A DNA stretch of 64,000 bases from a virus. Its lineage: Duplodnaviria; Caudoviricetes. The stretch lies in IMG/VR virus record IMGVR_UViG_3300033388_005412, positions 128,001 through 192,000 of that record; one strand, written 5' to 3'. The position numbers and the translations under genes were made by a program. A model generated the notes under the pieces. The model was not told the DNA's origin. It saw nothing but the letters and a program-made list of their open reading frames with translations, and searched no databases. This document shows, piece after piece, positions 1 through 64,000 of the stretch (its first letter is position 1; every line of letters begins with the position of its first letter).

Positions 1-175
1 CCCGGTTAATTGTGCTTTAATATCCGGAAATGGGTTTGCTATGTTTACAGCCGTACTAATTGGAAAGGGCAATCCTGGTCTATCTTCAGCCACTAATCAC
101 CTCTATTAATTTTTCTACAACTTAATTTTTTATCAATATATAAATTGTATAAAATATCTTTATTTATATTCATAA

Positions 176-673
176 TTATATTGTTGAAGCGTGTCTCATT
201 TTGTGCAAAGCAAGCGAAATGCCATCCGAACTCATGTGGTTTCTAGGCATGCCGCTCCGTTTTGCCCACGATATATAACCGGGTCCCGTCCCTGAAGACG
301 CAATCCGCCCAACTGGTTCGGATCTAAATGATTTCAAAAGCCCGCCTAACATATTAACACCCATGGTTAATGTTGTTAAACCAATTGCTGCCGTTTTCGG
401 ATTTCTTCCTATTATTCCGCCAATAGTTCTGAACGGTTTTGGAATATTAGACATAAAATTACGCATCCATTTCGTATCAACTTTTGATAATTTTTCCAAC
501 TGCATTGACCCTATACCTGAAAAATTTGAAACAAGTGAAACCCTTGCCGCAGTTGGCTGAATAGTTGGAATATCTGAAAAAGTTGGTATTTTAACAGACG
601 GCATTCCAACAAAATCCTGTCCTCCGAAAACAGATCTAAGAAAACTCCAATTTTTAGGAGGCCATGCTGGCAT
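176..673 (-). CDS. hypothetical protein, basic and Gly/Ser-rich, possibly virion-associated
   Basis: 165-aa ORF abutting the upstream ORF at 673; lies downstream of the TerS-like gene on the same strand; no recognisable motif. Confidence 0.6.
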   Translation of the reverse strand: MPAWPPKNWSFLRSVFGGQDFVGMPSVKIPTFSDIPTIQPTAARVSLVSNFSGIGSMQLEKLSKVDTKWMRNFMSNIPKPFRTIGGIIGRNPKTAAIGLTTLTMGVNMLGGLLKSFRSEPVGRIASSGTGPGYISWAKRSGMPRNHMSSDGISLALHKMRHASTI

Positions 674-1392
674 TATTCATACCCCCGTAATTTATTTCTA
701 CTACGACGACGCATAGCATTCGTAAGCGCCGATGTCATAACACCCGACGATAATGCCGGTAAACCAACAACGGCCATATTAGATGTCAATGTGGGACCTA
801 TTAATCTTTTACTTGCATGTGCCTGGTTTAAAAATTTAGTTGCCGTTCCAATAGCATTCGATGTTGCGCTTTCTAAATTAACACCGGATTTAATACTCAA
901 TCCCTGCTTATTTATCGCAGTTTTAAGCAAATCCGGAACAACATTTGTTGGAACCGCGGATGATCCACCTAATATATCACTGTACCCTCTAACAGCGTCC
1001 ATTGTTGCATCCAGTACCTTTTTGCGTTTTTGATTGGCGCCCCATCTTATATTCTGTTTTAACATCTTATAAAGAGGTTTTGTAACACCAGATGACAACT
1101 CAGCACTATACCATTCAGATCCCGTCGGGGCCTTTTTAATAGCGCCAAGAGTTTTCGCGAATGCACCTCTTGCGCCAAAGTACTCGGATGCCGCACGGGG
1201 AATATTAATCATAGCCTTCATAACACCAATTACCGGTATAAAACCGGTGCCCCACCCATACTTTTGAAATGAACTTTGAAGTATTCTTTGCCCAACTTTG
1301 CTGGCGCCCACTGTATATTTCAAAGCACTTTTTGCCATTGCCGAAACACCAACAGCCAAACTGCCACCGACTAATAATGCGCCAACACTCAT
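673..1392 (-). CDS. hypothetical protein, Ala/Gly/Lys-rich with hydrophobic N-terminus
   Basis: 239-aa ORF with a GGAG-type SD upstream; no family motif. Confidence 0.65.
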   Translation of the reverse strand: MSVGALLVGGSLAVGVSAMAKSALKYTVGASKVGQRILQSSFQKYGWGTGFIPVIGVMKAMINIPRAASEYFGARGAFAKTLGAIKKAPTGSEWYSAELSSGVTKPLYKMLKQNIRWGANQKRKKVLDATMDAVRGYSDILGGSSAVPTNVVPDLLKTAINKQGLSIKSGVNLESATSNAIGTATKFLNQAHASKRLIGPTLTSNMAVVGLPALSSGVMTSALTNAMRRRSRNKLRGYE

Positions 1393-1394
1393 TT

Positions 1395-1625
1395 TTAATA
1401 ATTCTCCTGATCCTGATTTATGTGCCGTTTACCGCCAAAATTATTAAGAAAAAAACCCAAACCCGCGGCAGATCCAAGAACAATACCGGTTTTGGCACCC
1501 CTTCTCTTTAAAAACTGACTCAATTTTATATTCTTTTCGCTCATTGTCTGCAGCATTCTGATAACACCCTTTGCGCCATTTATAGGATTATTCATTATCT
1601 TCTCCTTCATCGGTTTTATCGACAT
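1395..1625 (-). CDS. small hypothetical protein
   Basis: 76-aa ORF in the same operon; short hydrophobic segment GIVLGSAAGLGFFL. Confidence 0.5.
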   Translation of the reverse strand: MSIKPMKEKIMNNPINGAKGVIRMLQTMSEKNIKLSQFLKRRGAKTGIVLGSAAGLGFFLNNFGGKRHINQDQENY

Positions 1626-3291
1626 CTTTTATTTCGCCGTCCATAACAACATTAACATCATGCTGCTCCTTCAATTGTCTAGCGTGTTCTCTTAATTTTG
1701 CCGAATAAGTTGAAGCATCATCCTTCATAGACGTAAATAATTTGGTTTTAGATTCCCTGGTTGCGACCATGCTTTTTAATATTTTATCCCGGCGGGCCTG
1801 AACCTTTGTTTTAACACTTAATGCAATATGTTCTTCTTTCCTTATCAACGCCTCGCCGGTTTGCTCATTGATGCCAACAACATTTTCCATGATAAATCCT
1901 TCAGTTGCCAAATAGGCATTCGCCCGGGCATTCAATATATCAATCTCAACAAGCTCCATAACTAAAGCCCTTTCAATTTTATCATCCCAATCTGCTTTCA
2001 ACGATACGATATACTCATCCCGCCATTTTTCCATATAAAGCTGCTCAAACGGACAATTATGAGTTGCAATTCCACCAGCAACATAAGTTTTATGTTTATC
2101 AACATCCAGTGAATAAACTAAACCCTTATAGTTTTCCTTTTTTACTGAAACCTCGACCCATTTTGTTTTTTCATACGTACTCCCATAGCCATATTCGAAT
2201 TTACTTTTTTTATCCTCAAACGTCGGAACATCCATAACACCCGAAATAATATTACAAGCCCTTATAAACATAGGCCATTTAACATATGGGCCCATTTCAG
2301 GATCATTTGAAAATCTACCCTTTTTCCACATGGGATATTCAATTGAAAGACCCAAAGAATTTAGAAATAAATCATACACACCATCATCCTGCAATAAACT
2401 TTCATGATGTTTTCGCATTTGTTCTGGTGTTGCCCATTTATACACACCATCCCATTTAGAATCAACTTTTCGCAAAGAATCAATAAAAGAAAGCCTACTT
2501 GTTTGCGTCTTTAATGAATAATATTCCTCTGCTAAATATGCCTCAGTATTTGTATTATAAACACCCAAAATCCACAATTTATCAGCATCTTCAGAAACAG
2601 CCCGTGAAGCAAAATTCATGTGCAATTTATGCCCATGTGTGCTATTTTTTATTCTATGAATTAATTTAGTTTTTCCTATCCTCCAAAAACGACCTCTTTT
2701 CATTAAATAAACACAAAATTTGCCTATCGCGTTTTCATTAAATTTTGCTGCTGATATATGATCATAAGTTACTTTATGTGAATGATTATTTTTTGTTAAT
2801 AATGTAACAACACATCCATTAAATCCATGTGACGACATTGAAAAAGAATAACCCTTTTTTGCTCCTTGCCTACCTTGCACAAATACACCATGTTTTCTAT
2901 CCCACCCTATTAATCCGTGTTTAGACGGATTTAATTTTTCCACAGGAACATATCCATCCTGAATTGTGTATATTAATTCACCAGGGGGATGACAAAGATT
3001 TCCAAGGGGTGCTTTTTTCGCCGCTTGAAGAGGACATTGTGCCGCAATTGAACATGCGTCGCCCAAACACACCATGGGAACAGATTTAAAATCACCACTC
3101 CCATGGAACCCCAAATATCTACCAATGTTTTTAATATCATCAGGTGTTAATTTTAAAGCTTTAACATAGTCCTCATCGCAAAATTTAATTAAATTACTAA
3201 CATTCATATTTTTAATTTCACTAACCTGTATAACACCCGACGGACTAATCGTTTGCAATTCTTTTGATTTCTTGTCTGACATAATTATCAT
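1588..3291 (-). CDS. terminase small subunit-like protein (P27-like C-terminal half, Cys4 motif) interrupted by an intein
   Basis: After removing the intein the protein is 254 aa with C-x4-C-x5-CP...CP, followed by ARANAYLATEG...GEALIRKEEHIAL...LKSMVATRESK, which resembles the P27-family TerS pattern (RA..L..EG...K.HPA...L..TP.SR). Confidence 0.55.
   Translation of the reverse strand: MIIMSDKKSKELQTISPSGVIQVSEIKNMNVSNLIKFCDEDYVKALKLTPDDIKNIGRYLGFHGSGDFKSVPMVCLGDACSIAAQCPLQAAKKAPLGNLCHPPGELIYTIQDGYVPVEKLNPSKHGLIGWDRKHGVFVQGRQGAKKGYSFSMSSHGFNGCVVTLLTKNNHSHKVTYDHISAAKFNENAIGKFCVYLMKRGRFWRIGKTKLIHRIKNSTHGHKLHMNFASRAVSEDADKLWILGVYNTNTEAYLAEEYYSLKTQTSRLSFIDSLRKVDSKWDGVYKWATPEQMRKHHESLLQDDGVYDLFLNSLGLSIEYPMWKKGRFSNDPEMGPYVKWPMFIRACNIISGVMDVPTFEDKKSKFEYGYGSTYEKTKWVEVSVKKENYKGLVYSLDVDKHKTYVAGGIATHNCPFEQLYMEKWRDEYIVSLKADWDDKIERALVMELVEIDILNARANAYLATEGFIMENVVGINEQTGEALIRKEEHIALSVKTKVQARRDKILKSMVATRESKTKLFTSMKDDASTYSAKLREHARQLKEQHDVNVVMDGEIKDVDKTDEGEDNE
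2056..2994 (-). mobile_element. intein (313 aa) with a central GIY-YIG-like endonuclease domain
   Basis: N-terminal C1 (CHPPGELIYT...VEKL), block F/G end YKGLVYSLDVDKHKTYVAGGIATHN, +1 Cys; central VYLMKRGRFWRIGKT...EAYLAEEYY; no LAGLIDADG motif seen. Confidence 0.9.
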
Positions 3292-3730
3292 CCTCCAACT
3301 GTTTATAATTAAATCTCACAACACGCCATCCGTTTTCTTTTGCTATTGCTTCTTTTATTCTATCATTTCTTTTATATTCCTCAAATTTTTGCTTAGTTTT
3401 GTGCATCATTTTATTAAACTGAAAATGCTGCCTGCCATCATATTCAATAATCAATTTTTTTCCAGGTACAGCTATATCAAATCGTCTATATAACAAAAAA
3501 GGAAAAACTATTTCTTGAAAAACAGGCTCTTTAAAAACACACCCATTAACAACATCTCTAACTGTTCTAAACACCATTGTCTGACCTTCGGATACTTTTT
3601 TTCTAGGCTTCAACACAACCATATTATATTTTTTATAATAAATATATTTCTTCCTGTGCCTCTCACATAAAAACCCGGATTTTATTCCATCGGCGCAGAC
3701 CCAACACGTTCTGCATTCCTTTTGTTCCAT
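3245..3730 (-). CDS. DUF559/Vsr-like PD-(D/E)xK endonuclease with N-terminal Cys cluster
   Basis: RRFDIAVPGKKLIIEYDGRQH...D..K...A...GW.VVR motif. Confidence 0.75.
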   Translation of the reverse strand: MEQKECRTCWVCADGIKSGFLCERHRKKYIYYKKYNMVVLKPRKKVSEGQTMVFRTVRDVVNGCVFKEPVFQEIVFPFLLYRRFDIAVPGKKLIIEYDGRQHFQFNKMMHKTKQKFEEYKRNDRIKEAIAKENGWRVVRFNYKQLEDDNYVRQEIKRIAND

Positions 3731-4044
3731 TCGTCCACCATATCCTCTGCAAAATCCTTTACATTTTTAAACCACAAATTCCGTCCGATTCCGGTTTTGT
3801 TCTGAAACACATTTTCAATAAATCCCACATCACTATGCTCCATATCAAGATTATCAACAACAGCAATAGAGGGAACATATAAAACGCCTTTGCTTAGCCC
3901 TCTTTCATAACCAGACGGCTTATCAAGACTAATTAATTCAACATCATGACCATCACCTATTGTGTTTTTAATAACCTCGACCGTTTTTTTACACAACTCA
4001 ACACTCATCGTGTCATTAGCTTTTCCGTACACCTCGAATTTCAT
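3682..4044 (-). CDS. hypothetical protein, possible thioredoxin-like fold without CxxC
   Basis: beta-alpha-beta pattern and GVLYVPSIAV cis-Pro-like motif; weak. Confidence 0.35.
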   Translation of the reverse strand: MKFEVYGKANDTMSVELCKKTVEVIKNTIGDGHDVELISLDKPSGYERGLSKGVLYVPSIAVVDNLDMEHSDVGFIENVFQNKTGIGRNLWFKNVKDFAEDMVDEWNKRNAERVGSAPME

Positions 4045-4298
4045 ATGAAACTCCTCCTTTTCTTGCTCATAGGAACACTATCAATACCAAATTTATTAAT
4101 TAATTCTTCTTTTCTTTTTTGATGTTTTCTTCTCCGCACCTGTTCCCGATCTTTAATATGCCTCAAAGAACTTTCTTTCACATAAAATTGACGTTTCTTC
4201 ATTTCTTCTGCTAGATTAGCATTCAAACAAACACGGCGAAATCTATTAATAATAGACTCGATATTCTCGTTTCTTTTAACAATAACTTTAACACCCAC
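4041..4298 (-). CDS. rpsU: phage-encoded 30S ribosomal protein bS21
   Basis: KVIVKRNENIESIINRFRRVC...EMKKRQFYVKES..R matches the S21 signature (V.V..NE..E.ALRRFKR....E.RKRE.YEKPS); likely GTG start at 4298 after GAAGGAGG. Confidence 0.85.
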   Translation of the reverse strand: MGVKVIVKRNENIESIINRFRRVCLNANLAEEMKKRQFYVKESSLRHIKDREQVRRRKHQKRKEELINKFGIDSVPMSKKRRSFI

Positions 4299-4352
4299 GG
4301 CGCCTCCTTCTTTCAATATATATTATAATTTTTTAAGACATAATATCAATAA

Positions 4353-4673
4353 TTACGCAAATGACAATTGATCCTTATTTTGTTTATTTTCTATTTTCTG
4401 ATAACCTGGTTTGAAATACCATTTTTTCTTTTTCCATAAAAAAATAGTTCCCTTCTCGCGCCAATTATGTTTATCACAATCAATCACAAACCAAAAATAT
4501 GTATCTGTCGCCTGTTCAACAGTGAAATCAAGAACATCAATATCACAATCAGGTGTTTCACATATTTCATCAAACTCAATCATAATATCGTCAACATGAT
4601 CCTTTAGCCACTCAGCCGCCAAGGCCTTCTTAACAAAATGAATTGACTCCGGATCACCGAATTTTAATTTCAT
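4353..4673 (-). CDS. hypothetical protein
   Basis: 106-aa ORF with AGGAG SD. Confidence 0.55.
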   Translation of the reverse strand: MKLKFGDPESIHFVKKALAAEWLKDHVDDIMIEFDEICETPDCDIDVLDFTVEQATDTYFWFVIDCDKHNWREKGTIFLWKKKKWYFKPGYQKIENKQNKDQLSFA

Positions 4674-5009
4674 ATAAAATCTCCCTTTTTATTCCCGATG
4701 AGGTATAATTAAATCCTTTTACCCTCTTTTTCTTCTTTTTTTAACAACCTTTTTACCACATTTCACTAATTTATACCCGTTCGGTATTTTATATTCCACC
4801 CCGCCAATACGCTCACTATAATAATCCGGTAATTTCTCCATTTTACTAACCATTTCATTTATTGTCTTTTTTAAATCAGTAAAATCAACCACAAAATCAT
4901 CATATTTTTTATTTTGTTTCATCACCCCTCCTTTACACTTCCAGGGCGCTTAAGCCCGTTTGTGTCTTTTAATGCATCATACTCAGCCTGTTTTGCTTTC
5001 AATCGTTTT

Positions 5010-5579
5010 TCACGTTTCTTTTGTTTCATTCATCCTCCCATGTTTTTTACCAACACAATTAAAATTATCCGGTCTGAGATCCATAATAGTCTTAACCTCA
5101 TCAAACGAATACGGCGAAAATGGTGTGTGTGTTTTTAAATGCCATGTGTCAACACCAACATCAAATGATTTTCCCTGGCCATGAAGTTTGTTATGACTAT
5201 GGCCGAACAAATGCCATGTATTATAATGACTTTTCGGCCAGGTACGCATCGCATAATGACTTAACATAATTAATTGCCCATTTATATTGACTTCTTTCAT
5301 ATATGGCAAGTTTCCATATAATTTCATAATTCCCTTATCATGACTTCCGCGGATAAATATGATATCACCATTCAATCTTTCTATAACTTGTTTTATCCAT
5401 CCTGGCGCACCAAATGCAAAATCGCCAATATGGTACGTTGTTCCATCCACCGGCACCACTTTATTCCAATTATTGATCAACAATTCATTCATGTAATGAA
5501 CATTCTTAAATGGTCTATTACAAAAACGAATAATGTTGGTATGACCAAAATGATAATCAGCGGAAAAAAACACACTCAT
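5010..5579 (-). CDS. calcineurin-like metallophosphoesterase
   Basis: DYHFGH, HIGDF, GSHD, HLFGHSH motifs. Confidence 0.9.
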   Translation of the reverse strand: MSVFFSADYHFGHTNIIRFCNRPFKNVHYMNELLINNWNKVVPVDGTTYHIGDFAFGAPGWIKQVIERLNGDIIFIRGSHDKGIMKLYGNLPYMKEVNINGQLIMLSHYAMRTWPKSHYNTWHLFGHSHNKLHGQGKSFDVGVDTWHLKTHTPFSPYSFDEVKTIMDLRPDNFNCVGKKHGRMNETKET

Positions 5580-6586
5580 GCCTGCGCACCTGGAATTTTT
5601 TTTAATAATTCTGAACTAATAGTGCCCCGCAATTTTTCCATGACATTTTTTTCCAAAAACTGCATAACCATTTTCATATATAAAGCATTAACATCATTCA
5701 TATTATAAGTATGAGGCAGCTTTGTTTTTTTATACGCGTCTTCTATATCAGCCTCCAATGAGTCAGCATAATCAAGAACTTCTTTTAATTTCCATTTTCC
5801 CACTTTTATATCTTTAATCAAATCAGCATTCGGCAGTGGAAATTTTAATTCTTCATTTTTTAACAGCGTTACACCCTCGGCGAAGAGACGAATCAAATGT
5901 GAAGAAAATTTTGTATCATATCCATATTTTAAAACCAATTCCTTTCTATGCCCAACTTTATCTAATCTATCTTTAATATATTGTTTAACTTTTTTAATAT
6001 GTAAATTATCCTTAAAATTCAAATCACCTATAGCAACATTTGCGCCCTTAAAAACAATAAAGGGCAGTTTTTTATCTTTTAATTCTATAAGATATTTCAC
6101 ATCTCCGACATCACATAAATAATCATAAGCATTTTTTAATAAATTAAATTTGTCGGTTTTAATAATCATTTTATGTTTTTGCGCATGCGCATACCCGCAA
6201 AACCTATGATACAAACCTTTATGTAAAAACATATGCCGATTGTCCATTAAAAACTTACCAATATCATTTCTAAATAAAATATTCTCATCATTCACATACA
6301 TAAGCTCAAGAATATTTGGATTATTATTCATCAATAATCTTACATATTTTTCAAGAGAATACAAAACACAATCAACAGCATCCTTTGTGTTTTTGCCAGA
6401 ATCATCTTTACTTTTATCCGACAGATCAACTTGTTCAATTCTTTTAAGCCCCATTATATAATCAAGATCCGGAATAAAAATTCCCGAAAAATCTAAATCA
6501 GATGTTTCGGTATTTGTTCCATATAAATTAGATCCAACCCGAACCTTCAATATAATATTACGCAACGCCATTTCCTGTTCTTTCAT
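5576..6586 (-). CDS. RlaP-like Pol-beta superfamily nucleotidyltransferase
   Basis: GSNLYGTNTETSDLDFSG (GS...DxD), NPNILE, YDTKFSSHLIRL motifs. Confidence 0.8.
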   Translation of the reverse strand: MKEQEMALRNIILKVRVGSNLYGTNTETSDLDFSGIFIPDLDYIMGLKRIEQVDLSDKSKDDSGKNTKDAVDCVLYSLEKYVRLLMNNNPNILELMYVNDENILFRNDIGKFLMDNRHMFLHKGLYHRFCGYAHAQKHKMIIKTDKFNLLKNAYDYLCDVGDVKYLIELKDKKLPFIVFKGANVAIGDLNFKDNLHIKKVKQYIKDRLDKVGHRKELVLKYGYDTKFSSHLIRLFAEGVTLLKNEELKFPLPNADLIKDIKVGKWKLKEVLDYADSLEADIEDAYKKTKLPHTYNMNDVNALYMKMVMQFLEKNVMEKLRGTISSELLKKIPGAQA

Positions 6587-6746
6587 ACATCCTCCATACT
6601 TATCACCTTAACATCGGCCCTTCGCATGCACCACACGAATATAATCGTACATATTCAGCACACCCCTCGGTCTTTTAACGAAACTAGACCTACGCCTTTC
6701 TCGCCGACTTTTTAAATTTTATAAAACACCACACCAACATCAAAAC

Positions 6747-6832
6747 TGGAGCCGGCGAGAGGATTCGAACCCCCGAGGACTTACGTCACCGGTTTACAAA
6801 ACCGGTCCTATCAACCACTAAGGGACACCGGC
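6747..6832 (-). tRNA. tRNA-Thr(UGU) with a long variable arm; CCA encoded
   Basis: Acceptor GCCGGUG/CGCCGGC, anticodon arm CCGGU-UU[UGU]AA-ACCGG, 14-nt variable region with GAC-GUAA-GUC hairpin, T arm GGGGG-UUCGAAU-CCUCU, U73-CCA. Confidence 0.85.
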
Positions 6833-7227
6833 AATTTCTTTGCACGACCTCTTCCAAAATGAGCTGCCATGCATTTTCGATTACAATAAAAATCTTTTTG
6901 CCCAGCTTTTATTTTATTCTTAATTCTATTTGCTCTTTTATTCTTTAATTTTCCGCAAAATGTACACCGAATTGTTATCATAGCTGGCTTGGATGCATGC
7001 CCGCTCGCATGTCTTTTTCTATCAGTTAATTCTAAATTTTCTATACGATTATCATGTATATCTCCATTAATATGGTGAACAATTTCACTGCTTTTTAATA
7101 TTCTTCCTATCTTTTGAGACATAACCCATCGATGCTTTAAAATCGCACCATTTCTATTTGCCATAGGATTCCCAATCTTACCACAAACATAATCATAAAA
7201 TTTTTTTTTATTTTCCATTTTATTCAA
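6811..7227 (-). CDS. HNH homing endonuclease inside the tRNA cluster
   Basis: HRWVM..KIGR.L...[18 protein letters not shown] motif plus a C-terminal Cys cluster; its last 22 nt overlap the 5' end of tRNA-Thr. Confidence 0.85.
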
Positions 7228-7240
7228 ATATTCCTAAACA

Positions 7241-7270
7241 TCTTTACTCTACCAACTGAGCCACACCCTG
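7241..7270 (-). pseudogene. orphan 5' fragment of a tRNA gene
   Basis: CAGGGTG-TG-GCTC-AGTTGGTA-GAGT is an acceptor 5' strand plus a complete D arm; the sequence then breaks just upstream of the HNH start. Confidence 0.6.
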
Positions 7271-7279
7271 TTTTTTTTT

Positions 7280-7353
7280 TCGAGCGGGCAGGATTTGAAC
7301 CTGCGACCTTCGGGTTATGGGCCCGCGAAGCTACCAAACTGCTCTACCGCTCT
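7280..7353 (-). tRNA. initiator tRNA-fMet(CAU); CCA not encoded
   Basis: A1xG72 mismatch, GGG/CCC in the anticodon stem, CAU anticodon, T arm GCAGG-UUCAAAU-CCUGC; C at position 33. Confidence 0.85.
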
Positions 7354-7360
7354 TCATATA

Positions 7361-7438
7361 TGGTACCGATGGTGGGATTCGAACACACACCTGTCAGCAT
7401 TTTAAGTGCTGTGACTCTACCAATTGGTCTACACCGGC
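7361..7438 (-). tRNA. tRNA-Leu(UAA) with a short variable region; CCA encoded
   Basis: GCCGGUG/CAUCGGU acceptor, CAGCA-CU[UAA]AA-UGCUG, 6-nt variable region, A73-CCA. Confidence 0.85.
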
Positions 7439-7493
7439 ATATTCTATATTATTTTTATTTCACCCATATTATCAACTTAAGACATCAACACTA

Positions 7494-7694
7494 TCAGCAC
7501 CATCTGGTCAATGACCTTTTTTTATTCATAATATGATATTTAGCTTTATCTAAATCCTGCTGCTTAATATACCAGCATCCTTTGTGTTTATATCCCGGAA
7601 CTTTACCGTCATGCACAAGAGCACGAACATACTTCGGGTTTTTTTCACCATACATCTTAGCAACCATTGCAATTGTATACCCAGTGTAATCCAT
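7494..7694 (-). CDS. small helix-turn-helix DNA-binding protein (excisionase/HTH_17-like)
   Basis: YTIAMVAKMYG....YVRALVHDGKVPGYK...WYI pattern. Confidence 0.6.
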   Translation of the reverse strand: MDYTGYTIAMVAKMYGEKNPKYVRALVHDGKVPGYKHKGCWYIKQQDLDKAKYHIMNKKRSLTRWC

Positions 7695-7704
7695 TTTTCC
7701 TCCT

Positions 7705-7917
7705 TTAGTTTTTTTTCTTTTTTAGTTTTTTACGATATTTATCAACTAAATTATTATATTCATCGATAAACTCTTTTTTTAATAAAATACCTTTCGATAG
7801 ACATGACTCACAAAACATGCCCTCAATAAATCGAAAAGAATCAGTCATCGGCGTTGAACCTACTGAATAACAACCCTTAATTTCATCACCACACCCATCA
7901 CAAAAATACTTAATCAT
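7705..7917 (-). CDS. hypothetical zinc-ribbon protein
   Basis: CDGC...CESC. Confidence 0.55.
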   Translation of the reverse strand: MIKYFCDGCGDEIKGCYSVGSTPMTDSFRFIEGMFCESCLSKGILLKKEFIDEYNNLVDKYRKKLKKKKN

Positions 7918-8076
7918 TTTTCCTCCTTTAGTTTTTCAACATATGATATTTCCATATTATCATAAGAATACTCTTCTTTTATTATTTTTTCAACTTTCTT
8001 TTTTGCCTCTTTTTTGTTCCTGGCTGTGACAGTGAACTCGTCATAATCACGCACTTCACAACCAACTACATATTCG

Positions 8077-8592
8077 TTAAGTTTTTTCATTTTTCAACAC
8101 CTCCAAACTCATTCTACATAAGGTAGAACTCTGATTTTTGACCATAAGAATAATATCCTTAAAACTTAATCTTGGCACATTAAATGCCTTTGCTTTTTTA
8201 GTAACTATTATATTACAACACCACCAATTTATATTTGTTATATCAATATCACACCGTGCACTAAACAATCCAAAATTACTATCTTTTAATTCATCTTTGA
8301 CAACATCAGAAATATCATCCGGTACACAATAATAAAATTTATAAGGCATTATCTCTGGGTATTTTTCTCTATATTTCCAAATTTTTTTATTCTTGTCATT
8401 TCTAAAATCAGCCAAAGAAGTCTTAATTTCTATTTCAATTAAATGTCTTCTATCATCAACAACTAAAACATCAGGACGATATCTATATTTATATTTACCA
8501 ATTCCTTGTTCACATACTACAATAGGGTACTGTTTTTCATACCTGAAATAACACATAACTGCTGATCGTAATATTTTATTTTTCCTATTCAT
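8077..8592 (-). CDS. MmcB-like PD-(D/E)xK nuclease
   Basis: RPDVL...IEIEIKTSLADFRND...YYCVP motif. Confidence 0.7.
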   Translation of the reverse strand: MNRKNKILRSAVMCYFRYEKQYPIVVCEQGIGKYKYRYRPDVLVVDDRRHLIEIEIKTSLADFRNDKNKKIWKYREKYPEIMPYKFYYCVPDDISDVVKDELKDSNFGLFSARCDIDITNINWWCCNIIVTKKAKAFNVPRLSFKDIILMVKNQSSTLCRMSLEVLKNEKT

Positions 8593-8595
8593 TTA

Positions 8596-8841
8596 TCAGT
8601 CCCATTCATATATTGTTTTTTCCCTATTCTCCAAACAACATTTAATAGCAAGCAGTATATCGCAGCCATAAACTAACACATCGCCGGTTTTTTCATCAAC
8701 CGCACACGTATTAACACCAAATTTTTTCCAAAATTTTTTATGATGTATTTTCAACGGCCTTATGATATCCAATACTTCTTTATTGGTATATCCTAATTTA
8801 TTCCTCGACTTCGGTAATTTGATTTCACGCATTTTTAACAA
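8596..8841 (-). CDS. hypothetical protein
   Basis: 81-aa ORF coupled to the upstream gene, GGAGG SD. Confidence 0.55.
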   Translation of the reverse strand: MLKMREIKLPKSRNKLGYTNKEVLDIIRPLKIHHKKFWKKFGVNTCAVDEKTGDVLVYGCDILLAIKCCLENREKTIYEWD

Positions 8842-9643
8842 CCTCCCTGTTATTCACTAAATAAGCAATTAATTTTTTTATATCTATTTTATCCAAAACT
8901 TTATTCTTAATACAACCTGAGACATAAACAGCTATAATGAGTTTTATCAAAAACGGCAAACCAAGAACACTGATAATATAAAATATAATAACGGAAACGG
9001 CTCCTCCCTTTAAAACATCACTTGATCTAATCTGTTTTTTTCTATACGCAAAAACAGCGGAAATTATCGTAAATACTCCCAATAAAGGGTTTGCCGCAAC
9101 AATCGAACATATGCTCATTGAACCGAGTATTTCACTAATTTCACCAGCATCTTTTTTCTTCAAACCAAAAATATAAACTGTTAGTGTTAAAACAGAACTT
9201 ATCAATTTAGCACCGTTTATTGATAATAATTTATAAATATATGATTTATCAACACCTGGAATAACTGACATCTTTTCAGCAATGCTGTTAAAACTCTTAC
9301 GACTTATTGTTACAATAGGTATTCCCATTTTAGTTACAAAATCTTTAACCAGTGCCGACGTATAACCGGCAATTTCCTGTCCCATGCCGTCCCCGGCACT
9401 AACACGCTCAACTCTATTCCATGCGCTTACAACATCGTGACCACCGTCGAAAAGCCTGTGATAAACACCGTATTTAACAACACCAGCTTTATCAATAGCT
9501 TTATCATATATAGAAACAGTTGTTCCAAAAAATTTATCAGATGCTTTTTTTAAAACATCTGTAAATAAATTCATTACAGTATCGGCCGAAAAAACGGCAA
9601 CTAGACCGGACATGTTTTTCTTCATTACTTTTATAAAATTCAT
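8825..9643 (-). CDS. putative membrane protein with its own promoter (moron-like)
   Basis: YHRLFDGGH motif, several hydrophobic helices in the C-terminal half; ATG lies 6 nt after a -10 box. Confidence 0.65.
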   Translation of the reverse strand: MNFIKVMKKNMSGLVAVFSADTVMNLFTDVLKKASDKFFGTTVSIYDKAIDKAGVVKYGVYHRLFDGGHDVVSAWNRVERVSAGDGMGQEIAGYTSALVKDFVTKMGIPIVTISRKSFNSIAEKMSVIPGVDKSYIYKLLSINGAKLISSVLTLTVYIFGLKKKDAGEISEILGSMSICSIVAANPLLGVFTIISAVFAYRKKQIRSSDVLKGGAVSVIIFYIISVLGLPFLIKLIIAVYVSGCIKNKVLDKIDIKKLIAYLVNNREVVKNA

Positions 9644-9648
9644 GGTTT

Positions 9649-9677
9649 ATATTACAAAACTAAATCAGCAATGTCAA
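9649..9677 (-). promoter_or_regulatory. sigma70-type promoter, probably giving a leaderless mRNA
   Basis: TTGACA-17 nt-TAATAT, then AAACC-ATG with no SD. Confidence 0.7.
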
Positions 9678-9718
9678 CAACCAATTTCTCACCAATCACA
9701 TACAAGACATATTGCATA

Positions 9719-9747
9719 TTGACACGGAAAAAAAAATATGGTAATAA
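9719..9747 (+). promoter_or_regulatory. sigma70-type promoter for the RecD2 gene (divergent pair)
   Basis: TTGACA-17 nt-TAATAA preceded by TG; implies the real start codon is downstream of 9738. Confidence 0.5.
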
Positions 9748-11921
9748 TTGACATGAATATGAATATAAATGAAACAATTTGCGGAACGATTAAATCGATT
9801 ATATTTCAATCGAAAGAATCCGGATTTACAATTGCGTCCTTTGAAACACAAAACAAAGATCGCATAAATATAACCGGTGACCTCGGAAATATATATGTTG
9901 ACCAAGAAATTACAGTCGGGGGCACATGGAAAACACATCCTAAATTCGGAAAACAACTTACAGTTAAAAATTTCAAAATTGCCGATCCCTCAAGCAAAAA
10001 AGGCATTAGTTTATATTTATCATCAGGACGGATAAAAGGTATTGGAAAAGAAACGGCAAAACTTCTTGTCAACGCTTTCGGCGAAGAAACACTTAATGTA
10101 ATTGAAAATGATCCCGACCGTCTTACCACAATAAAAGGAATTGGTAAGAAAAAAGCCGACGTCATAATAAAAGGCTGTAAAGAATTTAAATATGTTGAAA
10201 AAATAATGGTGTGGCTGCACGCTCAAAACATATCAGCGACATTCGCCAATAGAATATACAAAGTATATGGTAAAGACGCGATTTCCCAGGTGAAACGGGA
10301 ACCATACGAACTGATTAGAAATGTTGATGGGATAGCATTTCTCAGGGCCGACGAAATAGCCAAATCTGTCGGAATAGAACCCACATCAACAAAACGAATA
10401 CACGCGGGCCTGACATTTACACTAAAAGAATCTCATAGAATTGAAGGACAAATGTATTTACCTGAAAACGTGCTAACCAAAAAAACAAGCAAAATATTAA
10501 AAATAGATGAAAGCATTGTCAAAAGAACATTAAATACAATCAAAAACGGCACAGATGAATTCTCAAATGATTTTGTAGAAGAAAACGGCAATATATACAT
10601 GACATATGCTTTAAGCAATGAAAATAAATTAGCAGCAAATCTAAAAAGAATAAACAACAGTAGAAAACCATTATTACCTGATAACCAGGTTCGTGAATTA
10701 GAACTTTTTTTAAATGCCCAGAATCCTAAATTATCAGATAAACAAATTGACTGTATAATTAAAATACTTACAATTGGCGGCATACATATCATCAGCGGAC
10801 CGGCAGGAACGGGAAAAACCCTCAGCACGACACAGCTGCTGCAATATATAAACAACTTTCTTCCGAAACTTTCTTTTGAAATCGCTTGTCCGACCGGTAG
10901 AGCGTCACAAAATATAACAGAAATAACAAAACTACCATCACAGACAATTCATAGATTATTGAAATATAATCCGGTAAATAAAGATTTTGTTTTTAATGAA
11001 GATAATAAACTATCAACTGATTTTGTAATGGTTGATGAAACATCAATGCTTGATACACAAATGGCCAGAAAACTAACTGATGCTATTTCAGACGGAACGA
11101 CTGTTGTGTTTGTCGGCGATCCGCACCAGCTGCCGTCAGTGGGGGCCGGTAATGTTTTACAGGAATTAATACAGTCCCAGATATTTCCTAATTATTACTT
11201 CAGCCAAATATTTCGCCAAGATGAAGCAAGTGATATAATAAAAGCGGCGCACGATGTTCTTAATGGAAAATATCCGAAAATCCCGAATGACTCAAAACAA
11301 TGCCGATTCATATATAGAGATACAAATGAAGGAGTAGTCGGAACAATTAAAAATATAATTAATAAAAAACCGGAATATGACATCCAGGTATTATCACCCA
11401 TGAGAAAGGGCGAAGTCGGCGTCACACTTCTTAATCAGATTATAGAGCCGATATCCAACAAATACGGAATGAAAATAAAAGATACTAAATATCACATAGG
11501 TGATAAAATAATACAAAATAAAAATCATTATAACATGGAAACAATTGGCGGCCCAATGAATGTATTCAACGGTGACATAGGTGTAATTGAAGAATATAAT
11601 GATGATGAGAACGGCGCTGTCTTTTCCGGCAAAATCAGGGGTAACAATTTCATATATCACAACAGTGATTTACCAGAATGTGATCTCGCATATGCGATAA
11701 CGGTTCACAAAAGCCAGGGCAGTGAATTTGAAAATGTTATATTACCGGTTACACGAAGTCATTTTATAATGCTATCCAGAAATCTTCTTTATACCGCCAT
11801 GACAAGAGCATCCAAAAAACTATGTATAATCGGCACACCCCAGGCCATGATGATAGCAATAAGAAATAATAAAGCTATAAATAGATATACAAAACTTGCT
11901 GAAAAATTATCAATTTCTTAA
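9738..11921 (+). CDS. recD2: ATP-dependent RecD-like DNA helicase (RecD2)
   Basis: N-terminal OB and HhH region (KGIGK repeats), Walker A GPAGTGKT, DETSM, GDPHQLPSVGAG, AYAITVHKSQGSEF. Confidence 0.95.
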   Translation: MVIIDMNMNINETICGTIKSIIFQSKESGFTIASFETQNKDRINITGDLGNIYVDQEITVGGTWKTHPKFGKQLTVKNFKIADPSSKKGISLYLSSGRIKGIGKETAKLLVNAFGEETLNVIENDPDRLTTIKGIGKKKADVIIKGCKEFKYVEKIMVWLHAQNISATFANRIYKVYGKDAISQVKREPYELIRNVDGIAFLRADEIAKSVGIEPTSTKRIHAGLTFTLKESHRIEGQMYLPENVLTKKTSKILKIDESIVKRTLNTIKNGTDEFSNDFVEENGNIYMTYALSNENKLAANLKRINNSRKPLLPDNQVRELELFLNAQNPKLSDKQIDCIIKILTIGGIHIISGPAGTGKTLSTTQLLQYINNFLPKLSFEIACPTGRASQNITEITKLPSQTIHRLLKYNPVNKDFVFNEDNKLSTDFVMVDETSMLDTQMARKLTDAISDGTTVVFVGDPHQLPSVGAGNVLQELIQSQIFPNYYFSQIFRQDEASDIIKAAHDVLNGKYPKIPNDSKQCRFIYRDTNEGVVGTIKNIINKKPEYDIQVLSPMRKGEVGVTLLNQIIEPISNKYGMKIKDTKYHIGDKIIQNKNHYNMETIGGPMNVFNGDIGVIEEYNDDENGAVFSGKIRGNNFIYHNSDLPECDLAYAITVHKSQGSEFENVILPVTRSHFIMLSRNLLYTAMTRASKKLCIIGTPQAMMIAIRNNKAINRYTKLAEKLSIS

Positions 11922-11962
11922 ACAAAAATACGCCTATATTTTTGTATTTAGGTAGTTTTTTG

Positions 11963-13018
11963 TTATTTGCCGCAAACAAATATATTGTTAACAGGTTTTA
12001 ATATTTTCCAGATTAAATAGTCAGCTCTTTCTGATTTCCCATCGAGTAAAGAAAAACACGCTCCGCTCAGTTTTTTATCATGTTCCAAAATTAAAGACGC
12101 CTGTTCTTTCCTGTTATCTATTTTTTCAGCTTCAGCAACTATTTTTTTACAATCATTTTTTAATTTATTAAATTCAACCTGCAGATTTGTTTGAATATTT
12201 TTAACCCAGTTATAAAACTCATCCGGAACATCCTTTATAACAGGCTCCAAACTCACACCGTCGCGCATCATTTCCCATATTGATTTCGCCGAAACACCTG
12301 TTAATAATTTATGTAGCCTTTTATATTCATCGCCCTTGATTTTCACACGCAGGCCATTTAAATATCTAGCAACAAATCCTTCATTATTAGCATCTAATGT
12401 TTTAGCTATCTCGATTAATTCATTCGTGTTTTTATTATATATTTTCGGAATAGTAAACCCATAAGTTTTGATAATATCCATACTCAATTCGGCGCCTGTT
12501 TCATTATTAATAACAGCTAGCAAAACTAAATCTTTTTTATCGCCATAATTAACAATTATTTTATTTTCCGGAAATATTATTTCGAATAAATACGTATATC
12601 CCTTTAAAAATCTAACATCTGATTTATTATTATTCAACCATTTTGTCGCCCAGAGCGCCTGATCTGATTCAAAGCTGCCTCTGGTTGATATGCGGTTTTT
12701 TTCACCATCATTATACAAAATACCAAGTGAGCCATCCAATTTCTCAGTAACGACCGGGATTTCGGCGGGAAGATCCTTTAAACCACATCCGTTTCTCTCA
12801 TCCCCGATATTAAAAAATTTTGGAAAAGGACGGGCAACAATATTACCTTTAGTGTCTGTAATAAGACCCCTGCACATACGTGTATAATGATCCCATATAT
12901 TATCAAATTGGCACGCCGGGGTATAATTGAATATCAGTAAATCGGCCGTAGGATGGCGCTTTTCTGATATCAAACATTTTTCAACCCGTTTTCTTATTTC
13001 AATTAAATTAACTTTCAT
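11963..13018 (-). CDS. RNA ligase, T4 Rnl1-like
   Basis: CRGLI...RPFPKFFN, EKLDGSLG (adenylated Lys motif I), EGFV, VKIK. Confidence 0.9.
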   Translation of the reverse strand: MKVNLIEIRKRVEKCLISEKRHPTADLLIFNYTPACQFDNIWDHYTRMCRGLITDTKGNIVARPFPKFFNIGDERNGCGLKDLPAEIPVVTEKLDGSLGILYNDGEKNRISTRGSFESDQALWATKWLNNNKSDVRFLKGYTYLFEIIFPENKIIVNYGDKKDLVLLAVINNETGAELSMDIIKTYGFTIPKIYNKNTNELIEIAKTLDANNEGFVARYLNGLRVKIKGDEYKRLHKLLTGVSAKSIWEMMRDGVSLEPVIKDVPDEFYNWVKNIQTNLQVEFNKLKNDCKKIVAEAEKIDNRKEQASLILEHDKKLSGACFSLLDGKSERADYLIWKILKPVNNIFVCGK

Positions 13019-14076
13019 TGTGCTTGAAATCCGATAACAGGTTTTTTCTCTTCACTGAATGACATATCATCATAATTAAAAAGATTAGCCAACGACATTT
13101 CGCGATTTACATCAATTTTTAATTTTTTTGATAATTTTTTAACCTTCTTGACATCAAGATCTTTGAACTCCCATTTGGCAAACAAGCGGCCTTTTCTCAA
13201 TAACGCCGGATCAATTTTGTCAACCGCAACATTAAATGTCGCTATTATTTGAACATTAACACAATCACCGATTATACCGTCTGATAAATTAAGTATGTTA
13301 GACACTCCTTGTCCAGAATTAATATCTCGGTTTGAAACAACATTCTCAGCATCTTCCATAATTAAAACCGAATTAGGATGATCGAGCATAAATGGTATCA
13401 ACTCAGGATCTGATATTGAATTTATTAAATTAGATGGAATATAAATTATCTGTTTATCAATTAAATGTGTAAGGTATCGTATGTATGTTGTTTTGCCTGT
13501 TCCAACTTTACCATGCAATAACACCATTCCAGAACTTTTTCGGTTGTTTAAATTTTTAACTATTATATCATGAATGTCCGAAAACCCATCATTATAATAC
13601 AAATCAATGTCAATAACAGGCTTATTAATAGTAAATTCTCTCGTATAATACTGATCATTACTTTTACACAAAATATTTATCTTACCTTTATACGTATAAT
13701 AACTACAATCTATTTTTTTTATTTTTTTAATTAAATTTTTAATATTCTTGCCGGCCGGGTAATAAATAACTAAATTTCCCACAGAATGATCAGATATATC
13801 ATTAACCACGCCTTCTTCTGCGACCAACCATATGTCATTTCCAATATCAATTCCCATTTCAACAATATATTCAATATCTTTTTTGTTTTTTGTTATAGTA
13901 TTGGATTGCAACACAAAAGGTTTGCCAAATTTATTAATTAATAAATCTGTATTATAATAACCAGGTAAACAAAACATACTGGGATGAAAATCATGTTTTT
14001 CACAATACATTCGTTTAAATGGTATAAACATGCTCGACCTTCCCAACTCATAATAACCATCATATTTTTTGCACAT
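13015..14076 (-). CDS. AAA+ ATPase
   Basis: Walker A GKVGTGKT, Walker B LIMEDAE, DPALLRKGR; likely ATG at 14076 after GGAGG. Confidence 0.9.
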   Translation of the reverse strand: MCKKYDGYYELGRSSMFIPFKRMYCEKHDFHPSMFCLPGYYNTDLLINKFGKPFVLQSNTITKNKKDIEYIVEMGIDIGNDIWLVAEEGVVNDISDHSVGNLVIYYPAGKNIKNLIKKIKKIDCSYYTYKGKINILCKSNDQYYTREFTINKPVIDIDLYYNDGFSDIHDIIVKNLNNRKSSGMVLLHGKVGTGKTTYIRYLTHLIDKQIIYIPSNLINSISDPELIPFMLDHPNSVLIMEDAENVVSNRDINSGQGVSNILNLSDGIIGDCVNVQIIATFNVAVDKIDPALLRKGRLFAKWEFKDLDVKKVKKLSKKLKIDVNREMSLANLFNYDDMSFSEEKKPVIGFQAQ

Positions 14077-14257
14077 TATATCTCCTCCATGCCCGTCGCA
14101 TTTCTTTTGTCGGTTTTCCGTTTTTGTGATATGACTTAAATACATGAAATTTTTTAATCACCGGATTATTTTTAAGTTCTTCCATAATTTTTACAGCATC
14201 AAATTCTTCGGGCATGCCCCATTTCTTTGTTTTATCTTCACTTTCACTTTGCATCAT
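14060..14257 (-). CDS. small hypothetical protein, first gene of the leftward unit
   Basis: AAGGAGG SD, downstream of the promoter at 14274-14302. Confidence 0.55.
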   Translation of the reverse strand: MMQSESEDKTKKWGMPEEFDAVKIMEELKNNPVIKKFHVFKSYHKNGKPTKEMRRAWRRYNVQKI

Positions 14258-14273
14258 TCCTCCTTTTTATAAA

Positions 14274-14302
14274 ATATTACAAAATCAGAAATCGGCTGTC
14301 AA
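14274..14302 (-). promoter_or_regulatory. sigma70-type promoter of the leftward unit
   Basis: TTGACA-17 nt-TAATAT; spacer ends TTTTG as in the 9649-9677 promoter. Confidence 0.7.
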
Positions 14303-14664
14303 GAGGCAAAAATTTTGTATATTTTTTTTGATAAATTCACATATAAAAAATCCTATATATACTGAAAAATTCCAATGTTTTCTGAAAATTTTTGTATATT
14401 TTTTCACGGGTAGGTAGTGTTATATATATGATATAACAAACTAATTTCACGGCCCCCCTTCTGTGATATTATGTAAATGATGGGGATGATAATACATAAA
14501 TGAAAAGGAGGAAACATGGAACATTTCGTTGTGTTAACAAGCATTGAACCCATAACAATTGCAATGCGTTACATCAGATGGAAGTATGGGAAAGATGTGC
14601 TTGCTAGAGTTGTTCAAGAAGAACTTCATGATGTGATCATGAAAGTAGAGAAAAGGAGGTCATT

Positions 14665-14931
14665 ATGACTATTTGTGAATCGTTGTTGTGTGGTGTGTTG
14701 GATAGTATTCCAGCATCTGCAAATGAAGTAGCTATGTCTGATTTAAACTATCAGGCAGGAAAAGAGTTCGGGCGCTCATTCAGTGAACTCGAAGCACACG
14801 AGGCCCTTCCCATAGCTAGGGAAATGGCCGATGTATGGAGTGAAGGAGTTGTGGCTGACTCTATCACACTAACGGATATATCAAGAGCCAGAAGACTTGA
14901 TAGAAAGATAGAAAGGAGGCGACTATGTTAA
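14665..14931 (+). CDS. hypothetical protein, paralog of 18845-19156
   Basis: Shared LCG.LD..PA...A..E..R.F..LEA.EA......W...D.KIERR pattern. Confidence 0.65.
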   Translation: MTICESLLCGVLDSIPASANEVAMSDLNYQAGKEFGRSFSELEAHEALPIAREMADVWSEGVVADSITLTDISRARRLDRKIERRRLC

Positions 14932-15079
14932 GCACATGGTGGGTTGTGTGGGTTGTTGGTGGAGAAATAAGAAGTGGAATCATGGACTCATGTGAGATCA
15001 TGCCAGTAAATGATGTTATCTCAAAACAAAGAGGTGATCTGGATGCTTTTGGTGACTTTTATAGTTATTGAATTAAACC

Positions 15080-15132
15080 AAAACTGAAGATATACAAGTT
15101 TAGCTACATTGTGCGGTATTTAAAGTATATCA
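15080..15132 (+). promoter_or_regulatory. bipartite repeated element, copy 1 (putative phage promoter or operator)
   Basis: AAAACTGAAGATATACAAGTTT-17 nt-TTTAAAGTATATCA just upstream of an SD and ATG. Confidence 0.65.
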
Positions 15133-15406
15133 TTAAAAGGAGGAATCATGAGATTCTACAATCAGAGAGTGGCAACACGTCACTCAAGAAAGTTGGAGAG
15201 ACTGGCTGCCAAAGCAACACAACAGGCGGCAATGACTAAACTCAGAGGCTTGTTTGGTGACAAGCAGCCTGACCCAGCAAAACAACCGGTAGACAACACA
15301 CCAGATGAACGTGATTACGCTGCATGGAATCGAAAAAGAAGAATAAGAGATATACATATGTGTCTCTCGGGGAGGTATTAATGGAATAAACCTTGGAATG
15401 TTGGCA

Positions 15407-15459
15407 AAAACTGAAGATATACAAGTTTTATCATAATGCATGGTTTTTAAAGTATATCA
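15407..15459 (+). promoter_or_regulatory. bipartite repeated element, copy 2
   Basis: Identical 22-nt and 14-nt blocks with a different 17-nt spacer, upstream of SD/ATG at 15474. Confidence 0.65.
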
Positions 15460-17652
15460 CAACAGGAGGAAGTATGAAGCTTTTTGGAAAAATTGGTAAC
15501 GTGGTTGACAACGTGATTGGTGATGTGATCACAAAAACAGGAACGGTTACAAAAGCTGTCTATGAGTCATCACCCAAAGACACTGTAAAAGTCATTGGTG
15601 CAGGAATGAGAGGTGCAAAGGCAGTCATCAGCACATTGGCCGTAAGTACCAAAGAAGCTGTTGCCGCGAAACTGACAAAGTCTCCGGAAAAGAAAGAAAC
15701 ACCAGAAAACAAAACTGATGATTCTAACGACAGTGAAGAAGTAGCGTAACAACACATAGTCCTGAGCATGACTTATAAACTGCTCAAAAGGAGGTCTATG
15801 AAAACAAAACCTGGAACGTTGATTTTGAAGAAAGGAGAAATAAAATGAAAGATGTTTTAAAAACAATTGGTAGTATGTATGCACTAGTTGGGATTTTGTA
15901 CTGGCCGATTATTCTGATGAGTCTCATCGGTTGGTCTATTGGCTGGGCTAATGAAGGGTTCAAATGGTTCATATGGAACTTTTCGCCGCCATATGTTATT
16001 AACATCGTTGTGTTAGTAGCTATTGGAACAACCTTTAATATGCTTGTGTGGCTGAAGAAACTTTATAACTAAGGAGGTGAATGAAAACAAAAACTGGCCC
16101 GTTGATTTCGAAGAAGTAAAGGAGAACAAAATGAATAATTACCTTAAAAATTATTGCACAGCATGCTGGGTTGTAATATTGCTACTTCTACCATCATGGA
16201 TATGTATCACCATGGGATGGACGTATGCGATTATCAATAGTGGACTTAAAACATTCATCTGGAGTTACAACACAGAAGAAGTACTATTCGTATTGGTCAC
16301 GTGGGTGATGAGCATCCCATTAACTGTGATATGGATAAGAAATGTTATAACTAAAGATGATAATAATCTATGTGACGTAGCAGGGCAACTGTATCTAAAA
16401 CTAAGATCTGAAATATAAGGAGGAGCCGATGAAAACAACAGTGTTAAAAGTTGTTCCGTATCATGCTGATATACTGTGTAAGAACATTGTTATATCATTC
16501 GGATTGACGCCCGAAAATAAGGTACGGGAAATGGCAAGATGGAAACCTGGAGCAGGCCGGATTTATAACCACAGTCAGTTACAAGTAAGTAAAGCGGAAT
16601 GGATCACCATGTACAGGAGGGCATGTGCGATCCTAAAGAAGTACATTGAAGATAAGAAGCAGTTAACGCTAGAAATATAAAAAGGAGGAGAAAATGAAAA
16701 AGATAGTTTTTGAAGCTTTAGTTAACAGAGCCAGAAGATCATACGGAATGAGACCGATTAAAACACCGTTTGGTATAAAGAAGGCCCGTGTCGTGTTCTA
16801 TAACACAATGATCGGACACAATGTATCGAAAGATGATGCTCAGGCTGTAATGAAAACAGCCAGTATACCGCTGCATGCAGAAAAGGCTGTCCATGGGGTA
16901 ATCTTTGCCGGTTCTCATCTTATAACAACAAGCATTATGAGAGACGCGCTGAAAACAATCAAGACATGAGTTATGACAACTGGCTTGAAAAGAAGTTTGG
17001 TGAAAAAAGGCGCCGGCTTAAATTAAAGAACGAAGAAAGAAAATTAAATTCCAGTAAAACATCAGATGAATTTCATCGAAAGTTTATGGATTTAATTGTC
17101 GAACGCGGAAAGAAGACAAGGAGGGACAATGCGATTGTATGTTAAAATGTATGGATGGCTGAAGTTTTTGTTCATGAAATGGCCGGGATTGATTAAATAC
17201 ATCCCTTCCGCTGAATGGCAGACATTATGGGCCAACATAGTATGGGAACAGGAACATGTCAGATGGGCTGATGAGTTTGATGTTGAAATAGAAGATTAAA
17301 GGAGGAATAAATGAAAAAGAAAAAAGCTAAAATTGGTGATATTATCAAAGCATCAAGGGATCTCAAAACTCTTTCACCTGAAAAAAGATTAAGCAAACTT
17401 CGAAAACTTATAGATGAAATACCATCATCTAAAACACCACATAAGAGTAAGATAAATCATGTCATTCCACGGTGCAATAGTCCGCTATTTGCCAAACCAG
17501 AGTGGATAAGAGATAATTGTATATATTCACCTAAATATGGGTACATAATCAAACCAAATTGGATGAGAGATAATTGTCTATGCTCGCTCAAATCATTAAT
17601 GGAAGCTGCAACAAGTGGATTGAATATTGAGATTAAAGACTAAGGAGGTAAA

Positions 17653-17898
17653 ATGCAAATAATAGCAAATCTGATAATTCCTGATTATATTTATGAAAAT
17701 GGAAAAATCATAAAATATAAAAAATTATCAGACAAACAAAAACAGAATGTGAGAAAACAATGTCAACACGTAAGTATACTAAAACAACAACGCATGAAAA
17801 GGATGAAACAACATACTTCGATCGACATACAGAAACTTAATGGAGCATTCACTGCATCGGATCTTGAAAAAATAAGAAAAATAAAGGAGGTAAAATGA
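17653..17898 (+). CDS. stand-alone copy of the N-terminal ~45 aa of the RNAP-like proteins
   Basis: MQIIANLIIPDYIYENG...KQNVRKQCQHVSIL versus MKIISNLIIPEFICEDG...KQDVRKHCQHVSVL (44127); nucleotide similarity is also visible. Confidence 0.75.
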   Translation: MQIIANLIIPDYIYENGKIIKYKKLSDKQKQNVRKQCQHVSILKQQRMKRMKQHTSIDIQKLNGAFTASDLEKIRKIKEVK

Positions 17899-18542
17899 CT
17901 AAATTAGAAATAGAATTTATGAAAAACTCGTTAATTTTCATTAAGAAATATAGTGAGTCTGATAAATTCAAAATTAAAAATCATACGGACTGTGCTCATC
18001 ATGTTGTGTTGTTACATAACAAAGATCTTAGTGCAGTAGATGGAATGAAAACATATAAAAAAGGAACAATGAAAGAAAAAGATATAAAAATGTTATTTGG
18101 ATATCACACAAAGGAGGTAAAATGACAAGAAATCAATGGATTGGTTTAGGAGTTGTGGGAGTTATAGGCATAATTGCTTATAAGAAAAGAAAGAAGATTG
18201 CCAAAGTAACAAAGGAGATGTGGGACAAGGGAAAGAAAGCCTATGAAAACGAAAAGGAGGCTAAATGAATAAAACACGCTCGATCATAGCTGACCGATTA
18301 AAAACTAAAAACTGGTGGATAAAAATGGTAGAACGGGATAGAGATAGATTTGAAGAATTGTTTATAACTGAAAAAGGAAAAACGATGAGATTAATTAACG
18401 TGCTAAAAAGAATAGCAAACATCGAATATAAGAATAAATCAGTTATAGATAAAAATGTTTTTATAACTATAAGAGGCATTATCTTAAAGGCAATTGCAGA
18501 TAATGAGAAGAATCAATGAGATAATGTATTACTACCTGGAAT

Positions 18543-18798
18543 GGCCGCCGCAAGGCGGCCTCAATAAATAATGAATACTCAAAATCACCAAAATCAACAA
18601 AACAGTACTCAAATCAGTAATCAAATCAACAAAACAGTACTTAAAACAATAAATCAAATAATTAAATACAAATGTGATGAAATCACAAATCAAATAGTAT
18701 CAAACAATATCAAATAGTATCAACTATTATCTATTATATATAATAGGAAGAAACAAAGAGAAATGGTGTTAAATGAAGGCGGCCGCGGAAGCGGCCTT
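18543..18798. repeat. non-coding A/C-rich direct-repeat tract bracketed by two GC-rich GNRA hairpins
   Basis: GGCCGCC-GCAA-GGCGGCC (18543-18560), GGCCGC-GGAA-GCGGCC (18781-18796); AAATCAACAAAACAGTACT x2, ATCAAATAGTATCAA x2. Confidence 0.75.
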
Positions 18799-18844
18799 GA
18801 ACCGATTGTCATATAGTAAAATATGAACAGCCAAAGGAGACAGA

Positions 18845-19156
18845 ATGTCAGAACAAGAACTGAGATTATGTGGAATGTTGGATGCTGTACCTGCCCGGTT
18901 GGGATGGGTATTTCAAAAGGATGCCGATTTGGTAGCCAGAGAGGAGTATCACAGAGAGTTCGGCGATTTGGAGGCCGAAGAGGCGATTTCTGTGAGTGAA
19001 GAGGTGATCAGCACTTGGCTTGTTGGCGGTGAAGGTCCGGTCATGACATGTGTTGGTGTACGTAAGTATTACAATCTCATGGATAAGATCGAAAGGAGGA
19101 TGGTTGAACTGAAGCATGATGTGATGCGGGTTGCCGAAATTACAGACACACCCTAG
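18845..19156 (+). CDS. hypothetical protein, paralog of 14665-14931
   Basis: See paralog entry. Confidence 0.65.
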   Translation: MSEQELRLCGMLDAVPARLGWVFQKDADLVAREEYHREFGDLEAEEAISVSEEVISTWLVGGEGPVMTCVGVRKYYNLMDKIERRMVELKHDVMRVAEITDTP

Positions 19157-19330
19157 AGGAGAGATAATGAAACATAAGATTGAATTAAGGACTAGAGATG
19201 GAACAGCTCGTGAACTTACTTTGATCATTAAACACAAATTAAATGATGGCAAGATTATAAAACTGTCTAAACATGCGGTTTTATTCAGGACTCTAACAGA
19301 GTCTTATGTTAAGGCAAGTAGGAGGAAAAA

Positions 19331-21316
19331 ATGGAAATGAAAATGAATGTCATTAGTGACCTGATTGTCGCTGAGTTCCTTTATAAAGGAATTGGCGAAA
19401 AGTTAAGGGAAACGGCGAAATTGAAAGGTGCTGAGAGAAAACATGTAATGGGTAGGAGCCATCACATAAGTTTTCTAAGAAACAGGCCGAATTTAAGAAG
19501 GATATTCGAAAATACCTTTACAATTATGAAGGACAACGGTAGTTATACCGATGATGAATATCTTGATGTTTGTAAGAGGGCCAGGGAATCCGGTTATGTG
19601 CCGCAATGGAATGTTAAACGTGCTCATGGAGGAGGCCAGGGCGCTCATGCATGCGGTAAAATAGAATTCGGTAAATCTCAGATCATAGAAGATATCCTTA
19701 AAGAGGATAATATGCTGGAAGAATTTAGAAATCTTCCTATTGAGAAGAGATTAAATAGAATTCAGAAGCTTATAGGTGAGATGACAAGGTTTAAAACAGA
19801 ACCTAAAGTTAAGATTGGGTTTGCCGCCAAAACATACAATGGTATTGTATGGGCAAAACCGAGCTGGATGAGGCTTAATGGTATCTCAATGGGCGCGAAG
19901 ACCACAAATGTGTTAAAGTCTCTAATTATGCCTCTGGAGGCCTTGGAAGTGACTGATTATGACATGCTTGTGAGTCCGGAGGAAAATAAATTTAACTTAA
20001 GTGAGGAAAAGCTTGGTTGTTTAATCAGGTGGGTTCCAAGATTATCACCTAAATCTTTGTTCAGCAGGAACTTAAGAAGGAAGTTTTCAGATAAGCTTGG
20101 AAGAAATCCCCAGATGAAATGGGATTTATTAAGCTTGGTTAATCATATTCCGGATGTTGACTTGTCACATGAGAGGGATATGTACGAGAAGGGGCTTATC
20201 ACAGAAGAAGATGTAAAGGCTTTATTCGGTTATGAAAAGAATGGAGAAACAGTGATTCGCCCGGTAGGTAAGCGTATCCTGGCCGGGGAGTCTATATTTC
20301 ATCCGGATATATGGGTAGAGCTTGAAAAACCTTTTAAGAAAATGGTTTTGAATAAGCTGCAGCCGAGAATCAAGGGTATTTATGGAGTGGCTATGCCGAA
20401 ATCCATGTTAAAAATGATACCGAATGAGGCGATTTACTATAAAGCATGGGTTACGAGGTATCCCTGGGTTCTTCCTATTCTTACAAAGATAGGTGTATGG
20501 GAAGGTATGATATTTGTTGATGAAGAGTTATGGGAGATGTTTGGTGGTGATTTTGATGGTGATCAGGCAGCTGCATTTGATTGGGATTCTTTGACAACTG
20601 ATCTCTATCTGGATAGGGATAAAGAGTGGCTGAAGAAGGCCATGAAGATGCCTGTTAAAGAGCCGGCTAACTTTGAAGGCAGAACAGAAGAAGAAGTTAT
20701 AGCTAAGCAGCTTAGTCAGTATTCAGGCTGTGGAACTGTGTATAATAATGCTATGACTATAGTGGATGCTGCCAGGGCCGCGGAGTGGAAGTTTAATGAT
20801 CTTGTAAAGCTGCAGGCTTATTTGTATGCTAACATAGTTCAGCCTTTTATAGATGGGTTCAAATATAAAGGCGCCAACCATGTACCAAGTCTGTATGACA
20901 TGGTTACAAGAGTTGATGATAAGTTTGATTATCTTTCTATGAAGGAAACAATGAGACTTCGTGATTTTTATAGAGCAATAAGAAGCCGCGGTAGTTTTAT
21001 GGATTTAACTGATGTGGCTAAACTCGCCAACGCTGATTCTAAAAGCTTTTATGAAAGAGTTGTCTCTATCTTCAAGGGGTGGAAAAGAGGTGATTATATC
21101 CCGGTTCCCGCGCTTGATGAGACCATCGCGAAAACAGTGAAAACCAGTTTTGTGAAGTATGGCCGTAATGTTGAGGCGAGATATGATAGCTTTAACTATT
21201 TGATAACAAGTACTGAAGTACTGAAGGAGGTAATAAGAAATTGTTATGAGAGAAAGGATTACAGTTTGGCTGAGTATTTAGTTGTGAAATTGAATGTTGT
21301 TGCAGAGGAGGTGTAA
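19331..21316 (+). CDS. putative single-chain two-barrel (DPBB) RNA polymerase, copy 1 (661 aa)
   Basis: GAKTTNVLKSLI, VTRYP, MFGGDFDGDQAAAF (motif starts ~20543), PFIDGFK. Confidence 0.75.
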   Translation: MEMKMNVISDLIVAEFLYKGIGEKLRETAKLKGAERKHVMGRSHHISFLRNRPNLRRIFENTFTIMKDNGSYTDDEYLDVCKRARESGYVPQWNVKRAHGGGQGAHACGKIEFGKSQIIEDILKEDNMLEEFRNLPIEKRLNRIQKLIGEMTRFKTEPKVKIGFAAKTYNGIVWAKPSWMRLNGISMGAKTTNVLKSLIMPLEALEVTDYDMLVSPEENKFNLSEEKLGCLIRWVPRLSPKSLFSRNLRRKFSDKLGRNPQMKWDLLSLVNHIPDVDLSHERDMYEKGLITEEDVKALFGYEKNGETVIRPVGKRILAGESIFHPDIWVELEKPFKKMVLNKLQPRIKGIYGVAMPKSMLKMIPNEAIYYKAWVTRYPWVLPILTKIGVWEGMIFVDEELWEMFGGDFDGDQAAAFDWDSLTTDLYLDRDKEWLKKAMKMPVKEPANFEGRTEEEVIAKQLSQYSGCGTVYNNAMTIVDAARAAEWKFNDLVKLQAYLYANIVQPFIDGFKYKGANHVPSLYDMVTRVDDKFDYLSMKETMRLRDFYRAIRSRGSFMDLTDVAKLANADSKSFYERVVSIFKGWKRGDYIPVPALDETIAKTVKTSFVKYGRNVEARYDSFNYLITSTEVLKEVIRNCYERKDYSLAEYLVVKLNVVAEEV

Positions 21317-21317
21317 C

Positions 21318-21854
21318 ATGGATAAAAGACTTTTGATTGGATTAGGTATTATAGGCGGCGCGCTTGGTGTCGTTGCCTATAAAAAGAGAGAAGAGCTTGC
21401 TGTGTTTGGGAAGAAAATGCTGAAAGCGTATATGATAGGCGCCAGACAGCATGAGGAATATATGTATGGTGATCCAGATGCGGCAGTTGGTGATATGCTT
21501 GATGGCGTTGGTGAACTTGCCAGGGCTGATGATAAGTATATCTCACATTTCTTTTCGTTTCATGCGACAGGTGTGACGTTTAAAGATAGACAGGATCTTA
21601 TAAGATATACGAATAAGGACACTGGCTTGCATTTTAAGAAGAATCCTGTTGAAGAAGACAAGAATGCTGTGGCGATTGTGGATGATCATAGTAGAATTCT
21701 TGGTTGGGTTCCTAGAACCATAGCTCCGCATATAGGTGGTAAGATGGACAAGGAGTTGATTAACATAGTGTCATGGAGAAAAGTAGGTGGGGAGAATGAT
21801 TATAAGTATGGTCTTGTTATAACTGTTGATGATAAAACAATTGAATATGCTTAG
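21318..21854 (+). CDS. HIRAN-domain protein with an N-terminal hydrophobic segment
   Basis: GVTFKDRQ...NPVEEDKNAVAI...LGWVPR..A motif; N-terminal LLIGLGIIGGALGVVAY. Confidence 0.7.
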   Translation: MDKRLLIGLGIIGGALGVVAYKKREELAVFGKKMLKAYMIGARQHEEYMYGDPDAAVGDMLDGVGELARADDKYISHFFSFHATGVTFKDRQDLIRYTNKDTGLHFKKNPVEEDKNAVAIVDDHSRILGWVPRTIAPHIGGKMDKELINIVSWRKVGGENDYKYGLVITVDDKTIEYA

Positions 21855-22568
21855 GTGTAGAGAGTTTATTCAAAACCCGGAGGATTCCCATTCTGAATAC
21901 CTCGCCCGGCAGAAGGCCGGGAATATGAAAGAGAAGAATCAGAAACGGACTCTTGTGAAGGGATTACACGTTTTTCCCATGAAAAATTGGCAGAATTACA
22001 CGTTTTTGACAGGAAGAATACAATTTGTTGAAGTAAAGAATGCCCATATAGGGTGAAGGAGATAAGATGAAAACAAGAGAAGTTGAGCTGTTCATTGATG
22101 ATGAACTGATTAATCTGGTGGTTGATGAGCATGATCAAATCATAGCGCCGGAAGAGTACAAAGAAGATTCATTGATTGATCTGATACAGTATGAACATGA
22201 TTATGCGATTGAAATTGGTAGTGTTGAGTGGCTGGAGGGGATACGCAAAGCCAGGAAATTAAAGGCCGCGGCCCAGACTGCGGCATGGAACGATTTGGTC
22301 CCGGAGAACGGCCATCTGAAGAAGGACGGATACATAGGAGGAGCAGATGAAAGAAATTAAAGCATGGGAGACCAGTGATGATATGATTTTCGATTCAAAG
22401 AAAGATGCGAGAATTCATCAGCGGTTTATTGATTTCAAGCGTAGTGCCGAAAACTTTGTTGAGAAACATATGTGTCATGAGAATGATAAAGACGACGTCC
22501 TGAGAATGCTGCTTGAGCATAGACGTGAATTGTATGATATGCTCAAAAAGGCCGAAGATTAATGCAAG

Positions 22569-23120
22569 GACTGAAGCATAGAACGAAGCATGGAACGTCA
22601 TTCCATGCGATCTTCTATGCTGCAGTCGTGCAGTTATGTGATTTTTGGCACATAAATCATGAAAAAGGGTTGATTTACTACTATATATATACTTAACTTA
22701 TAATATATACTAGTAATTTATTATAATATGTTATTATAATAAAGAAACCTAACTAGAATATACATAACAATTATAATAAATCTTATTATAATAAAAAAGC
22801 TTATTAAAAATAGACACTATTATTATAATAAAATATCATAAGTCTATTAATGATATACTAGTATAATACAGTCTATTTAGGACTCATTTGACGAATCTAT
22901 CATCAGAGTCCAGTAGGGGCTACACTTGGACTCATATGATAGCCGCGAGGATACGTTACAGCTAAGAATATAACTGTGCAAATACTATTTAATAGTACTT
23001 TATAGTACTTAATAGTACTTAATAGTATTTGATTCAAATGAAGTTGGCGGAAAAGGGTCTCGCCTACTGCTATATATTGATTTTAAGATGGTACGATATG
23101 GTTCGTTTTCAGCATAAAAG
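22569..23120. other. ~550-bp non-coding region: long hairpin, AT-rich core and 10-bp tandem repeats (candidate origin or control region)
   Basis: Imperfect inverted repeat 22569-22627; repeated TTATAATAA; AATAGTACTT-like x4 at 22991-23030. Confidence 0.6.
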
Positions 23121-23852
23121 GGGTCTTAGGCCTCATTGTGTGATGGAGACAGGAATAGGGGTGTTAAAAGGAGGTTGTTATGAGTGATACACATGATGAT
23201 AATGACAAAACAGCTGGTATTATAAAGAAGCTGAAAGATATTGTCAAAGATAAGGATGAAGAGATAACGCGTAAGAATCATCGTATTGATAGTTATGAGA
23301 TGAAGATCCGCGAACTTGAGAATGAGCTGTACGGGAGGATTGATGAGTAATTTGGAAAAATTCAATATAAATGAGCAATTATACTATCACGGAAACTTTC
23401 TTGAGCTTGATGAATCAATTGCGGAAAAGGTTGATGAGGTAGTTAATCAGGAAATCAATGAAATGTTTGGTGATATTGTGAAGAAAGTGAATAAAATAAT
23501 AGAAGATAGGACTCTTAAAATCAAAGTGGTATGGAAAGATTCGAAATGGGATATTTCAGAAAGGAAAGTCGGCAATCCGGACTGAAAATCGCCGAGGGAG
23601 GTAAAAAGTGCAGATAGAGATTAAAAAAGAACTAGTTAAGAAATTTGAAGACCTGAAAGTGGAAAGAGGGGATGGGTCCCCGGTAGACCTGGGTGATTAT
23701 GTAAATGGAGTCTTATTTAATGATTTAGCAATGGTAAAAGAAATTCTCGATAACAATCCCGGCCGTAAAGATAAATCTCCCGGTAAAGCTGGCGGCCTTG
23801 ATGATCTTCCTTATTAGTCCATTAGTTTGTTGGTTTATTAGCCCATTAGTAT

Positions 23853-23949
23853 TACACTTTAATGTACAGAAGAATGTAAAAGTCTTTGCACTTTGATGTA
23901 CAGAGAAATGTAAAAAATGGTTTACATTTTAATGTACAGAAGAATGTAA
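23853..23949. repeat. three 27-nt direct repeats with 7- and 9-nt spacers
   Basis: TACACTTTAATGTACAGAAGAATGTAA-like copies at 23853, 23887 and 23923. Confidence 0.85.
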
Positions 23950-24317
23950 TTTCTCGACGGTAAAAATAGTAAATATGTTTGTTCCGGTGTGTATAATGAA
24001 ACCAGAGAACAATACAACAATTATCAATATTAATGTTAAATATCAGCGGTAATGATAATCATTAACAATGACATCGATATTGATATTGTTGTAAAGGAGG
24101 AAAAATGGGAGGAATAAATGACACTTAAAAGATGTATTGAGATTGGAAAGGCTTGTGGATTAACAACATTAGGAGAAGCATATGATAATATTGACATACA
24201 TGCCATTAGTTTATTTGGTTATTATGATATCAAAAAGGAACTTACTAAATTAAGAAGTGAAATTCTGAAAAAATATAATCAGACTTCAATCGATAAATGG
24301 ATTGATGATATAAAGAT

Positions 24318-24806
24318 ATGATTTATGTTTTAAACTTCAGGGATATTGTGCCGGCAGGTGTAACGACTGTTAATATTACGAGTCGTTCTACTGGATGGTC
24401 AAGAAAGTTAAGTCCTTTCTTTCTTGGACCTGTTATGATAAATGATAGAAAGTGTATGAATGTTGAAAATGCCTGGCAGTTCTCAAAGGTTTATCCTGAT
24501 CATATTGATAGTAATGGTGATCCTACTGAAGAATACTTTATATGAAGAAATAAAGGATATTCTGATACTTGGGTTCACCGCCGGCCGAAAGGCAGAATGA
24601 AACCTGAGTATGCATGGCTGAATGGAAAAAAGCTGGGATATATTGAGTCAAGAAAACAAATATATATCCCTTTGTATTCTGAAGCTGTTCAGAATGCTTT
24701 GAAAATGTCATGGACTGATGTTGTGAATGATTCATCCAGAATAATGGGACATGGATTTGTTCTGAGTCAAATACTTAGAGAAAAAAGTGGTATTCTATGT
24801 ATATAG
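24318..24806 (+). pseudogene. DUF6939/NADAR-like gene split by an in-frame TGA
   Basis: SPFFLGPV...ENAWQFSKVY and GYIESRKQIYIPLY lie in one frame, separated by TGA at 24543-24545. Confidence 0.6.
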
Positions 24807-26391
24807 ATTTAGGATATCCCTTGAAGGAGAGTTATTAAAATGGAATTTGTAATCGCTCTTATATGGATTTTATTGATTTTTATTCATTTGAAGCTTTATG
24901 ATGTAGACTTGAATGTGAAACGCATATTAAGAGAATTAGAAAGAAATAAGGAGGATGAATGAGTTTCAAAGATGATGTAATGTTAGGATTAGAAAATGGT
25001 CATATCAAAGAAAAAGTTAAATTTTTGCCGGAATGTCAGGGTGACTTACAAGGTGAAAAGTCTAAAACTTATTTTGTATTACCAGACATGGGGAATCCAT
25101 TACAGGACCGAGTATATATTACTCCGGTAAATCGAAAAGAAGGAGAAGAGACTTTTAGATACTCATATTCAAAGAGTTTAAGTTATTCGCCTGTTACAAA
25201 AAAGGATATTAATTCATATAGACAAATGCATTATCCTTTAAGGAGAAATAAATGAGTGTTATTAATTATAAGGATTTAAAAGAACATCTTGGTCATCGAA
25301 TAGTTTGTGTTAGTTATGAAAGTCCCGGAGAAAATAAAGAGAACATTGCACTGGAATGTGAGGATTGTAATGAAGTTCTTTTGGATTTTGATAAAGAGGA
25401 AGTTGCCGATTCTAAGGAGCAGACTGCCGATTTCAAGACGGAATGGTCAATAAAGATAAAAGAAATTACATTAAAAATACGGGGTTGGTTATTTGATGGT
25501 GTTGATGTTCGTGCTATTCTGAATGAAAATGAAAATGATGTTTATTGGCAAATGCACGATTAAGGAGTGAAAAATGACTAAAATATTAATAAATCCGCCA
25601 CCGAAAGATGGCCGTTGTAATTGCTGTGGTAAAAAAGCTAAATTAATTAAAACATTTAGGGCTATGGCCCCGAAAGATGATATCAGAGAAACTCTTATTA
25701 ATGAAGTTGATGACTGGAATAAATTATTTATGCATAATAAAAGATTAGCAGCAGACTTGTCTTTTTATGATCAATTAGTAAATACAGTTGAAGCAAGCTG
25801 GGAATGTAATGATTGTATATCACTAGAAGGTGAAGAGTTTTATAATAAACAAGAAAGTAGAAATGAATAAACCTGAAAAGAAAATTTGCAGTATGTCATA
25901 TACCGCATCAAAAGAAGAGAGTTATAAAAACATAGGATATAATCAAGCTATTGATGATTATGAAAAGTTTCTGCCGACTGAAGATGATTTACGACTTATA
26001 ATCTCTGAATTTACAGGATTTGATAGTGTAAAAGATAAGCTATCTAACATTCTTTCAAAAAGAATAAGAGGTGAAAAATGAGTGATAGAATAACTGTGGC
26101 TAACGGAAAATATACTGTTATTATGTATGATGACGGTAGAATGGAAGCGCTTAGACATGGCGAAAAATGGCAGGAATCTTTAAGCAGTAATTTGATAGGA
26201 ACATTAGCTAATGATTTATTAGAGGCTCGCGCAGAGTCAACGAGATTGACGAAGGCATTAGAAAAGATAAACAAACTATCCGCAAATCCATTAACAAAAA
26301 CAATGGGTAAAGAAAGGATAGATTTATTAAGAGGTATTGCAAAGATATTTGACATTACATTTAAAGAACTTGCCGAATATAAGGAGGATAA

Positions 26392-26922
26392 ATGAAAAAC
26401 AAACAAAATATGTTGTTTAATGGTATAAAATTTTTAATTGCTGATGAGATTAAAAATGATAAATGTGGGGTGCATTTTATAAAAATGTCTAAGTTTTTTA
26501 ATCGTATTAAAATAAAGATATGGCTTGAACGTCCTGGTTTGTTTATCGGGTATCATGGTCGAAAGATAGATGATATTCAGGCAAAAATTGAAGATAATTT
26601 TAAATTAAAAGTAAAATTTGTATTAAAAGATTATGAACCTCTGCCAATAGATTTGAACAGTAATTTGATAATACCATTAGCTAGTGATTTATTAGATGCG
26701 CTTACAGAATCAGCGAAATTGGCGAAGGCATTAAAAAAGTATGGACAACACGATGAGAGTTGTATTGCTTGTCAGTGGCGAGAAGGACGACCGACTGCCG
26801 ATGGAGGATATGAAAGTCTGTTCGGTTATGGAAAAAATGCCAAATGGTATAAGCGTAACGAATATCCAGAATGCACTTGTGGATTTGCCAAAGCACTCGC
26901 AGAATATAAGGAGGATAAATGA
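26392..26922 (+). CDS. protein with a type-II KH domain resembling ribosomal protein uS3 N-terminus, fused to a zinc-ribbon tail
   Basis: IKIWLERPGLFIGYHGRKIDDI versus uS3 [20 protein letters not shown]. Confidence 0.6.
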   Translation: MKNKQNMLFNGIKFLIADEIKNDKCGVHFIKMSKFFNRIKIKIWLERPGLFIGYHGRKIDDIQAKIEDNFKLKVKFVLKDYEPLPIDLNSNLIIPLASDLLDALTESAKLAKALKKYGQHDESCIACQWREGRPTADGGYESLFGYGKNAKWYKRNEYPECTCGFAKALAEYKEDK

Positions 26923-28195
26923 AAATGCCGGATGAATGCTCGAATTGTGATTATGTTAAAGCGTGTTATTGGGAAGAATCCTGGCCGTTATGTATCCGTA
27001 ATCCAAAATCTAACTTAAATTTAGTAGGACAGTTGGCGAAAAGATTGAAGGTTATTGATAAAAATATAACGATTATCTTCATGCCTAATCAGGAAGTTCA
27101 GATAAGTGAAGATGATAATATTCCGACGAATTATGATTTTAGCGATGCGTCTGATAAGGAGGAAAAATGATAAAATCAAAATTGTATAAAGTTGAAAATC
27201 CGGCTGTTGAAGACGGCATTGAAGTATGGTTGGTTGTGGCGAAAACAAGCGTGGAAGCAATGCAGATGGTAAGAAATACATTAAATGAAAAAGCATTAAA
27301 ATATATTGATGAGGCTGGAGGTTTTGATGTAAAAATAATCGAGCCGAAATATGGTATTACTGATTATATCAGCTGGTTTATCCCCGCTGGAGGACCCGGA
27401 GTATAAGGAGGAAAAATGAAAATTGATAAATACATGATGGCGACAAAAGCGATGCATACACTGGGAGATATAAGCAGAGACGTTGAAGATATTTGTTGTA
27501 TTCATGAGGAAAAAGATGATTGTTATATTGGAAGCTGGATCTCGGGTTATGGTTTCATAAATGTTGAATTTCCAAAAGAAACAACCCGCGAACTTACTTC
27601 TGATGAAGTTAAAAAATATAATGGACGTAATTATCAGATTTCTAATCAACCGCCTTTTAAATTGAATATTAAAAATAAGGAGGAAAAATGAGATGGTGTG
27701 ATATGTTCGGCGAATTGTTCTCCGAACCTGTGAAAATTATATGCGATCTTAAAGTTAATGGATCTGTTTACAGTGATAGACTATTCACATGGGATATGAC
27801 AAAACATAATGTCTTATGCGAAAAACATTTCGGCGATGCCGGACAAAAATGGGATGATCGTGATCCAGTTAAAATAGAATTGTTTCTCCAGGATTATCTT
27901 GGGAAAAAATTAAAACTTGTTAAGATTATAAAATCAACAAATGCAAGTACCGGATTTCCGGTATATCAATTCGCATATCATATAGCTGAGGAGGATAAAT
28001 GAAGACTTATAATATTGTAGTTATCAATGGAAAAACAATTTTAGGTACCGTTAAAGGATTAACAAAAAAACAAGTTATGAGAATACTTAATATAACTTCC
28101 ATGGAATTTTACACTTATAAACAATATGGATGTTTTGGATTGATTAAGAAAAAATCCAATTTATTTTTTGGATACAAAATAAAGGAGAATAAAAA

Positions 28196-28621
28196 ATGAA
28201 ATTTAGAGGAAAACGAAAAGATAATGGTGAGCGGGTTAAAGGTGATTTGTTGAGAAATAAAATATCCTTAACTGGAGAAGGTAAAATCAATGGACAAATA
28301 ACTATTGATAATAAAACAACATTCACTGCTATTGTTGATAGTGACGGAGTTTTATACGAAGTCTACCCCGAAAGCGTCGGAATGTCCATACTTCGAAAGG
28401 ATAAACACGGAGTTGAGATATTCGGCTCAATTCCTATTAATGGCAAGATGAGCAGGGGTGGGGATATAATAAAGACGACGGGAAGTATTGACAATATTGA
28501 AACGGCAAAAATAGAATTCAAAAGAGGATGTTTTAAAGATAATTATTATGGATTTTGTTTAAGTGACAACAAAGAATATCAAATAGAAATAATCGGCAAG
28601 CAGTATGAGGAGGATAAGTGA
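28196..28621 (+). CDS. YopX-family protein
   Basis: KFRGKRKDNGE.V.G.L...YEVYPESVG...KDKHG.EIF..GDII...EIIG. Confidence 0.7.
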   Translation: MKFRGKRKDNGERVKGDLLRNKISLTGEGKINGQITIDNKTTFTAIVDSDGVLYEVYPESVGMSILRKDKHGVEIFGSIPINGKMSRGGDIIKTTGSIDNIETAKIEFKRGCFKDNYYGFCLSDNKEYQIEIIGKQYEEDK

Positions 28622-28836
28622 ATATATGTATCATATGTAAGAAAGAATGTGGTAATGGTGGAACAGAATTGGATGGTGTACGATATCCCATACATCTAGA
28701 TTGTTATAAAAATTCTAATGAAGAAATTTTGAGGAAAACAATAGAAAAAAATAAAGAAGATAATTGAATTTTAAAGAATATTTTTTGTTGATTGCCCGAC
28801 GGTCCAAAGACGTTCGGGTTGAAAAAGGAGGTAATC

Positions 28837-29124
28837 ATGAAGATTACAGTCGCTGGTATCAAACCGGCTAAGAAAGAGAAGAATGATGGTACGCCGAATC
28901 CTGTGAAGGCCTATGCTGGTCTGCACCTGGGAACCGAGGAAATGCCTAAGATGTGGGGCATTCACGGTATTAAGGTTGTCAAAGGTAAAAACGGACTGTT
29001 CGTGGCTATGCCTGGTTACAAAAACGGGGATAAGTTTCAGGATCAGGCCCATCCCTTGACTAAAGAAGGAAGAGAAATCGTTACGAATTTGGTGCTTGAT
29101 GCTTTTAAGAAGATAAAAGTGTAA
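28837..29124 (+). CDS. spoVG: SpoVG-family nucleic-acid-binding protein, copy 1
   Basis: VKAYA.L...IHGIKVVKGKNGLFVAMP...FQDQAHPLTKEGR. Confidence 0.85.
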   Translation: MKITVAGIKPAKKEKNDGTPNPVKAYAGLHLGTEEMPKMWGIHGIKVVKGKNGLFVAMPGYKNGDKFQDQAHPLTKEGREIVTNLVLDAFKKIKV

Positions 29125-29145
29125 GTACAGACTGAGGTATAATAT

Positions 29146-29313
29146 GTGGCCGTGGCGCACTGTGAGGCGTTATATCACTGTAAGTTCTGGGGAAGAACTC
29201 TGATCAAGCTCTCCGGACAACTGCAGTGACGAACAAATAAAGGACAAACGGCAATGTTCCTGTCCAACATGGGACTAAGTGAACCGTAGCAGGTAAGAAT
29301 CCTGCCGGCTGCA
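29146..29313 (+). ncRNA. 168-nt tRNA-like RNA: acceptor, D and T arms around a ~110-nt structured insert
   Basis: GUGGCCG/CGGCUGC-A acceptor, GCGC/GCGU D stem, GCAGG-UAAGAAU-CCUGC T arm; TATAAT ends 4 nt upstream. Confidence 0.6.
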
Positions 29314-29497
29314 TATAAAAGGAGATAAATAGATGGAATATATGATTACAGCAAATATTGTGTTAGCTTTAGTTAATGTAACAACTTCTAAAGGCTGGCA
29401 CACGAGATTGGGGTGGATTTGTGCCGCGCTTTATGGCGCGGGATGGTTATTAGCAAGAATACAGTTGGCAAAAATAATGGAACGATGAATAATATAA

Positions 29498-29571
29498 GGG
29501 GCGGTGGCGGAATATGCTTTCCGTTAAATGCGGGCTCGTCATTAAGTTGGCAAATCAGAACGGCCGCCCCG
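29498..29571 (+). ncRNA. degenerate tRNA-like element (74 nt)
   Basis: Perfect GGGGCGG/CCGCCCC stem at tRNA spacing and GCGG/CCGU D-like arm; anticodon and T arms are poor. Confidence 0.4.
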
Positions 29572-29599
29572 CAATGGAATTAAGTAATGAATGTGAATG

Positions 29600-29758
29600 A
29601 TGAAAGCAATGTATATGCGGCTTATGGACGAACTCGGCAGAGAGCCGACGGAAGACGAAATGGGCAACGAAAACGCACGGCTAATTGATAAGGCAAAAGA
29701 CAAAGCCGACGATGAGGCTTTGCAAGAAAAAGCGGAGGCAAGTAATGGGCTATTATGA
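29600..29758 (+). CDS. small protein missed by the ORF track, duplicated at 49739-49879
   Basis: MKAMYMRLMDELGREPT.DEM..ENARLIDKAK near-identical in both copies. Confidence 0.75.
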   Translation: MKAMYMRLMDELGREPTEDEMGNENARLIDKAKDKADDEALQEKAEASNGLL

Positions 29759-30212
29759 TTATCAGGAAGATGTTGAAATGTCAAAATTTGATGCATCACT
29801 TAACAGAATGTTTCCCGATGGTAAATTTAAGAAACACAAAAGAGCGAAACATTTTGAGTTAAGTAACGGCGATATAGCGTGTGGTGCTACAAGCACAATT
29901 GGAAGAAGGTTAAACAGAACTGTTGTTGTAAAAAATGTGACTTGTGCGATATGTAAACATTTAATTAAAAAAGAAACGGAGGCAAGTAATGGATAAGACA
30001 GCGAGGGATATTTTGAATGAGGCGTTTGCAGATTATAAAGAAGCTGAAGATATTGGGAAAATGGATAAAATTTTTGAGAATACCCTGAAAGAATTGCGGC
30101 GGCTCTTGCCGAAAAAAAAGAAACCTGTTGTTTTTAATATAAATACGCCGATTAAAGATTACGAAAATAACGGCTGGAATCACTGCCTCAAAGCGGTGCG
30201 GGAGGTGCTGAA

Positions 30213-30629
30213 ATGAAAAAGATTAAATTCAGATTACGGAGAGATAAAAAAATTGTTGGTTATGAGAAATGGTATAGTGGCGAAATAGAAAAAGCTAATC
30301 CGTGGTGGTTATATTCCGACGACGGTAAAATTTGGAATCCCGGACATATACCTCACAATCAAAAAGACCAATACACCGGGCTGAAGGACAAGAACGATAA
30401 GGAGATTTATGAGGGGGATATTGTAAAACAGAATGGAGGCAGATGGTGTAGAAAAGAATATAAGAATAGTATTTATGAAGTATTCTGGGATAATGAACAC
30501 GCACAAATATCTTTCAAACATATAGGCGGTGGTAAAAGCAGTAGTATATTCAGACCTCACACAAGTTGTAAAGATTGTGGACTAAAAATAGTCGGCAACA
30601 TCTACGAGAACCCGGAATTTATAAAATGA
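30213..30629 (+). CDS. YopX-family protein
   Basis: QYTGLKDKNDKEIYEGDIV...IVGNIYENPE. Confidence 0.85.
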   Translation: MKKIKFRLRRDKKIVGYEKWYSGEIEKANPWWLYSDDGKIWNPGHIPHNQKDQYTGLKDKNDKEIYEGDIVKQNGGRWCRKEYKNSIYEVFWDNEHAQISFKHIGGGKSSSIFRPHTSCKDCGLKIVGNIYENPEFIK

Positions 30630-30964
30630 CCGACCTCGCAAAGCTATTCCTGTTCGGGTTCGGCGTTATCTGCGGATTTTCCGGGGGCGTATGGTGGGCG
30701 AGGAATAACGTGAGTGACTGCGGCGAGATAAAACAGCCGGAGATAGACGAGGGGGAGGTAGGTATAGGAGGTAAACTATGATATGTGAACGATGTCAAAT
30801 GGAATTAGCGTATGCTGAGGGGCGAAAAATCATCTATAATGATGATGAATTATGGGTATGCGCAAAATGTCTTGAAGAAATAAGGCGGAAAAATATAAAG
30901 GAAAGTGAGGAAGAAGATAAAAAACAAAAAATATATAGGAAGTAAATATAGAGGAGATAGGGAT

Positions 30965-31225
30965 ATGAGTAAACTTAAAGCGTGTCCGTTTTGTGGAAAG
31001 AAAAATGTACTGTTATATCATCAAGCTGCCGGCAAATGGTATGTTGAATGTAATTGTCAAATTGAGCAATCAACAGAAGAAAAGGCAATCAAAGCGTGGA
31101 ACACCCGCTCCGTTGACGTGGCGGAGATTGAGGCGGTGATAAGAAATTATATGACAGAAAATCAATGCTGTATAGGTGACGAACATATAAAAACGATAGC
31201 GGAGAAGTTGGGGGGTAGATTATGA
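30965..31225 (+). CDS. Lar-family (restriction alleviation) zinc-finger protein
   Basis: LKACPFCG...VEC.C...AIKAWNTR. Confidence 0.75.
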   Translation: MSKLKACPFCGKKNVLLYHQAAGKWYVECNCQIEQSTEEKAIKAWNTRSVDVAEIEAVIRNYMTENQCCIGDEHIKTIAEKLGGRL

Positions 31226-33134
31226 AAAAGATTATTTTGATTGTGGCAGTTGTGGTGATGTGTGGGTGTTCACGCTCTTTGAGTATAAACCCATTTGACG
31301 AAAGCCATAATCCCGGACCATATAGACATCTACTAATAGGAGAAGTAGGGATTGGTCAGCCGACAGAAGAATACAGATTAGATTGTCTTGAAAAGAAAGT
31401 GGACTGGATTATGGAACACGAAGGATATTGGCAAATCAAAGAAGGGACAGTAACGATTAACCATTCACGATATAAAGACTGGATTGTGCCATTTCTTAAC
31501 ACAGGATATAAATTCAAAACGTGGGCTGAAATCTACGAGGAGGAGCACAATGACAAATGACATAGCATACTTAGGGCAGTTGAAAAAGCAGGAGGCGGAG
31601 ATTGATAGGTTGAAGGCGGAGAATGAGAGATTAACCGAAATAATAGAATCAACAGCGAGTGTATTAGACACTGAATGTCCTGATATTGGAGCATATCCAG
31701 ATGGGCATTGTAGTCTTGTAGAAGGAACAGAACTGTTAACGGCAGAGGTTGCGAAGTTAAGAAAAATCAATAGCGACGTATCTGAAATGTTATCTGCCAT
31801 TAGGGAATGTGATAATATAAATATCACAACCGAGACAAAGACGTGGATGGATGCTGTAGAGAAAGTAAACGAACTCCAATCACAGCTCAAAGCAATCCGT
31901 GAGGTGGCGAGCGTGGATAAGTTAAATAACATTTGTGAAGATATATTTATAAATAACTACCCTATTAGTAGTTGTAGACCATTACCAGAATATACAGAAT
32001 ATACCGAGGCAATATCCAAAGAGATACTAAAAGGGGGCGAGTGATATGAGTGATTATAAAAATGTAAAAACTATGAGTGACGCAAAGGCGGGCGACTTTC
32101 GGCAAGTAAACTATTATTTTTTGCGAAAAGCCGAGGAAGAAATCGCCGACCTCAAAGCAAGTTTGAAAGAGGTTGCCGAGGATAGGGATTTGACATTAAA
32201 GGCAAAGTTTCGTGCAGAAGAACGGCTAACCGCCGAGCGTACGAAGTCTGCGAAGTTGGCGAAGCTATTAAAGATGATATTTGGAATAGTAGAAGATTTT
32301 AAACAAGAATTAAAATTATCACCACGGTGGTGCGAACAAGATAAAAGATGGTGTATAAAAGCAAAGAAAGCACTCGCAGAATATAAGGAGGAAAAATGAC
32401 GTGGGTTTATATTCAGTCAGAACATACTTCGGCAGGTAGTTTATGGACAGTAGGGTTTTACAGTCCAGATGGAAAATGGCATCCTGAAAGTGATCATGAA
32501 TCTCAAGAAAATGCATCAGAGAGGGTTCATTATCTGAATGGAGGCAAGGGGGAAAAATGAAATTAGAAATTAATGAATATCTGGCAATGGTGTTAATAAA
32601 TATAGGCTTAATGATGCTTATAGCGTTAACGATATATTTAACCAAAACAGGATGGCCCTTGTTGGGATTATTATTTATCTGCACATCAAGTAAAGGAGAA
32701 AAATAAATGACTAAAAAACAGGCAATAGAAGAGTCGATTAAGCATTATAAAAGAATGATTAAATGGGCTAAGAAACAACCGCAAAACGACATAGCACTTT
32801 TGATGGATATGGATACTAAACTTGGTGAAACTTACGGTGCGGATGATTGCCCAATGTGTGTAAAATACAGAATTTATCCTAGATGTAATGTGTGTCCACT
32901 TGGCGCAAAATATAATGATGGATTTTCCTGTACGCCAAGTTGGCGCGCTGTTTTTCACTCTAAAACATGGGGAGAGTGGGTGATACATGCTGAAGTTCTA
33001 CTTAAAGATCTGAAGGGTTTGATAAAACCATCAAAAAAGAAGAATATATAAATATGATTTTTTAAAAAAAAATGTCGCAAAAACATAACAGATTTTGCGA
33101 CATGGTGTTGTGTTGAGAGAATAAGGAGGATAAC

Positions 33135-33434
33135 ATGACTGAAGACATGAAGATTAGTGTTGCGGGTATGAAGTTGGCGAAAAGTGAGAAGAACGATGGA
33201 AGTCCGAATCCCGTAAAGGCTTACGCGGGGCTTCATTTGGGAACTGAAGAAACGCCTGAAATGTGGGGCATTCACGGTATTAAAGTTGTTGAAGGTAAGA
33301 ATGGATTGTTTGTGGCAATGCCGGGATACAAAAATGGAGATAACTTTCAAGATCAAGTACATCCCCTGACTAAAGAAGGAAGGGATATTGTAAATAATTT
33401 AGTGCTTGATGCTTTTAAAAAGATGAGGAAATAA
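33135..33434 (+). CDS. spoVG: SpoVG-family protein, copy 2 (close paralog of copy 1)
   Basis: NPVKAYAGLHLGTEE...WGIHGIKVVEGKNGLFVAMPGYKNGD.FQDQ.HPLTKEGR. Confidence 0.85.
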   Translation: MTEDMKISVAGMKLAKSEKNDGSPNPVKAYAGLHLGTEETPEMWGIHGIKVVEGKNGLFVAMPGYKNGDNFQDQVHPLTKEGRDIVNNLVLDAFKKMRK

Positions 33435-33439
33435 AAATT

Positions 33440-33785
33440 GTGGCGGTGGCAGAATAGAAATGCACAAGCAGCCTGTATGGCATTGGTATCGCGATGAAAG
33501 AGAGAAATTTTATTTGCGATTGCGAGGTGACGAAACCGATACTAACCGCGGTGAAATATCGGGCAACTACCCGACGGGAAAGTCGTGACCAATTCCTCGT
33601 CCGTCTTTAATTTTTGTAAAAATATAGCGGTTATATGTTAAGAAAAAACATAAGGCAGGAACAGGGGAATTATTAGCTGGTCGCGAACAGTATGATAAGC
33701 CTATGTCCTTTAAAAACACACACCGCGGGTGAAAATCCCAATCCGCTATTATGTTAAGTTGGTGATACACAATAGAGGAATTGGA
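33440..33785 (+). ncRNA. ~340-nt highly structured RNA candidate with tRNA-like termini
   Basis: GUGGCGG/CCGCUAU; UUGGUAUCG/CGAUACUAA; CCGCGGUG/CACCGCGG; UCGGG/CCCGA; CCAAUUCCUC/GAGGAAUUGG; no credible ORF. Confidence 0.6.
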
Positions 33786-36700
33786 TGCTTATGGAGTTGC
33801 ACACAGCGCAATCACAGAATATAAGGAAAATAAAAATGAACAATAAATTTGCCTGGTATGATGATCCTGTTTATATAAAGATGTGTAAAAAAGCGGAAGA
33901 AATTCAGACAATATGGGATATTGATAAAGCGTTTGGCGATTTTGTTTTCATATATGGAGATAATAATAATGAAACACACATATGTAATGGATATAAAGAG
34001 TGGGATGATGAATGCAAACATAAGTCTGATGAATTAACATGGCTTCCCCGGCAGGACCAGCTACAGAAAATGTTTTTGAAAAAAGATAATTCTGGATATG
34101 AGATAAAATCATTAAAAAACTATGGTTGTTTTGTTTGGTTAAATAAAAAATGTATGGAAAGCTACGAAAGAAATTTGGTAAGATTCATAGAACCATATCC
34201 TAACGGAGAAAAGCTTTGGCTGGTTTTTGTGATGGAAAAAAAATATAACAAAATCTGGTCTGGTGAAAAATGGGAGGAAAAATGACCGACAAACAAACAA
34301 TTAAGAAACTGAAAGCGGAAAATAAGAAATTAAAAGATCAGATTTTAGATTGGAAATATGAGCTTGGATATTTCTGTGTTGGTAAGGCAACCCCGAAATC
34401 CGTGCGTAAGTTCGTGATGAAAATTATTGATCAGCTTTATTGTGAAAAGAAAATTGATTTTAAAAAAAATTTAAAAAAAGAATTGGCTGATTTACGAATA
34501 ACACACAAATTAAGTAAATATTATGCTAATAGTAAACGGCTTGAAGCCAAAATGAGGTTCTGATGGAAAATATAAATAAAAATGTAAATGTTGATTTTGA
34601 TAAATCTAAGAAAGAAAGAATAAAAGAATTGGAATATATTAATGGTAGACTCATTGATACAGTTGTAGATTTATGCCAAATTGCCACTAAGTCAGGTTGG
34701 GCGGAAGCTATGACCGGTCGGCAAATTGTGTTGAAAAATGCGCTTGATTTGATTGAAAAAATTACATATAATAAGGACGATAAAGAATGATAAAGATGTG
34801 TTCCGTTGAAAGCGGTGTTTCCTCACCAGCACATCTTATCATTCCAAAATGGAGGTAAAAAATGAAAAAAATAAAAATCAAATTTACGAAAGATGATCGT
34901 GGAAATTGGTGTGAGCCTTCCACAAAAAATGTTGTTGAAAAACTCAATGAAATTGTAGAATGGATTAATCAACAAGAAAAAACAAAAGCAGATGCACGAG
35001 AAATTATAAAAGGAAGAAAAAAATCAGGTAAATGGTCTAATACAGTTTGGCACAGGAGGGATAAAAAATGAGATGTAAACAATGCGGAAAGGAATTTCAG
35101 GATGTTGAGATAAAATCAGACAAACCTACAGACAGAGGTGACGGCGTTATGTATAATTCTGTCAGTTATAATAGCAAGCCGGTCTGTCCTAATTGCGGGC
35201 ATGATAATTCTCCAAGAGTATATTTATAATAAAGTCAAAGGGAGTAAAACATGAATGATAAATTAAAAATAGAAATTTTGAAAGAAAGGATACGTAATGT
35301 AAAAAAAATCAGAGACGCAATAATAGACAGCGAAATAGTACCATCAGTATGCGAAGACAGTGAACAGCCTGAATGGACAGTTGGAGAGGCGCAGGAACTA
35401 GCTGAAGCAATAGTAAAGAGATTGACATGATAGTCAACGAATATATTTATACTGATAGAAAAAAGATGGAGCTTGCGTATGTTCGCGCTGTGGTCGATAG
35501 TTACGGAAGAACTTCTCATTTCAAATATGATTCTAAAGAGTATATGGATTTGAAATCATATAAAGCAGCTTTGGAAAATGAGAAAAATAATGCTCATCTT
35601 TTATTAAATTATGCCGGAACAATGACGGCTAAAAAATATGCTGATAAACATAGGAGGAAATAGTGATATGTAAGTCATGTGATTATTGTGGTGAAGAAGA
35701 CGGTACGGTAGTAATACCGGATCCGAATGAACCATTTGGTGGTAAAACATGGCGTGTTTGCGGAACATGTGAAAAGGTTATCGAATATCAAAGAGGTTTA
35801 TCTCTTGCTCAGATAGAGAAAGATGAAAAAATGGAAAAATATTTTACTAAAAAACTCTTTATATTATCTAAAGAAACGGGTAAGCAGATTTTGTGCGCAT
35901 GTATTGATAATACTGAATGTAATGAGATAGTATTTGGTGATGGCGAAAGAGGAATTTGTTAATCAGGAGGATAAATGACTTATATAGCATTTGTATTGAT
36001 GGTATTACTGGGCATTTATGCCAGTCTTAAGAATGCAAAAAATTCTAATGAGATATCGGAATTACTAGGAAGAATTAATTCATATAAAAAACAACTTGAA
36101 ATGCGGCAGGGTGTTTCATATCATATATGGGCACTTAATAAACTTCTTGATATGGACGAAAAGATAGCTGATATAATAACCAGCAGCAGTTTATGGAATT
36201 GTGGAAAAGATTCACATAATGCGCTGTCTGAATTAACTATATCAATTTCTGATATGATAAAAAATGTTATAACCGAGGAGGAGTGAGAAAAATGAAAACA
36301 GATTTAAAAGCTGAACTAACAGAAGAAATTAAAAAGAGAAAGTATAAGTATAAAACACTTATATTAAAAAAGACAAAATTAGAAGGTTGGATGATTAGTG
36401 AAATATGGTCTGGACAAGACACGAGACCTGATGTAAAAATAGACGATAAAGGAAATATACGTATAACATTAAAGAAACAATTGTGAAATAATAACGCAAG
36501 GAGAAAAAAAATGGGAATGTATGACGATTTTATAGGAAGATGTCCGAAGTGCGGTAAAGAGGCCTATTCACAAACTAAGCTGTTCGAGTGTGCCATGATT
36601 GATATAAAAGAGGGTGATTCTATTGGTGTCGCATATCATATAGATGATATGGATATGTGCTGTAAAAATCAGTGCGAATGCGGTGCTGATCTTGTTGCCA

Positions 36701-37659
36701 AAATTAGAGATGGTAAATTTATGGGTTTCACGAATAATAAACCTGACCATGTGGAAGGATTATGGGGCGGCTTAAGTCCAGCGGAGGCAACAGAAAATGA
36801 AGAAAAGTAAAAGCAATATCAGATCCAAGATAGACAAACTTCTTGATGAATTAGTATCTGTATCAATGAAGCAAGGTATGGATTTGGAAGGCGCAAAAAC
36901 AAATTCACAGAAAATGTCGATAAGTTTTGAAGAATTAAAAGTTATTTGTTTTAATTTAGATAGTTTAAACGACACTTGTGGTATCAATAATAATAGTAAA
37001 TGTAATATTAAAAACTGCCCATATGGAAAAGGTTAAAGTGCAGCACATAAGAGGTAATGAAGAGGATTGTATTTGTCATAAACCGAATGAAAAACACACA
37101 GAACGATGCGACGCATACAGATTATCGGAGTTCTTTAAGAAATGCGCGTCTGTTATGTTGAAACGTCCAAAGCATACAAAGGAGGATAGATGATTTTTAT
37201 TTATTTTATAATAGTAATGATTTGCATATTAATGTTACTATTTTGTATCAGTAAACATTTTGCGAATTTTACAATAATTAAAGATTATATGTACTTTGTT
37301 GATGATTCATATGTTAATTTCGGATTGATGCCGTGGATTGTGAAATATGGCCCATATATATCCATATATTGGATCGGTTCGGAATTAACTATAAGATGGA
37401 GAAAAAAATGAAAGATCAATTCACATATGATTACTGGATGAATGAAGATATAAGTAAAGCGGATATAAAGAAATTTGTGAAGTCAAAACTCTTATGGAAT
37501 ATGGGAAAAATACAGCAGTCTGAAGATGAAATAAACAGATTGATAGCTTTCCAATATGCGGTAAGGGATAAAGGCCTGACTAAACTATTTATAAAATGCC
37601 AAAATGAGATGATGAAAGAATTAAATAAAGAAGAAATGAAAGATTAGAAAGGAGGTTGA

Positions 37660-38019
37660 ATGAATATTGTAATGTATTTTGATGGTAATAAAAACTCGTC
37701 CGGAACATCATGCAGTTACAGACTGCAGGCTGGGAAAATGGTGAGACGAGAAACCATAAAGCTGAGTGATATGACTGTACCGGCCGCCGAATATAATGGT
37801 CTTATAAAAGGTTTAGAAGTACTTAAAAAAGAATTTTATCCTAAGATAGATCTTACCATATACGGTGACAATAAAGTTGTGATTAACCAAGTTGCTCAAA
37901 GATGGGAAACAAAAAAAACTTATTTAAGACAGTACAGAGATGAAGCTCTGAATATATTGGAGAATCTTCATAGTTATAGGATTTTCTGGAAACCGCGCGG
38001 TGAGAATAAAGCGGGATAA
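37660..38019 (+). CDS. ribonuclease HI-like protein
   Basis: MYFDG...AEYNGLIKGL...IYGDNKVVINQV...WKPRGENK.A. Confidence 0.8.
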   Translation: MNIVMYFDGNKNSSGTSCSYRLQAGKMVRRETIKLSDMTVPAAEYNGLIKGLEVLKKEFYPKIDLTIYGDNKVVINQVAQRWETKKTYLRQYRDEALNILENLHSYRIFWKPRGENKAG

Positions 38020-38714
38020 TAGGAGGAAAAATGGGCATGGGTGTAACTGATTTGGAACTATTATGGAATAATATGATAGAAGAAGGTACCACCATAGGAA
38101 ATATAGGGAGATTGTTAAATGAAAAAAGGAACATGGATTACAAAAGATGGCATTGTCAAGAAAATAAAGAATATGACATTAAAACATTTAGAAAATGTTG
38201 AAAAAATGTTAAGCAAAAAAATTTCTTATATGGAAGACAATAAAATTCCGATGATTTCTGACTTTTCGCCGGGTTTATATTATCCTAATTTTATGAATGT
38301 TTTTATTAAAAGAAATGAGATTATAGAGGAAATATGTAAACGTGAATTACATGATATTGGTGAATTAGAAATGATTGAGACATAGGAGGAGAAAAATGAT
38401 TTTTATTCAAAAACTGATTTTTGAGTTGTTATTAAGTTATCCAACATGGTTGATGGTGATTGATATTATATTTACATCAGCTATTGTTATAGCTGCTGGT
38501 TACATTATATTTGCAATAGTGAGGTATAAAAAATGAAATTTAAAGTTCAATGGGAAGAACAGAGGTCTATCATAATCGAGGCCGATACCGCGGATGCCGC
38601 TGAAGAAATGATGATGAATGGCGAATTTGATGGTAAAGACGTCGAATCCGGAGAGTTAACGTCGATGCCTGAAGCGTATGAATTGAAGGATGAAGAAAAA
38701 TTTAGGAGGAAAGA

Positions 38715-39281
38715 ATGAACATTAAAGTAAGAAGAATGGTTCCGCACACAAGCGGAAAGATTAAAGCGTTTGCTGACATAACAATCGGCGATACACTTGT
38801 AAAGGGGTTTAGAGTTGTTGAGGGAACTGGTGGCAAAGATGATTTTATAGGCTTGCCGAGTATTAAAGGCAGTGACGGGAACTGGTATGCTAATTTTAAG
38901 CCCGGCGAAACTCTTATGAAAAGCATAAATGATGTAATTTTCAAATCATATATAGATTTGGAACCACAGACCAACTTGCCGCTTAATGATAAAAAAGCGC
39001 CAAGTGATATAGCAATACTTTCACTTGATGCTGAAAAATCACTGTATAGTGACGCAACGACATTTTATGGAGAACCGGTTAAATATTTCGCTGAGGGAAA
39101 TGTCAAGGCCTATGATTTTATGGGCTATCGTTTCATGAGACAAAATCCTGTTAAAAAGGACAAGGACGGTAATTTGTCAAAATGGGCGCAGATGGTTAAG
39201 GATGGCGATAAAGTAACCTGGGTTGTCCAGGGTGGAGTTTATATTGGGCGTGTCGTAAACTCGGTATATCAGCAGTGCTAG
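38715..39281 (+). CDS. spoVG: SpoVG-family domain fused to a C-terminal extension, copy 3
   Basis: KIKAFADITIGDTLVKGFRVVEG...FIGLPS.K..DG.WY. Confidence 0.75.
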   Translation: MNIKVRRMVPHTSGKIKAFADITIGDTLVKGFRVVEGTGGKDDFIGLPSIKGSDGNWYANFKPGETLMKSINDVIFKSYIDLEPQTNLPLNDKKAPSDIAILSLDAEKSLYSDATTFYGEPVKYFAEGNVKAYDFMGYRFMRQNPVKKDKDGNLSKWAQMVKDGDKVTWVVQGGVYIGRVVNSVYQQC

Positions 39282-39338
39282 TATAATGGAATCGGCTTGA
39301 TTTCGGTTTCCGTATATCAAGTTACATCATTCTGTTAT

Positions 39339-39416
39339 GCGAACGGTGGTGGCGTGGTAGCCTGACATCGTTGAGCTTTCCAAGCTCGGATGTCGCAGAC
39401 CAACTGCCCACCTCGC
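39339..39416 (+). ncRNA. aberrant tRNA-Gly(UCC)-like cloverleaf with an elongated anticodon arm
   Basis: GGUGG/CCACC (+GCGA/UCGC), GGC-GUGGUA-GCC, GACAUC..UGAGC-UU[UCC]AA-GCUCG-GAUGUC, GCAG-ACCAA-CUGC. Confidence 0.55.
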
Positions 39417-40102
39417 ACTGTGAAATAGAATTTGGAGGAAAAAAATTGAAAAGGAGGAAAAATGACTTTACCTAAATTGATTGGAATGAATGCAATCGAA
39501 TTTCAGAAATGGAATGATGAAGGTGATGAGGGGATAAGATCATTAAGTATTCTGTATTATCTGTATATGCTGAATGTTCAATCAAAACAAATTCGCCATG
39601 ACGTTAGAGAGAATAGTGAAAATGTCGAAAATATTTTAAAGATTTTGGACAAATTAGAAATTAAAGCTAAAAGAGAGCCCGTTATGCTGTCTACTGATAA
39701 AATGGATGCGTTAAATAAATTGATAGCAGGAATGGAAAAGATACAATTGAAAATAGGAGGATGAATGTCATTGATAAAAATTAAAGAACCGGATGAGCAA
39801 TGTATGCATCCGGAACATAATCCGCCAATGCATATTTATTTAGAGCCTGGAACATATGAACATACTTGTCCAGCGTGTGGTAAAACTGTGGTTTTTGAAA
39901 TTCCGCAAATTACAATTTAAAGGAGGAAAAATGGAGTATGATGAAGTGAAAATCAGAGTTCCTAAAGTAGGAAAGGGTATTAGTGATATGTCAAAACTGG
40001 TCGCCGTGTCTGTTGCGAATACAATAGGTGTCGGTCTGGCGGTTGTTGCTGACAAACTGATTAATTTTGGTAAAGAAACTGAAAAAGAAGGAGGTGAGAA
40101 AA

Positions 40103-40348
40103 ATGATTAGTGTTAAAAGACTAACGAAACTTAAAGATGCCGAGAACAAAACAAAGGCTATGGTCACGCTTGATACAGGTGATTTCCTTTTGAGCGGCAT
40201 AAGAGTTGTTGACGCTGGGAAGGGCCCGTTTGTGTCCATGCCCCAGAGAAAGGGAACTGATGGTAAGTATTATGATACCATACATCCTACGTCAGACAGA
40301 ATGAAAGAGGATATTAATAACGCGGTTCTCGCGGAATTTAATAAATAA
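40103..40348 (+). CDS. spoVG: SpoVG-family protein, copy 4
   Basis: TKAMVTL...LLSGIRVVDAGKGPFVSMPQRK..DGKYYDTIHP. Confidence 0.85.
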   Translation: MISVKRLTKLKDAENKTKAMVTLDTGDFLLSGIRVVDAGKGPFVSMPQRKGTDGKYYDTIHPTSDRMKEDINNAVLAEFNK

Positions 40349-40356
40349 AAGGTTAT

Positions 40357-40383
40357 GCGGGGGAGAAAGGGTTTCTCCCCCGC
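40357..40383. terminator. perfect 11-bp GC-rich hairpin after spoVG copy 4 (no U tract)
   Basis: GCGGGGGAGAA-AGGGT-TTCTCCCCCGC followed by A-rich sequence. Confidence 0.45.
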
Positions 40384-40996
40384 AATTAAAAAAAAAGGGG
40401 GATGCGATCAAGATTAATCCGATTGAAATTGTTACAACATTAATAATTGAAGGAATAATACTGGGAATAGTTGTCAGTGTATCGAAACCGATAACTAAAT
40501 TAATTGAATCAATTTACACTAGAAAAAAGAAAAAATTATCTGATGATAACGTAGCGGCATGCGCCGTTGTAATAGACAATTAAGGAGAATACAATGAATA
40601 GTTTAAATCCCGTTGAGTCTCTATCAGCTCTTATTGTACAAGGCATTGTATTGGGATGTGTTATTTCAATAGCTATTCCAATAAGCAGATTAATAATGAA
40701 AGCTGAATTTGAAGGATATAAAAAAGTAAAAAAACTGATGAAGAAAGAACAGCTGGCTGTTGGGGGGGCATAATGTTCGATTTTTTGGAACCGCTAATGG
40801 CATTTGATATGCCTAATTTACCGTTTGAAGAATATTGGGAGCATATTTCTGATAAAATAGATCAAGCATATAAAACAGGCATGTATAAAAGCAGATGTTT
40901 CTCTGAACAGGGTGGCGCTGGCAATGAACAGGCCGCAAAAGATTTATTCGATTTACTCAGCACAAAATCAAGTATATTCGGATAAGGAGTTAATTT

Positions 40997-41431
40997 ATGA
41001 TTAAATATATTAATGGTGATTTATTCACTTCAAAAAATTCATTAGCCCATTGCATAAGTAAAGATTTTAAACTAGGTGCCGGCATTGCCAAAACATTTAG
41101 AAGGAAATATATCAAGGAAATTTTAAAAGCAAGAAATGAAATGATTGACATTGAAAAATCGCTTGTTGATGTCGGCAAATGTCTGGTTGCTGATGTCGGC
41201 AGTTGCTATGTTTTTAATCTGATTACAAAAAAGTTTTATTATGAAAAACCAACTCTCAAATCTATGGAATCGGCATTGGAAAATATGTTCGCGAAGGCGG
41301 AAACAATTAATGTTGAGACAATCGCAATGCCCAGAATAGGGTGTGGACTTGACCGATTAAAATGGAACGATGTTGAGAAATTAATTATTAAACACCAGGG
41401 AAATATTGATGTCGCTGTTTATAGTTTATGA
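40997..41431 (+). CDS. macrodomain ADP-ribosylhydrolase, TARG1/DarG-like
   Basis: GDLF...LAHCISKDFKLGAGIAK.F...NLITK..Y..KP...MPRIGCGLDRLKW. Confidence 0.9.
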   Translation: MIKYINGDLFTSKNSLAHCISKDFKLGAGIAKTFRRKYIKEILKARNEMIDIEKSLVDVGKCLVADVGSCYVFNLITKKFYYEKPTLKSMESALENMFAKAETINVETIAMPRIGCGLDRLKWNDVEKLIIKHQGNIDVAVYSL

Positions 41432-41437
41432 AAACAT

Positions 41438-41510
41438 AGGGATGTCGTTCAATTGGACAGGACCGGTGATTTTGAGTCACCTAATCGAGGTTCGAATCCT
41501 TGCATCCCTG
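41438..41510 (+). tRNA. tRNA-Gln(UUG); CCA not encoded
   Basis: AGGGAUG/CAUCCCU, GGUGA-UU[UUG]AG-UCACC, CGAGG-UUCGAAU-CCUUG, G73. Confidence 0.9.
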
Positions 41511-43073
41511 TTTATATCTGATGATGCAAAAGGAGATAAATCATGAATGAAACATATTGTCCAAAATGTAAGAATTCATTGAAAAGTGTTGGATTTACCT
41601 GTGCGGGACAGAGTCTATATCACTGTCCTATCTGTGAGCGCTGGTGGGAAATAAAAGAACTTCCTAATGAAGATGAATCAACAAAATAAGGAGGACGAAT
41701 GAGTATTTGCGAAATATGCGGTAACCGGATAGATAAAGCTACAATGGAAAATTATGGAAATACAATAGGAGTATGTCATAAATGTTTATATAAAGAATTT
41801 ACAGTTGAAACAATAACCCGAGCTGATTTAACTGTATTTATTGGTACAGGTGTAAAGAAATTTACTGATAAGGATATGAAACATCTTGCTATGTTAATAT
41901 GTGATTTCCAAGCCGATGAAGGATCATTTATTGGGATAGAACAAATGACTAAAATTGCTCTTAAGCAAATTAAAAGAAAATTGGTATCGCAAAAGGGGAA
42001 AAAATGAATTGGTTATGTTATATTGGTGGTGGAGTTTTAGTTCTTTTATTGTCATTTTACATAAGTACGTTTTTAGCATCAACATTTGTTGAAAATTATC
42101 ATGAAGAGTTGAAACATTTTAAAATAACATACAGAAAACTTTTTATACTTGGTTCTATGCTGATGTGGATATGGATTTGCTGGACATTTGTATAAGGAGG
42201 AACAATGGCTATAATGGGAATCGTGCTTATAATTGCCGGTCTCATAGCAGCTATATTCTGGGTGGTTGAGCTGTCTATGGGTGTTAAAGCCAGTAAAGAA
42301 ATATTACGGAAAGTTAACGGGAATATATTCCGCGGAATATTGGCATGCCCTAAAATTTTATTATCATTTTCGGCGTTTATCATTGATGTTATAGTAACTA
42401 TGTTCTGTACTACAGTATTTATTATAAGCGCCTCAATTCCCGGCATGGCGATTTCATTGCTGATGTCGGATATTATATCAGTGTGGATTTTGTATGAGTT
42501 TAAGGAGGAAAAATGACAAGTGGTATGATTTATTGGTTAACGAGGTTGGACGGAATTGTGACATTTGCCGCAGTGGTCATGGCGCTTTTTACATTGGCGG
42601 CGATAATATTGGGAATTATTGGTGGTATAGAAAATTCTGAAAATACGAAAAAAGCAGCAAAAAAATGCGGAATTATTGCCGTTATTACGGCTATTATAGG
42701 AACGTTTGTGCCAACATCAAAAGAAATGGCGGCGATTTATTTGATTCCAAAAATAGTAAATAACGAACAAGTTAAAGATGTGCCAAGCAAAGGAATGGAA
42801 ATACTGAATTTAAAACTAGATGGATGGATAGATGATATGAAAGGAATAAAGGGCAAGAAATAATGAAAACAGCAACTTTATTAACTGATTATACGATAGA
42901 AAAAGAAGATTTTACTATAACAATAATACCGAAAGGAACTGTTTTATACGAGTGTTATGATGGTGGTGGATTTTCAACCGTCGGCGATGGTGAGATAAAA
43001 AGTGATTATTTAATGACAATAGGACGTGTTTATGTTAACAACAATCCGCATGTGTTTTCAATGGGAGAAACAA

Positions 43074-43586
43074 ATGGATAAAGATGAAAAAATTGAATAT
43101 TTAAATGACCAAGTGGTTGATTATCAACACGAGGTTCACATGCTTAAAGAGAAAATAAAAAAAATGGTTAAAACATTATCTGAAAAAGGATTAAAAGTCA
43201 GTAAAAAAAGATTCAATAATAACGGAGACGGCACGGTGACAGACACGACAACGGGACTGGTGTGGTTGCGTGATCCTGCCGATTACAACGTTAAGCCACA
43301 GGAATGGCAAGAGGCAATTGACGGGTGTAAAAATTTTAGTTTTGCTGGATACAAAGACTGGCGACTGCCAGCGGCGCAGGAATTGTTTAACATAGTGGAT
43401 TTTACGAAGAAAAAGTATCCGCTGATTAACGACGTGTTCATTTGTCCTGAATACACTTATTGGACAACGCAGGAATATGTGTCACATACTATTTACGCTA
43501 TGCTTATGTATTTTAATACCGGTGGCGCGACCTACTACAATAAGACTAATGCGTTTTTTGTTCGTCCGGTGCGAGGAGATTTGTGA
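43074..43586 (+). CDS. DUF1566 (Lcl C-terminal-like) domain protein with N-terminal coiled coil
   Basis: RFNNNGDGTVTDTTTGLVW...DWRLP...EL...YWT...VRPVR. Confidence 0.85.
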   Translation: MDKDEKIEYLNDQVVDYQHEVHMLKEKIKKMVKTLSEKGLKVSKKRFNNNGDGTVTDTTTGLVWLRDPADYNVKPQEWQEAIDGCKNFSFAGYKDWRLPAAQELFNIVDFTKKKYPLINDVFICPEYTYWTTQEYVSHTIYAMLMYFNTGGATYYNKTNAFFVRPVRGDL

Positions 43587-44126
43587 AATGGGTGAATACG
43601 CTGATGAATTAATTTTTAATGGATTTAGTGATATGGGAGCATCAGATTATTGCGAACAAATACCGTTTGTTATTAACCCATTTTATCGCAAACCAAGAAA
43701 AGCCAAATATGAATATAAAAAAATAGTCAGACAAACTGATAAGGCCTGGCTTATCGAATTTTCTGGTGGTGCCAAAAAATGGTTACCAAAAAGTAAATGT
43801 GATATAGATAAAAAATTTATTTATATTCCAGAATGGCTCGAAAGAAGAATAATTATGATAGAATTACGTAATGAATTACGACGTGGATATATTTGAAAAA
43901 TAAATAAGGAGGTGGAATGTCTAAAACATTAAACTGGATAAGGAAGAAAATTCATTGTCCTTATTGCTGGGACATAATAAATATTAATATTGATATTTGC
44001 CAGGAACCTTTGGCATATAATGAAAAAATAACAGGAGGTGAACGCACATGTCCGAATTGTAAAAGAATAATAACTGATCAGAACCTAAAGCATTGTCATT
44101 TTATCGAAGAATAATAGGGAGAGCGC

Positions 44127-46073
44127 ATGAAAATAATATCAAATTTAATAATTCCTGAATTCATATGTGAAGACGGTATATTGACAAGTTATGAGAAATT
44201 ACATCCGAAAATAAAACAGGATGTGAGAAAACACTGTCAGCATGTAAGTGTACTGACTTACAGACCGTATATGCGCCGAATTTTAGATAATTCATTTACT
44301 GTAATGAAATTCGGAGGATCATTTATCGGCGATGAATATTTAGAATTAGTAAAGAAAGCTAAAACTAAAGGATACATAGCACAATGGAATGTCAAGAGAA
44401 CACATGGCGGCGGCCGAGGTGCTAAATCGTGGGGCAAAATAGAATTTGCCAGAACACAGATTATAGAAGATATCGTTAAAGAACTGGGTTTTCATGAAGA
44501 ATTCATGAGATTACCGATGGGTAAAAGAATGAACCGCATACAGAAAATAATAGGCGAAATGCACGATTTTCAGATAAAGCCCAGAGTTAAAATAGTTGGC
44601 GATATGGACAAATTCGAGGGATTGCTTTTCGGACGCATAAAATGGATGAGGAAAAATGGAATTGAGCCGGGTGCTAAAACAACTTTAGCAACTAAGGGGC
44701 TTATATTCCCGACGCCAAAACATATTAAATGTGATGCTGACTTACTTGTTCCTGCAGGCGAGAATAAATTCGGCTTAAATGAGGAAAAGTTATCCGAATT
44801 AATAAAATGGATACCAAGATTAACGCCGGGATCACTATTCAGTAGAAATCTTAGACGGAAAAATTCAGATATCCTAGGACGAAATCCGCAGGCAAAATGG
44901 GACCTTCAGGCATTTCTTGATTTTATACCTGAAACTGATTTAACGGAACATAAAGCTGTGTTTGAAGGTAAATTAATGAATGATAAAATTGTCGATACAT
45001 TATTCGGATATAAACAAAAAGGTGAAAAGAAATTAAGATTTCATGGTATGCGGTTGAAGGCCAAAGAATCATTATTTCATCCTGAAGTATGGAATGAGGC
45101 AGTTAAAACATTAGAAAAATGGATTAGCAAATCAATGCAGCCTGAAGTAAAAGGGCTTTATGGTGTTGTTATGCCGATAAGTCTGTTGAAAATTATAAAT
45201 GAAGAGAGCCATGAATTTGAGGCGTATGTTACAAGGTTTCCATGGGTTACGCCGATAAGAACAAAAATAGCATTATGGAAAGATATAATATTTGTTCCGG
45301 ATGATTTATGGAAAGCATTCGGCGGAGATTATGATGGTGACCAAGGGGCCGCGTTTTATAAACATACTATGAATACAGGATTATTATGGAAACGTGACAA
45401 AGAATGGCTTAAGCGTATAATGACACTTCCTGAGAAAGAAGATGATGCTTCAAATAAAAGTGAAGATGAAGTTATCGCGATACAACTTGATCAGTACGCA
45501 TATTGCGGACGTATTTATAATAGTGGAAAGATTGTTGTTGACGCGGCGAGAATGGAAGGTTGGGGCCAAAGAGAAATCCAGGAACTGGACATGAAAATAG
45601 CAGCAACTGATGTTCAGCCGTATATAGACGGCTTTAAATATAAAGCCGGTGTAAAACCCTTGAGTGTTTATGAACTTGCTGATAAATATTGTGTGTCAAA
45701 AAAATGTGTTGGCAAAGTGAAAACATATTTTAACGCATTAAGAGGCAGCAAAAGCGGAATAGAACTTGTGGTTGCTCTCTCGAAATTCGCACATCCGGAA
45801 AGTAAAAGTTTCTATGAAAGAATTGTCAGCAAATTTAAAGAATTCCGTAAAGGTGATTATAAGGAAGTTAACAAAATTCCTATTGATATGGAAAAGGCGA
45901 TTAAATATAGTTATGTTAAACACAGAGATGACTTGGACTCAAGATATTTAAGTTTTGAAAAATATTTAAAAACCAATGAACTTATTAACGGCGCTATAAG
46001 AAATTGTTTTGACAGGCGGGATGTCAGAATGGCAAGATTTATACACGAAAAGAAAGAACTTGAAAAATCATAA
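44127..46073 (+). CDS. putative single-chain two-barrel (DPBB) RNA polymerase, copy 2 (648 aa)
   Basis: GAKTTLATKGLI, VTRFP, AFGGDYDGDQGAAF (motif starts ~45321), PYIDGFK; colinear with 19331-21316 over the full length. Confidence 0.75.
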   Translation: MKIISNLIIPEFICEDGILTSYEKLHPKIKQDVRKHCQHVSVLTYRPYMRRILDNSFTVMKFGGSFIGDEYLELVKKAKTKGYIAQWNVKRTHGGGRGAKSWGKIEFARTQIIEDIVKELGFHEEFMRLPMGKRMNRIQKIIGEMHDFQIKPRVKIVGDMDKFEGLLFGRIKWMRKNGIEPGAKTTLATKGLIFPTPKHIKCDADLLVPAGENKFGLNEEKLSELIKWIPRLTPGSLFSRNLRRKNSDILGRNPQAKWDLQAFLDFIPETDLTEHKAVFEGKLMNDKIVDTLFGYKQKGEKKLRFHGMRLKAKESLFHPEVWNEAVKTLEKWISKSMQPEVKGLYGVVMPISLLKIINEESHEFEAYVTRFPWVTPIRTKIALWKDIIFVPDDLWKAFGGDYDGDQGAAFYKHTMNTGLLWKRDKEWLKRIMTLPEKEDDASNKSEDEVIAIQLDQYAYCGRIYNSGKIVVDAARMEGWGQREIQELDMKIAATDVQPYIDGFKYKAGVKPLSVYELADKYCVSKKCVGKVKTYFNALRGSKSGIELVVALSKFAHPESKSFYERIVSKFKEFRKGDYKEVNKIPIDMEKAIKYSYVKHRDDLDSRYLSFEKYLKTNELINGAIRNCFDRRDVRMARFIHEKKELEKS

Positions 46074-46407
46074 GGGTTTACAAATTGGTAAACTCTACTG
46101 TATAGTAAACTTGGAGGATAATTATGTCTATGAAACAGTCAGATGAGACAGAAGAAACAGCAAGTGAGATAATTTTATTAAAGAAACAAATTAACAGATT
46201 AAAAGATGAAAATTTTGAATTGTCAAAATATGTAGTTGGAAATGATAAAGAAACAACAAAAGAATTAATTGCTTATAAAATTAAGTTGCAGGGAAAATAT
46301 GATTTTTTAGTTAAGTTATTTATAGAATTATCAAAAGCGTTTAATTCAATAACTGAGAATGTTAATTTAATTAAGGAACAGTTTTCACAGGAAATTATGG
46401 AATGATA

Positions 46408-46466
46408 TTGCAATAATATGCATTATTTTGCAATAAGGATTTTGTTATTGCAATAACATGCAACAA
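46408..46466. promoter_or_regulatory. phased palindromic operator-like array
   Basis: TTGCAATAA at 46408, 46428 and 46448 (exact 20-nt period); TGCA also at 46419 and 46459; palindrome GTTATTGCAATAAC. Confidence 0.65.
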
Positions 46467-46515
46467 GATTCAAATTGACGGTATAACATTTTTATTATAA
46501 TATATAAATAGAACA

Positions 46516-46810
46516 TTCCCGGTGGGGTGAGACCCTGATGGATGCAGCTCCTGAAATTATGGAGAATACTCAACACCTTAGGATTGTAAAGGTTATAAGT
46601 GTGGGTTGAAATCGCAAAGTCATTTGCTCGGGAATTAGTAGCTCGTTCACCATGTGTGAAAGGAGTACGGATATCGTTTAATTACGATGTCTGATTTTGT
46701 CCCGGTGAGGTTGTACTCTGACGGATTAGACCTTGAAACTATAGGTTATCCTTCCGTGTGATGTTTTAACGTATAAGGTGAAGTTGCGGCCGACTAAGCT
46801 GCCCGGGCTT
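46516..46810 (+). ncRNA. ~290-nt structured RNA candidate
   Basis: No ORF; more GC-rich than flanks; stems GAUAUCGU/ACGAUGUC, GAGUAC/GUACUC, ACGGA/UCCGU, CUCC/GGAG, UUCAC/GUGAA, CCCGG/CCGGG; TTGACG...TATAAT promoter-like element upstream (46475-46501). Confidence 0.55.
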
Positions 46811-46816
46811 TACTAC

Positions 46817-46845
46817 TTGACAACATACCATATAAAATACATAAT
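46817..46845 (+). promoter_or_regulatory. sigma70-type promoter directly before the sigma-factor gene (leaderless)
   Basis: TTGACA-17 nt-CATAAT; ATGs at 46848 and 46854; no SD. Confidence 0.7.
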
Positions 46846-46847
46846 AT

Positions 46848-47534
46848 ATGGATATGAGAACTGTAATAACAATGGGTGAAATGCTTAAGGCCGGAAAGAA
46901 TAAAGAAATGTGTGATATTATTCTTAAACGGATTGAGCCTTTTATGGTATTTATATCAGGAAAGATTTACCATTTTTACGGTGCAAAATATGACAGCAGC
47001 ATATCATTCGACGATATAAAACAATTTGTAACGGTTTCTATGATCATGGCTATTAGAAAATATAATCCTAAAAACTACGATAAGAAGAAAGATAAATCAG
47101 GTAGTAAAAAATATATGAACGGATTCAGTTACATAGAGACGATTGGAAAAAGAATTGTAAGATCATATTATGAATATCAACATAGAAAAAAAAGAATACC
47201 GCCTGAAAAAATAACGAGTCTGAATATAATTATTGATGATTATGGTAATGAACTACAGTCAATATTATGTGAACCCGAAAACGATGATATAGATGTTTTT
47301 AATATCAAAAAAATAGTAAATAAATTTCATGGTTCATATGTCGATAGCGCTGACGAGAGAATGCATTTGTATGATGTAATGAAAATGATAATGATCGATG
47401 ACATGACATATGGTGAAGTTGGAAAAGTTTATAATATATCTAAACAGGCGATGCATAAAATAGTAAAGAATCATATTGTTAAGGAGCTGAAACGTGAAAA
47501 CAAACAACGAACTGCAGAAAATCCTTATATGTAA
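46848..47534 (+). CDS. phage sigma70-family RNA polymerase sigma factor
   Basis: Region-2-like FDDIKQFVTVSMIMAIRKYNP...FSYI; region-4 HTH MTYGEVGKVYNISKQAMHKI. Confidence 0.75.
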   Translation: MDMRTVITMGEMLKAGKNKEMCDIILKRIEPFMVFISGKIYHFYGAKYDSSISFDDIKQFVTVSMIMAIRKYNPKNYDKKKDKSGSKKYMNGFSYIETIGKRIVRSYYEYQHRKKRIPPEKITSLNIIIDDYGNELQSILCEPENDDIDVFNIKKIVNKFHGSYVDSADERMHLYDVMKMIMIDDMTYGEVGKVYNISKQAMHKIVKNHIVKELKRENKQRTAENPYM

Positions 47535-48502
47535 TTTACATAAGTATAAAAACGAATGTAAAGAACTTTTATCAGACGTAATGTCGATGTGGTTATATGA
47601 AGATCCCATATATAGATTCTATCATCATAGTTTTAAGGTATTCTGGATGCAGGACACAACAATTAGAATTGTTAAAATATTAATAAAAATATCTCCGAAC
47701 AAAGAAATGAATAAAATGTTTTTGAAGATTATAAAAAAAGGGACTGGAAAACGTTTCACACGTAAAACAAATGAAAACTGGGACCGGGAAACTCGTTCGA
47801 TACTAGAGGCATTTTTTCATGCTAAATTCTTTTTAGAAATGTGTGTGAAATACAGTAAAACAAAAAAATCCCAGACTTTACTCGAAAGCGGTTATGCCGC
47901 TTTACTTTATTTATATAACATAAGATAGATATAACGTAAGTAAAACAAAAACACAAAATGGGAGGACCATGTGAAAAACAAAATTAATGAAGTCAAAACA
48001 AATGACATCATTGCAGAATTAAAATGCGGATGTCCGGAACACAAAATCGAGTTTGATTATTGGACGAGCAAAGATAATAAAGAATTCAGAGGAATGAATA
48101 TTTTGATCTACCAGCTGTATGATAACAGTAGTAAATGTCATAGAAAACTTAAACATCCAAAGTTGCTTGGAGATGTTGTTTTACTGGACGATGAAATAGC
48201 GAAATTTATTAAATTCGCTAAGAAAGTTGAAAAAAAATTTGGAAAGGAGAAATAAATGAGTTTATGGAAAATTGGTGTAAAAAAATGTTATAGATGCGGC
48301 GGAATATTTGATAAAAATTATATGAAGATTGTTAAAGACACCTATATATCGTGTGGAATAGAAGGCGAGGAAGTTACTAAATGTAATGATAGATATTATT
48401 GTGATACATGTAAGCCAGCATATGATTTCATTGATAGAACAGAAAATGAGGACGTTTATACAAAGATAGTGAAAGTTGACGAAAAAGGAAACATCCTATA
48501 AT

Positions 48503-48660
48503 ATGGGACAAGTGTCCCATGACATGGGACAAAATAGCAAACCATAGCAACACCGTGGAACGTGAGTAGTTGAGCTGACCACACTCTTCGCGACCTGACT
48601 AGGCGCATATTGATATGCTAAGCGTATGGAGCAAGAAGGCTGACTCGGTTTGCTGATGAA
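48503..48660 (+). ncRNA. possible structured leader or small RNA
   Basis: ATGGGACA/TGTCCCAT hairpin, second ATGGGACAA copy, GC-richer non-coding stretch before SD. Confidence 0.3.
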
Positions 48661-49738
48661 GGAGGGATAATGGATGCACTTTGTGCGCTTTGTGGAAGGA
48701 AAATGGAAACAACTGATGGTATATGTGGTTGTCAGACATACCACGAATGGAAAGATAATAAAATACCACATAAATGTCCGGTGTGTCATGGTACAGGTAA
48801 AGTAGACCGGGGATTTTATTCATCTGATACTGGAGCGTGGTCATCGTCATCAATGGGAAGAGAAATGTGTTTATCTTGCGGCGGTTCGGGGATTGTGTGG
48901 GGGGTGAATGATGAATAAGATCAATGATTATTGGAATACTGAAGTAAAAATACGTTTTATTGATTGGATTGATACAATTGCAGTTATAGCGATTTCCATT
49001 ATTATTGGTGTTTTGGTTGTATCAATTTTAAAATGTGGAGGGTAATATGGAAGCGGATGATTTTAAAGATTTTAATTATCAAGTAGAAGCGGAAGAATAT
49101 GCTCATTGGCTCGACGATTTTGTCTTTGATGTAAATATAATAGCAATTCCAAATTATAAGAATTGGGTATACAGAGTTTATTGGACGTGTTTTTGAAAAA
49201 TTGGGAGTTAAGTAATGGAGGTGAATGATGAAAATAAAATTAACAAAATGAAAATAAAATTAACAAGAACATGTCCAAAATGCAACGGATGGGGAAAAGA
49301 GCGATTATCCAGTATTCATTGCACCATAGGAATTTTATTTGATTGTTCTAAATGTAATGGTGTGAAAAAAATTGAAGAAATTATAGAAATGGAGGCGGAT
49401 GATGACAAGTTTTATATACGGAAATCTTTGGGTTGTTTATTTAGCTATTTGGTTAATAAGTCTAAAAATTTCTAAGTGGCAATATTTTGCTATACTTATA
49501 CCGACAATACTTTTAGTTGGATTAGCAATAGCCGTAAACGGAGGCAAGTAATGGCTAAGCCGAAAAAGAAACAAGTAATTGGATGGATAGAAAGAGACCA
49601 CGATTTTAAATTTTATATGAGCCATTATGTTGGGGGATATAGACTTCACTTACTTATTCATAGAAAAAATCCCAATCCGCGTAATACAACAGAAACAAAT
49701 CATTGGAAAAAAGTTCGTGTAACTATGGAGGATATGAA

Positions 49739-49879
49739 ATGAAAGCAATGTATATGCGTCTTATGGACGAACTCGGTAGAGAGCCAACGGATGACGAAAT
49801 GACAGATGAAAATGCGCGGTTAATTGATAAGGCAAAAATGGATGTGGGTGATGAATTTTTCAAGGAGGTATTGAAATGA
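49739..49879 (+). CDS. small protein, duplicate of 29600-29758
   Basis: About 100 nt of near-identical sequence. Confidence 0.75.
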   Translation: MKAMYMRLMDELGREPTDDEMTDENARLIDKAKMDVGDEFFKEVLK

Positions 49880-51607
49880 AGAAAATATATCTTATAACTA
49901 TTGCACTATTGATTATCTCAAATATTATGGCGTTTCGTAAAGCGGCACACTATAAATCAATATTGAAACAGCATACGCCTTTAATAAATGAGATAAACAA
50001 TAAAATTCGTGTGTTTTATAACGATTATATCGATATATGTGAAAAAGCTGATATTAAATTTGGAGGAAATGATGAATTACAAAACAATGTACAAGAAAAT
50101 TCTGAATCGTCTGAATAAAAATAGAGTTATTCCCGGTATGGAGAACTCGGAGCAGTTAATAAACCAGGCAAGAGCTGCCAAACTCGCCGAATATCTTGAA
50201 GATAGACAAAATCGGCTGAATGAACAATGTGAAGGCTGTTATAAATTCGTGAGAAAGAATATAAGCATTGATGTTTTTCATACACCGTGGGATGAAACGC
50301 CTCATACATATAAGTATTGTTCTGAAACATGTATGGACGAAGATTTATTTGAACGTGATGATTTTTGTTATTTTTACTGTCGTGAATGTGGCCGGGTTGT
50401 TTGTGAACAGAACCCTTCACAGGGATATCAAACTCAAGTAAGAACAATAGACAATGAAAAATATTGTTTAAAATGTTATGAGAAAATAATACTGGAAGAC
50501 GGTATAGATTTGGAAACTTTTGAAGAAGGCAGAATAAGCGGCATGTTTTTTAGCAGCGGAAATCCGGAATTGATTGATGCCGGGTATAGTGAAGTCAAGA
50601 ACGTTCCGGGATTTATTAGGTCACAGGAGTCTATAAATACTTATTGTAAAAAAGCAATTGAGCTTATTAATGATGGATATAAAGTTGTTACAGCATATGA
50701 ACGCATGGGTGTGGGTTTGGAAGGATATGTGACTATGTTCTGTAGGAGGTAACATGAAATTTAAACTAACGGCAGAATTTTCGGCGAAAGATGTTGAAGA
50801 TGCGAAAATAATTGTTATTAAAACATTTGGTTTGCCACCGGAGTTATTCAAGCAAGTTAAATTTGAAAAAGTTAAGGAGAAAAAATGAAATTTAAATTAA
50901 CGATGGAAGATGTTATGCATTGGCTGCTCATATTTAGTGGAACTGTAGTGATAGGTTATGCATCATCGAATATAACATTAACTTGCATTGGAATATTATG
51001 CATACAACTTGGATGGATTGTGAAAACCAAGTTGAAGGCGGATTAATATGGATATAATAATATATGTTTTAGGTGTGGTGTTTTTAATGTTTTTAGTGTT
51101 GATGTTGTGTATATTTTTGCTTTCTTGGTTTATTGAATTTTGTGAATTTTTACAAAGAATATCACAGGTAAAAAAAAGAAAAACGAATGTCCGCAAAGTT
51201 AGCATTGGCGTTGAAAGAATTATTAGAAGTTTGTTACACGGCTGATATGCATGAGGAATTACCAGAATGTATTGATGGTAGTTATTTAGACCAGGCAAAG
51301 AATACACTTACAGAATATGAGGAGAGTAAACAATGAATTATTATTTTCTAGGAAAGGGGTATGGAGAAGAACCGATGCTTGTTAAAATACCGAAAGCTGA
51401 TAATCGTGAAGATGCGAATAAAATAATTGAAAAGGACACGGCAAGACGCGGTTATAACAGCACATTCTGGGACAAATGGGGTGTTATATTATCAATGACT
51501 GAAATGAAATCAATAAAACGTAAAATCGGCGATTTCATTAACGACGCTGGTGATAAAAAATGAGCCATGTAAGTCGTAAACCATACATCACAACGTCGAA
51601 AATATTT

Positions 51608-51659
51608 ATGGAAACAGGAATGGAAACAGGAATGGAAACAGGAATGGAAACAGGAATGG
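51608..51659 (+). repeat. in-frame 12-nt tandem repeat (METG x4)
   Basis: ATGGAAACAGGA x4 within ORF 51560-51826. Confidence 0.9.
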
Positions 51660-54600
51660 TACGGTGTTTTAAAACACATCAACTCCCAGGCGGAAATCAC
51701 AAGATAATTGTTAAGAACAAGAATCATGCGGTTATAATAAGTGATGGCCGGCCCTTGGAGAAAATTGATGGTAAATGGGTTTACACTGAATATATTCAGA
51801 AGGGGATGAAAAATGGGAAAATTTGAAATCGGTGAAACTGTTATCATGCATGGATATGGTAATAGTAGAAAACTTGTCAAGATTGATTCAATTACAAAAG
51901 CAGGAAATATTAAAATAAATGACGAAGTCTTTAGACCTGATGGTCATTTACGTGGTGGGGGTGTTTGGTCATCATCATATATTGACAAAACAAATCCGGA
52001 AGAAATAAAGGAAATAAAAGATGAAATTTATAAAGAAAATTTAATTTATTTTCTTAGAAATTTTGATTTGAATACTTTATCAAATACTAAGTTAACAGAA
52101 ATATACAAAATAATGAAAGGAGCGAAGAAATGAAAATTTTATCAGAAAAAGAATACACAAGATTTGTGAAAGCAGATGAAATGGAGAGCCGGGTTTATAT
52201 GGCTAACAGATGGCTGGCTGAATTTGACGATACATTGGCACCCATGTGGGATTATATAATAAAAGGCGATATTGACATCGACAAAATGAGAGAAAAACTT
52301 AGGAAGAAGTATGAAAAAATATAGGGTGATTGATTTACAGGGTTGCAATTTTATGGACGATACTTATGATGAACCCATGACTATAGCCGCTTTGAGGTCC
52401 AGATTCTGGGATCTCGATGACTGTCGAAGCAATACATATAATCAATTTACAAAAGATTATATATGTGACATGTGGATGGTTGAATTTGAGGAGATTTAAT
52501 GAAATATCAATTTTGCAAATGTAATAATTGTGGAGAGGTCTTTATTGATATAAATCCTGACACACAACCATCTTTTGAGATACCACGCGGTAAAATTTTT
52601 AGAGAATTAACACAGCAGGAAGATGATGGCGGTTATTTCAGTGGCTGTCCAACATGTAAAACTGACGGATATTTAAGAGATGTGATAGATATGAAAGATG
52701 TTTTTCTGGGAGGTAAAAATGAGTAGAGTAAAAATTAAGTCACTGGAACATTTAAAAGAGATTTTAATAAATAGCGATAAGGATAGTGATGAAGATTTTG
52801 TTTTGTTTTTAAATAGTGGTTTAAGATCATCTAAATATATTGGCTATGATGATGGTATATTCTGCATCACAAACTGTATTGATGATTCCGAGCAGGAATT
52901 AAATGATAAAGAAATTATGGATGATGAATATACAAACATAGGTAAAGGCATTAAACTCGGCGCATTTTACTGGGAGCCGGAGGAATAAATGGTTAAATAT
53001 AAATCTGATAAGCGGATAGGACATGAATTCAGAAATATGAAAATAAACGAAATTAAATTTACAGGTAATCGTTCAGGATTCATAGATATTTACTTTCCGC
53101 ACGGTGGTGAGTCAGTTGCTGGCGGGGCAAAAAACGTTTGTGATAATTTTATTATATATTATACAGGTGTAGTGGCATTTAGCTATTGGTATCCAAATGA
53201 TATATACTGGCAATTATCTATGGCAGTTCGGAATAAAAGTGAGGATAGAAAATGAAAAATAGATTAACGTTAAAAAGTTTGAAAATTGAGATAGATAATT
53301 TGATACATGATATCACAGATATAAAAGAACACCAAAGAAGCCACAAAAACAAAATAAATGAAATAATATCAAAAATGATAGATTGGGAAAACGCATGTAA
53401 AGCGTTAGATCATCAAATGTATCAAATTGAGCTTGATATATTAAATAACCGGCATATAACAGAATGTTGTACCTGTCATTGCAAGGTAACAGAAATGACA
53501 GCAAAACGTGAATGGAATAATGTGGTAATTGATCCTGATTGCAGAACATTTGACATAGTAGATAAATCATATAATGGTTATAAGTTGCTGGTGCCAATTT
53601 GCCCTGAGTGTGAGAAAGAAGGTGAAATAGCGATTTACAAAATGTTGTTCGAAAAGGATGATAAATAATGGATAAAGCCATATATAAGCAACCATGCGAA
53701 AAAATGTATCATGTATTTACAAATGATAATGATAGCTGGGTGGAAAATTTGTCAGAGGCGGTGAAAATCGCCAGAATAATGAACCGGGATCATGGATGTG
53801 TAAGAATATATGAAGAAACTAATTGGGATGAAGAAGAAGGACTATTTATAGATGAAAATTGTATTTTAAGTTACGGTGGATTTCCGCGTTAGGAGGATAA
53901 ATGCTCACATTTACAAGATTTAGTAAACAATGGTATTGGGAAAATCATAGGAAACATTTTAAAGACTTCAAAGACAATATTTTTGTTATAGATAGATGTT
54001 CAAATGGAGGATGTAAATGGGAATTCATGATACGACAATATGATTTTGGTATTGACGATACGCAAGCCGTTCGAATAGAAATGTTTGATGATGGTGTGAC
54101 ATCTTTGAAAAATAGTAGAGTTGTAAAAATGCTGGTTGACCTTAAAGGCTGTTCAACTTTAGATAATGCTGAAATAATATTAAGAAAACACAAATTTAAG
54201 GAAATAATAGAGAAGGAGGATAAATGATTGAATTAACAAATTTCGAGAAAGAAGATGTTCGAGCGCAACTTAACATAAATGGGATGCGTAAAAGTATGGT
54301 TAAGTCCGTTATGTCGGCAATTGGTAAGAGAACTGTATCATTCGGAGATGATTATGAAAGGAAGTTTTCAATTATTAAAGTTGGTAAATCATATGGTGTA
54401 GCCAAAAGATGTACATATAAAAGGAAGAAATCAGATGATGAACCCAGAATGTCCACCGGATTTACACTGGCGCTTATGAGAGCATTAGATATGCTTAAAG
54501 AGAATGATGATGAACAGAATCAGAGATAAAATAGTATCAGAACAAGCCACAGGCTGCTGTGAACATGGTGAACTGACCTTTCAGACAAAAGATAGCGGGA

Positions 54601-55958
54601 TAACGGACGAGGATGCGATTAAGCGACTTTATAATGGAGAAGAGGTCGCTGTGCCTTCCGCCGGTTCCGGGAGTTATAATGACATATTTCAAGTTCTAGG
54701 GTTTAACGAGGTTAAAGTTATTGACTGGGACAATTCAGCGGGAGATTGGACATTCGGAGTAAAGAACAAATCCGGTTGGAGAATTGCCTGGCAGGAAAAT
54801 AGATATCCGTATTATGGATTCAGATATTTTATTAATTTAGATGATTATGGCTATAGGTTGTTTGAAGATTTAATCAATACGGAGAACTGATGTCAAACAA
54901 AAAATTTAACAAATTAATTTTTCTTGAGATGCAAAAATTAATGCCAGGAAGACCGATTAAATATTATTTTCATGCTAAAAATAATAAAGTTGAAATAAGG
55001 TTTAGAGATGGATATATCGTTAATTACAACATTGATGGTAAATTTAAAAATGATGACAAATTTTGTACGATAGTAGCTAAACAACTTGGCGCGGCTGCAG
55101 TGAGCCATTGGAGATCATATGTTGAAAACATTATGGGAGTGATGAGCCCCAAAGAGATAAAGGAGATAATAAAAGGAGAGTCAGAATGAAGAAATATACA
55201 GTAGTTTGTGCTGATTTTATAATACACGTAAGAAAAAAAGAATTACCAATTATACGCAAAAAACTAATAAAAAGTCTTAAAGGGTGTGGTTTGGACTTCT
55301 CAAGAGGTGGAATATCTTTTTATGATAAAATTGAATTAAAAGGAGAATAGAAATGAATGATTCTTATGTAGACAAATTTTTAAGATTTATTAAAGAATGC
55401 AAAACAGATGAAGAAATTTGTGATGTGATAAATAGAATATATGAAGACGGCTTCGAGGACGGGTGCAATGAAAATTAATATACCGAAAAAATATTTAATC
55501 AAGGATTTTACTTATATGTTGGAAGGTGTTATAATATCGGGAAATATTAAAGGTAACAAAAAAGCAAAATTTAAAGCAACCCTTGGTAAAAAATTTGCAA
55601 AAAAGATAGCCACAGGTTTGTATTCTTATCTTAAGGAATGGGCTGTTAAGGAGAAAAGATGAAAGGAGAAAAATTCCCGGAACACGAGAAGCTTAAAAAA
55701 ATTAAAGACAAATCGCAGGTGATCGGTGATTTTATGTCGTGGCTTAATGATATTAAAAAACTTTATTTATGTACATGTACAGATGTAGCTGAACTTGATG
55801 GTCAGGATGATTATGGTGATTTGGAAGAGGTATTTTGGCCGGCACATAGGGATGTTACAAAACTTCTTGGTGAATATTTTGATATTGATCTAAATAAACT
55901 TGAAAAAGAAAAAGTAAAAATGCTCGATCAAATAAGAGATGGAAACAAATAAGGGGGT

Positions 55959-57221
55959 GTGATGAAAGCAATAGCAGTGTTTGCCGGAAAAGGCGGCGTA
56001 GGGAAATCAAGTATTTCTGCATTATTATCACTAGCTTTAAAAAAGAATCATAAAGTGGCTTTATTTGATGCTGACTTAAATACGCCATCTATCCCCATTT
56101 TATTTAGAAAATCTCATAATTTTAAGAATATGAAAATATTCTCTGTTGGTGATATAGCTAAGTCTGGTAAAGCAATTGCTTTGACTGGAAGAGTTGTTAA
56201 GAAAACATTGCGTGAGTTAGCAAATCGGATTGAAAAATATAATCCTGAAATTTGTATCATTGATATGCCGCCGGGTACCGGTGATGTGATGATGCAGGTA
56301 TGTGAGCGAATAAAACCAAGTTCATTTTTGCTGGTATTGCAACCGAATAACCTAGCAAAAGAAGATGCATTAAGAGCTGTTAGTCTGTTTTATGGAACAA
56401 AAATACCGATAACAGGTATAATTGAAAATATGGTTGGAGATGTTTTTGGAGAAAGTAAAGCAGTTGGTATAATGAATTTGCCCGTGTTAGTTTCGTTGCA
56501 TCTTAGAACTGATATAGCAAAGTTTGGAAGCGCTGGTGAAATTCATATGATTCAAGATAACCCATTAGAGAAGGTAGCGGAAGAAATTTTCAAAAAAGCA
56601 TGCGAGGTGTCATGGAAACAGGTTCCAAAGAAATTACTAGAAGGTCCAACTGAGAAGGAATATAAGAATGCGTATTACGATAGCAGTCCTTGGGATCCTG
56701 AATCGAGTCATAAGGGAAGTTTAAGATTCGTGGGAACCAATTCATGGGATTATATTAGAAGGCGACTCATGGATAGAGAAACGTCGCTTGTTCCTGATCA
56801 ATTTCTTGCATATAATGATGCGCAAACTGTCCGCAAGATGCTGAATGGATTAGATGAAGATAACGAGGGTATGTTTATGGTTGTTCGGCCGCCCAGTACA
56901 CAAATAAAGCTATTTCCAGGAGAAATTGGAACTGCACATCTTTGGATGGGGAGTGAAACATATTACGGCGTCCCTAGTATATCATACCAAACGGATCAGG
57001 GAGAAGTTAGATTGTTTCCTCATGAGGCATCTCCAGTAAGTTATGAACTACTTGTGGAATTGCAGAATGAAAAAGAACTTATACGGGCGAAAAAATCATC
57101 AGTGCCAAGATATTTGCCTAATGGAAAAATACTTATGAAAATTGCTCGTGCATTTGGAACGAGATGTTTCGTGACTAAAAATTGGAAAGATGAATATAAG
57201 GAATTAGGAGTAAGAACATGA
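55959..57221 (+). CDS. Mrp/NBP35-like P-loop ATPase with an unknown C-terminal domain
   Basis: GKGGVGKSS, DADLNTPSIP, IDMPPGTGD, GIIENM; CPxC absent. Confidence 0.8.
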   Translation: MMKAIAVFAGKGGVGKSSISALLSLALKKNHKVALFDADLNTPSIPILFRKSHNFKNMKIFSVGDIAKSGKAIALTGRVVKKTLRELANRIEKYNPEICIIDMPPGTGDVMMQVCERIKPSSFLLVLQPNNLAKEDALRAVSLFYGTKIPITGIIENMVGDVFGESKAVGIMNLPVLVSLHLRTDIAKFGSAGEIHMIQDNPLEKVAEEIFKKACEVSWKQVPKKLLEGPTEKEYKNAYYDSSPWDPESSHKGSLRFVGTNSWDYIRRRLMDRETSLVPDQFLAYNDAQTVRKMLNGLDEDNEGMFMVVRPPSTQIKLFPGEIGTAHLWMGSETYYGVPSISYQTDQGEVRLFPHEASPVSYELLVELQNEKELIRAKKSSVPRYLPNGKILMKIARAFGTRCFVTKNWKDEYKELGVRT

Positions 57222-58144
57222 AAATAAAAAAGGGTGAATTATTAGAAATTAATCACACGCGGAAGGGTGTGTTTAAAGGTGTTGCTACGGAGGATTTTGA
57301 TACAGAGAAAAACGAATTCTATCCGATAGTTCTTGCTGAGGAAATTGTGTATAGATTATCGACGTCTTGGTTAAAAGGCGAAAAAATACCTTGTGGAAAA
57401 TCATTTTGTAGTATTAATTGTTTGGGGCATCATGGTCACAAAAAACAAATAAAGGAGAAAAAATGAAAATAAATGATTTTATTAAAGAAATAGTTAGTTA
57501 TTTTGATTCGAAACAAATATTAACAGAAGAAGAAGAATCATTATTGGAGCAAGGCAGGAATTTGATTGAAACATATACTGTTATTTTGATGGATAAAAAT
57601 GGGGAAGTTGACAGAACAAATGTTGATGAAAAATCAGACGAACTTGCATGGGAATTATTTAGAGAATTTGAGAGAAATGAAAATTATAAAATAACAGACG
57701 GCATGTACATTGTATGGGAATAAATAAGGAGGATAAATGAATATCGGTGAAGAACATTTGTATAAATGGCAGTATGGAATGCTCGGCGGCTTCATGAAAG
57801 CACTGTTTAGTGCTATATGCAAAGCTGATGGCGATAATATACAAAAACTGAAAAAAGCATTTCCGGAAGAAGTTGAAGCATACAGGAGATTTTCAGAAGA
57901 ATCGGGTTATTGGGATAAAATAAGAAGCGAATATATAAATAGGTGAGGAGCCAAATGGATAAATTATACGAAACAGATTATGTTATTAAAAATCAACAAG
58001 GTGACTTTGTGAGATTTAGCAATGGTGATATTATTATATATGGTAATAGAAATGAAGCAAGATATGACACAAATGTTGGCGAGATGATGATATCATGTAC
58101 AATGCTACGTAGCAAAGAACAAAAAATGATATTGAAGCAGGTAT

Positions 58145-58537
58145 GTGATGATAGAACTTAAGAATATTTATTTAGAAAAAGTTGAGGGCCACCAGCCTAT
58201 TCCACAAATCGGTAATTATAAAACCTTTGAAGAAGCTGAATCGACATTGCATTGGTGGTCAAAGAAATCGCCGGAAAACGGGGCATATGATAAAACAGAT
58301 TTTACTGTGGAGTTTAAAGATGGTTTTAAATATAGAGGAACTATAGATCTTAAGAATGACGGCACGAGTTATCATCTTATGACGCATATACTTGATTTTC
58401 TATACTTCTACTCTGGCCGCCGGAGACCGGTATGGCTTGATAATAAAAAATATAGGGAGTCATTGGTGAATATTGACACGACAATTCATGGTATGATATT
58501 AGATAAGTATTTCAAAAAATATAAGGAGGATTTATAA
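58145..58537 (+). CDS. hypothetical protein, LPD25-like
   Basis: GAYDKTDFTVEF.DG..Y.GTIDL resembles the polyvalent-protein LPD25 motif. Confidence 0.4.
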   Translation: MMIELKNIYLEKVEGHQPIPQIGNYKTFEEAESTLHWWSKKSPENGAYDKTDFTVEFKDGFKYRGTIDLKNDGTSYHLMTHILDFLYFYSGRRRPVWLDNKKYRESLVNIDTTIHGMILDKYFKKYKEDL

Positions 58538-59703
58538 TGGAAGTTTGTATTGTAACAACAATGTGTCCTAAATGTGAAACATGCTTTAATGGGACGCAAG
58601 AAGATATTGGTGATAAATGTCCAGTGTGCGGGTACGATGGTAAGGAAGATTTAGATGAATAACAATGAGCGGGAAAAACTTGAAAAGAAACACGGCCAGG
58701 TGTGGGATACTAACGAATTAACAGATGATTTTGATGTAAAAAGTTTTATAGCGCCGTTTGTGGTGGTGGAAAGGTCGTCTGACGGTAAAAGGGGAACTCT
58801 TATGTTTCAGCATCACCCGCGATTCTATTTTGACTTTGAATTCAAAGATAAACAAAAGGAGGAAAAATGAGCAATTATTATGGTAATTTTCGTAGCAATT
58901 ATTTTAGCGTAAAAAATTTAGAGAAGTTTAAAAAAGAATTAAAAAAATGGGTTAGCAGTTCTTCCGAAGGTAATGATTATGATGTTTGGGATGGAGAAGG
59001 AAATAATAAAGGTAAAATAGCACTTGGCGGATATTGCAGTATTCTTTGTAAACTTGACGATAGTGCTGATAATGGAATCAGTGAAGAAGACTTTAGTGAG
59101 TTTATTCAGAAACATCTTGATAATGATGTGGCGATAATACAGGAAGTTGGTAATGATAAACTAAAGTATCTAGCTGCTTACACGTGGTATATTTCACCGA
59201 AGATAATTAAGTTTGTTGATGGAAGTTTTGATGTAAATATAATTACAGATTTAGGATTTAGTCCTGTTAATGTAACACGTCCGGAATATTAAAGGAGAAT
59301 ATAAATGAACGAATATATAACATTACTGGGCACTGAAGATGTTAAAAATGCTGGTGGTTCAATGCGTGCGGCCGCAAGTGATATGATACGTGCCGCAAGT
59401 ATAATAAGTGAAGCAACTAATCAACACCAGAGAAGTTTAGAAGAATTTATAGACCGATTTGAAGCAGCGATAGAAAAAATAAATAAGGAGAAAAAATGAA
59501 TCAGGATTTAAACGAATTAAAAGAGATGGCGAGAACGATTTATGAGATCATGAAAGATGAAGAATTGGCTGATGCTATTGCTTCATCCTATCGTAATATT
59601 TATTGTAAATTAGTTGAAAAGGGTTTTACTGCTGATGAAGCTATTACTCTTTTATCTAGAATGAATTTTGGCGGAAGTAAGTAAAAATAGAATGAGGTGA
59701 AAA

Positions 59704-60540
59704 ATGAAAGCCCAATCATTAACAATATGTGTTCCATATAAAGGGTGTGACAAAAATTGCCCGTATTGTATTTCCAAGATGACAGGATCAATTGAGACTA
59801 ATAGTACAGTAATGGGGCGCAATATTGAAAAAGCTATAACATTTGCCAAAGCTGCGGATGTTACAAATGTAATTGTAACAGGTAAGGGCGAACCTTGCTT
59901 AAACATGTCAGATGTTATTATACTAGGACGGCGTTTTAAGACTTTCCCATTGGAATTACAAACAAATGGTATAGTGTTATCAAAAAAACAAAAACTGGTT
60001 GAAGATTTATACATCGCAGGATATAATGTTATTGCTATCTCAGTTGATAGTTTAAGACAACTTGTGTTATTTACCAATTTGTTCCGGGCAATTCGAAAAT
60101 TAGGAATATTAAGCCGAGCCGTCGTTAATGTTACACAGTTAACAGCACCCTACGAATTTGAAAATTTTATTGAAATATGTAAAAAAATCGGTATTGATCA
60201 GTTATCTTTTCGAAAGGTTGTTGCGCCAAAGTATATTGAAGATACTGATAATGAAAGACATGATGCAGTAAAGTGGATTCAAAAATGGGTTTATGATTCT
60301 GAATATGTTCAGAGGTTTTTTAAATTATTGGACCACACGTTGTCTGAGTCGCCACTGTCCAGAGTGCTGATGAAATTACCTTATGGTGCTACCATATACG
60401 ATTATAACGGAATTGCTGTTACATGGTTTGATTACTGTGTTCAGGATTCGAATAATGGAGATGACATCAGAAGTTTGATTTTTCAAGAGGACGGTCATAT
60501 GTATTCCGCCTGGAATTCGAAAGCAAGTAAGTTATTTTAG
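59704..60540 (+). CDS. radical SAM protein
   Basis: CDKNCPYC (CxxxCxxC), TGKGEP, ELQTNG. Confidence 0.85.
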   Translation: MKAQSLTICVPYKGCDKNCPYCISKMTGSIETNSTVMGRNIEKAITFAKAADVTNVIVTGKGEPCLNMSDVIILGRRFKTFPLELQTNGIVLSKKQKLVEDLYIAGYNVIAISVDSLRQLVLFTNLFRAIRKLGILSRAVVNVTQLTAPYEFENFIEICKKIGIDQLSFRKVVAPKYIEDTDNERHDAVKWIQKWVYDSEYVQRFFKLLDHTLSESPLSRVLMKLPYGATIYDYNGIAVTWFDYCVQDSNNGDDIRSLIFQEDGHMYSAWNSKASKLF

Positions 60541-61134
60541 AGAGGAAAAATGAAAATTAAACTATTTAGTGAAATAAAAATAGGAACAAAATTTCTATTA
60601 GTTAATTCTACTTGTGTGGTTTTTGAGAAAGTAAATGGCAATGGATACAATGCAGTTGAATTATGTGATAAATGTAGCAAGAACATCGAGAAAAGAGAAT
60701 ATATAGGTCCTAATGCTTTGGTGATAATTTAATGGGGGATAAGGATGAAAACAATATCAAGAAAAGAACTTGAAAGAAGAGTTTTTTGCAATAAACGTGT
60801 CCCAAAATTTATCAATGATAATGGTACTCGAAAAGAGTGGATTGGAATAGGTTGGTTTCCCTTAACCGTATTACCTAAAGAAACAGATGTCGTTGTTACC
60901 GATGTAGGGGAAACAAAATGAAAATAAATAAAAAAGAACAAAAGAAAGTTGATGACTGGAATAAAAATTATCAAGTTGGTCAAAAAGTTATTGTTAAAAA
61001 AGATGATGGTGCGGAGATTAAGACTGTTACAACTAGTCATGCGGCATTGCTTGGTGGTCATACAGCAGTTTGTTGGTTTAGAGATATCTCTGGGTGCTAT
61101 TGTCTTGACCGCGCAAAAGCAATAGGAGAACAAA

Positions 61135-61713
61135 ATGAGTAAAGGAAATGAAAAATGTGTTTTTGTTAATGTCGACACTCAAATCGATTTTATGAATAAA
61201 GACGGAGCGTTGTATGTTCCTGGTGCTGAGGACATCAAACCGAATCTCAGTAAATTGACCGAGTATGCGCTAAAATATAGAATAAAAATTATGTCAACAT
61301 GTGATTGTCACTTGAAAGAAGATAAAGAACTCTCAAGAAACGGCGGTCCGTTTCCTGATCACTGCATGTTTAATACATATGGCTGTTATAGAATTCCTGA
61401 AACACGAGTGCCGATTTGCAAAGGAGGCCCATATTATAAAAGATGTTATGATATTTTTGATGATAAATTGGGTTCTGAATATTTCGATCGGCAATTAACT
61501 AAGTGGAATGTTAAAACTGCTGTTGTGTATGGTATTGCACTCGATATATGTGTTCGTGCTACCATAATTGGTTTATTAAAACGTGGAATAAAAACGTATT
61601 TAGTAACAGATGCAACAAAGGCCGTTGATGAAGAAAAAGGAAAAGAAACAATAAAAGAGTTGATGGATAAAGGTTTACAATTGACAACAACGGAAAAAAC
61701 TATTACAATATAG
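61135..61713 (+). CDS. pncA: nicotinamidase (isochorismatase family)
   Basis: VDTQIDF, DCH, PDHC, GIALDICV catalytic and metal-binding residues. Confidence 0.85.
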   Translation: MSKGNEKCVFVNVDTQIDFMNKDGALYVPGAEDIKPNLSKLTEYALKYRIKIMSTCDCHLKEDKELSRNGGPFPDHCMFNTYGCYRIPETRVPICKGGPYYKRCYDIFDDKLGSEYFDRQLTKWNVKTAVVYGIALDICVRATIIGLLKRGIKTYLVTDATKAVDEEKGKETIKELMDKGLQLTTTEKTITI

Positions 61714-61714
61714 T

Positions 61715-62461
61715 ATGAACAATTCGTGTATTTATGCCTTTTTTGACAATGGTGATAAACCATATTACATTGGAAAAACCAGTGATTTTATAGTTAGAAA
61801 GAAAAGACACGAACGACGAATCAAGAATGGTGTGTTTTTGCCAAAATATAATAAAGCTCGAAAACTGATTCGAAACGGATTTCCATTTAGGATGGAGATA
61901 ATTCATGAAAATTTAACTGATGATGAAGCAATAAATTTGGAAACTTGTTATATTAAAGAGTATCAAAGAATGAAATATAAACTGTTCAATTTAACAGAAG
62001 GCGGAGAAGGATCTTGTGGGTTAAGGCATAAACAATCATCAATAGAAAAAAATAGATTAAAACACCTTGGTAAAATTCCATGGAATAAAGGATTGACGAA
62101 AAAAGATCCACGAGTTAAAGCGAATTGTGATGGCCGAGATAAAACTATGCGACTTCGTGGCGGACAGAGTGGCAAAAATAATCCTATGTATGGAAGAAAA
62201 GGAAAATCAAATCCTTTGTATGGTGTTCCTAAATCAAAAGAACACTGTGCTAAAATTTCTGCTGCTAAAATGGGTTTAAAAAATCCACAATCTAAAAAAT
62301 GTTTAATAATAACACCGAGAGGCAAAAGATTTACAACGTGTGTAAATGAATTTTTTAAGAAAAATTGCAAAAAATACAAAATATCAAAAAGTTTACTTCG
62401 TGGTATAGCAAATGGTATTGTCAAAAACAATCAGAAATGGGTTTGTCGATATATTACTTGA
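61715..62461 (+). mobile_element. free-standing GIY-YIG homing endonuclease with NUMOD3-like repeats
   Basis: CIYAF...YYIGKT...R...H...LETCYI...N..EGGEG; PWNKG, NNPMYG, HCAKIS repeats. Confidence 0.85.
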
Positions 62462-62506
62462 AATCATCTAGTTTTTAAGTAAAATAAAAATCAATTAGGA
62501 GGCAAA

Positions 62507-63715
62507 ATGATAATTAAATCTTTGTTAGACCAAGACACATATAAGCTAACCATGGCTCAATTTGTACTTCATCAGTTTTCCGGGGCTGAGGTTGAATATC
62601 AGTTCAAGTGTAGGACACCTGGTATTAACCTGGCAAAATATCGTGATGAAATTAATGACGAAATTGATTCACTATGCTGTTTAAGATTCAAAGAAAATGA
62701 ACTGGAATATTTAAGTAAAATTAAATATTTTAAACCTGATTTTATTGAATTTTTAAGGTTGTTTAAATTAAATAGAAAGTTTGTAACTGTTAAACGAAAT
62801 AGAAATGAATTGAAAATAACAATTAAAGGCCCGTGGCTTTACACCATATTATTTGAAGTTCCAATTCTTGCTATTGTCCATGAGGTTTATTCTTTGAAAA
62901 GACATACAGGTGAATTTGATTATTGCCAATATATATCGCCGAAACAGCAAGAAAAAGGGCTTAAAATTCTAGAAGACAAAATTAGAAATATTAATTTATT
63001 CAATAATTACGAAGGATTTCCGAAGTTTAAATTTGCTGATTTTGGAACAAGACGAAGGTTTACGCATGAATGGCATGATATGGTTATTAAAACATTAAAA
63101 CATAGTTCTTCATTTATCAGCACAAGCAATATGTATTTTGCTATGGAATATAATATAAAACCAATGGGGACAATGGCGCATGAAGTATTTCAGGCTGCCC
63201 AGGGGTTAGGGCCCCGGATAGCGCATAGTCAGGCATTTATATTGCAGAAATGGGCTGATGAATACCGGGGGGATCTTGGCATAGCTTTGACTGATACATT
63301 AGGAATTAATAAATTCCTGCGTGACTTTGATATGTATTTCTCCAAATTGTTTGATGGTGTCCGTCATGATTCCGGCGACCCTATAACATGGGGTGAGAAG
63401 GTGATTAATCACTACGAATCTATGGGAATAGACCCTAAGACCAAAACAGCTGTTTTCAGTGACGGGCTTGATGTGACAAAGGCAATAAGAATTCTGAAAC
63501 ATTTCGGAGATAGAATTAAAATAGTATTCGGTATCGGAACAAACTTAACAAATGACCTTGGTTATAAAGCACTGCAGATAGTTATTAAAATGGTCAGTTG
63601 TAATGGTCATCCAGTTGCTAAGATCAGTGACGATCCAGGGAAAACGATGTGTAAAGATAAAAAGTATTTAAGATATTTACAGTATGTAATAGATGAATCG
63701 AGGAGAGAACAATGA
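62507..63715 (+). CDS. pncB: nicotinate phosphoribosyltransferase
   Basis: LDQDTYKLTM, DFGTRRR, GTMAHE, ALTDT, GVRHDSGDP, VFSDGL, FGIGTNLT, VAKISD. Confidence 0.95.
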   Translation: MIIKSLLDQDTYKLTMAQFVLHQFSGAEVEYQFKCRTPGINLAKYRDEINDEIDSLCCLRFKENELEYLSKIKYFKPDFIEFLRLFKLNRKFVTVKRNRNELKITIKGPWLYTILFEVPILAIVHEVYSLKRHTGEFDYCQYISPKQQEKGLKILEDKIRNINLFNNYEGFPKFKFADFGTRRRFTHEWHDMVIKTLKHSSSFISTSNMYFAMEYNIKPMGTMAHEVFQAAQGLGPRIAHSQAFILQKWADEYRGDLGIALTDTLGINKFLRDFDMYFSKLFDGVRHDSGDPITWGEKVINHYESMGIDPKTKTAVFSDGLDVTKAIRILKHFGDRIKIVFGIGTNLTNDLGYKALQIVIKMVSCNGHPVAKISDDPGKTMCKDKKYLRYLQYVIDESRREQ

Positions 63716-63960
63716 TTGACGCGAGTTATTGGACAGCCAGATATTTTTCCAACATCCCATTTATAAAACATAAGGATATAGAAACTGATGAAGAAATACA
63801 ACGAAAAGCAAGAACGATGAGAATTCGAAATTATAGGAGAACAATTTTATGTCCTATGTGTTTACGGATGTTAGATTTTGGGGGATTGCCTTATAAAGAA
63901 TATGAATGTAAATGTGGTGAATTTTCTGTTCGAACAGGTCCGAAGGAGTATAAAATATGA
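63712..63960 (+). CDS. hypothetical zinc-ribbon protein
   Basis: CPMC...CKC. Confidence 0.5.
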   Translation: MIDASYWTARYFSNIPFIKHKDIETDEEIQRKARTMRIRNYRRTILCPMCLRMLDFGGLPYKEYECKCGEFSVRTGPKEYKI

Positions 63961-64000
63961 AATGTCCAAAGTGCGGCGCAACTATTGATGAATCAGACAT

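Follow-up and report, generated by a model that had tools for sequence, protein, structure and literature searches.

Two diverged paralogs of a compact single-chain two-barrel RNA polymerase-like enzyme in an uncultured phage

Why does a phage keep two copies of a compact enzyme that resembles an RNA polymerase? This question is raised by two ORFs (copy 1 and copy 2, Table 1) in a stretch of 64,000 nucleotides, here called the window, which belongs to the 203-kb genome (34.8% GC) of an uncultured phage. A first-pass annotation had described both as colinear paralogs sharing four motifs in the same order, and this description proved exact, as the predicted borders coincide with ORFs and all four motifs could be located by residue in each copy. 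A BLASTP comparison revealed 297 identities over 648 positions (46%) and 66% positives with E = 0.0 in an alignment that extends colinearly from the N-terminus up to around residue 650, so the likeness of both proteins is not due to chance.

Table 1. Positions of the two polymerase-like genes, their motifs and neighboring features in the window.
Feature	Residues	Position (nt)	Strand	Basis
Scrambled third-copy remnants, three short ORFs		17311..18125	+	Profile search of the phage genome, BLASTP, tblastn
Copy 1, 661-aa single-chain two-barrel RNA polymerase-like enzyme		19331..21316	+	ORF, AF2 model, structural matches
Copy 1 predicted first barrel, beta/Rpb2-type DPBB	~151-237	19781..20041	+	Structural match; K190, K196
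Copy 1 lysine motif GAKTTNVLKSLI	G188-I199	19892-19927	+	Holds K190, K196
Copy 1 predicted second barrel, beta-prime/Rpb1-type DPBB	~349-417	20375..20581	+	Model strands, invariant Asp
Copy 1 TRYP	375-378	20453-20464	+	
Copy 1 GGDFDGDQ	405-412	20543-20566	+	
Copy 1 long helix and VQPFIDGFK	helix 453-483	20687..20863	+	Model secondary structure, conservation
Copy 1 IDGFK, within VQPFIDGFK	507-511	20849-20863	+	K511 invariant
Copy 2, 648-aa paralog of copy 1		44127..46073	+	ORF, 46% identity to copy 1
Copy 2 lysine motif GAKTTLATKGLI	182-193	44670-44705	+	
Copy 2 TRFP	R370-F-P		+	
Copy 2 GGDYDGDQ	399-406	45321-45344	+	
Copy 2 IDGFK	500-504	45624-45638	+	
228-aa divergent sigma-like protein (weak assignment)		46848..47534	+	0.8 kb downstream of copy 2

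In each chain, a barrel of the beta type holds two conserved lysines and one of the beta-prime type holds RxP and DxDGD; downstream of them come a long helix and a conserved D..K loop. The lysines of the first barrel are spaced K-x5-K in both copies; in the beta subunit the spacing is K-x7-K. In the second barrel, copy 1 has R376-Y-P378 ahead of D407-F-D-G-D411, and copy 2 has R370-F-P ahead of D401-Y-D-G-D405; both copies satisfy the [RK]xPx{20,100}DxDxD filter that Chaban et al. applied. When 49 family members were aligned, G171, K190, G352, D407, D409, D411, G468 and K511 proved invariant, and K196, D211, K220 and Y301 were conserved in at least 90% of the sequences. RxP is invariant or nearly so across the 49 homologs, and the helix residues N472, D479, A481 and R482 are invariant among the 10 closest ones.

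The AF2 model of copy 1 reached a pLDDT of 94.3 and a pTM of 0.89. Residues ~151-237 alone match DPBB domains such as the p97 N-domain and designed DPBBs (Z 8.3-9.0, rmsd 2.3-2.9 Å across 77-83 residues), and the strands of the second barrel span residues 349-356, 368-375, 383-390, 393-396 and 412-417. According to the model, the two DPBB domains form one catalytic core in a single chain, a fold shared with the catalytic core of cellular RNA polymerase, and the global superposition on solved RNAPs suggests that the Asp and Lys residues would meet at one active site. From their position after the second barrel, helix 453-483 and the following D..K region would correspond to the bridge helix and the trigger-loop region. 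Structural searches with Foldseek and VIA returned two-barrel RNAPs only (395-500 aligned residues, Z 11-14), including maize RDR2 (Z 14.0), gp62 (Z 13.1), gp64 (Z 12.8) and QDE-1 (Z 11) in VIA, and the top Swiss-Prot match was YonO (E 1.4e-7, TM 0.47). Language-model neighbors are viral clusters with PF05183. The fold comparison proposed in the first-pass annotation has thus recovered two DPBBs with YonO and QDE-1 among the matches, and together with the alignment to gp64 described below it bears out the view of both proteins as single-chain two-barrel polymerases with intact catalytic motifs.

The gp64 protein of phage P23-45 is a non-virion RNAP of 616 aa with a crystal structure and assayed activity, and structures of gp64 and of gp62 from phage P74-26 are available (PDB 8F72, 8F5M; Chaban et al., 2024, PMC10770324). 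Both are single-chain, ~600-aa, non-virion two-barrel phage RNAPs, and copy 1 resembles them over 395-421 residues (VIA Z 12.8-13.1). In contrast, sequence identity is 14% and HMM-level sequence similarity is absent; hhalign to gp64 gave an E-value of 1.1e-4 and a probability of 57% for residues 372-513 only, and no profile alignment was obtained for the N-terminal half. This segment pairs GGDFDGD with the metal loop GADYDGD of gp64, the long helix with GrvevNtrrllDaA and VQPFIDGFK with IQVAVDRQK, which places IDGFK on VDRQK. P23-45 is a Thermus phage with one non-virion RNAP, whereas the phage studied here is called mesophilic, is AT-rich and contractile-tailed and carries two paralogs, and gp64 is biochemically characterized, whereas the window proteins are known here from sequence and model. 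YonO of the Bacillus prophage SPbeta (O31945) is likewise a single-chain two-barrel RNAP (Forrest et al., 2017, PMC5467207) from a phage of Firmicutes, and its residues 113-787 match residues 60-655 of copy 1, but it is longer (839 aa), shares 10% identity and has no sequence-level match. Among PDB entries, QDE-1 and RDR2 (PF05183) score highest (Z 11-14, 455-535 aligned residues) and have a metal loop of the GGDxDGD type in common with the window proteins, but at 900-1400 aa they possess additional head and slab domains, and in silencing they work on RNA templates.

The first-pass annotation had also proposed a minimal and possibly undescribed family, since the known single-chain phage enzymes were thought to be longer. 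With regard to size this was wrong, as shown by gp64 and by two-barrel RdRP-like proteins of 563-719 aa in BFVD, AFDB and ESM Atlas. Nearest in shape and size are compact cyanobacterial or bacterial “RdRP domain-containing” clusters, with TM-scores of 0.63/0.59 (547 residues) and 0.59/0.59 (505 residues) for ESM Atlas clusters of 660-719 aa. Most of these clusters, which probably correspond to the RdRP-like elements described by Iyer and Aravind (2011), belong to cyanobacterial chromosomes and not to large phages, and because none of them is among the 64 clusters that a profile search assigned to the family in 1.84 billion proteins, they represent separate sequence families. With regard to novelty the proposal holds in part. 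Neither copy matched Pfam or PHROGs, hmmscan against PF05183 (RdRP) gave nothing for either at E <= 1, phmmer and profile searches (hmmsearch) of PDB sequences gave no relevant match, and Megablast and tblastn found no match in 50,697 GenBank phages. All named sources of the family are metagenomic, and a sequencing-run look-up for copy 1 listed no runs. As judged against Pfam, PHROG and PDB, the sequences appear to form a rare and unannotated family. Among two-barrel RNAPs, for which 23 families are published (Drobysheva, 2021; Chaban et al., 2024, PMC10770324), compact enzymes of this kind and phages with a pair of them are nevertheless known, as a second two-barrel RNAP is reported for many phage genomes (Chaban et al., 2024).

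Both genes lie in a long plus-strand co-directional array of small early-type ORFs at 142-203 kb of the genome, and homologs on other contigs are likewise found in co-directional small-ORF arrays. Neither copy has its own upstream intergenic region, as both are located inside operon-like arrays, and their position outside the structural module fits a non-virion role. We consider it probable, with a good measure of doubt, that both ORFs specify active nucleotide polymerases of the two-barrel type, single-subunit and non-virion, which belong to the QDE-1/YonO/P23-45 gp64 clade and are likely transcriptases that differ in promoter or temporal specificity. By analogy to gp64 and YonO, both copies would be DNA-dependent RNA polymerases and would transcribe phage genes without the host enzyme; each paralog would probably have its own promoter set or temporal class in the plus-strand small-gene array. 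The window also encodes a gene of the YopX family, which is named after an SPbeta prophage protein, and three SpoVG genes.

Layered control by host-type promoters and a phage sigma factor, as assumed initially, is seen in outline only. The sigma-like protein matches a PHROG sigma factor faintly (E 5e-4) and Pfam Sigma70_r4 below the cut-off (E 0.028), and it has a region-4-like HTH that can be aligned to a Sigma70_r4 protein from another locus (L007). Matches to sigma-70-like promoters are in modest excess (100 versus 77 +/- 8.3 in shuffles). Enrichment of 8-mers in 96 upstream regions revealed the Shine-Dalgarno sequence only, genome scans for local repeats found local copies only and an EM motif search yielded low-information motifs only. 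As a conserved phage-specific promoter motif was detected by none of these three approaches, and none was tied to either polymerase, a division of promoter sets between the copies is unsupported by the sequence. Outside the window, a 2103-aa protein of the tail module shows the same motif order as the two copies and a weak hhalign match (E 5e-4 to 1e-3); an hhalign comparison for the first barrel was non-significant (E 0.16), PHROGs gave no match, and AF2 modeling of residues 740-1900 from a 2-sequence alignment reached a pLDDT of 29.6. This protein is a candidate virion polymerase, paralleling gp96 of P23-45. If injected, it could start the transcription cascade, and the weakly assigned sigma-like protein may retarget the host enzyme.

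The relatives of the family also direct attention to replication. Three independent metagenomic giants carry the complete module (GAK..K, ENK, RxP, GGDFDGD and a D..K-type VQP...K), fused to a PIF1-type SF1 helicase in P0072, to RNase H in P0074 and to PIF1, DUF1848 and RNase H in P0058, and RNase H genes lie near stand-alone homologs on two contigs. A 687-aa protein adjoining P0072 was rejected as a family member because it is PcfJ-like. These fusions point toward functions at RNA-DNA hybrids or in replication, and Aravind et al. (2012, PMC3417536), with reference to Iyer and Aravind (2011), propose phage RdRP-like enzymes as primases and note RNase H fusions, which have been reported for the compact RdRP-like clusters. 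Together with the weak HIRAN-like match of the ORF after copy 1, it is conceivable that the enzymes synthesize primers or origin R-loops on phage DNA, on which RNase H would act later and which the phage PolB would extend. This main alternative is worth serious consideration, but we regard it as unlikely, because a canonical DnaG-Toprim/DnaB primase-helicase fusion, PolB (family-B DNA polymerase) and RecA are already present in the phage, the window copies are without helicase and RNase H domains, and the characterized relatives gp64 and YonO are transcriptases. In particular, the presence of the DnaG-DnaB fusion makes a role as lagging-strand primase unlikely. Rather doubtful is the extended view that the whole family consists of helicase- and RNase H-coupled primer or R-loop synthases that start phage replication, with paralogs for different origins or stages. 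If true, it would confirm the Iyer-Aravind proposal experimentally and add a new enzyme class in replication initiation.

It seems very unlikely that one or both copies act as RNA-dependent RNA polymerases like QDE-1 or RDR2 and copy phage or host RNAs. The best structural matches do include eukaryotic RdRPs, with RDR2 at the top, but structural likeness is blind to the type of template, and gp62, gp64 and YonO score about equally. Furthermore, RNA-silencing partners are absent, and none of the bacterial or phage enzymes in this clade is known to act as an RdRP in vivo. QDE-1 itself possesses both DdRP and RdRP activity (PMC9508822).

Additional evidence for two working transcriptases, the reading that we prefer, comes from the evolution of the pair. 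The dN/dS ratio is 0.079 for copy 1, compared with a 92%-identical ortholog, and 0.065 for copy 2, compared with a 90%-identical ortholog in locus L008, which indicates strong purifying selection on both copies, and a related phage retains orthologs of both. Copy 2 falls outside the clade of copy 1 and the homologs P0002/P0003; the duplication is older than the split from P0002/P0003 and occurred before this phage lineage parted from its nearest relatives. Two deeply diverged paralogs of the family are also present on another phage contig. Just upstream of copy 1 are the remnants of a decayed third copy: positions 17332-17523 resemble residues 119-185 of copy 1 (39%), positions 17653-17886 residues 1-79 of copy 2 (44%) and positions 17961-18107 residues 265-302 of copy 1, but the K190/K196 lysine motif and the DxDGD barrel have both been lost. 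As this copy has decayed into fragments, the lineage both gains and loses copies. That only one of the two is a working polymerase and the other either a duplicate that is redundant or in decay or a regulator without catalytic function, as this third copy might suggest, is hardly credible in view of the age of the duplication, the low dN/dS values and the fact that every invariant residue is kept in both copies.

No relatives of the universal transcription enzyme are smaller than the single-chain two-barrel polymerases, which are used in reasoning on the origin of RNAPs and of the eukaryotic RNAi polymerases. Nothing is overturned by the present analysis, as compact two-barrel enzymes and phages with two of them have been published, but the family adds a well-modeled example of ~650 aa with a clean signature (K-x5-K, RxP, GGD[FY]DGD and IDGFK). 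The fusions to helicase and RNase H make the question of transcription versus priming testable, and the naturally diverged pair provides a system for asking how a small scaffold encodes promoter or template specificity.

The two ORFs that the first-pass annotation had described as colinear paralogs of an RNA polymerase-like enzyme lie where it had placed them, in an IMG/VR phage record of 203,294 bp with terminal repeats and 34.8% GC, of which the window covers bases 128001-192000. Their products are colinear across 648 residues with 46% identity (E = 0.0), and both carry all four motifs cited, in the same order: G-A-K-x5-K-[SG]-L-I, T-R-[YF]-P, GGD[FY]DGDQ and IDGFK. The sequence family is rare and unannotated: no match to either copy was found in Pfam, PHROGs, PDB sequences or 50,697 GenBank phage records, a word-indexed search through 5.8 billion proteins returned 8-9 relatives per copy, and 64 members emerged when 1.84 billion cluster representatives were searched exhaustively with a profile. 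None of the ten clusters looked up has an informative name, and one giant protein bears only an automatic multi-domain label. G171, K190, G352, D407, D409, D411, G468 and K511 (copy 1 numbering) are invariant in the 49 full-length members, and conservation reaches at least 90% at K196, D211, K220 and Y301; every invariant residue, the catalytic aspartates included, is kept in both copies.

Positions of the polymerase genes and other features (window positions unless marked genome)
Feature	Position	Strand	Description
Copy 1	19331-21316	+	661-aa ORF
Copy 2	44127-46073	+	648-aa ORF
Third-copy remnants	17311-18125		Three small ORFs closely preceding copy 1; ribosome-binding sites good
SpoVG-domain genes	28837-29124, 33135-33434, 38715-39281		Pfam E 7e-15, 2e-14, 2e-7
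RNA-repair-like set	1588-3291, 5576-6586, 6747-7438, 11963-13018		RlaP-type nucleotidyltransferase, T4 Rnl1-like RNA ligase, tRNAs Thr, Met, Leu
53-nt repeat	15080-15132, 15407-15459		81% identical; in intergenic gaps 1 and 2 of the plus-strand array
Tandem 52-nt units	22728-22831		Two AT-rich units, each with palindrome TTATTATAATAA; gap after the copy 1 operon
Tandem 28-nt repeats	23852-23949		Three copies of TTACACTTTAATGTACAGAAGAATGTAA, spaced by 34-36, within an intergenic gap of 300 nt; no other copies in the genome
99-nt stretch	29600-29698, 49739-49837		88% identical; at the start of each of two small ORFs, 20 kb from one another
2103-aa ORF	genome 90671-96982 (locus L005:7094-13402)	-	Outside the window; flanked by two other giant ORFs, with the tail sheath gene upstream

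The AlphaFold2 model of copy 1, built from the 49-member alignment, is very confident (mean pLDDT 94.3, pTM 0.89). Foldseek gave 22 PDB matches at or close to E 1e-3, every one a two-barrel RNA polymerase, namely maize and Arabidopsis RDR2, QDE-1 and the Thermus phage enzymes gp62 (P74-26) and gp64 (P23-45). VIA-align gave Z scores of 14.0 for RDR2 (456 aligned residues), 13.1 for gp62 (421), 12.8 for gp64 (395) and about 11 for QDE-1, and residues ~151-237, with K190 and K196 inside, matched isolated double-psi beta-barrels (Z 8.3-9.0, rmsd 2.3-2.9 A). Among Swiss-Prot models the SPbeta prophage polymerase YonO ranked first (E 1.4e-7), ahead of RdRPs from plants and fungi and the RNAP of the Kluyveromyces killer plasmid; BFVD returned gp64 and metagenomic phage proteins labelled RdRP. 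Furthermore, hhalign placed family residues 372-513 on gp64 297-421 (E 1.1e-4), pairing GGDFDGD with GADYDGD and VQPFIDGFK with IQVAVDRQK, and the long helix after GGDFDGD falls on a long helix of gp64. Both barrels are thus present, as are the lysine pair and the [RK]xP...DxDGD loop, in agreement with the fold that had been proposed.

The further suggestion of a minimal, possibly undescribed kind of enzyme did not hold. Single-chain gp64 has 616 aa, compared with 661 and 648 aa here; it has been crystallized and extends RNA on an RNA-DNA scaffold (PMC10770324). Its RefSeq entry (P23p64, NC_009803, L012 35290-37140) is labelled 'head protein' although the product is this characterised RNAP. 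The nearest ESM Atlas shapes to copy 1 are 'RdRP domain' clusters from bacteria, chiefly Cyanobacteria, of 719 aa (TM 0.63/0.59) and 660 aa (0.59/0.59), and further RdRP-like members in AFDB and BFVD span 563-743 aa. Pairs also have precedents, as two two-barrel RNAPs per genome were stated for many viral genomes and non-jumbo siphoviruses with two single-subunit copies were listed (Chaban et al., PMC10770324). Therefore, the claim shrinks to a new, rare sequence family in a class already known, that of compact two-barrel phage polymerases with a single subunit, and this assignment, as well as the conservation of the pair, is real and well supported.

A closely related phage (JGI sample 3300033145) encodes both enzymes, P0001 (92% identical to copy 1) and P0069 (90% to copy 2). 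Nei-Gojobori dN/dS against these orthologs is 0.079 for copy 1 (457 codons) and 0.065 for copy 2 (645 codons), compared with 0.24 for the small gene 3' of copy 1. In the maximum-likelihood tree copy 1 forms a clade with the relatives P0002/P0003 (support 98/94) and copy 2 falls outside, which places the duplication, or the gain of the second copy, before that split. Pairs recur in the family, since the viral contig IMGVR_UViG_3300037067_018538 holds two members from different clades, far more deeply diverged than the copies described here. The third-copy remnants are rearranged (aa 119-185, 1-79 and 265-302, out of order) and have lost both the lysine motif and the DxDGD barrel; the 81-aa piece forms its own cluster-representative entry (P0063).

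Genes for the large terminase, portal, major head protein and tail sheath belong to a virion module on the minus strand, ~52 to 142 kb of the genome, with three giant ORFs of 2851, 2103 and 2288 aa after the virion genes. Mostly small, closely spaced ORFs make up a single plus-strand array that extends from ~14.5 kb of the window to the record end and resumes at base 1, leading into replication genes; the phage encodes a DnaG-Toprim/DnaB primase-helicase, PolB and RecA. Copy 1 lies 5 kb and copy 2 30 kb from the array start, neither with an upstream intergenic region of its own. Around and between them are three SpoVG paralogs, the first two sharing a 279-nt repeat (80% identity), a YopX-family gene, a macro-domain protein and tRNA-Gln. 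The minus-strand arm before the array encodes a RecD2-like helicase, RNA ligases and the RlaP-type protein; a 567-aa ORF of the RNA-repair-like set has a weak intein-splicing match, and the genome encodes, elsewhere, a CCA-adding/polyA polymerase and another RNA ligase. With their strong AAGGAGG motif, the ribosome-binding sites suggest a host of the Firmicutes type. The announced phage sigma factor was recovered as a sigma-like 228-aa ORF 0.8 kb after copy 2, its assignment being weak. Homologs in other contigs lie in arrays of this type, near genes for SpoVG, RNase H or Sigma70_r4 proteins. One 28-kb contig binned as a Natrialbaceae archaeon MAG (L011/L007, PWMF01000220.1) has a family member, with SpoVG nearby, together with Sigma70_r4 and SLT genes, and is probably a misbinned bacterial phage contig.

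No conserved promoter motif backing a division of labour between the copies was found in the phage genome. The 28-nt repeats look like an operator or iteron, the 53-nt repeat, which has no other occurrence in the genome, may serve as a regulatory site or early promoter, and the 99-nt stretch indicates that the early array holds a small family of paralogous genes.

Besides the two copies, only the 2103-aa ORF in this genome fits [RK]xP...GGDxDGD, with beta-like GMKVLVKGLTKG at 993, RFP at 1635 and GGDSDGDE at 1671. It aligns to the family in the second-barrel segment only (hhalign E 5e-4 to 1.2e-3; the first barrel gave no significant match), and its single known ortholog is P0082 (57% full length, 53% in the region searched). 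A virion RNAP analogous to gp96, the tape-measure-fused virion RNAP of P23-45, is a plausible but unproven reading.

The main rival to a transcriptional role, primer or R-loop synthesis for replication, we regard as rather unlikely. It is favoured by giant metagenomic relatives (loci L016, L017) that contain the whole module with all catalytic motifs in three architectures: a PIF1-type helicase followed by the polymerase (P0072, 1811 aa), the polymerase followed by RNase H (P0074, 1856 aa), and the polymerase with PIF1, DUF1848 and RNase H (P0058, 2501 aa). No other hint against a role in transcription alone is as strong as these fusions, and they revive the primase or R-loop idea; RdRP-like enzymes, some RNase H-fused, are known from phages of Firmicutes and selfish elements, and a primase role was suggested for them (Aravind and colleagues, PMC3417536). 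RdRP activity, despite the RdRP matches, is improbable, below both the transcription and the primer readings, and a non-working duplicate, set against the intact sites and low dN/dS, is more improbable still.

The catalytic fold, the intact sites and the selective constraint are shown. gp64 is not found in virions, transcribes early and some middle genes, and its expression is driven by gp96 (PMC10770324). By analogy with gp64 and YonO, from which template, product and division of labour are taken, we consider it the most likely reading, and a fairly probable one, that the copies are non-virion DNA-dependent RNA polymerases that differ in promoter or temporal specificity. Both would work alongside the host RNA polymerase, which the sigma-like protein may redirect, and might act after an injected polymerase.
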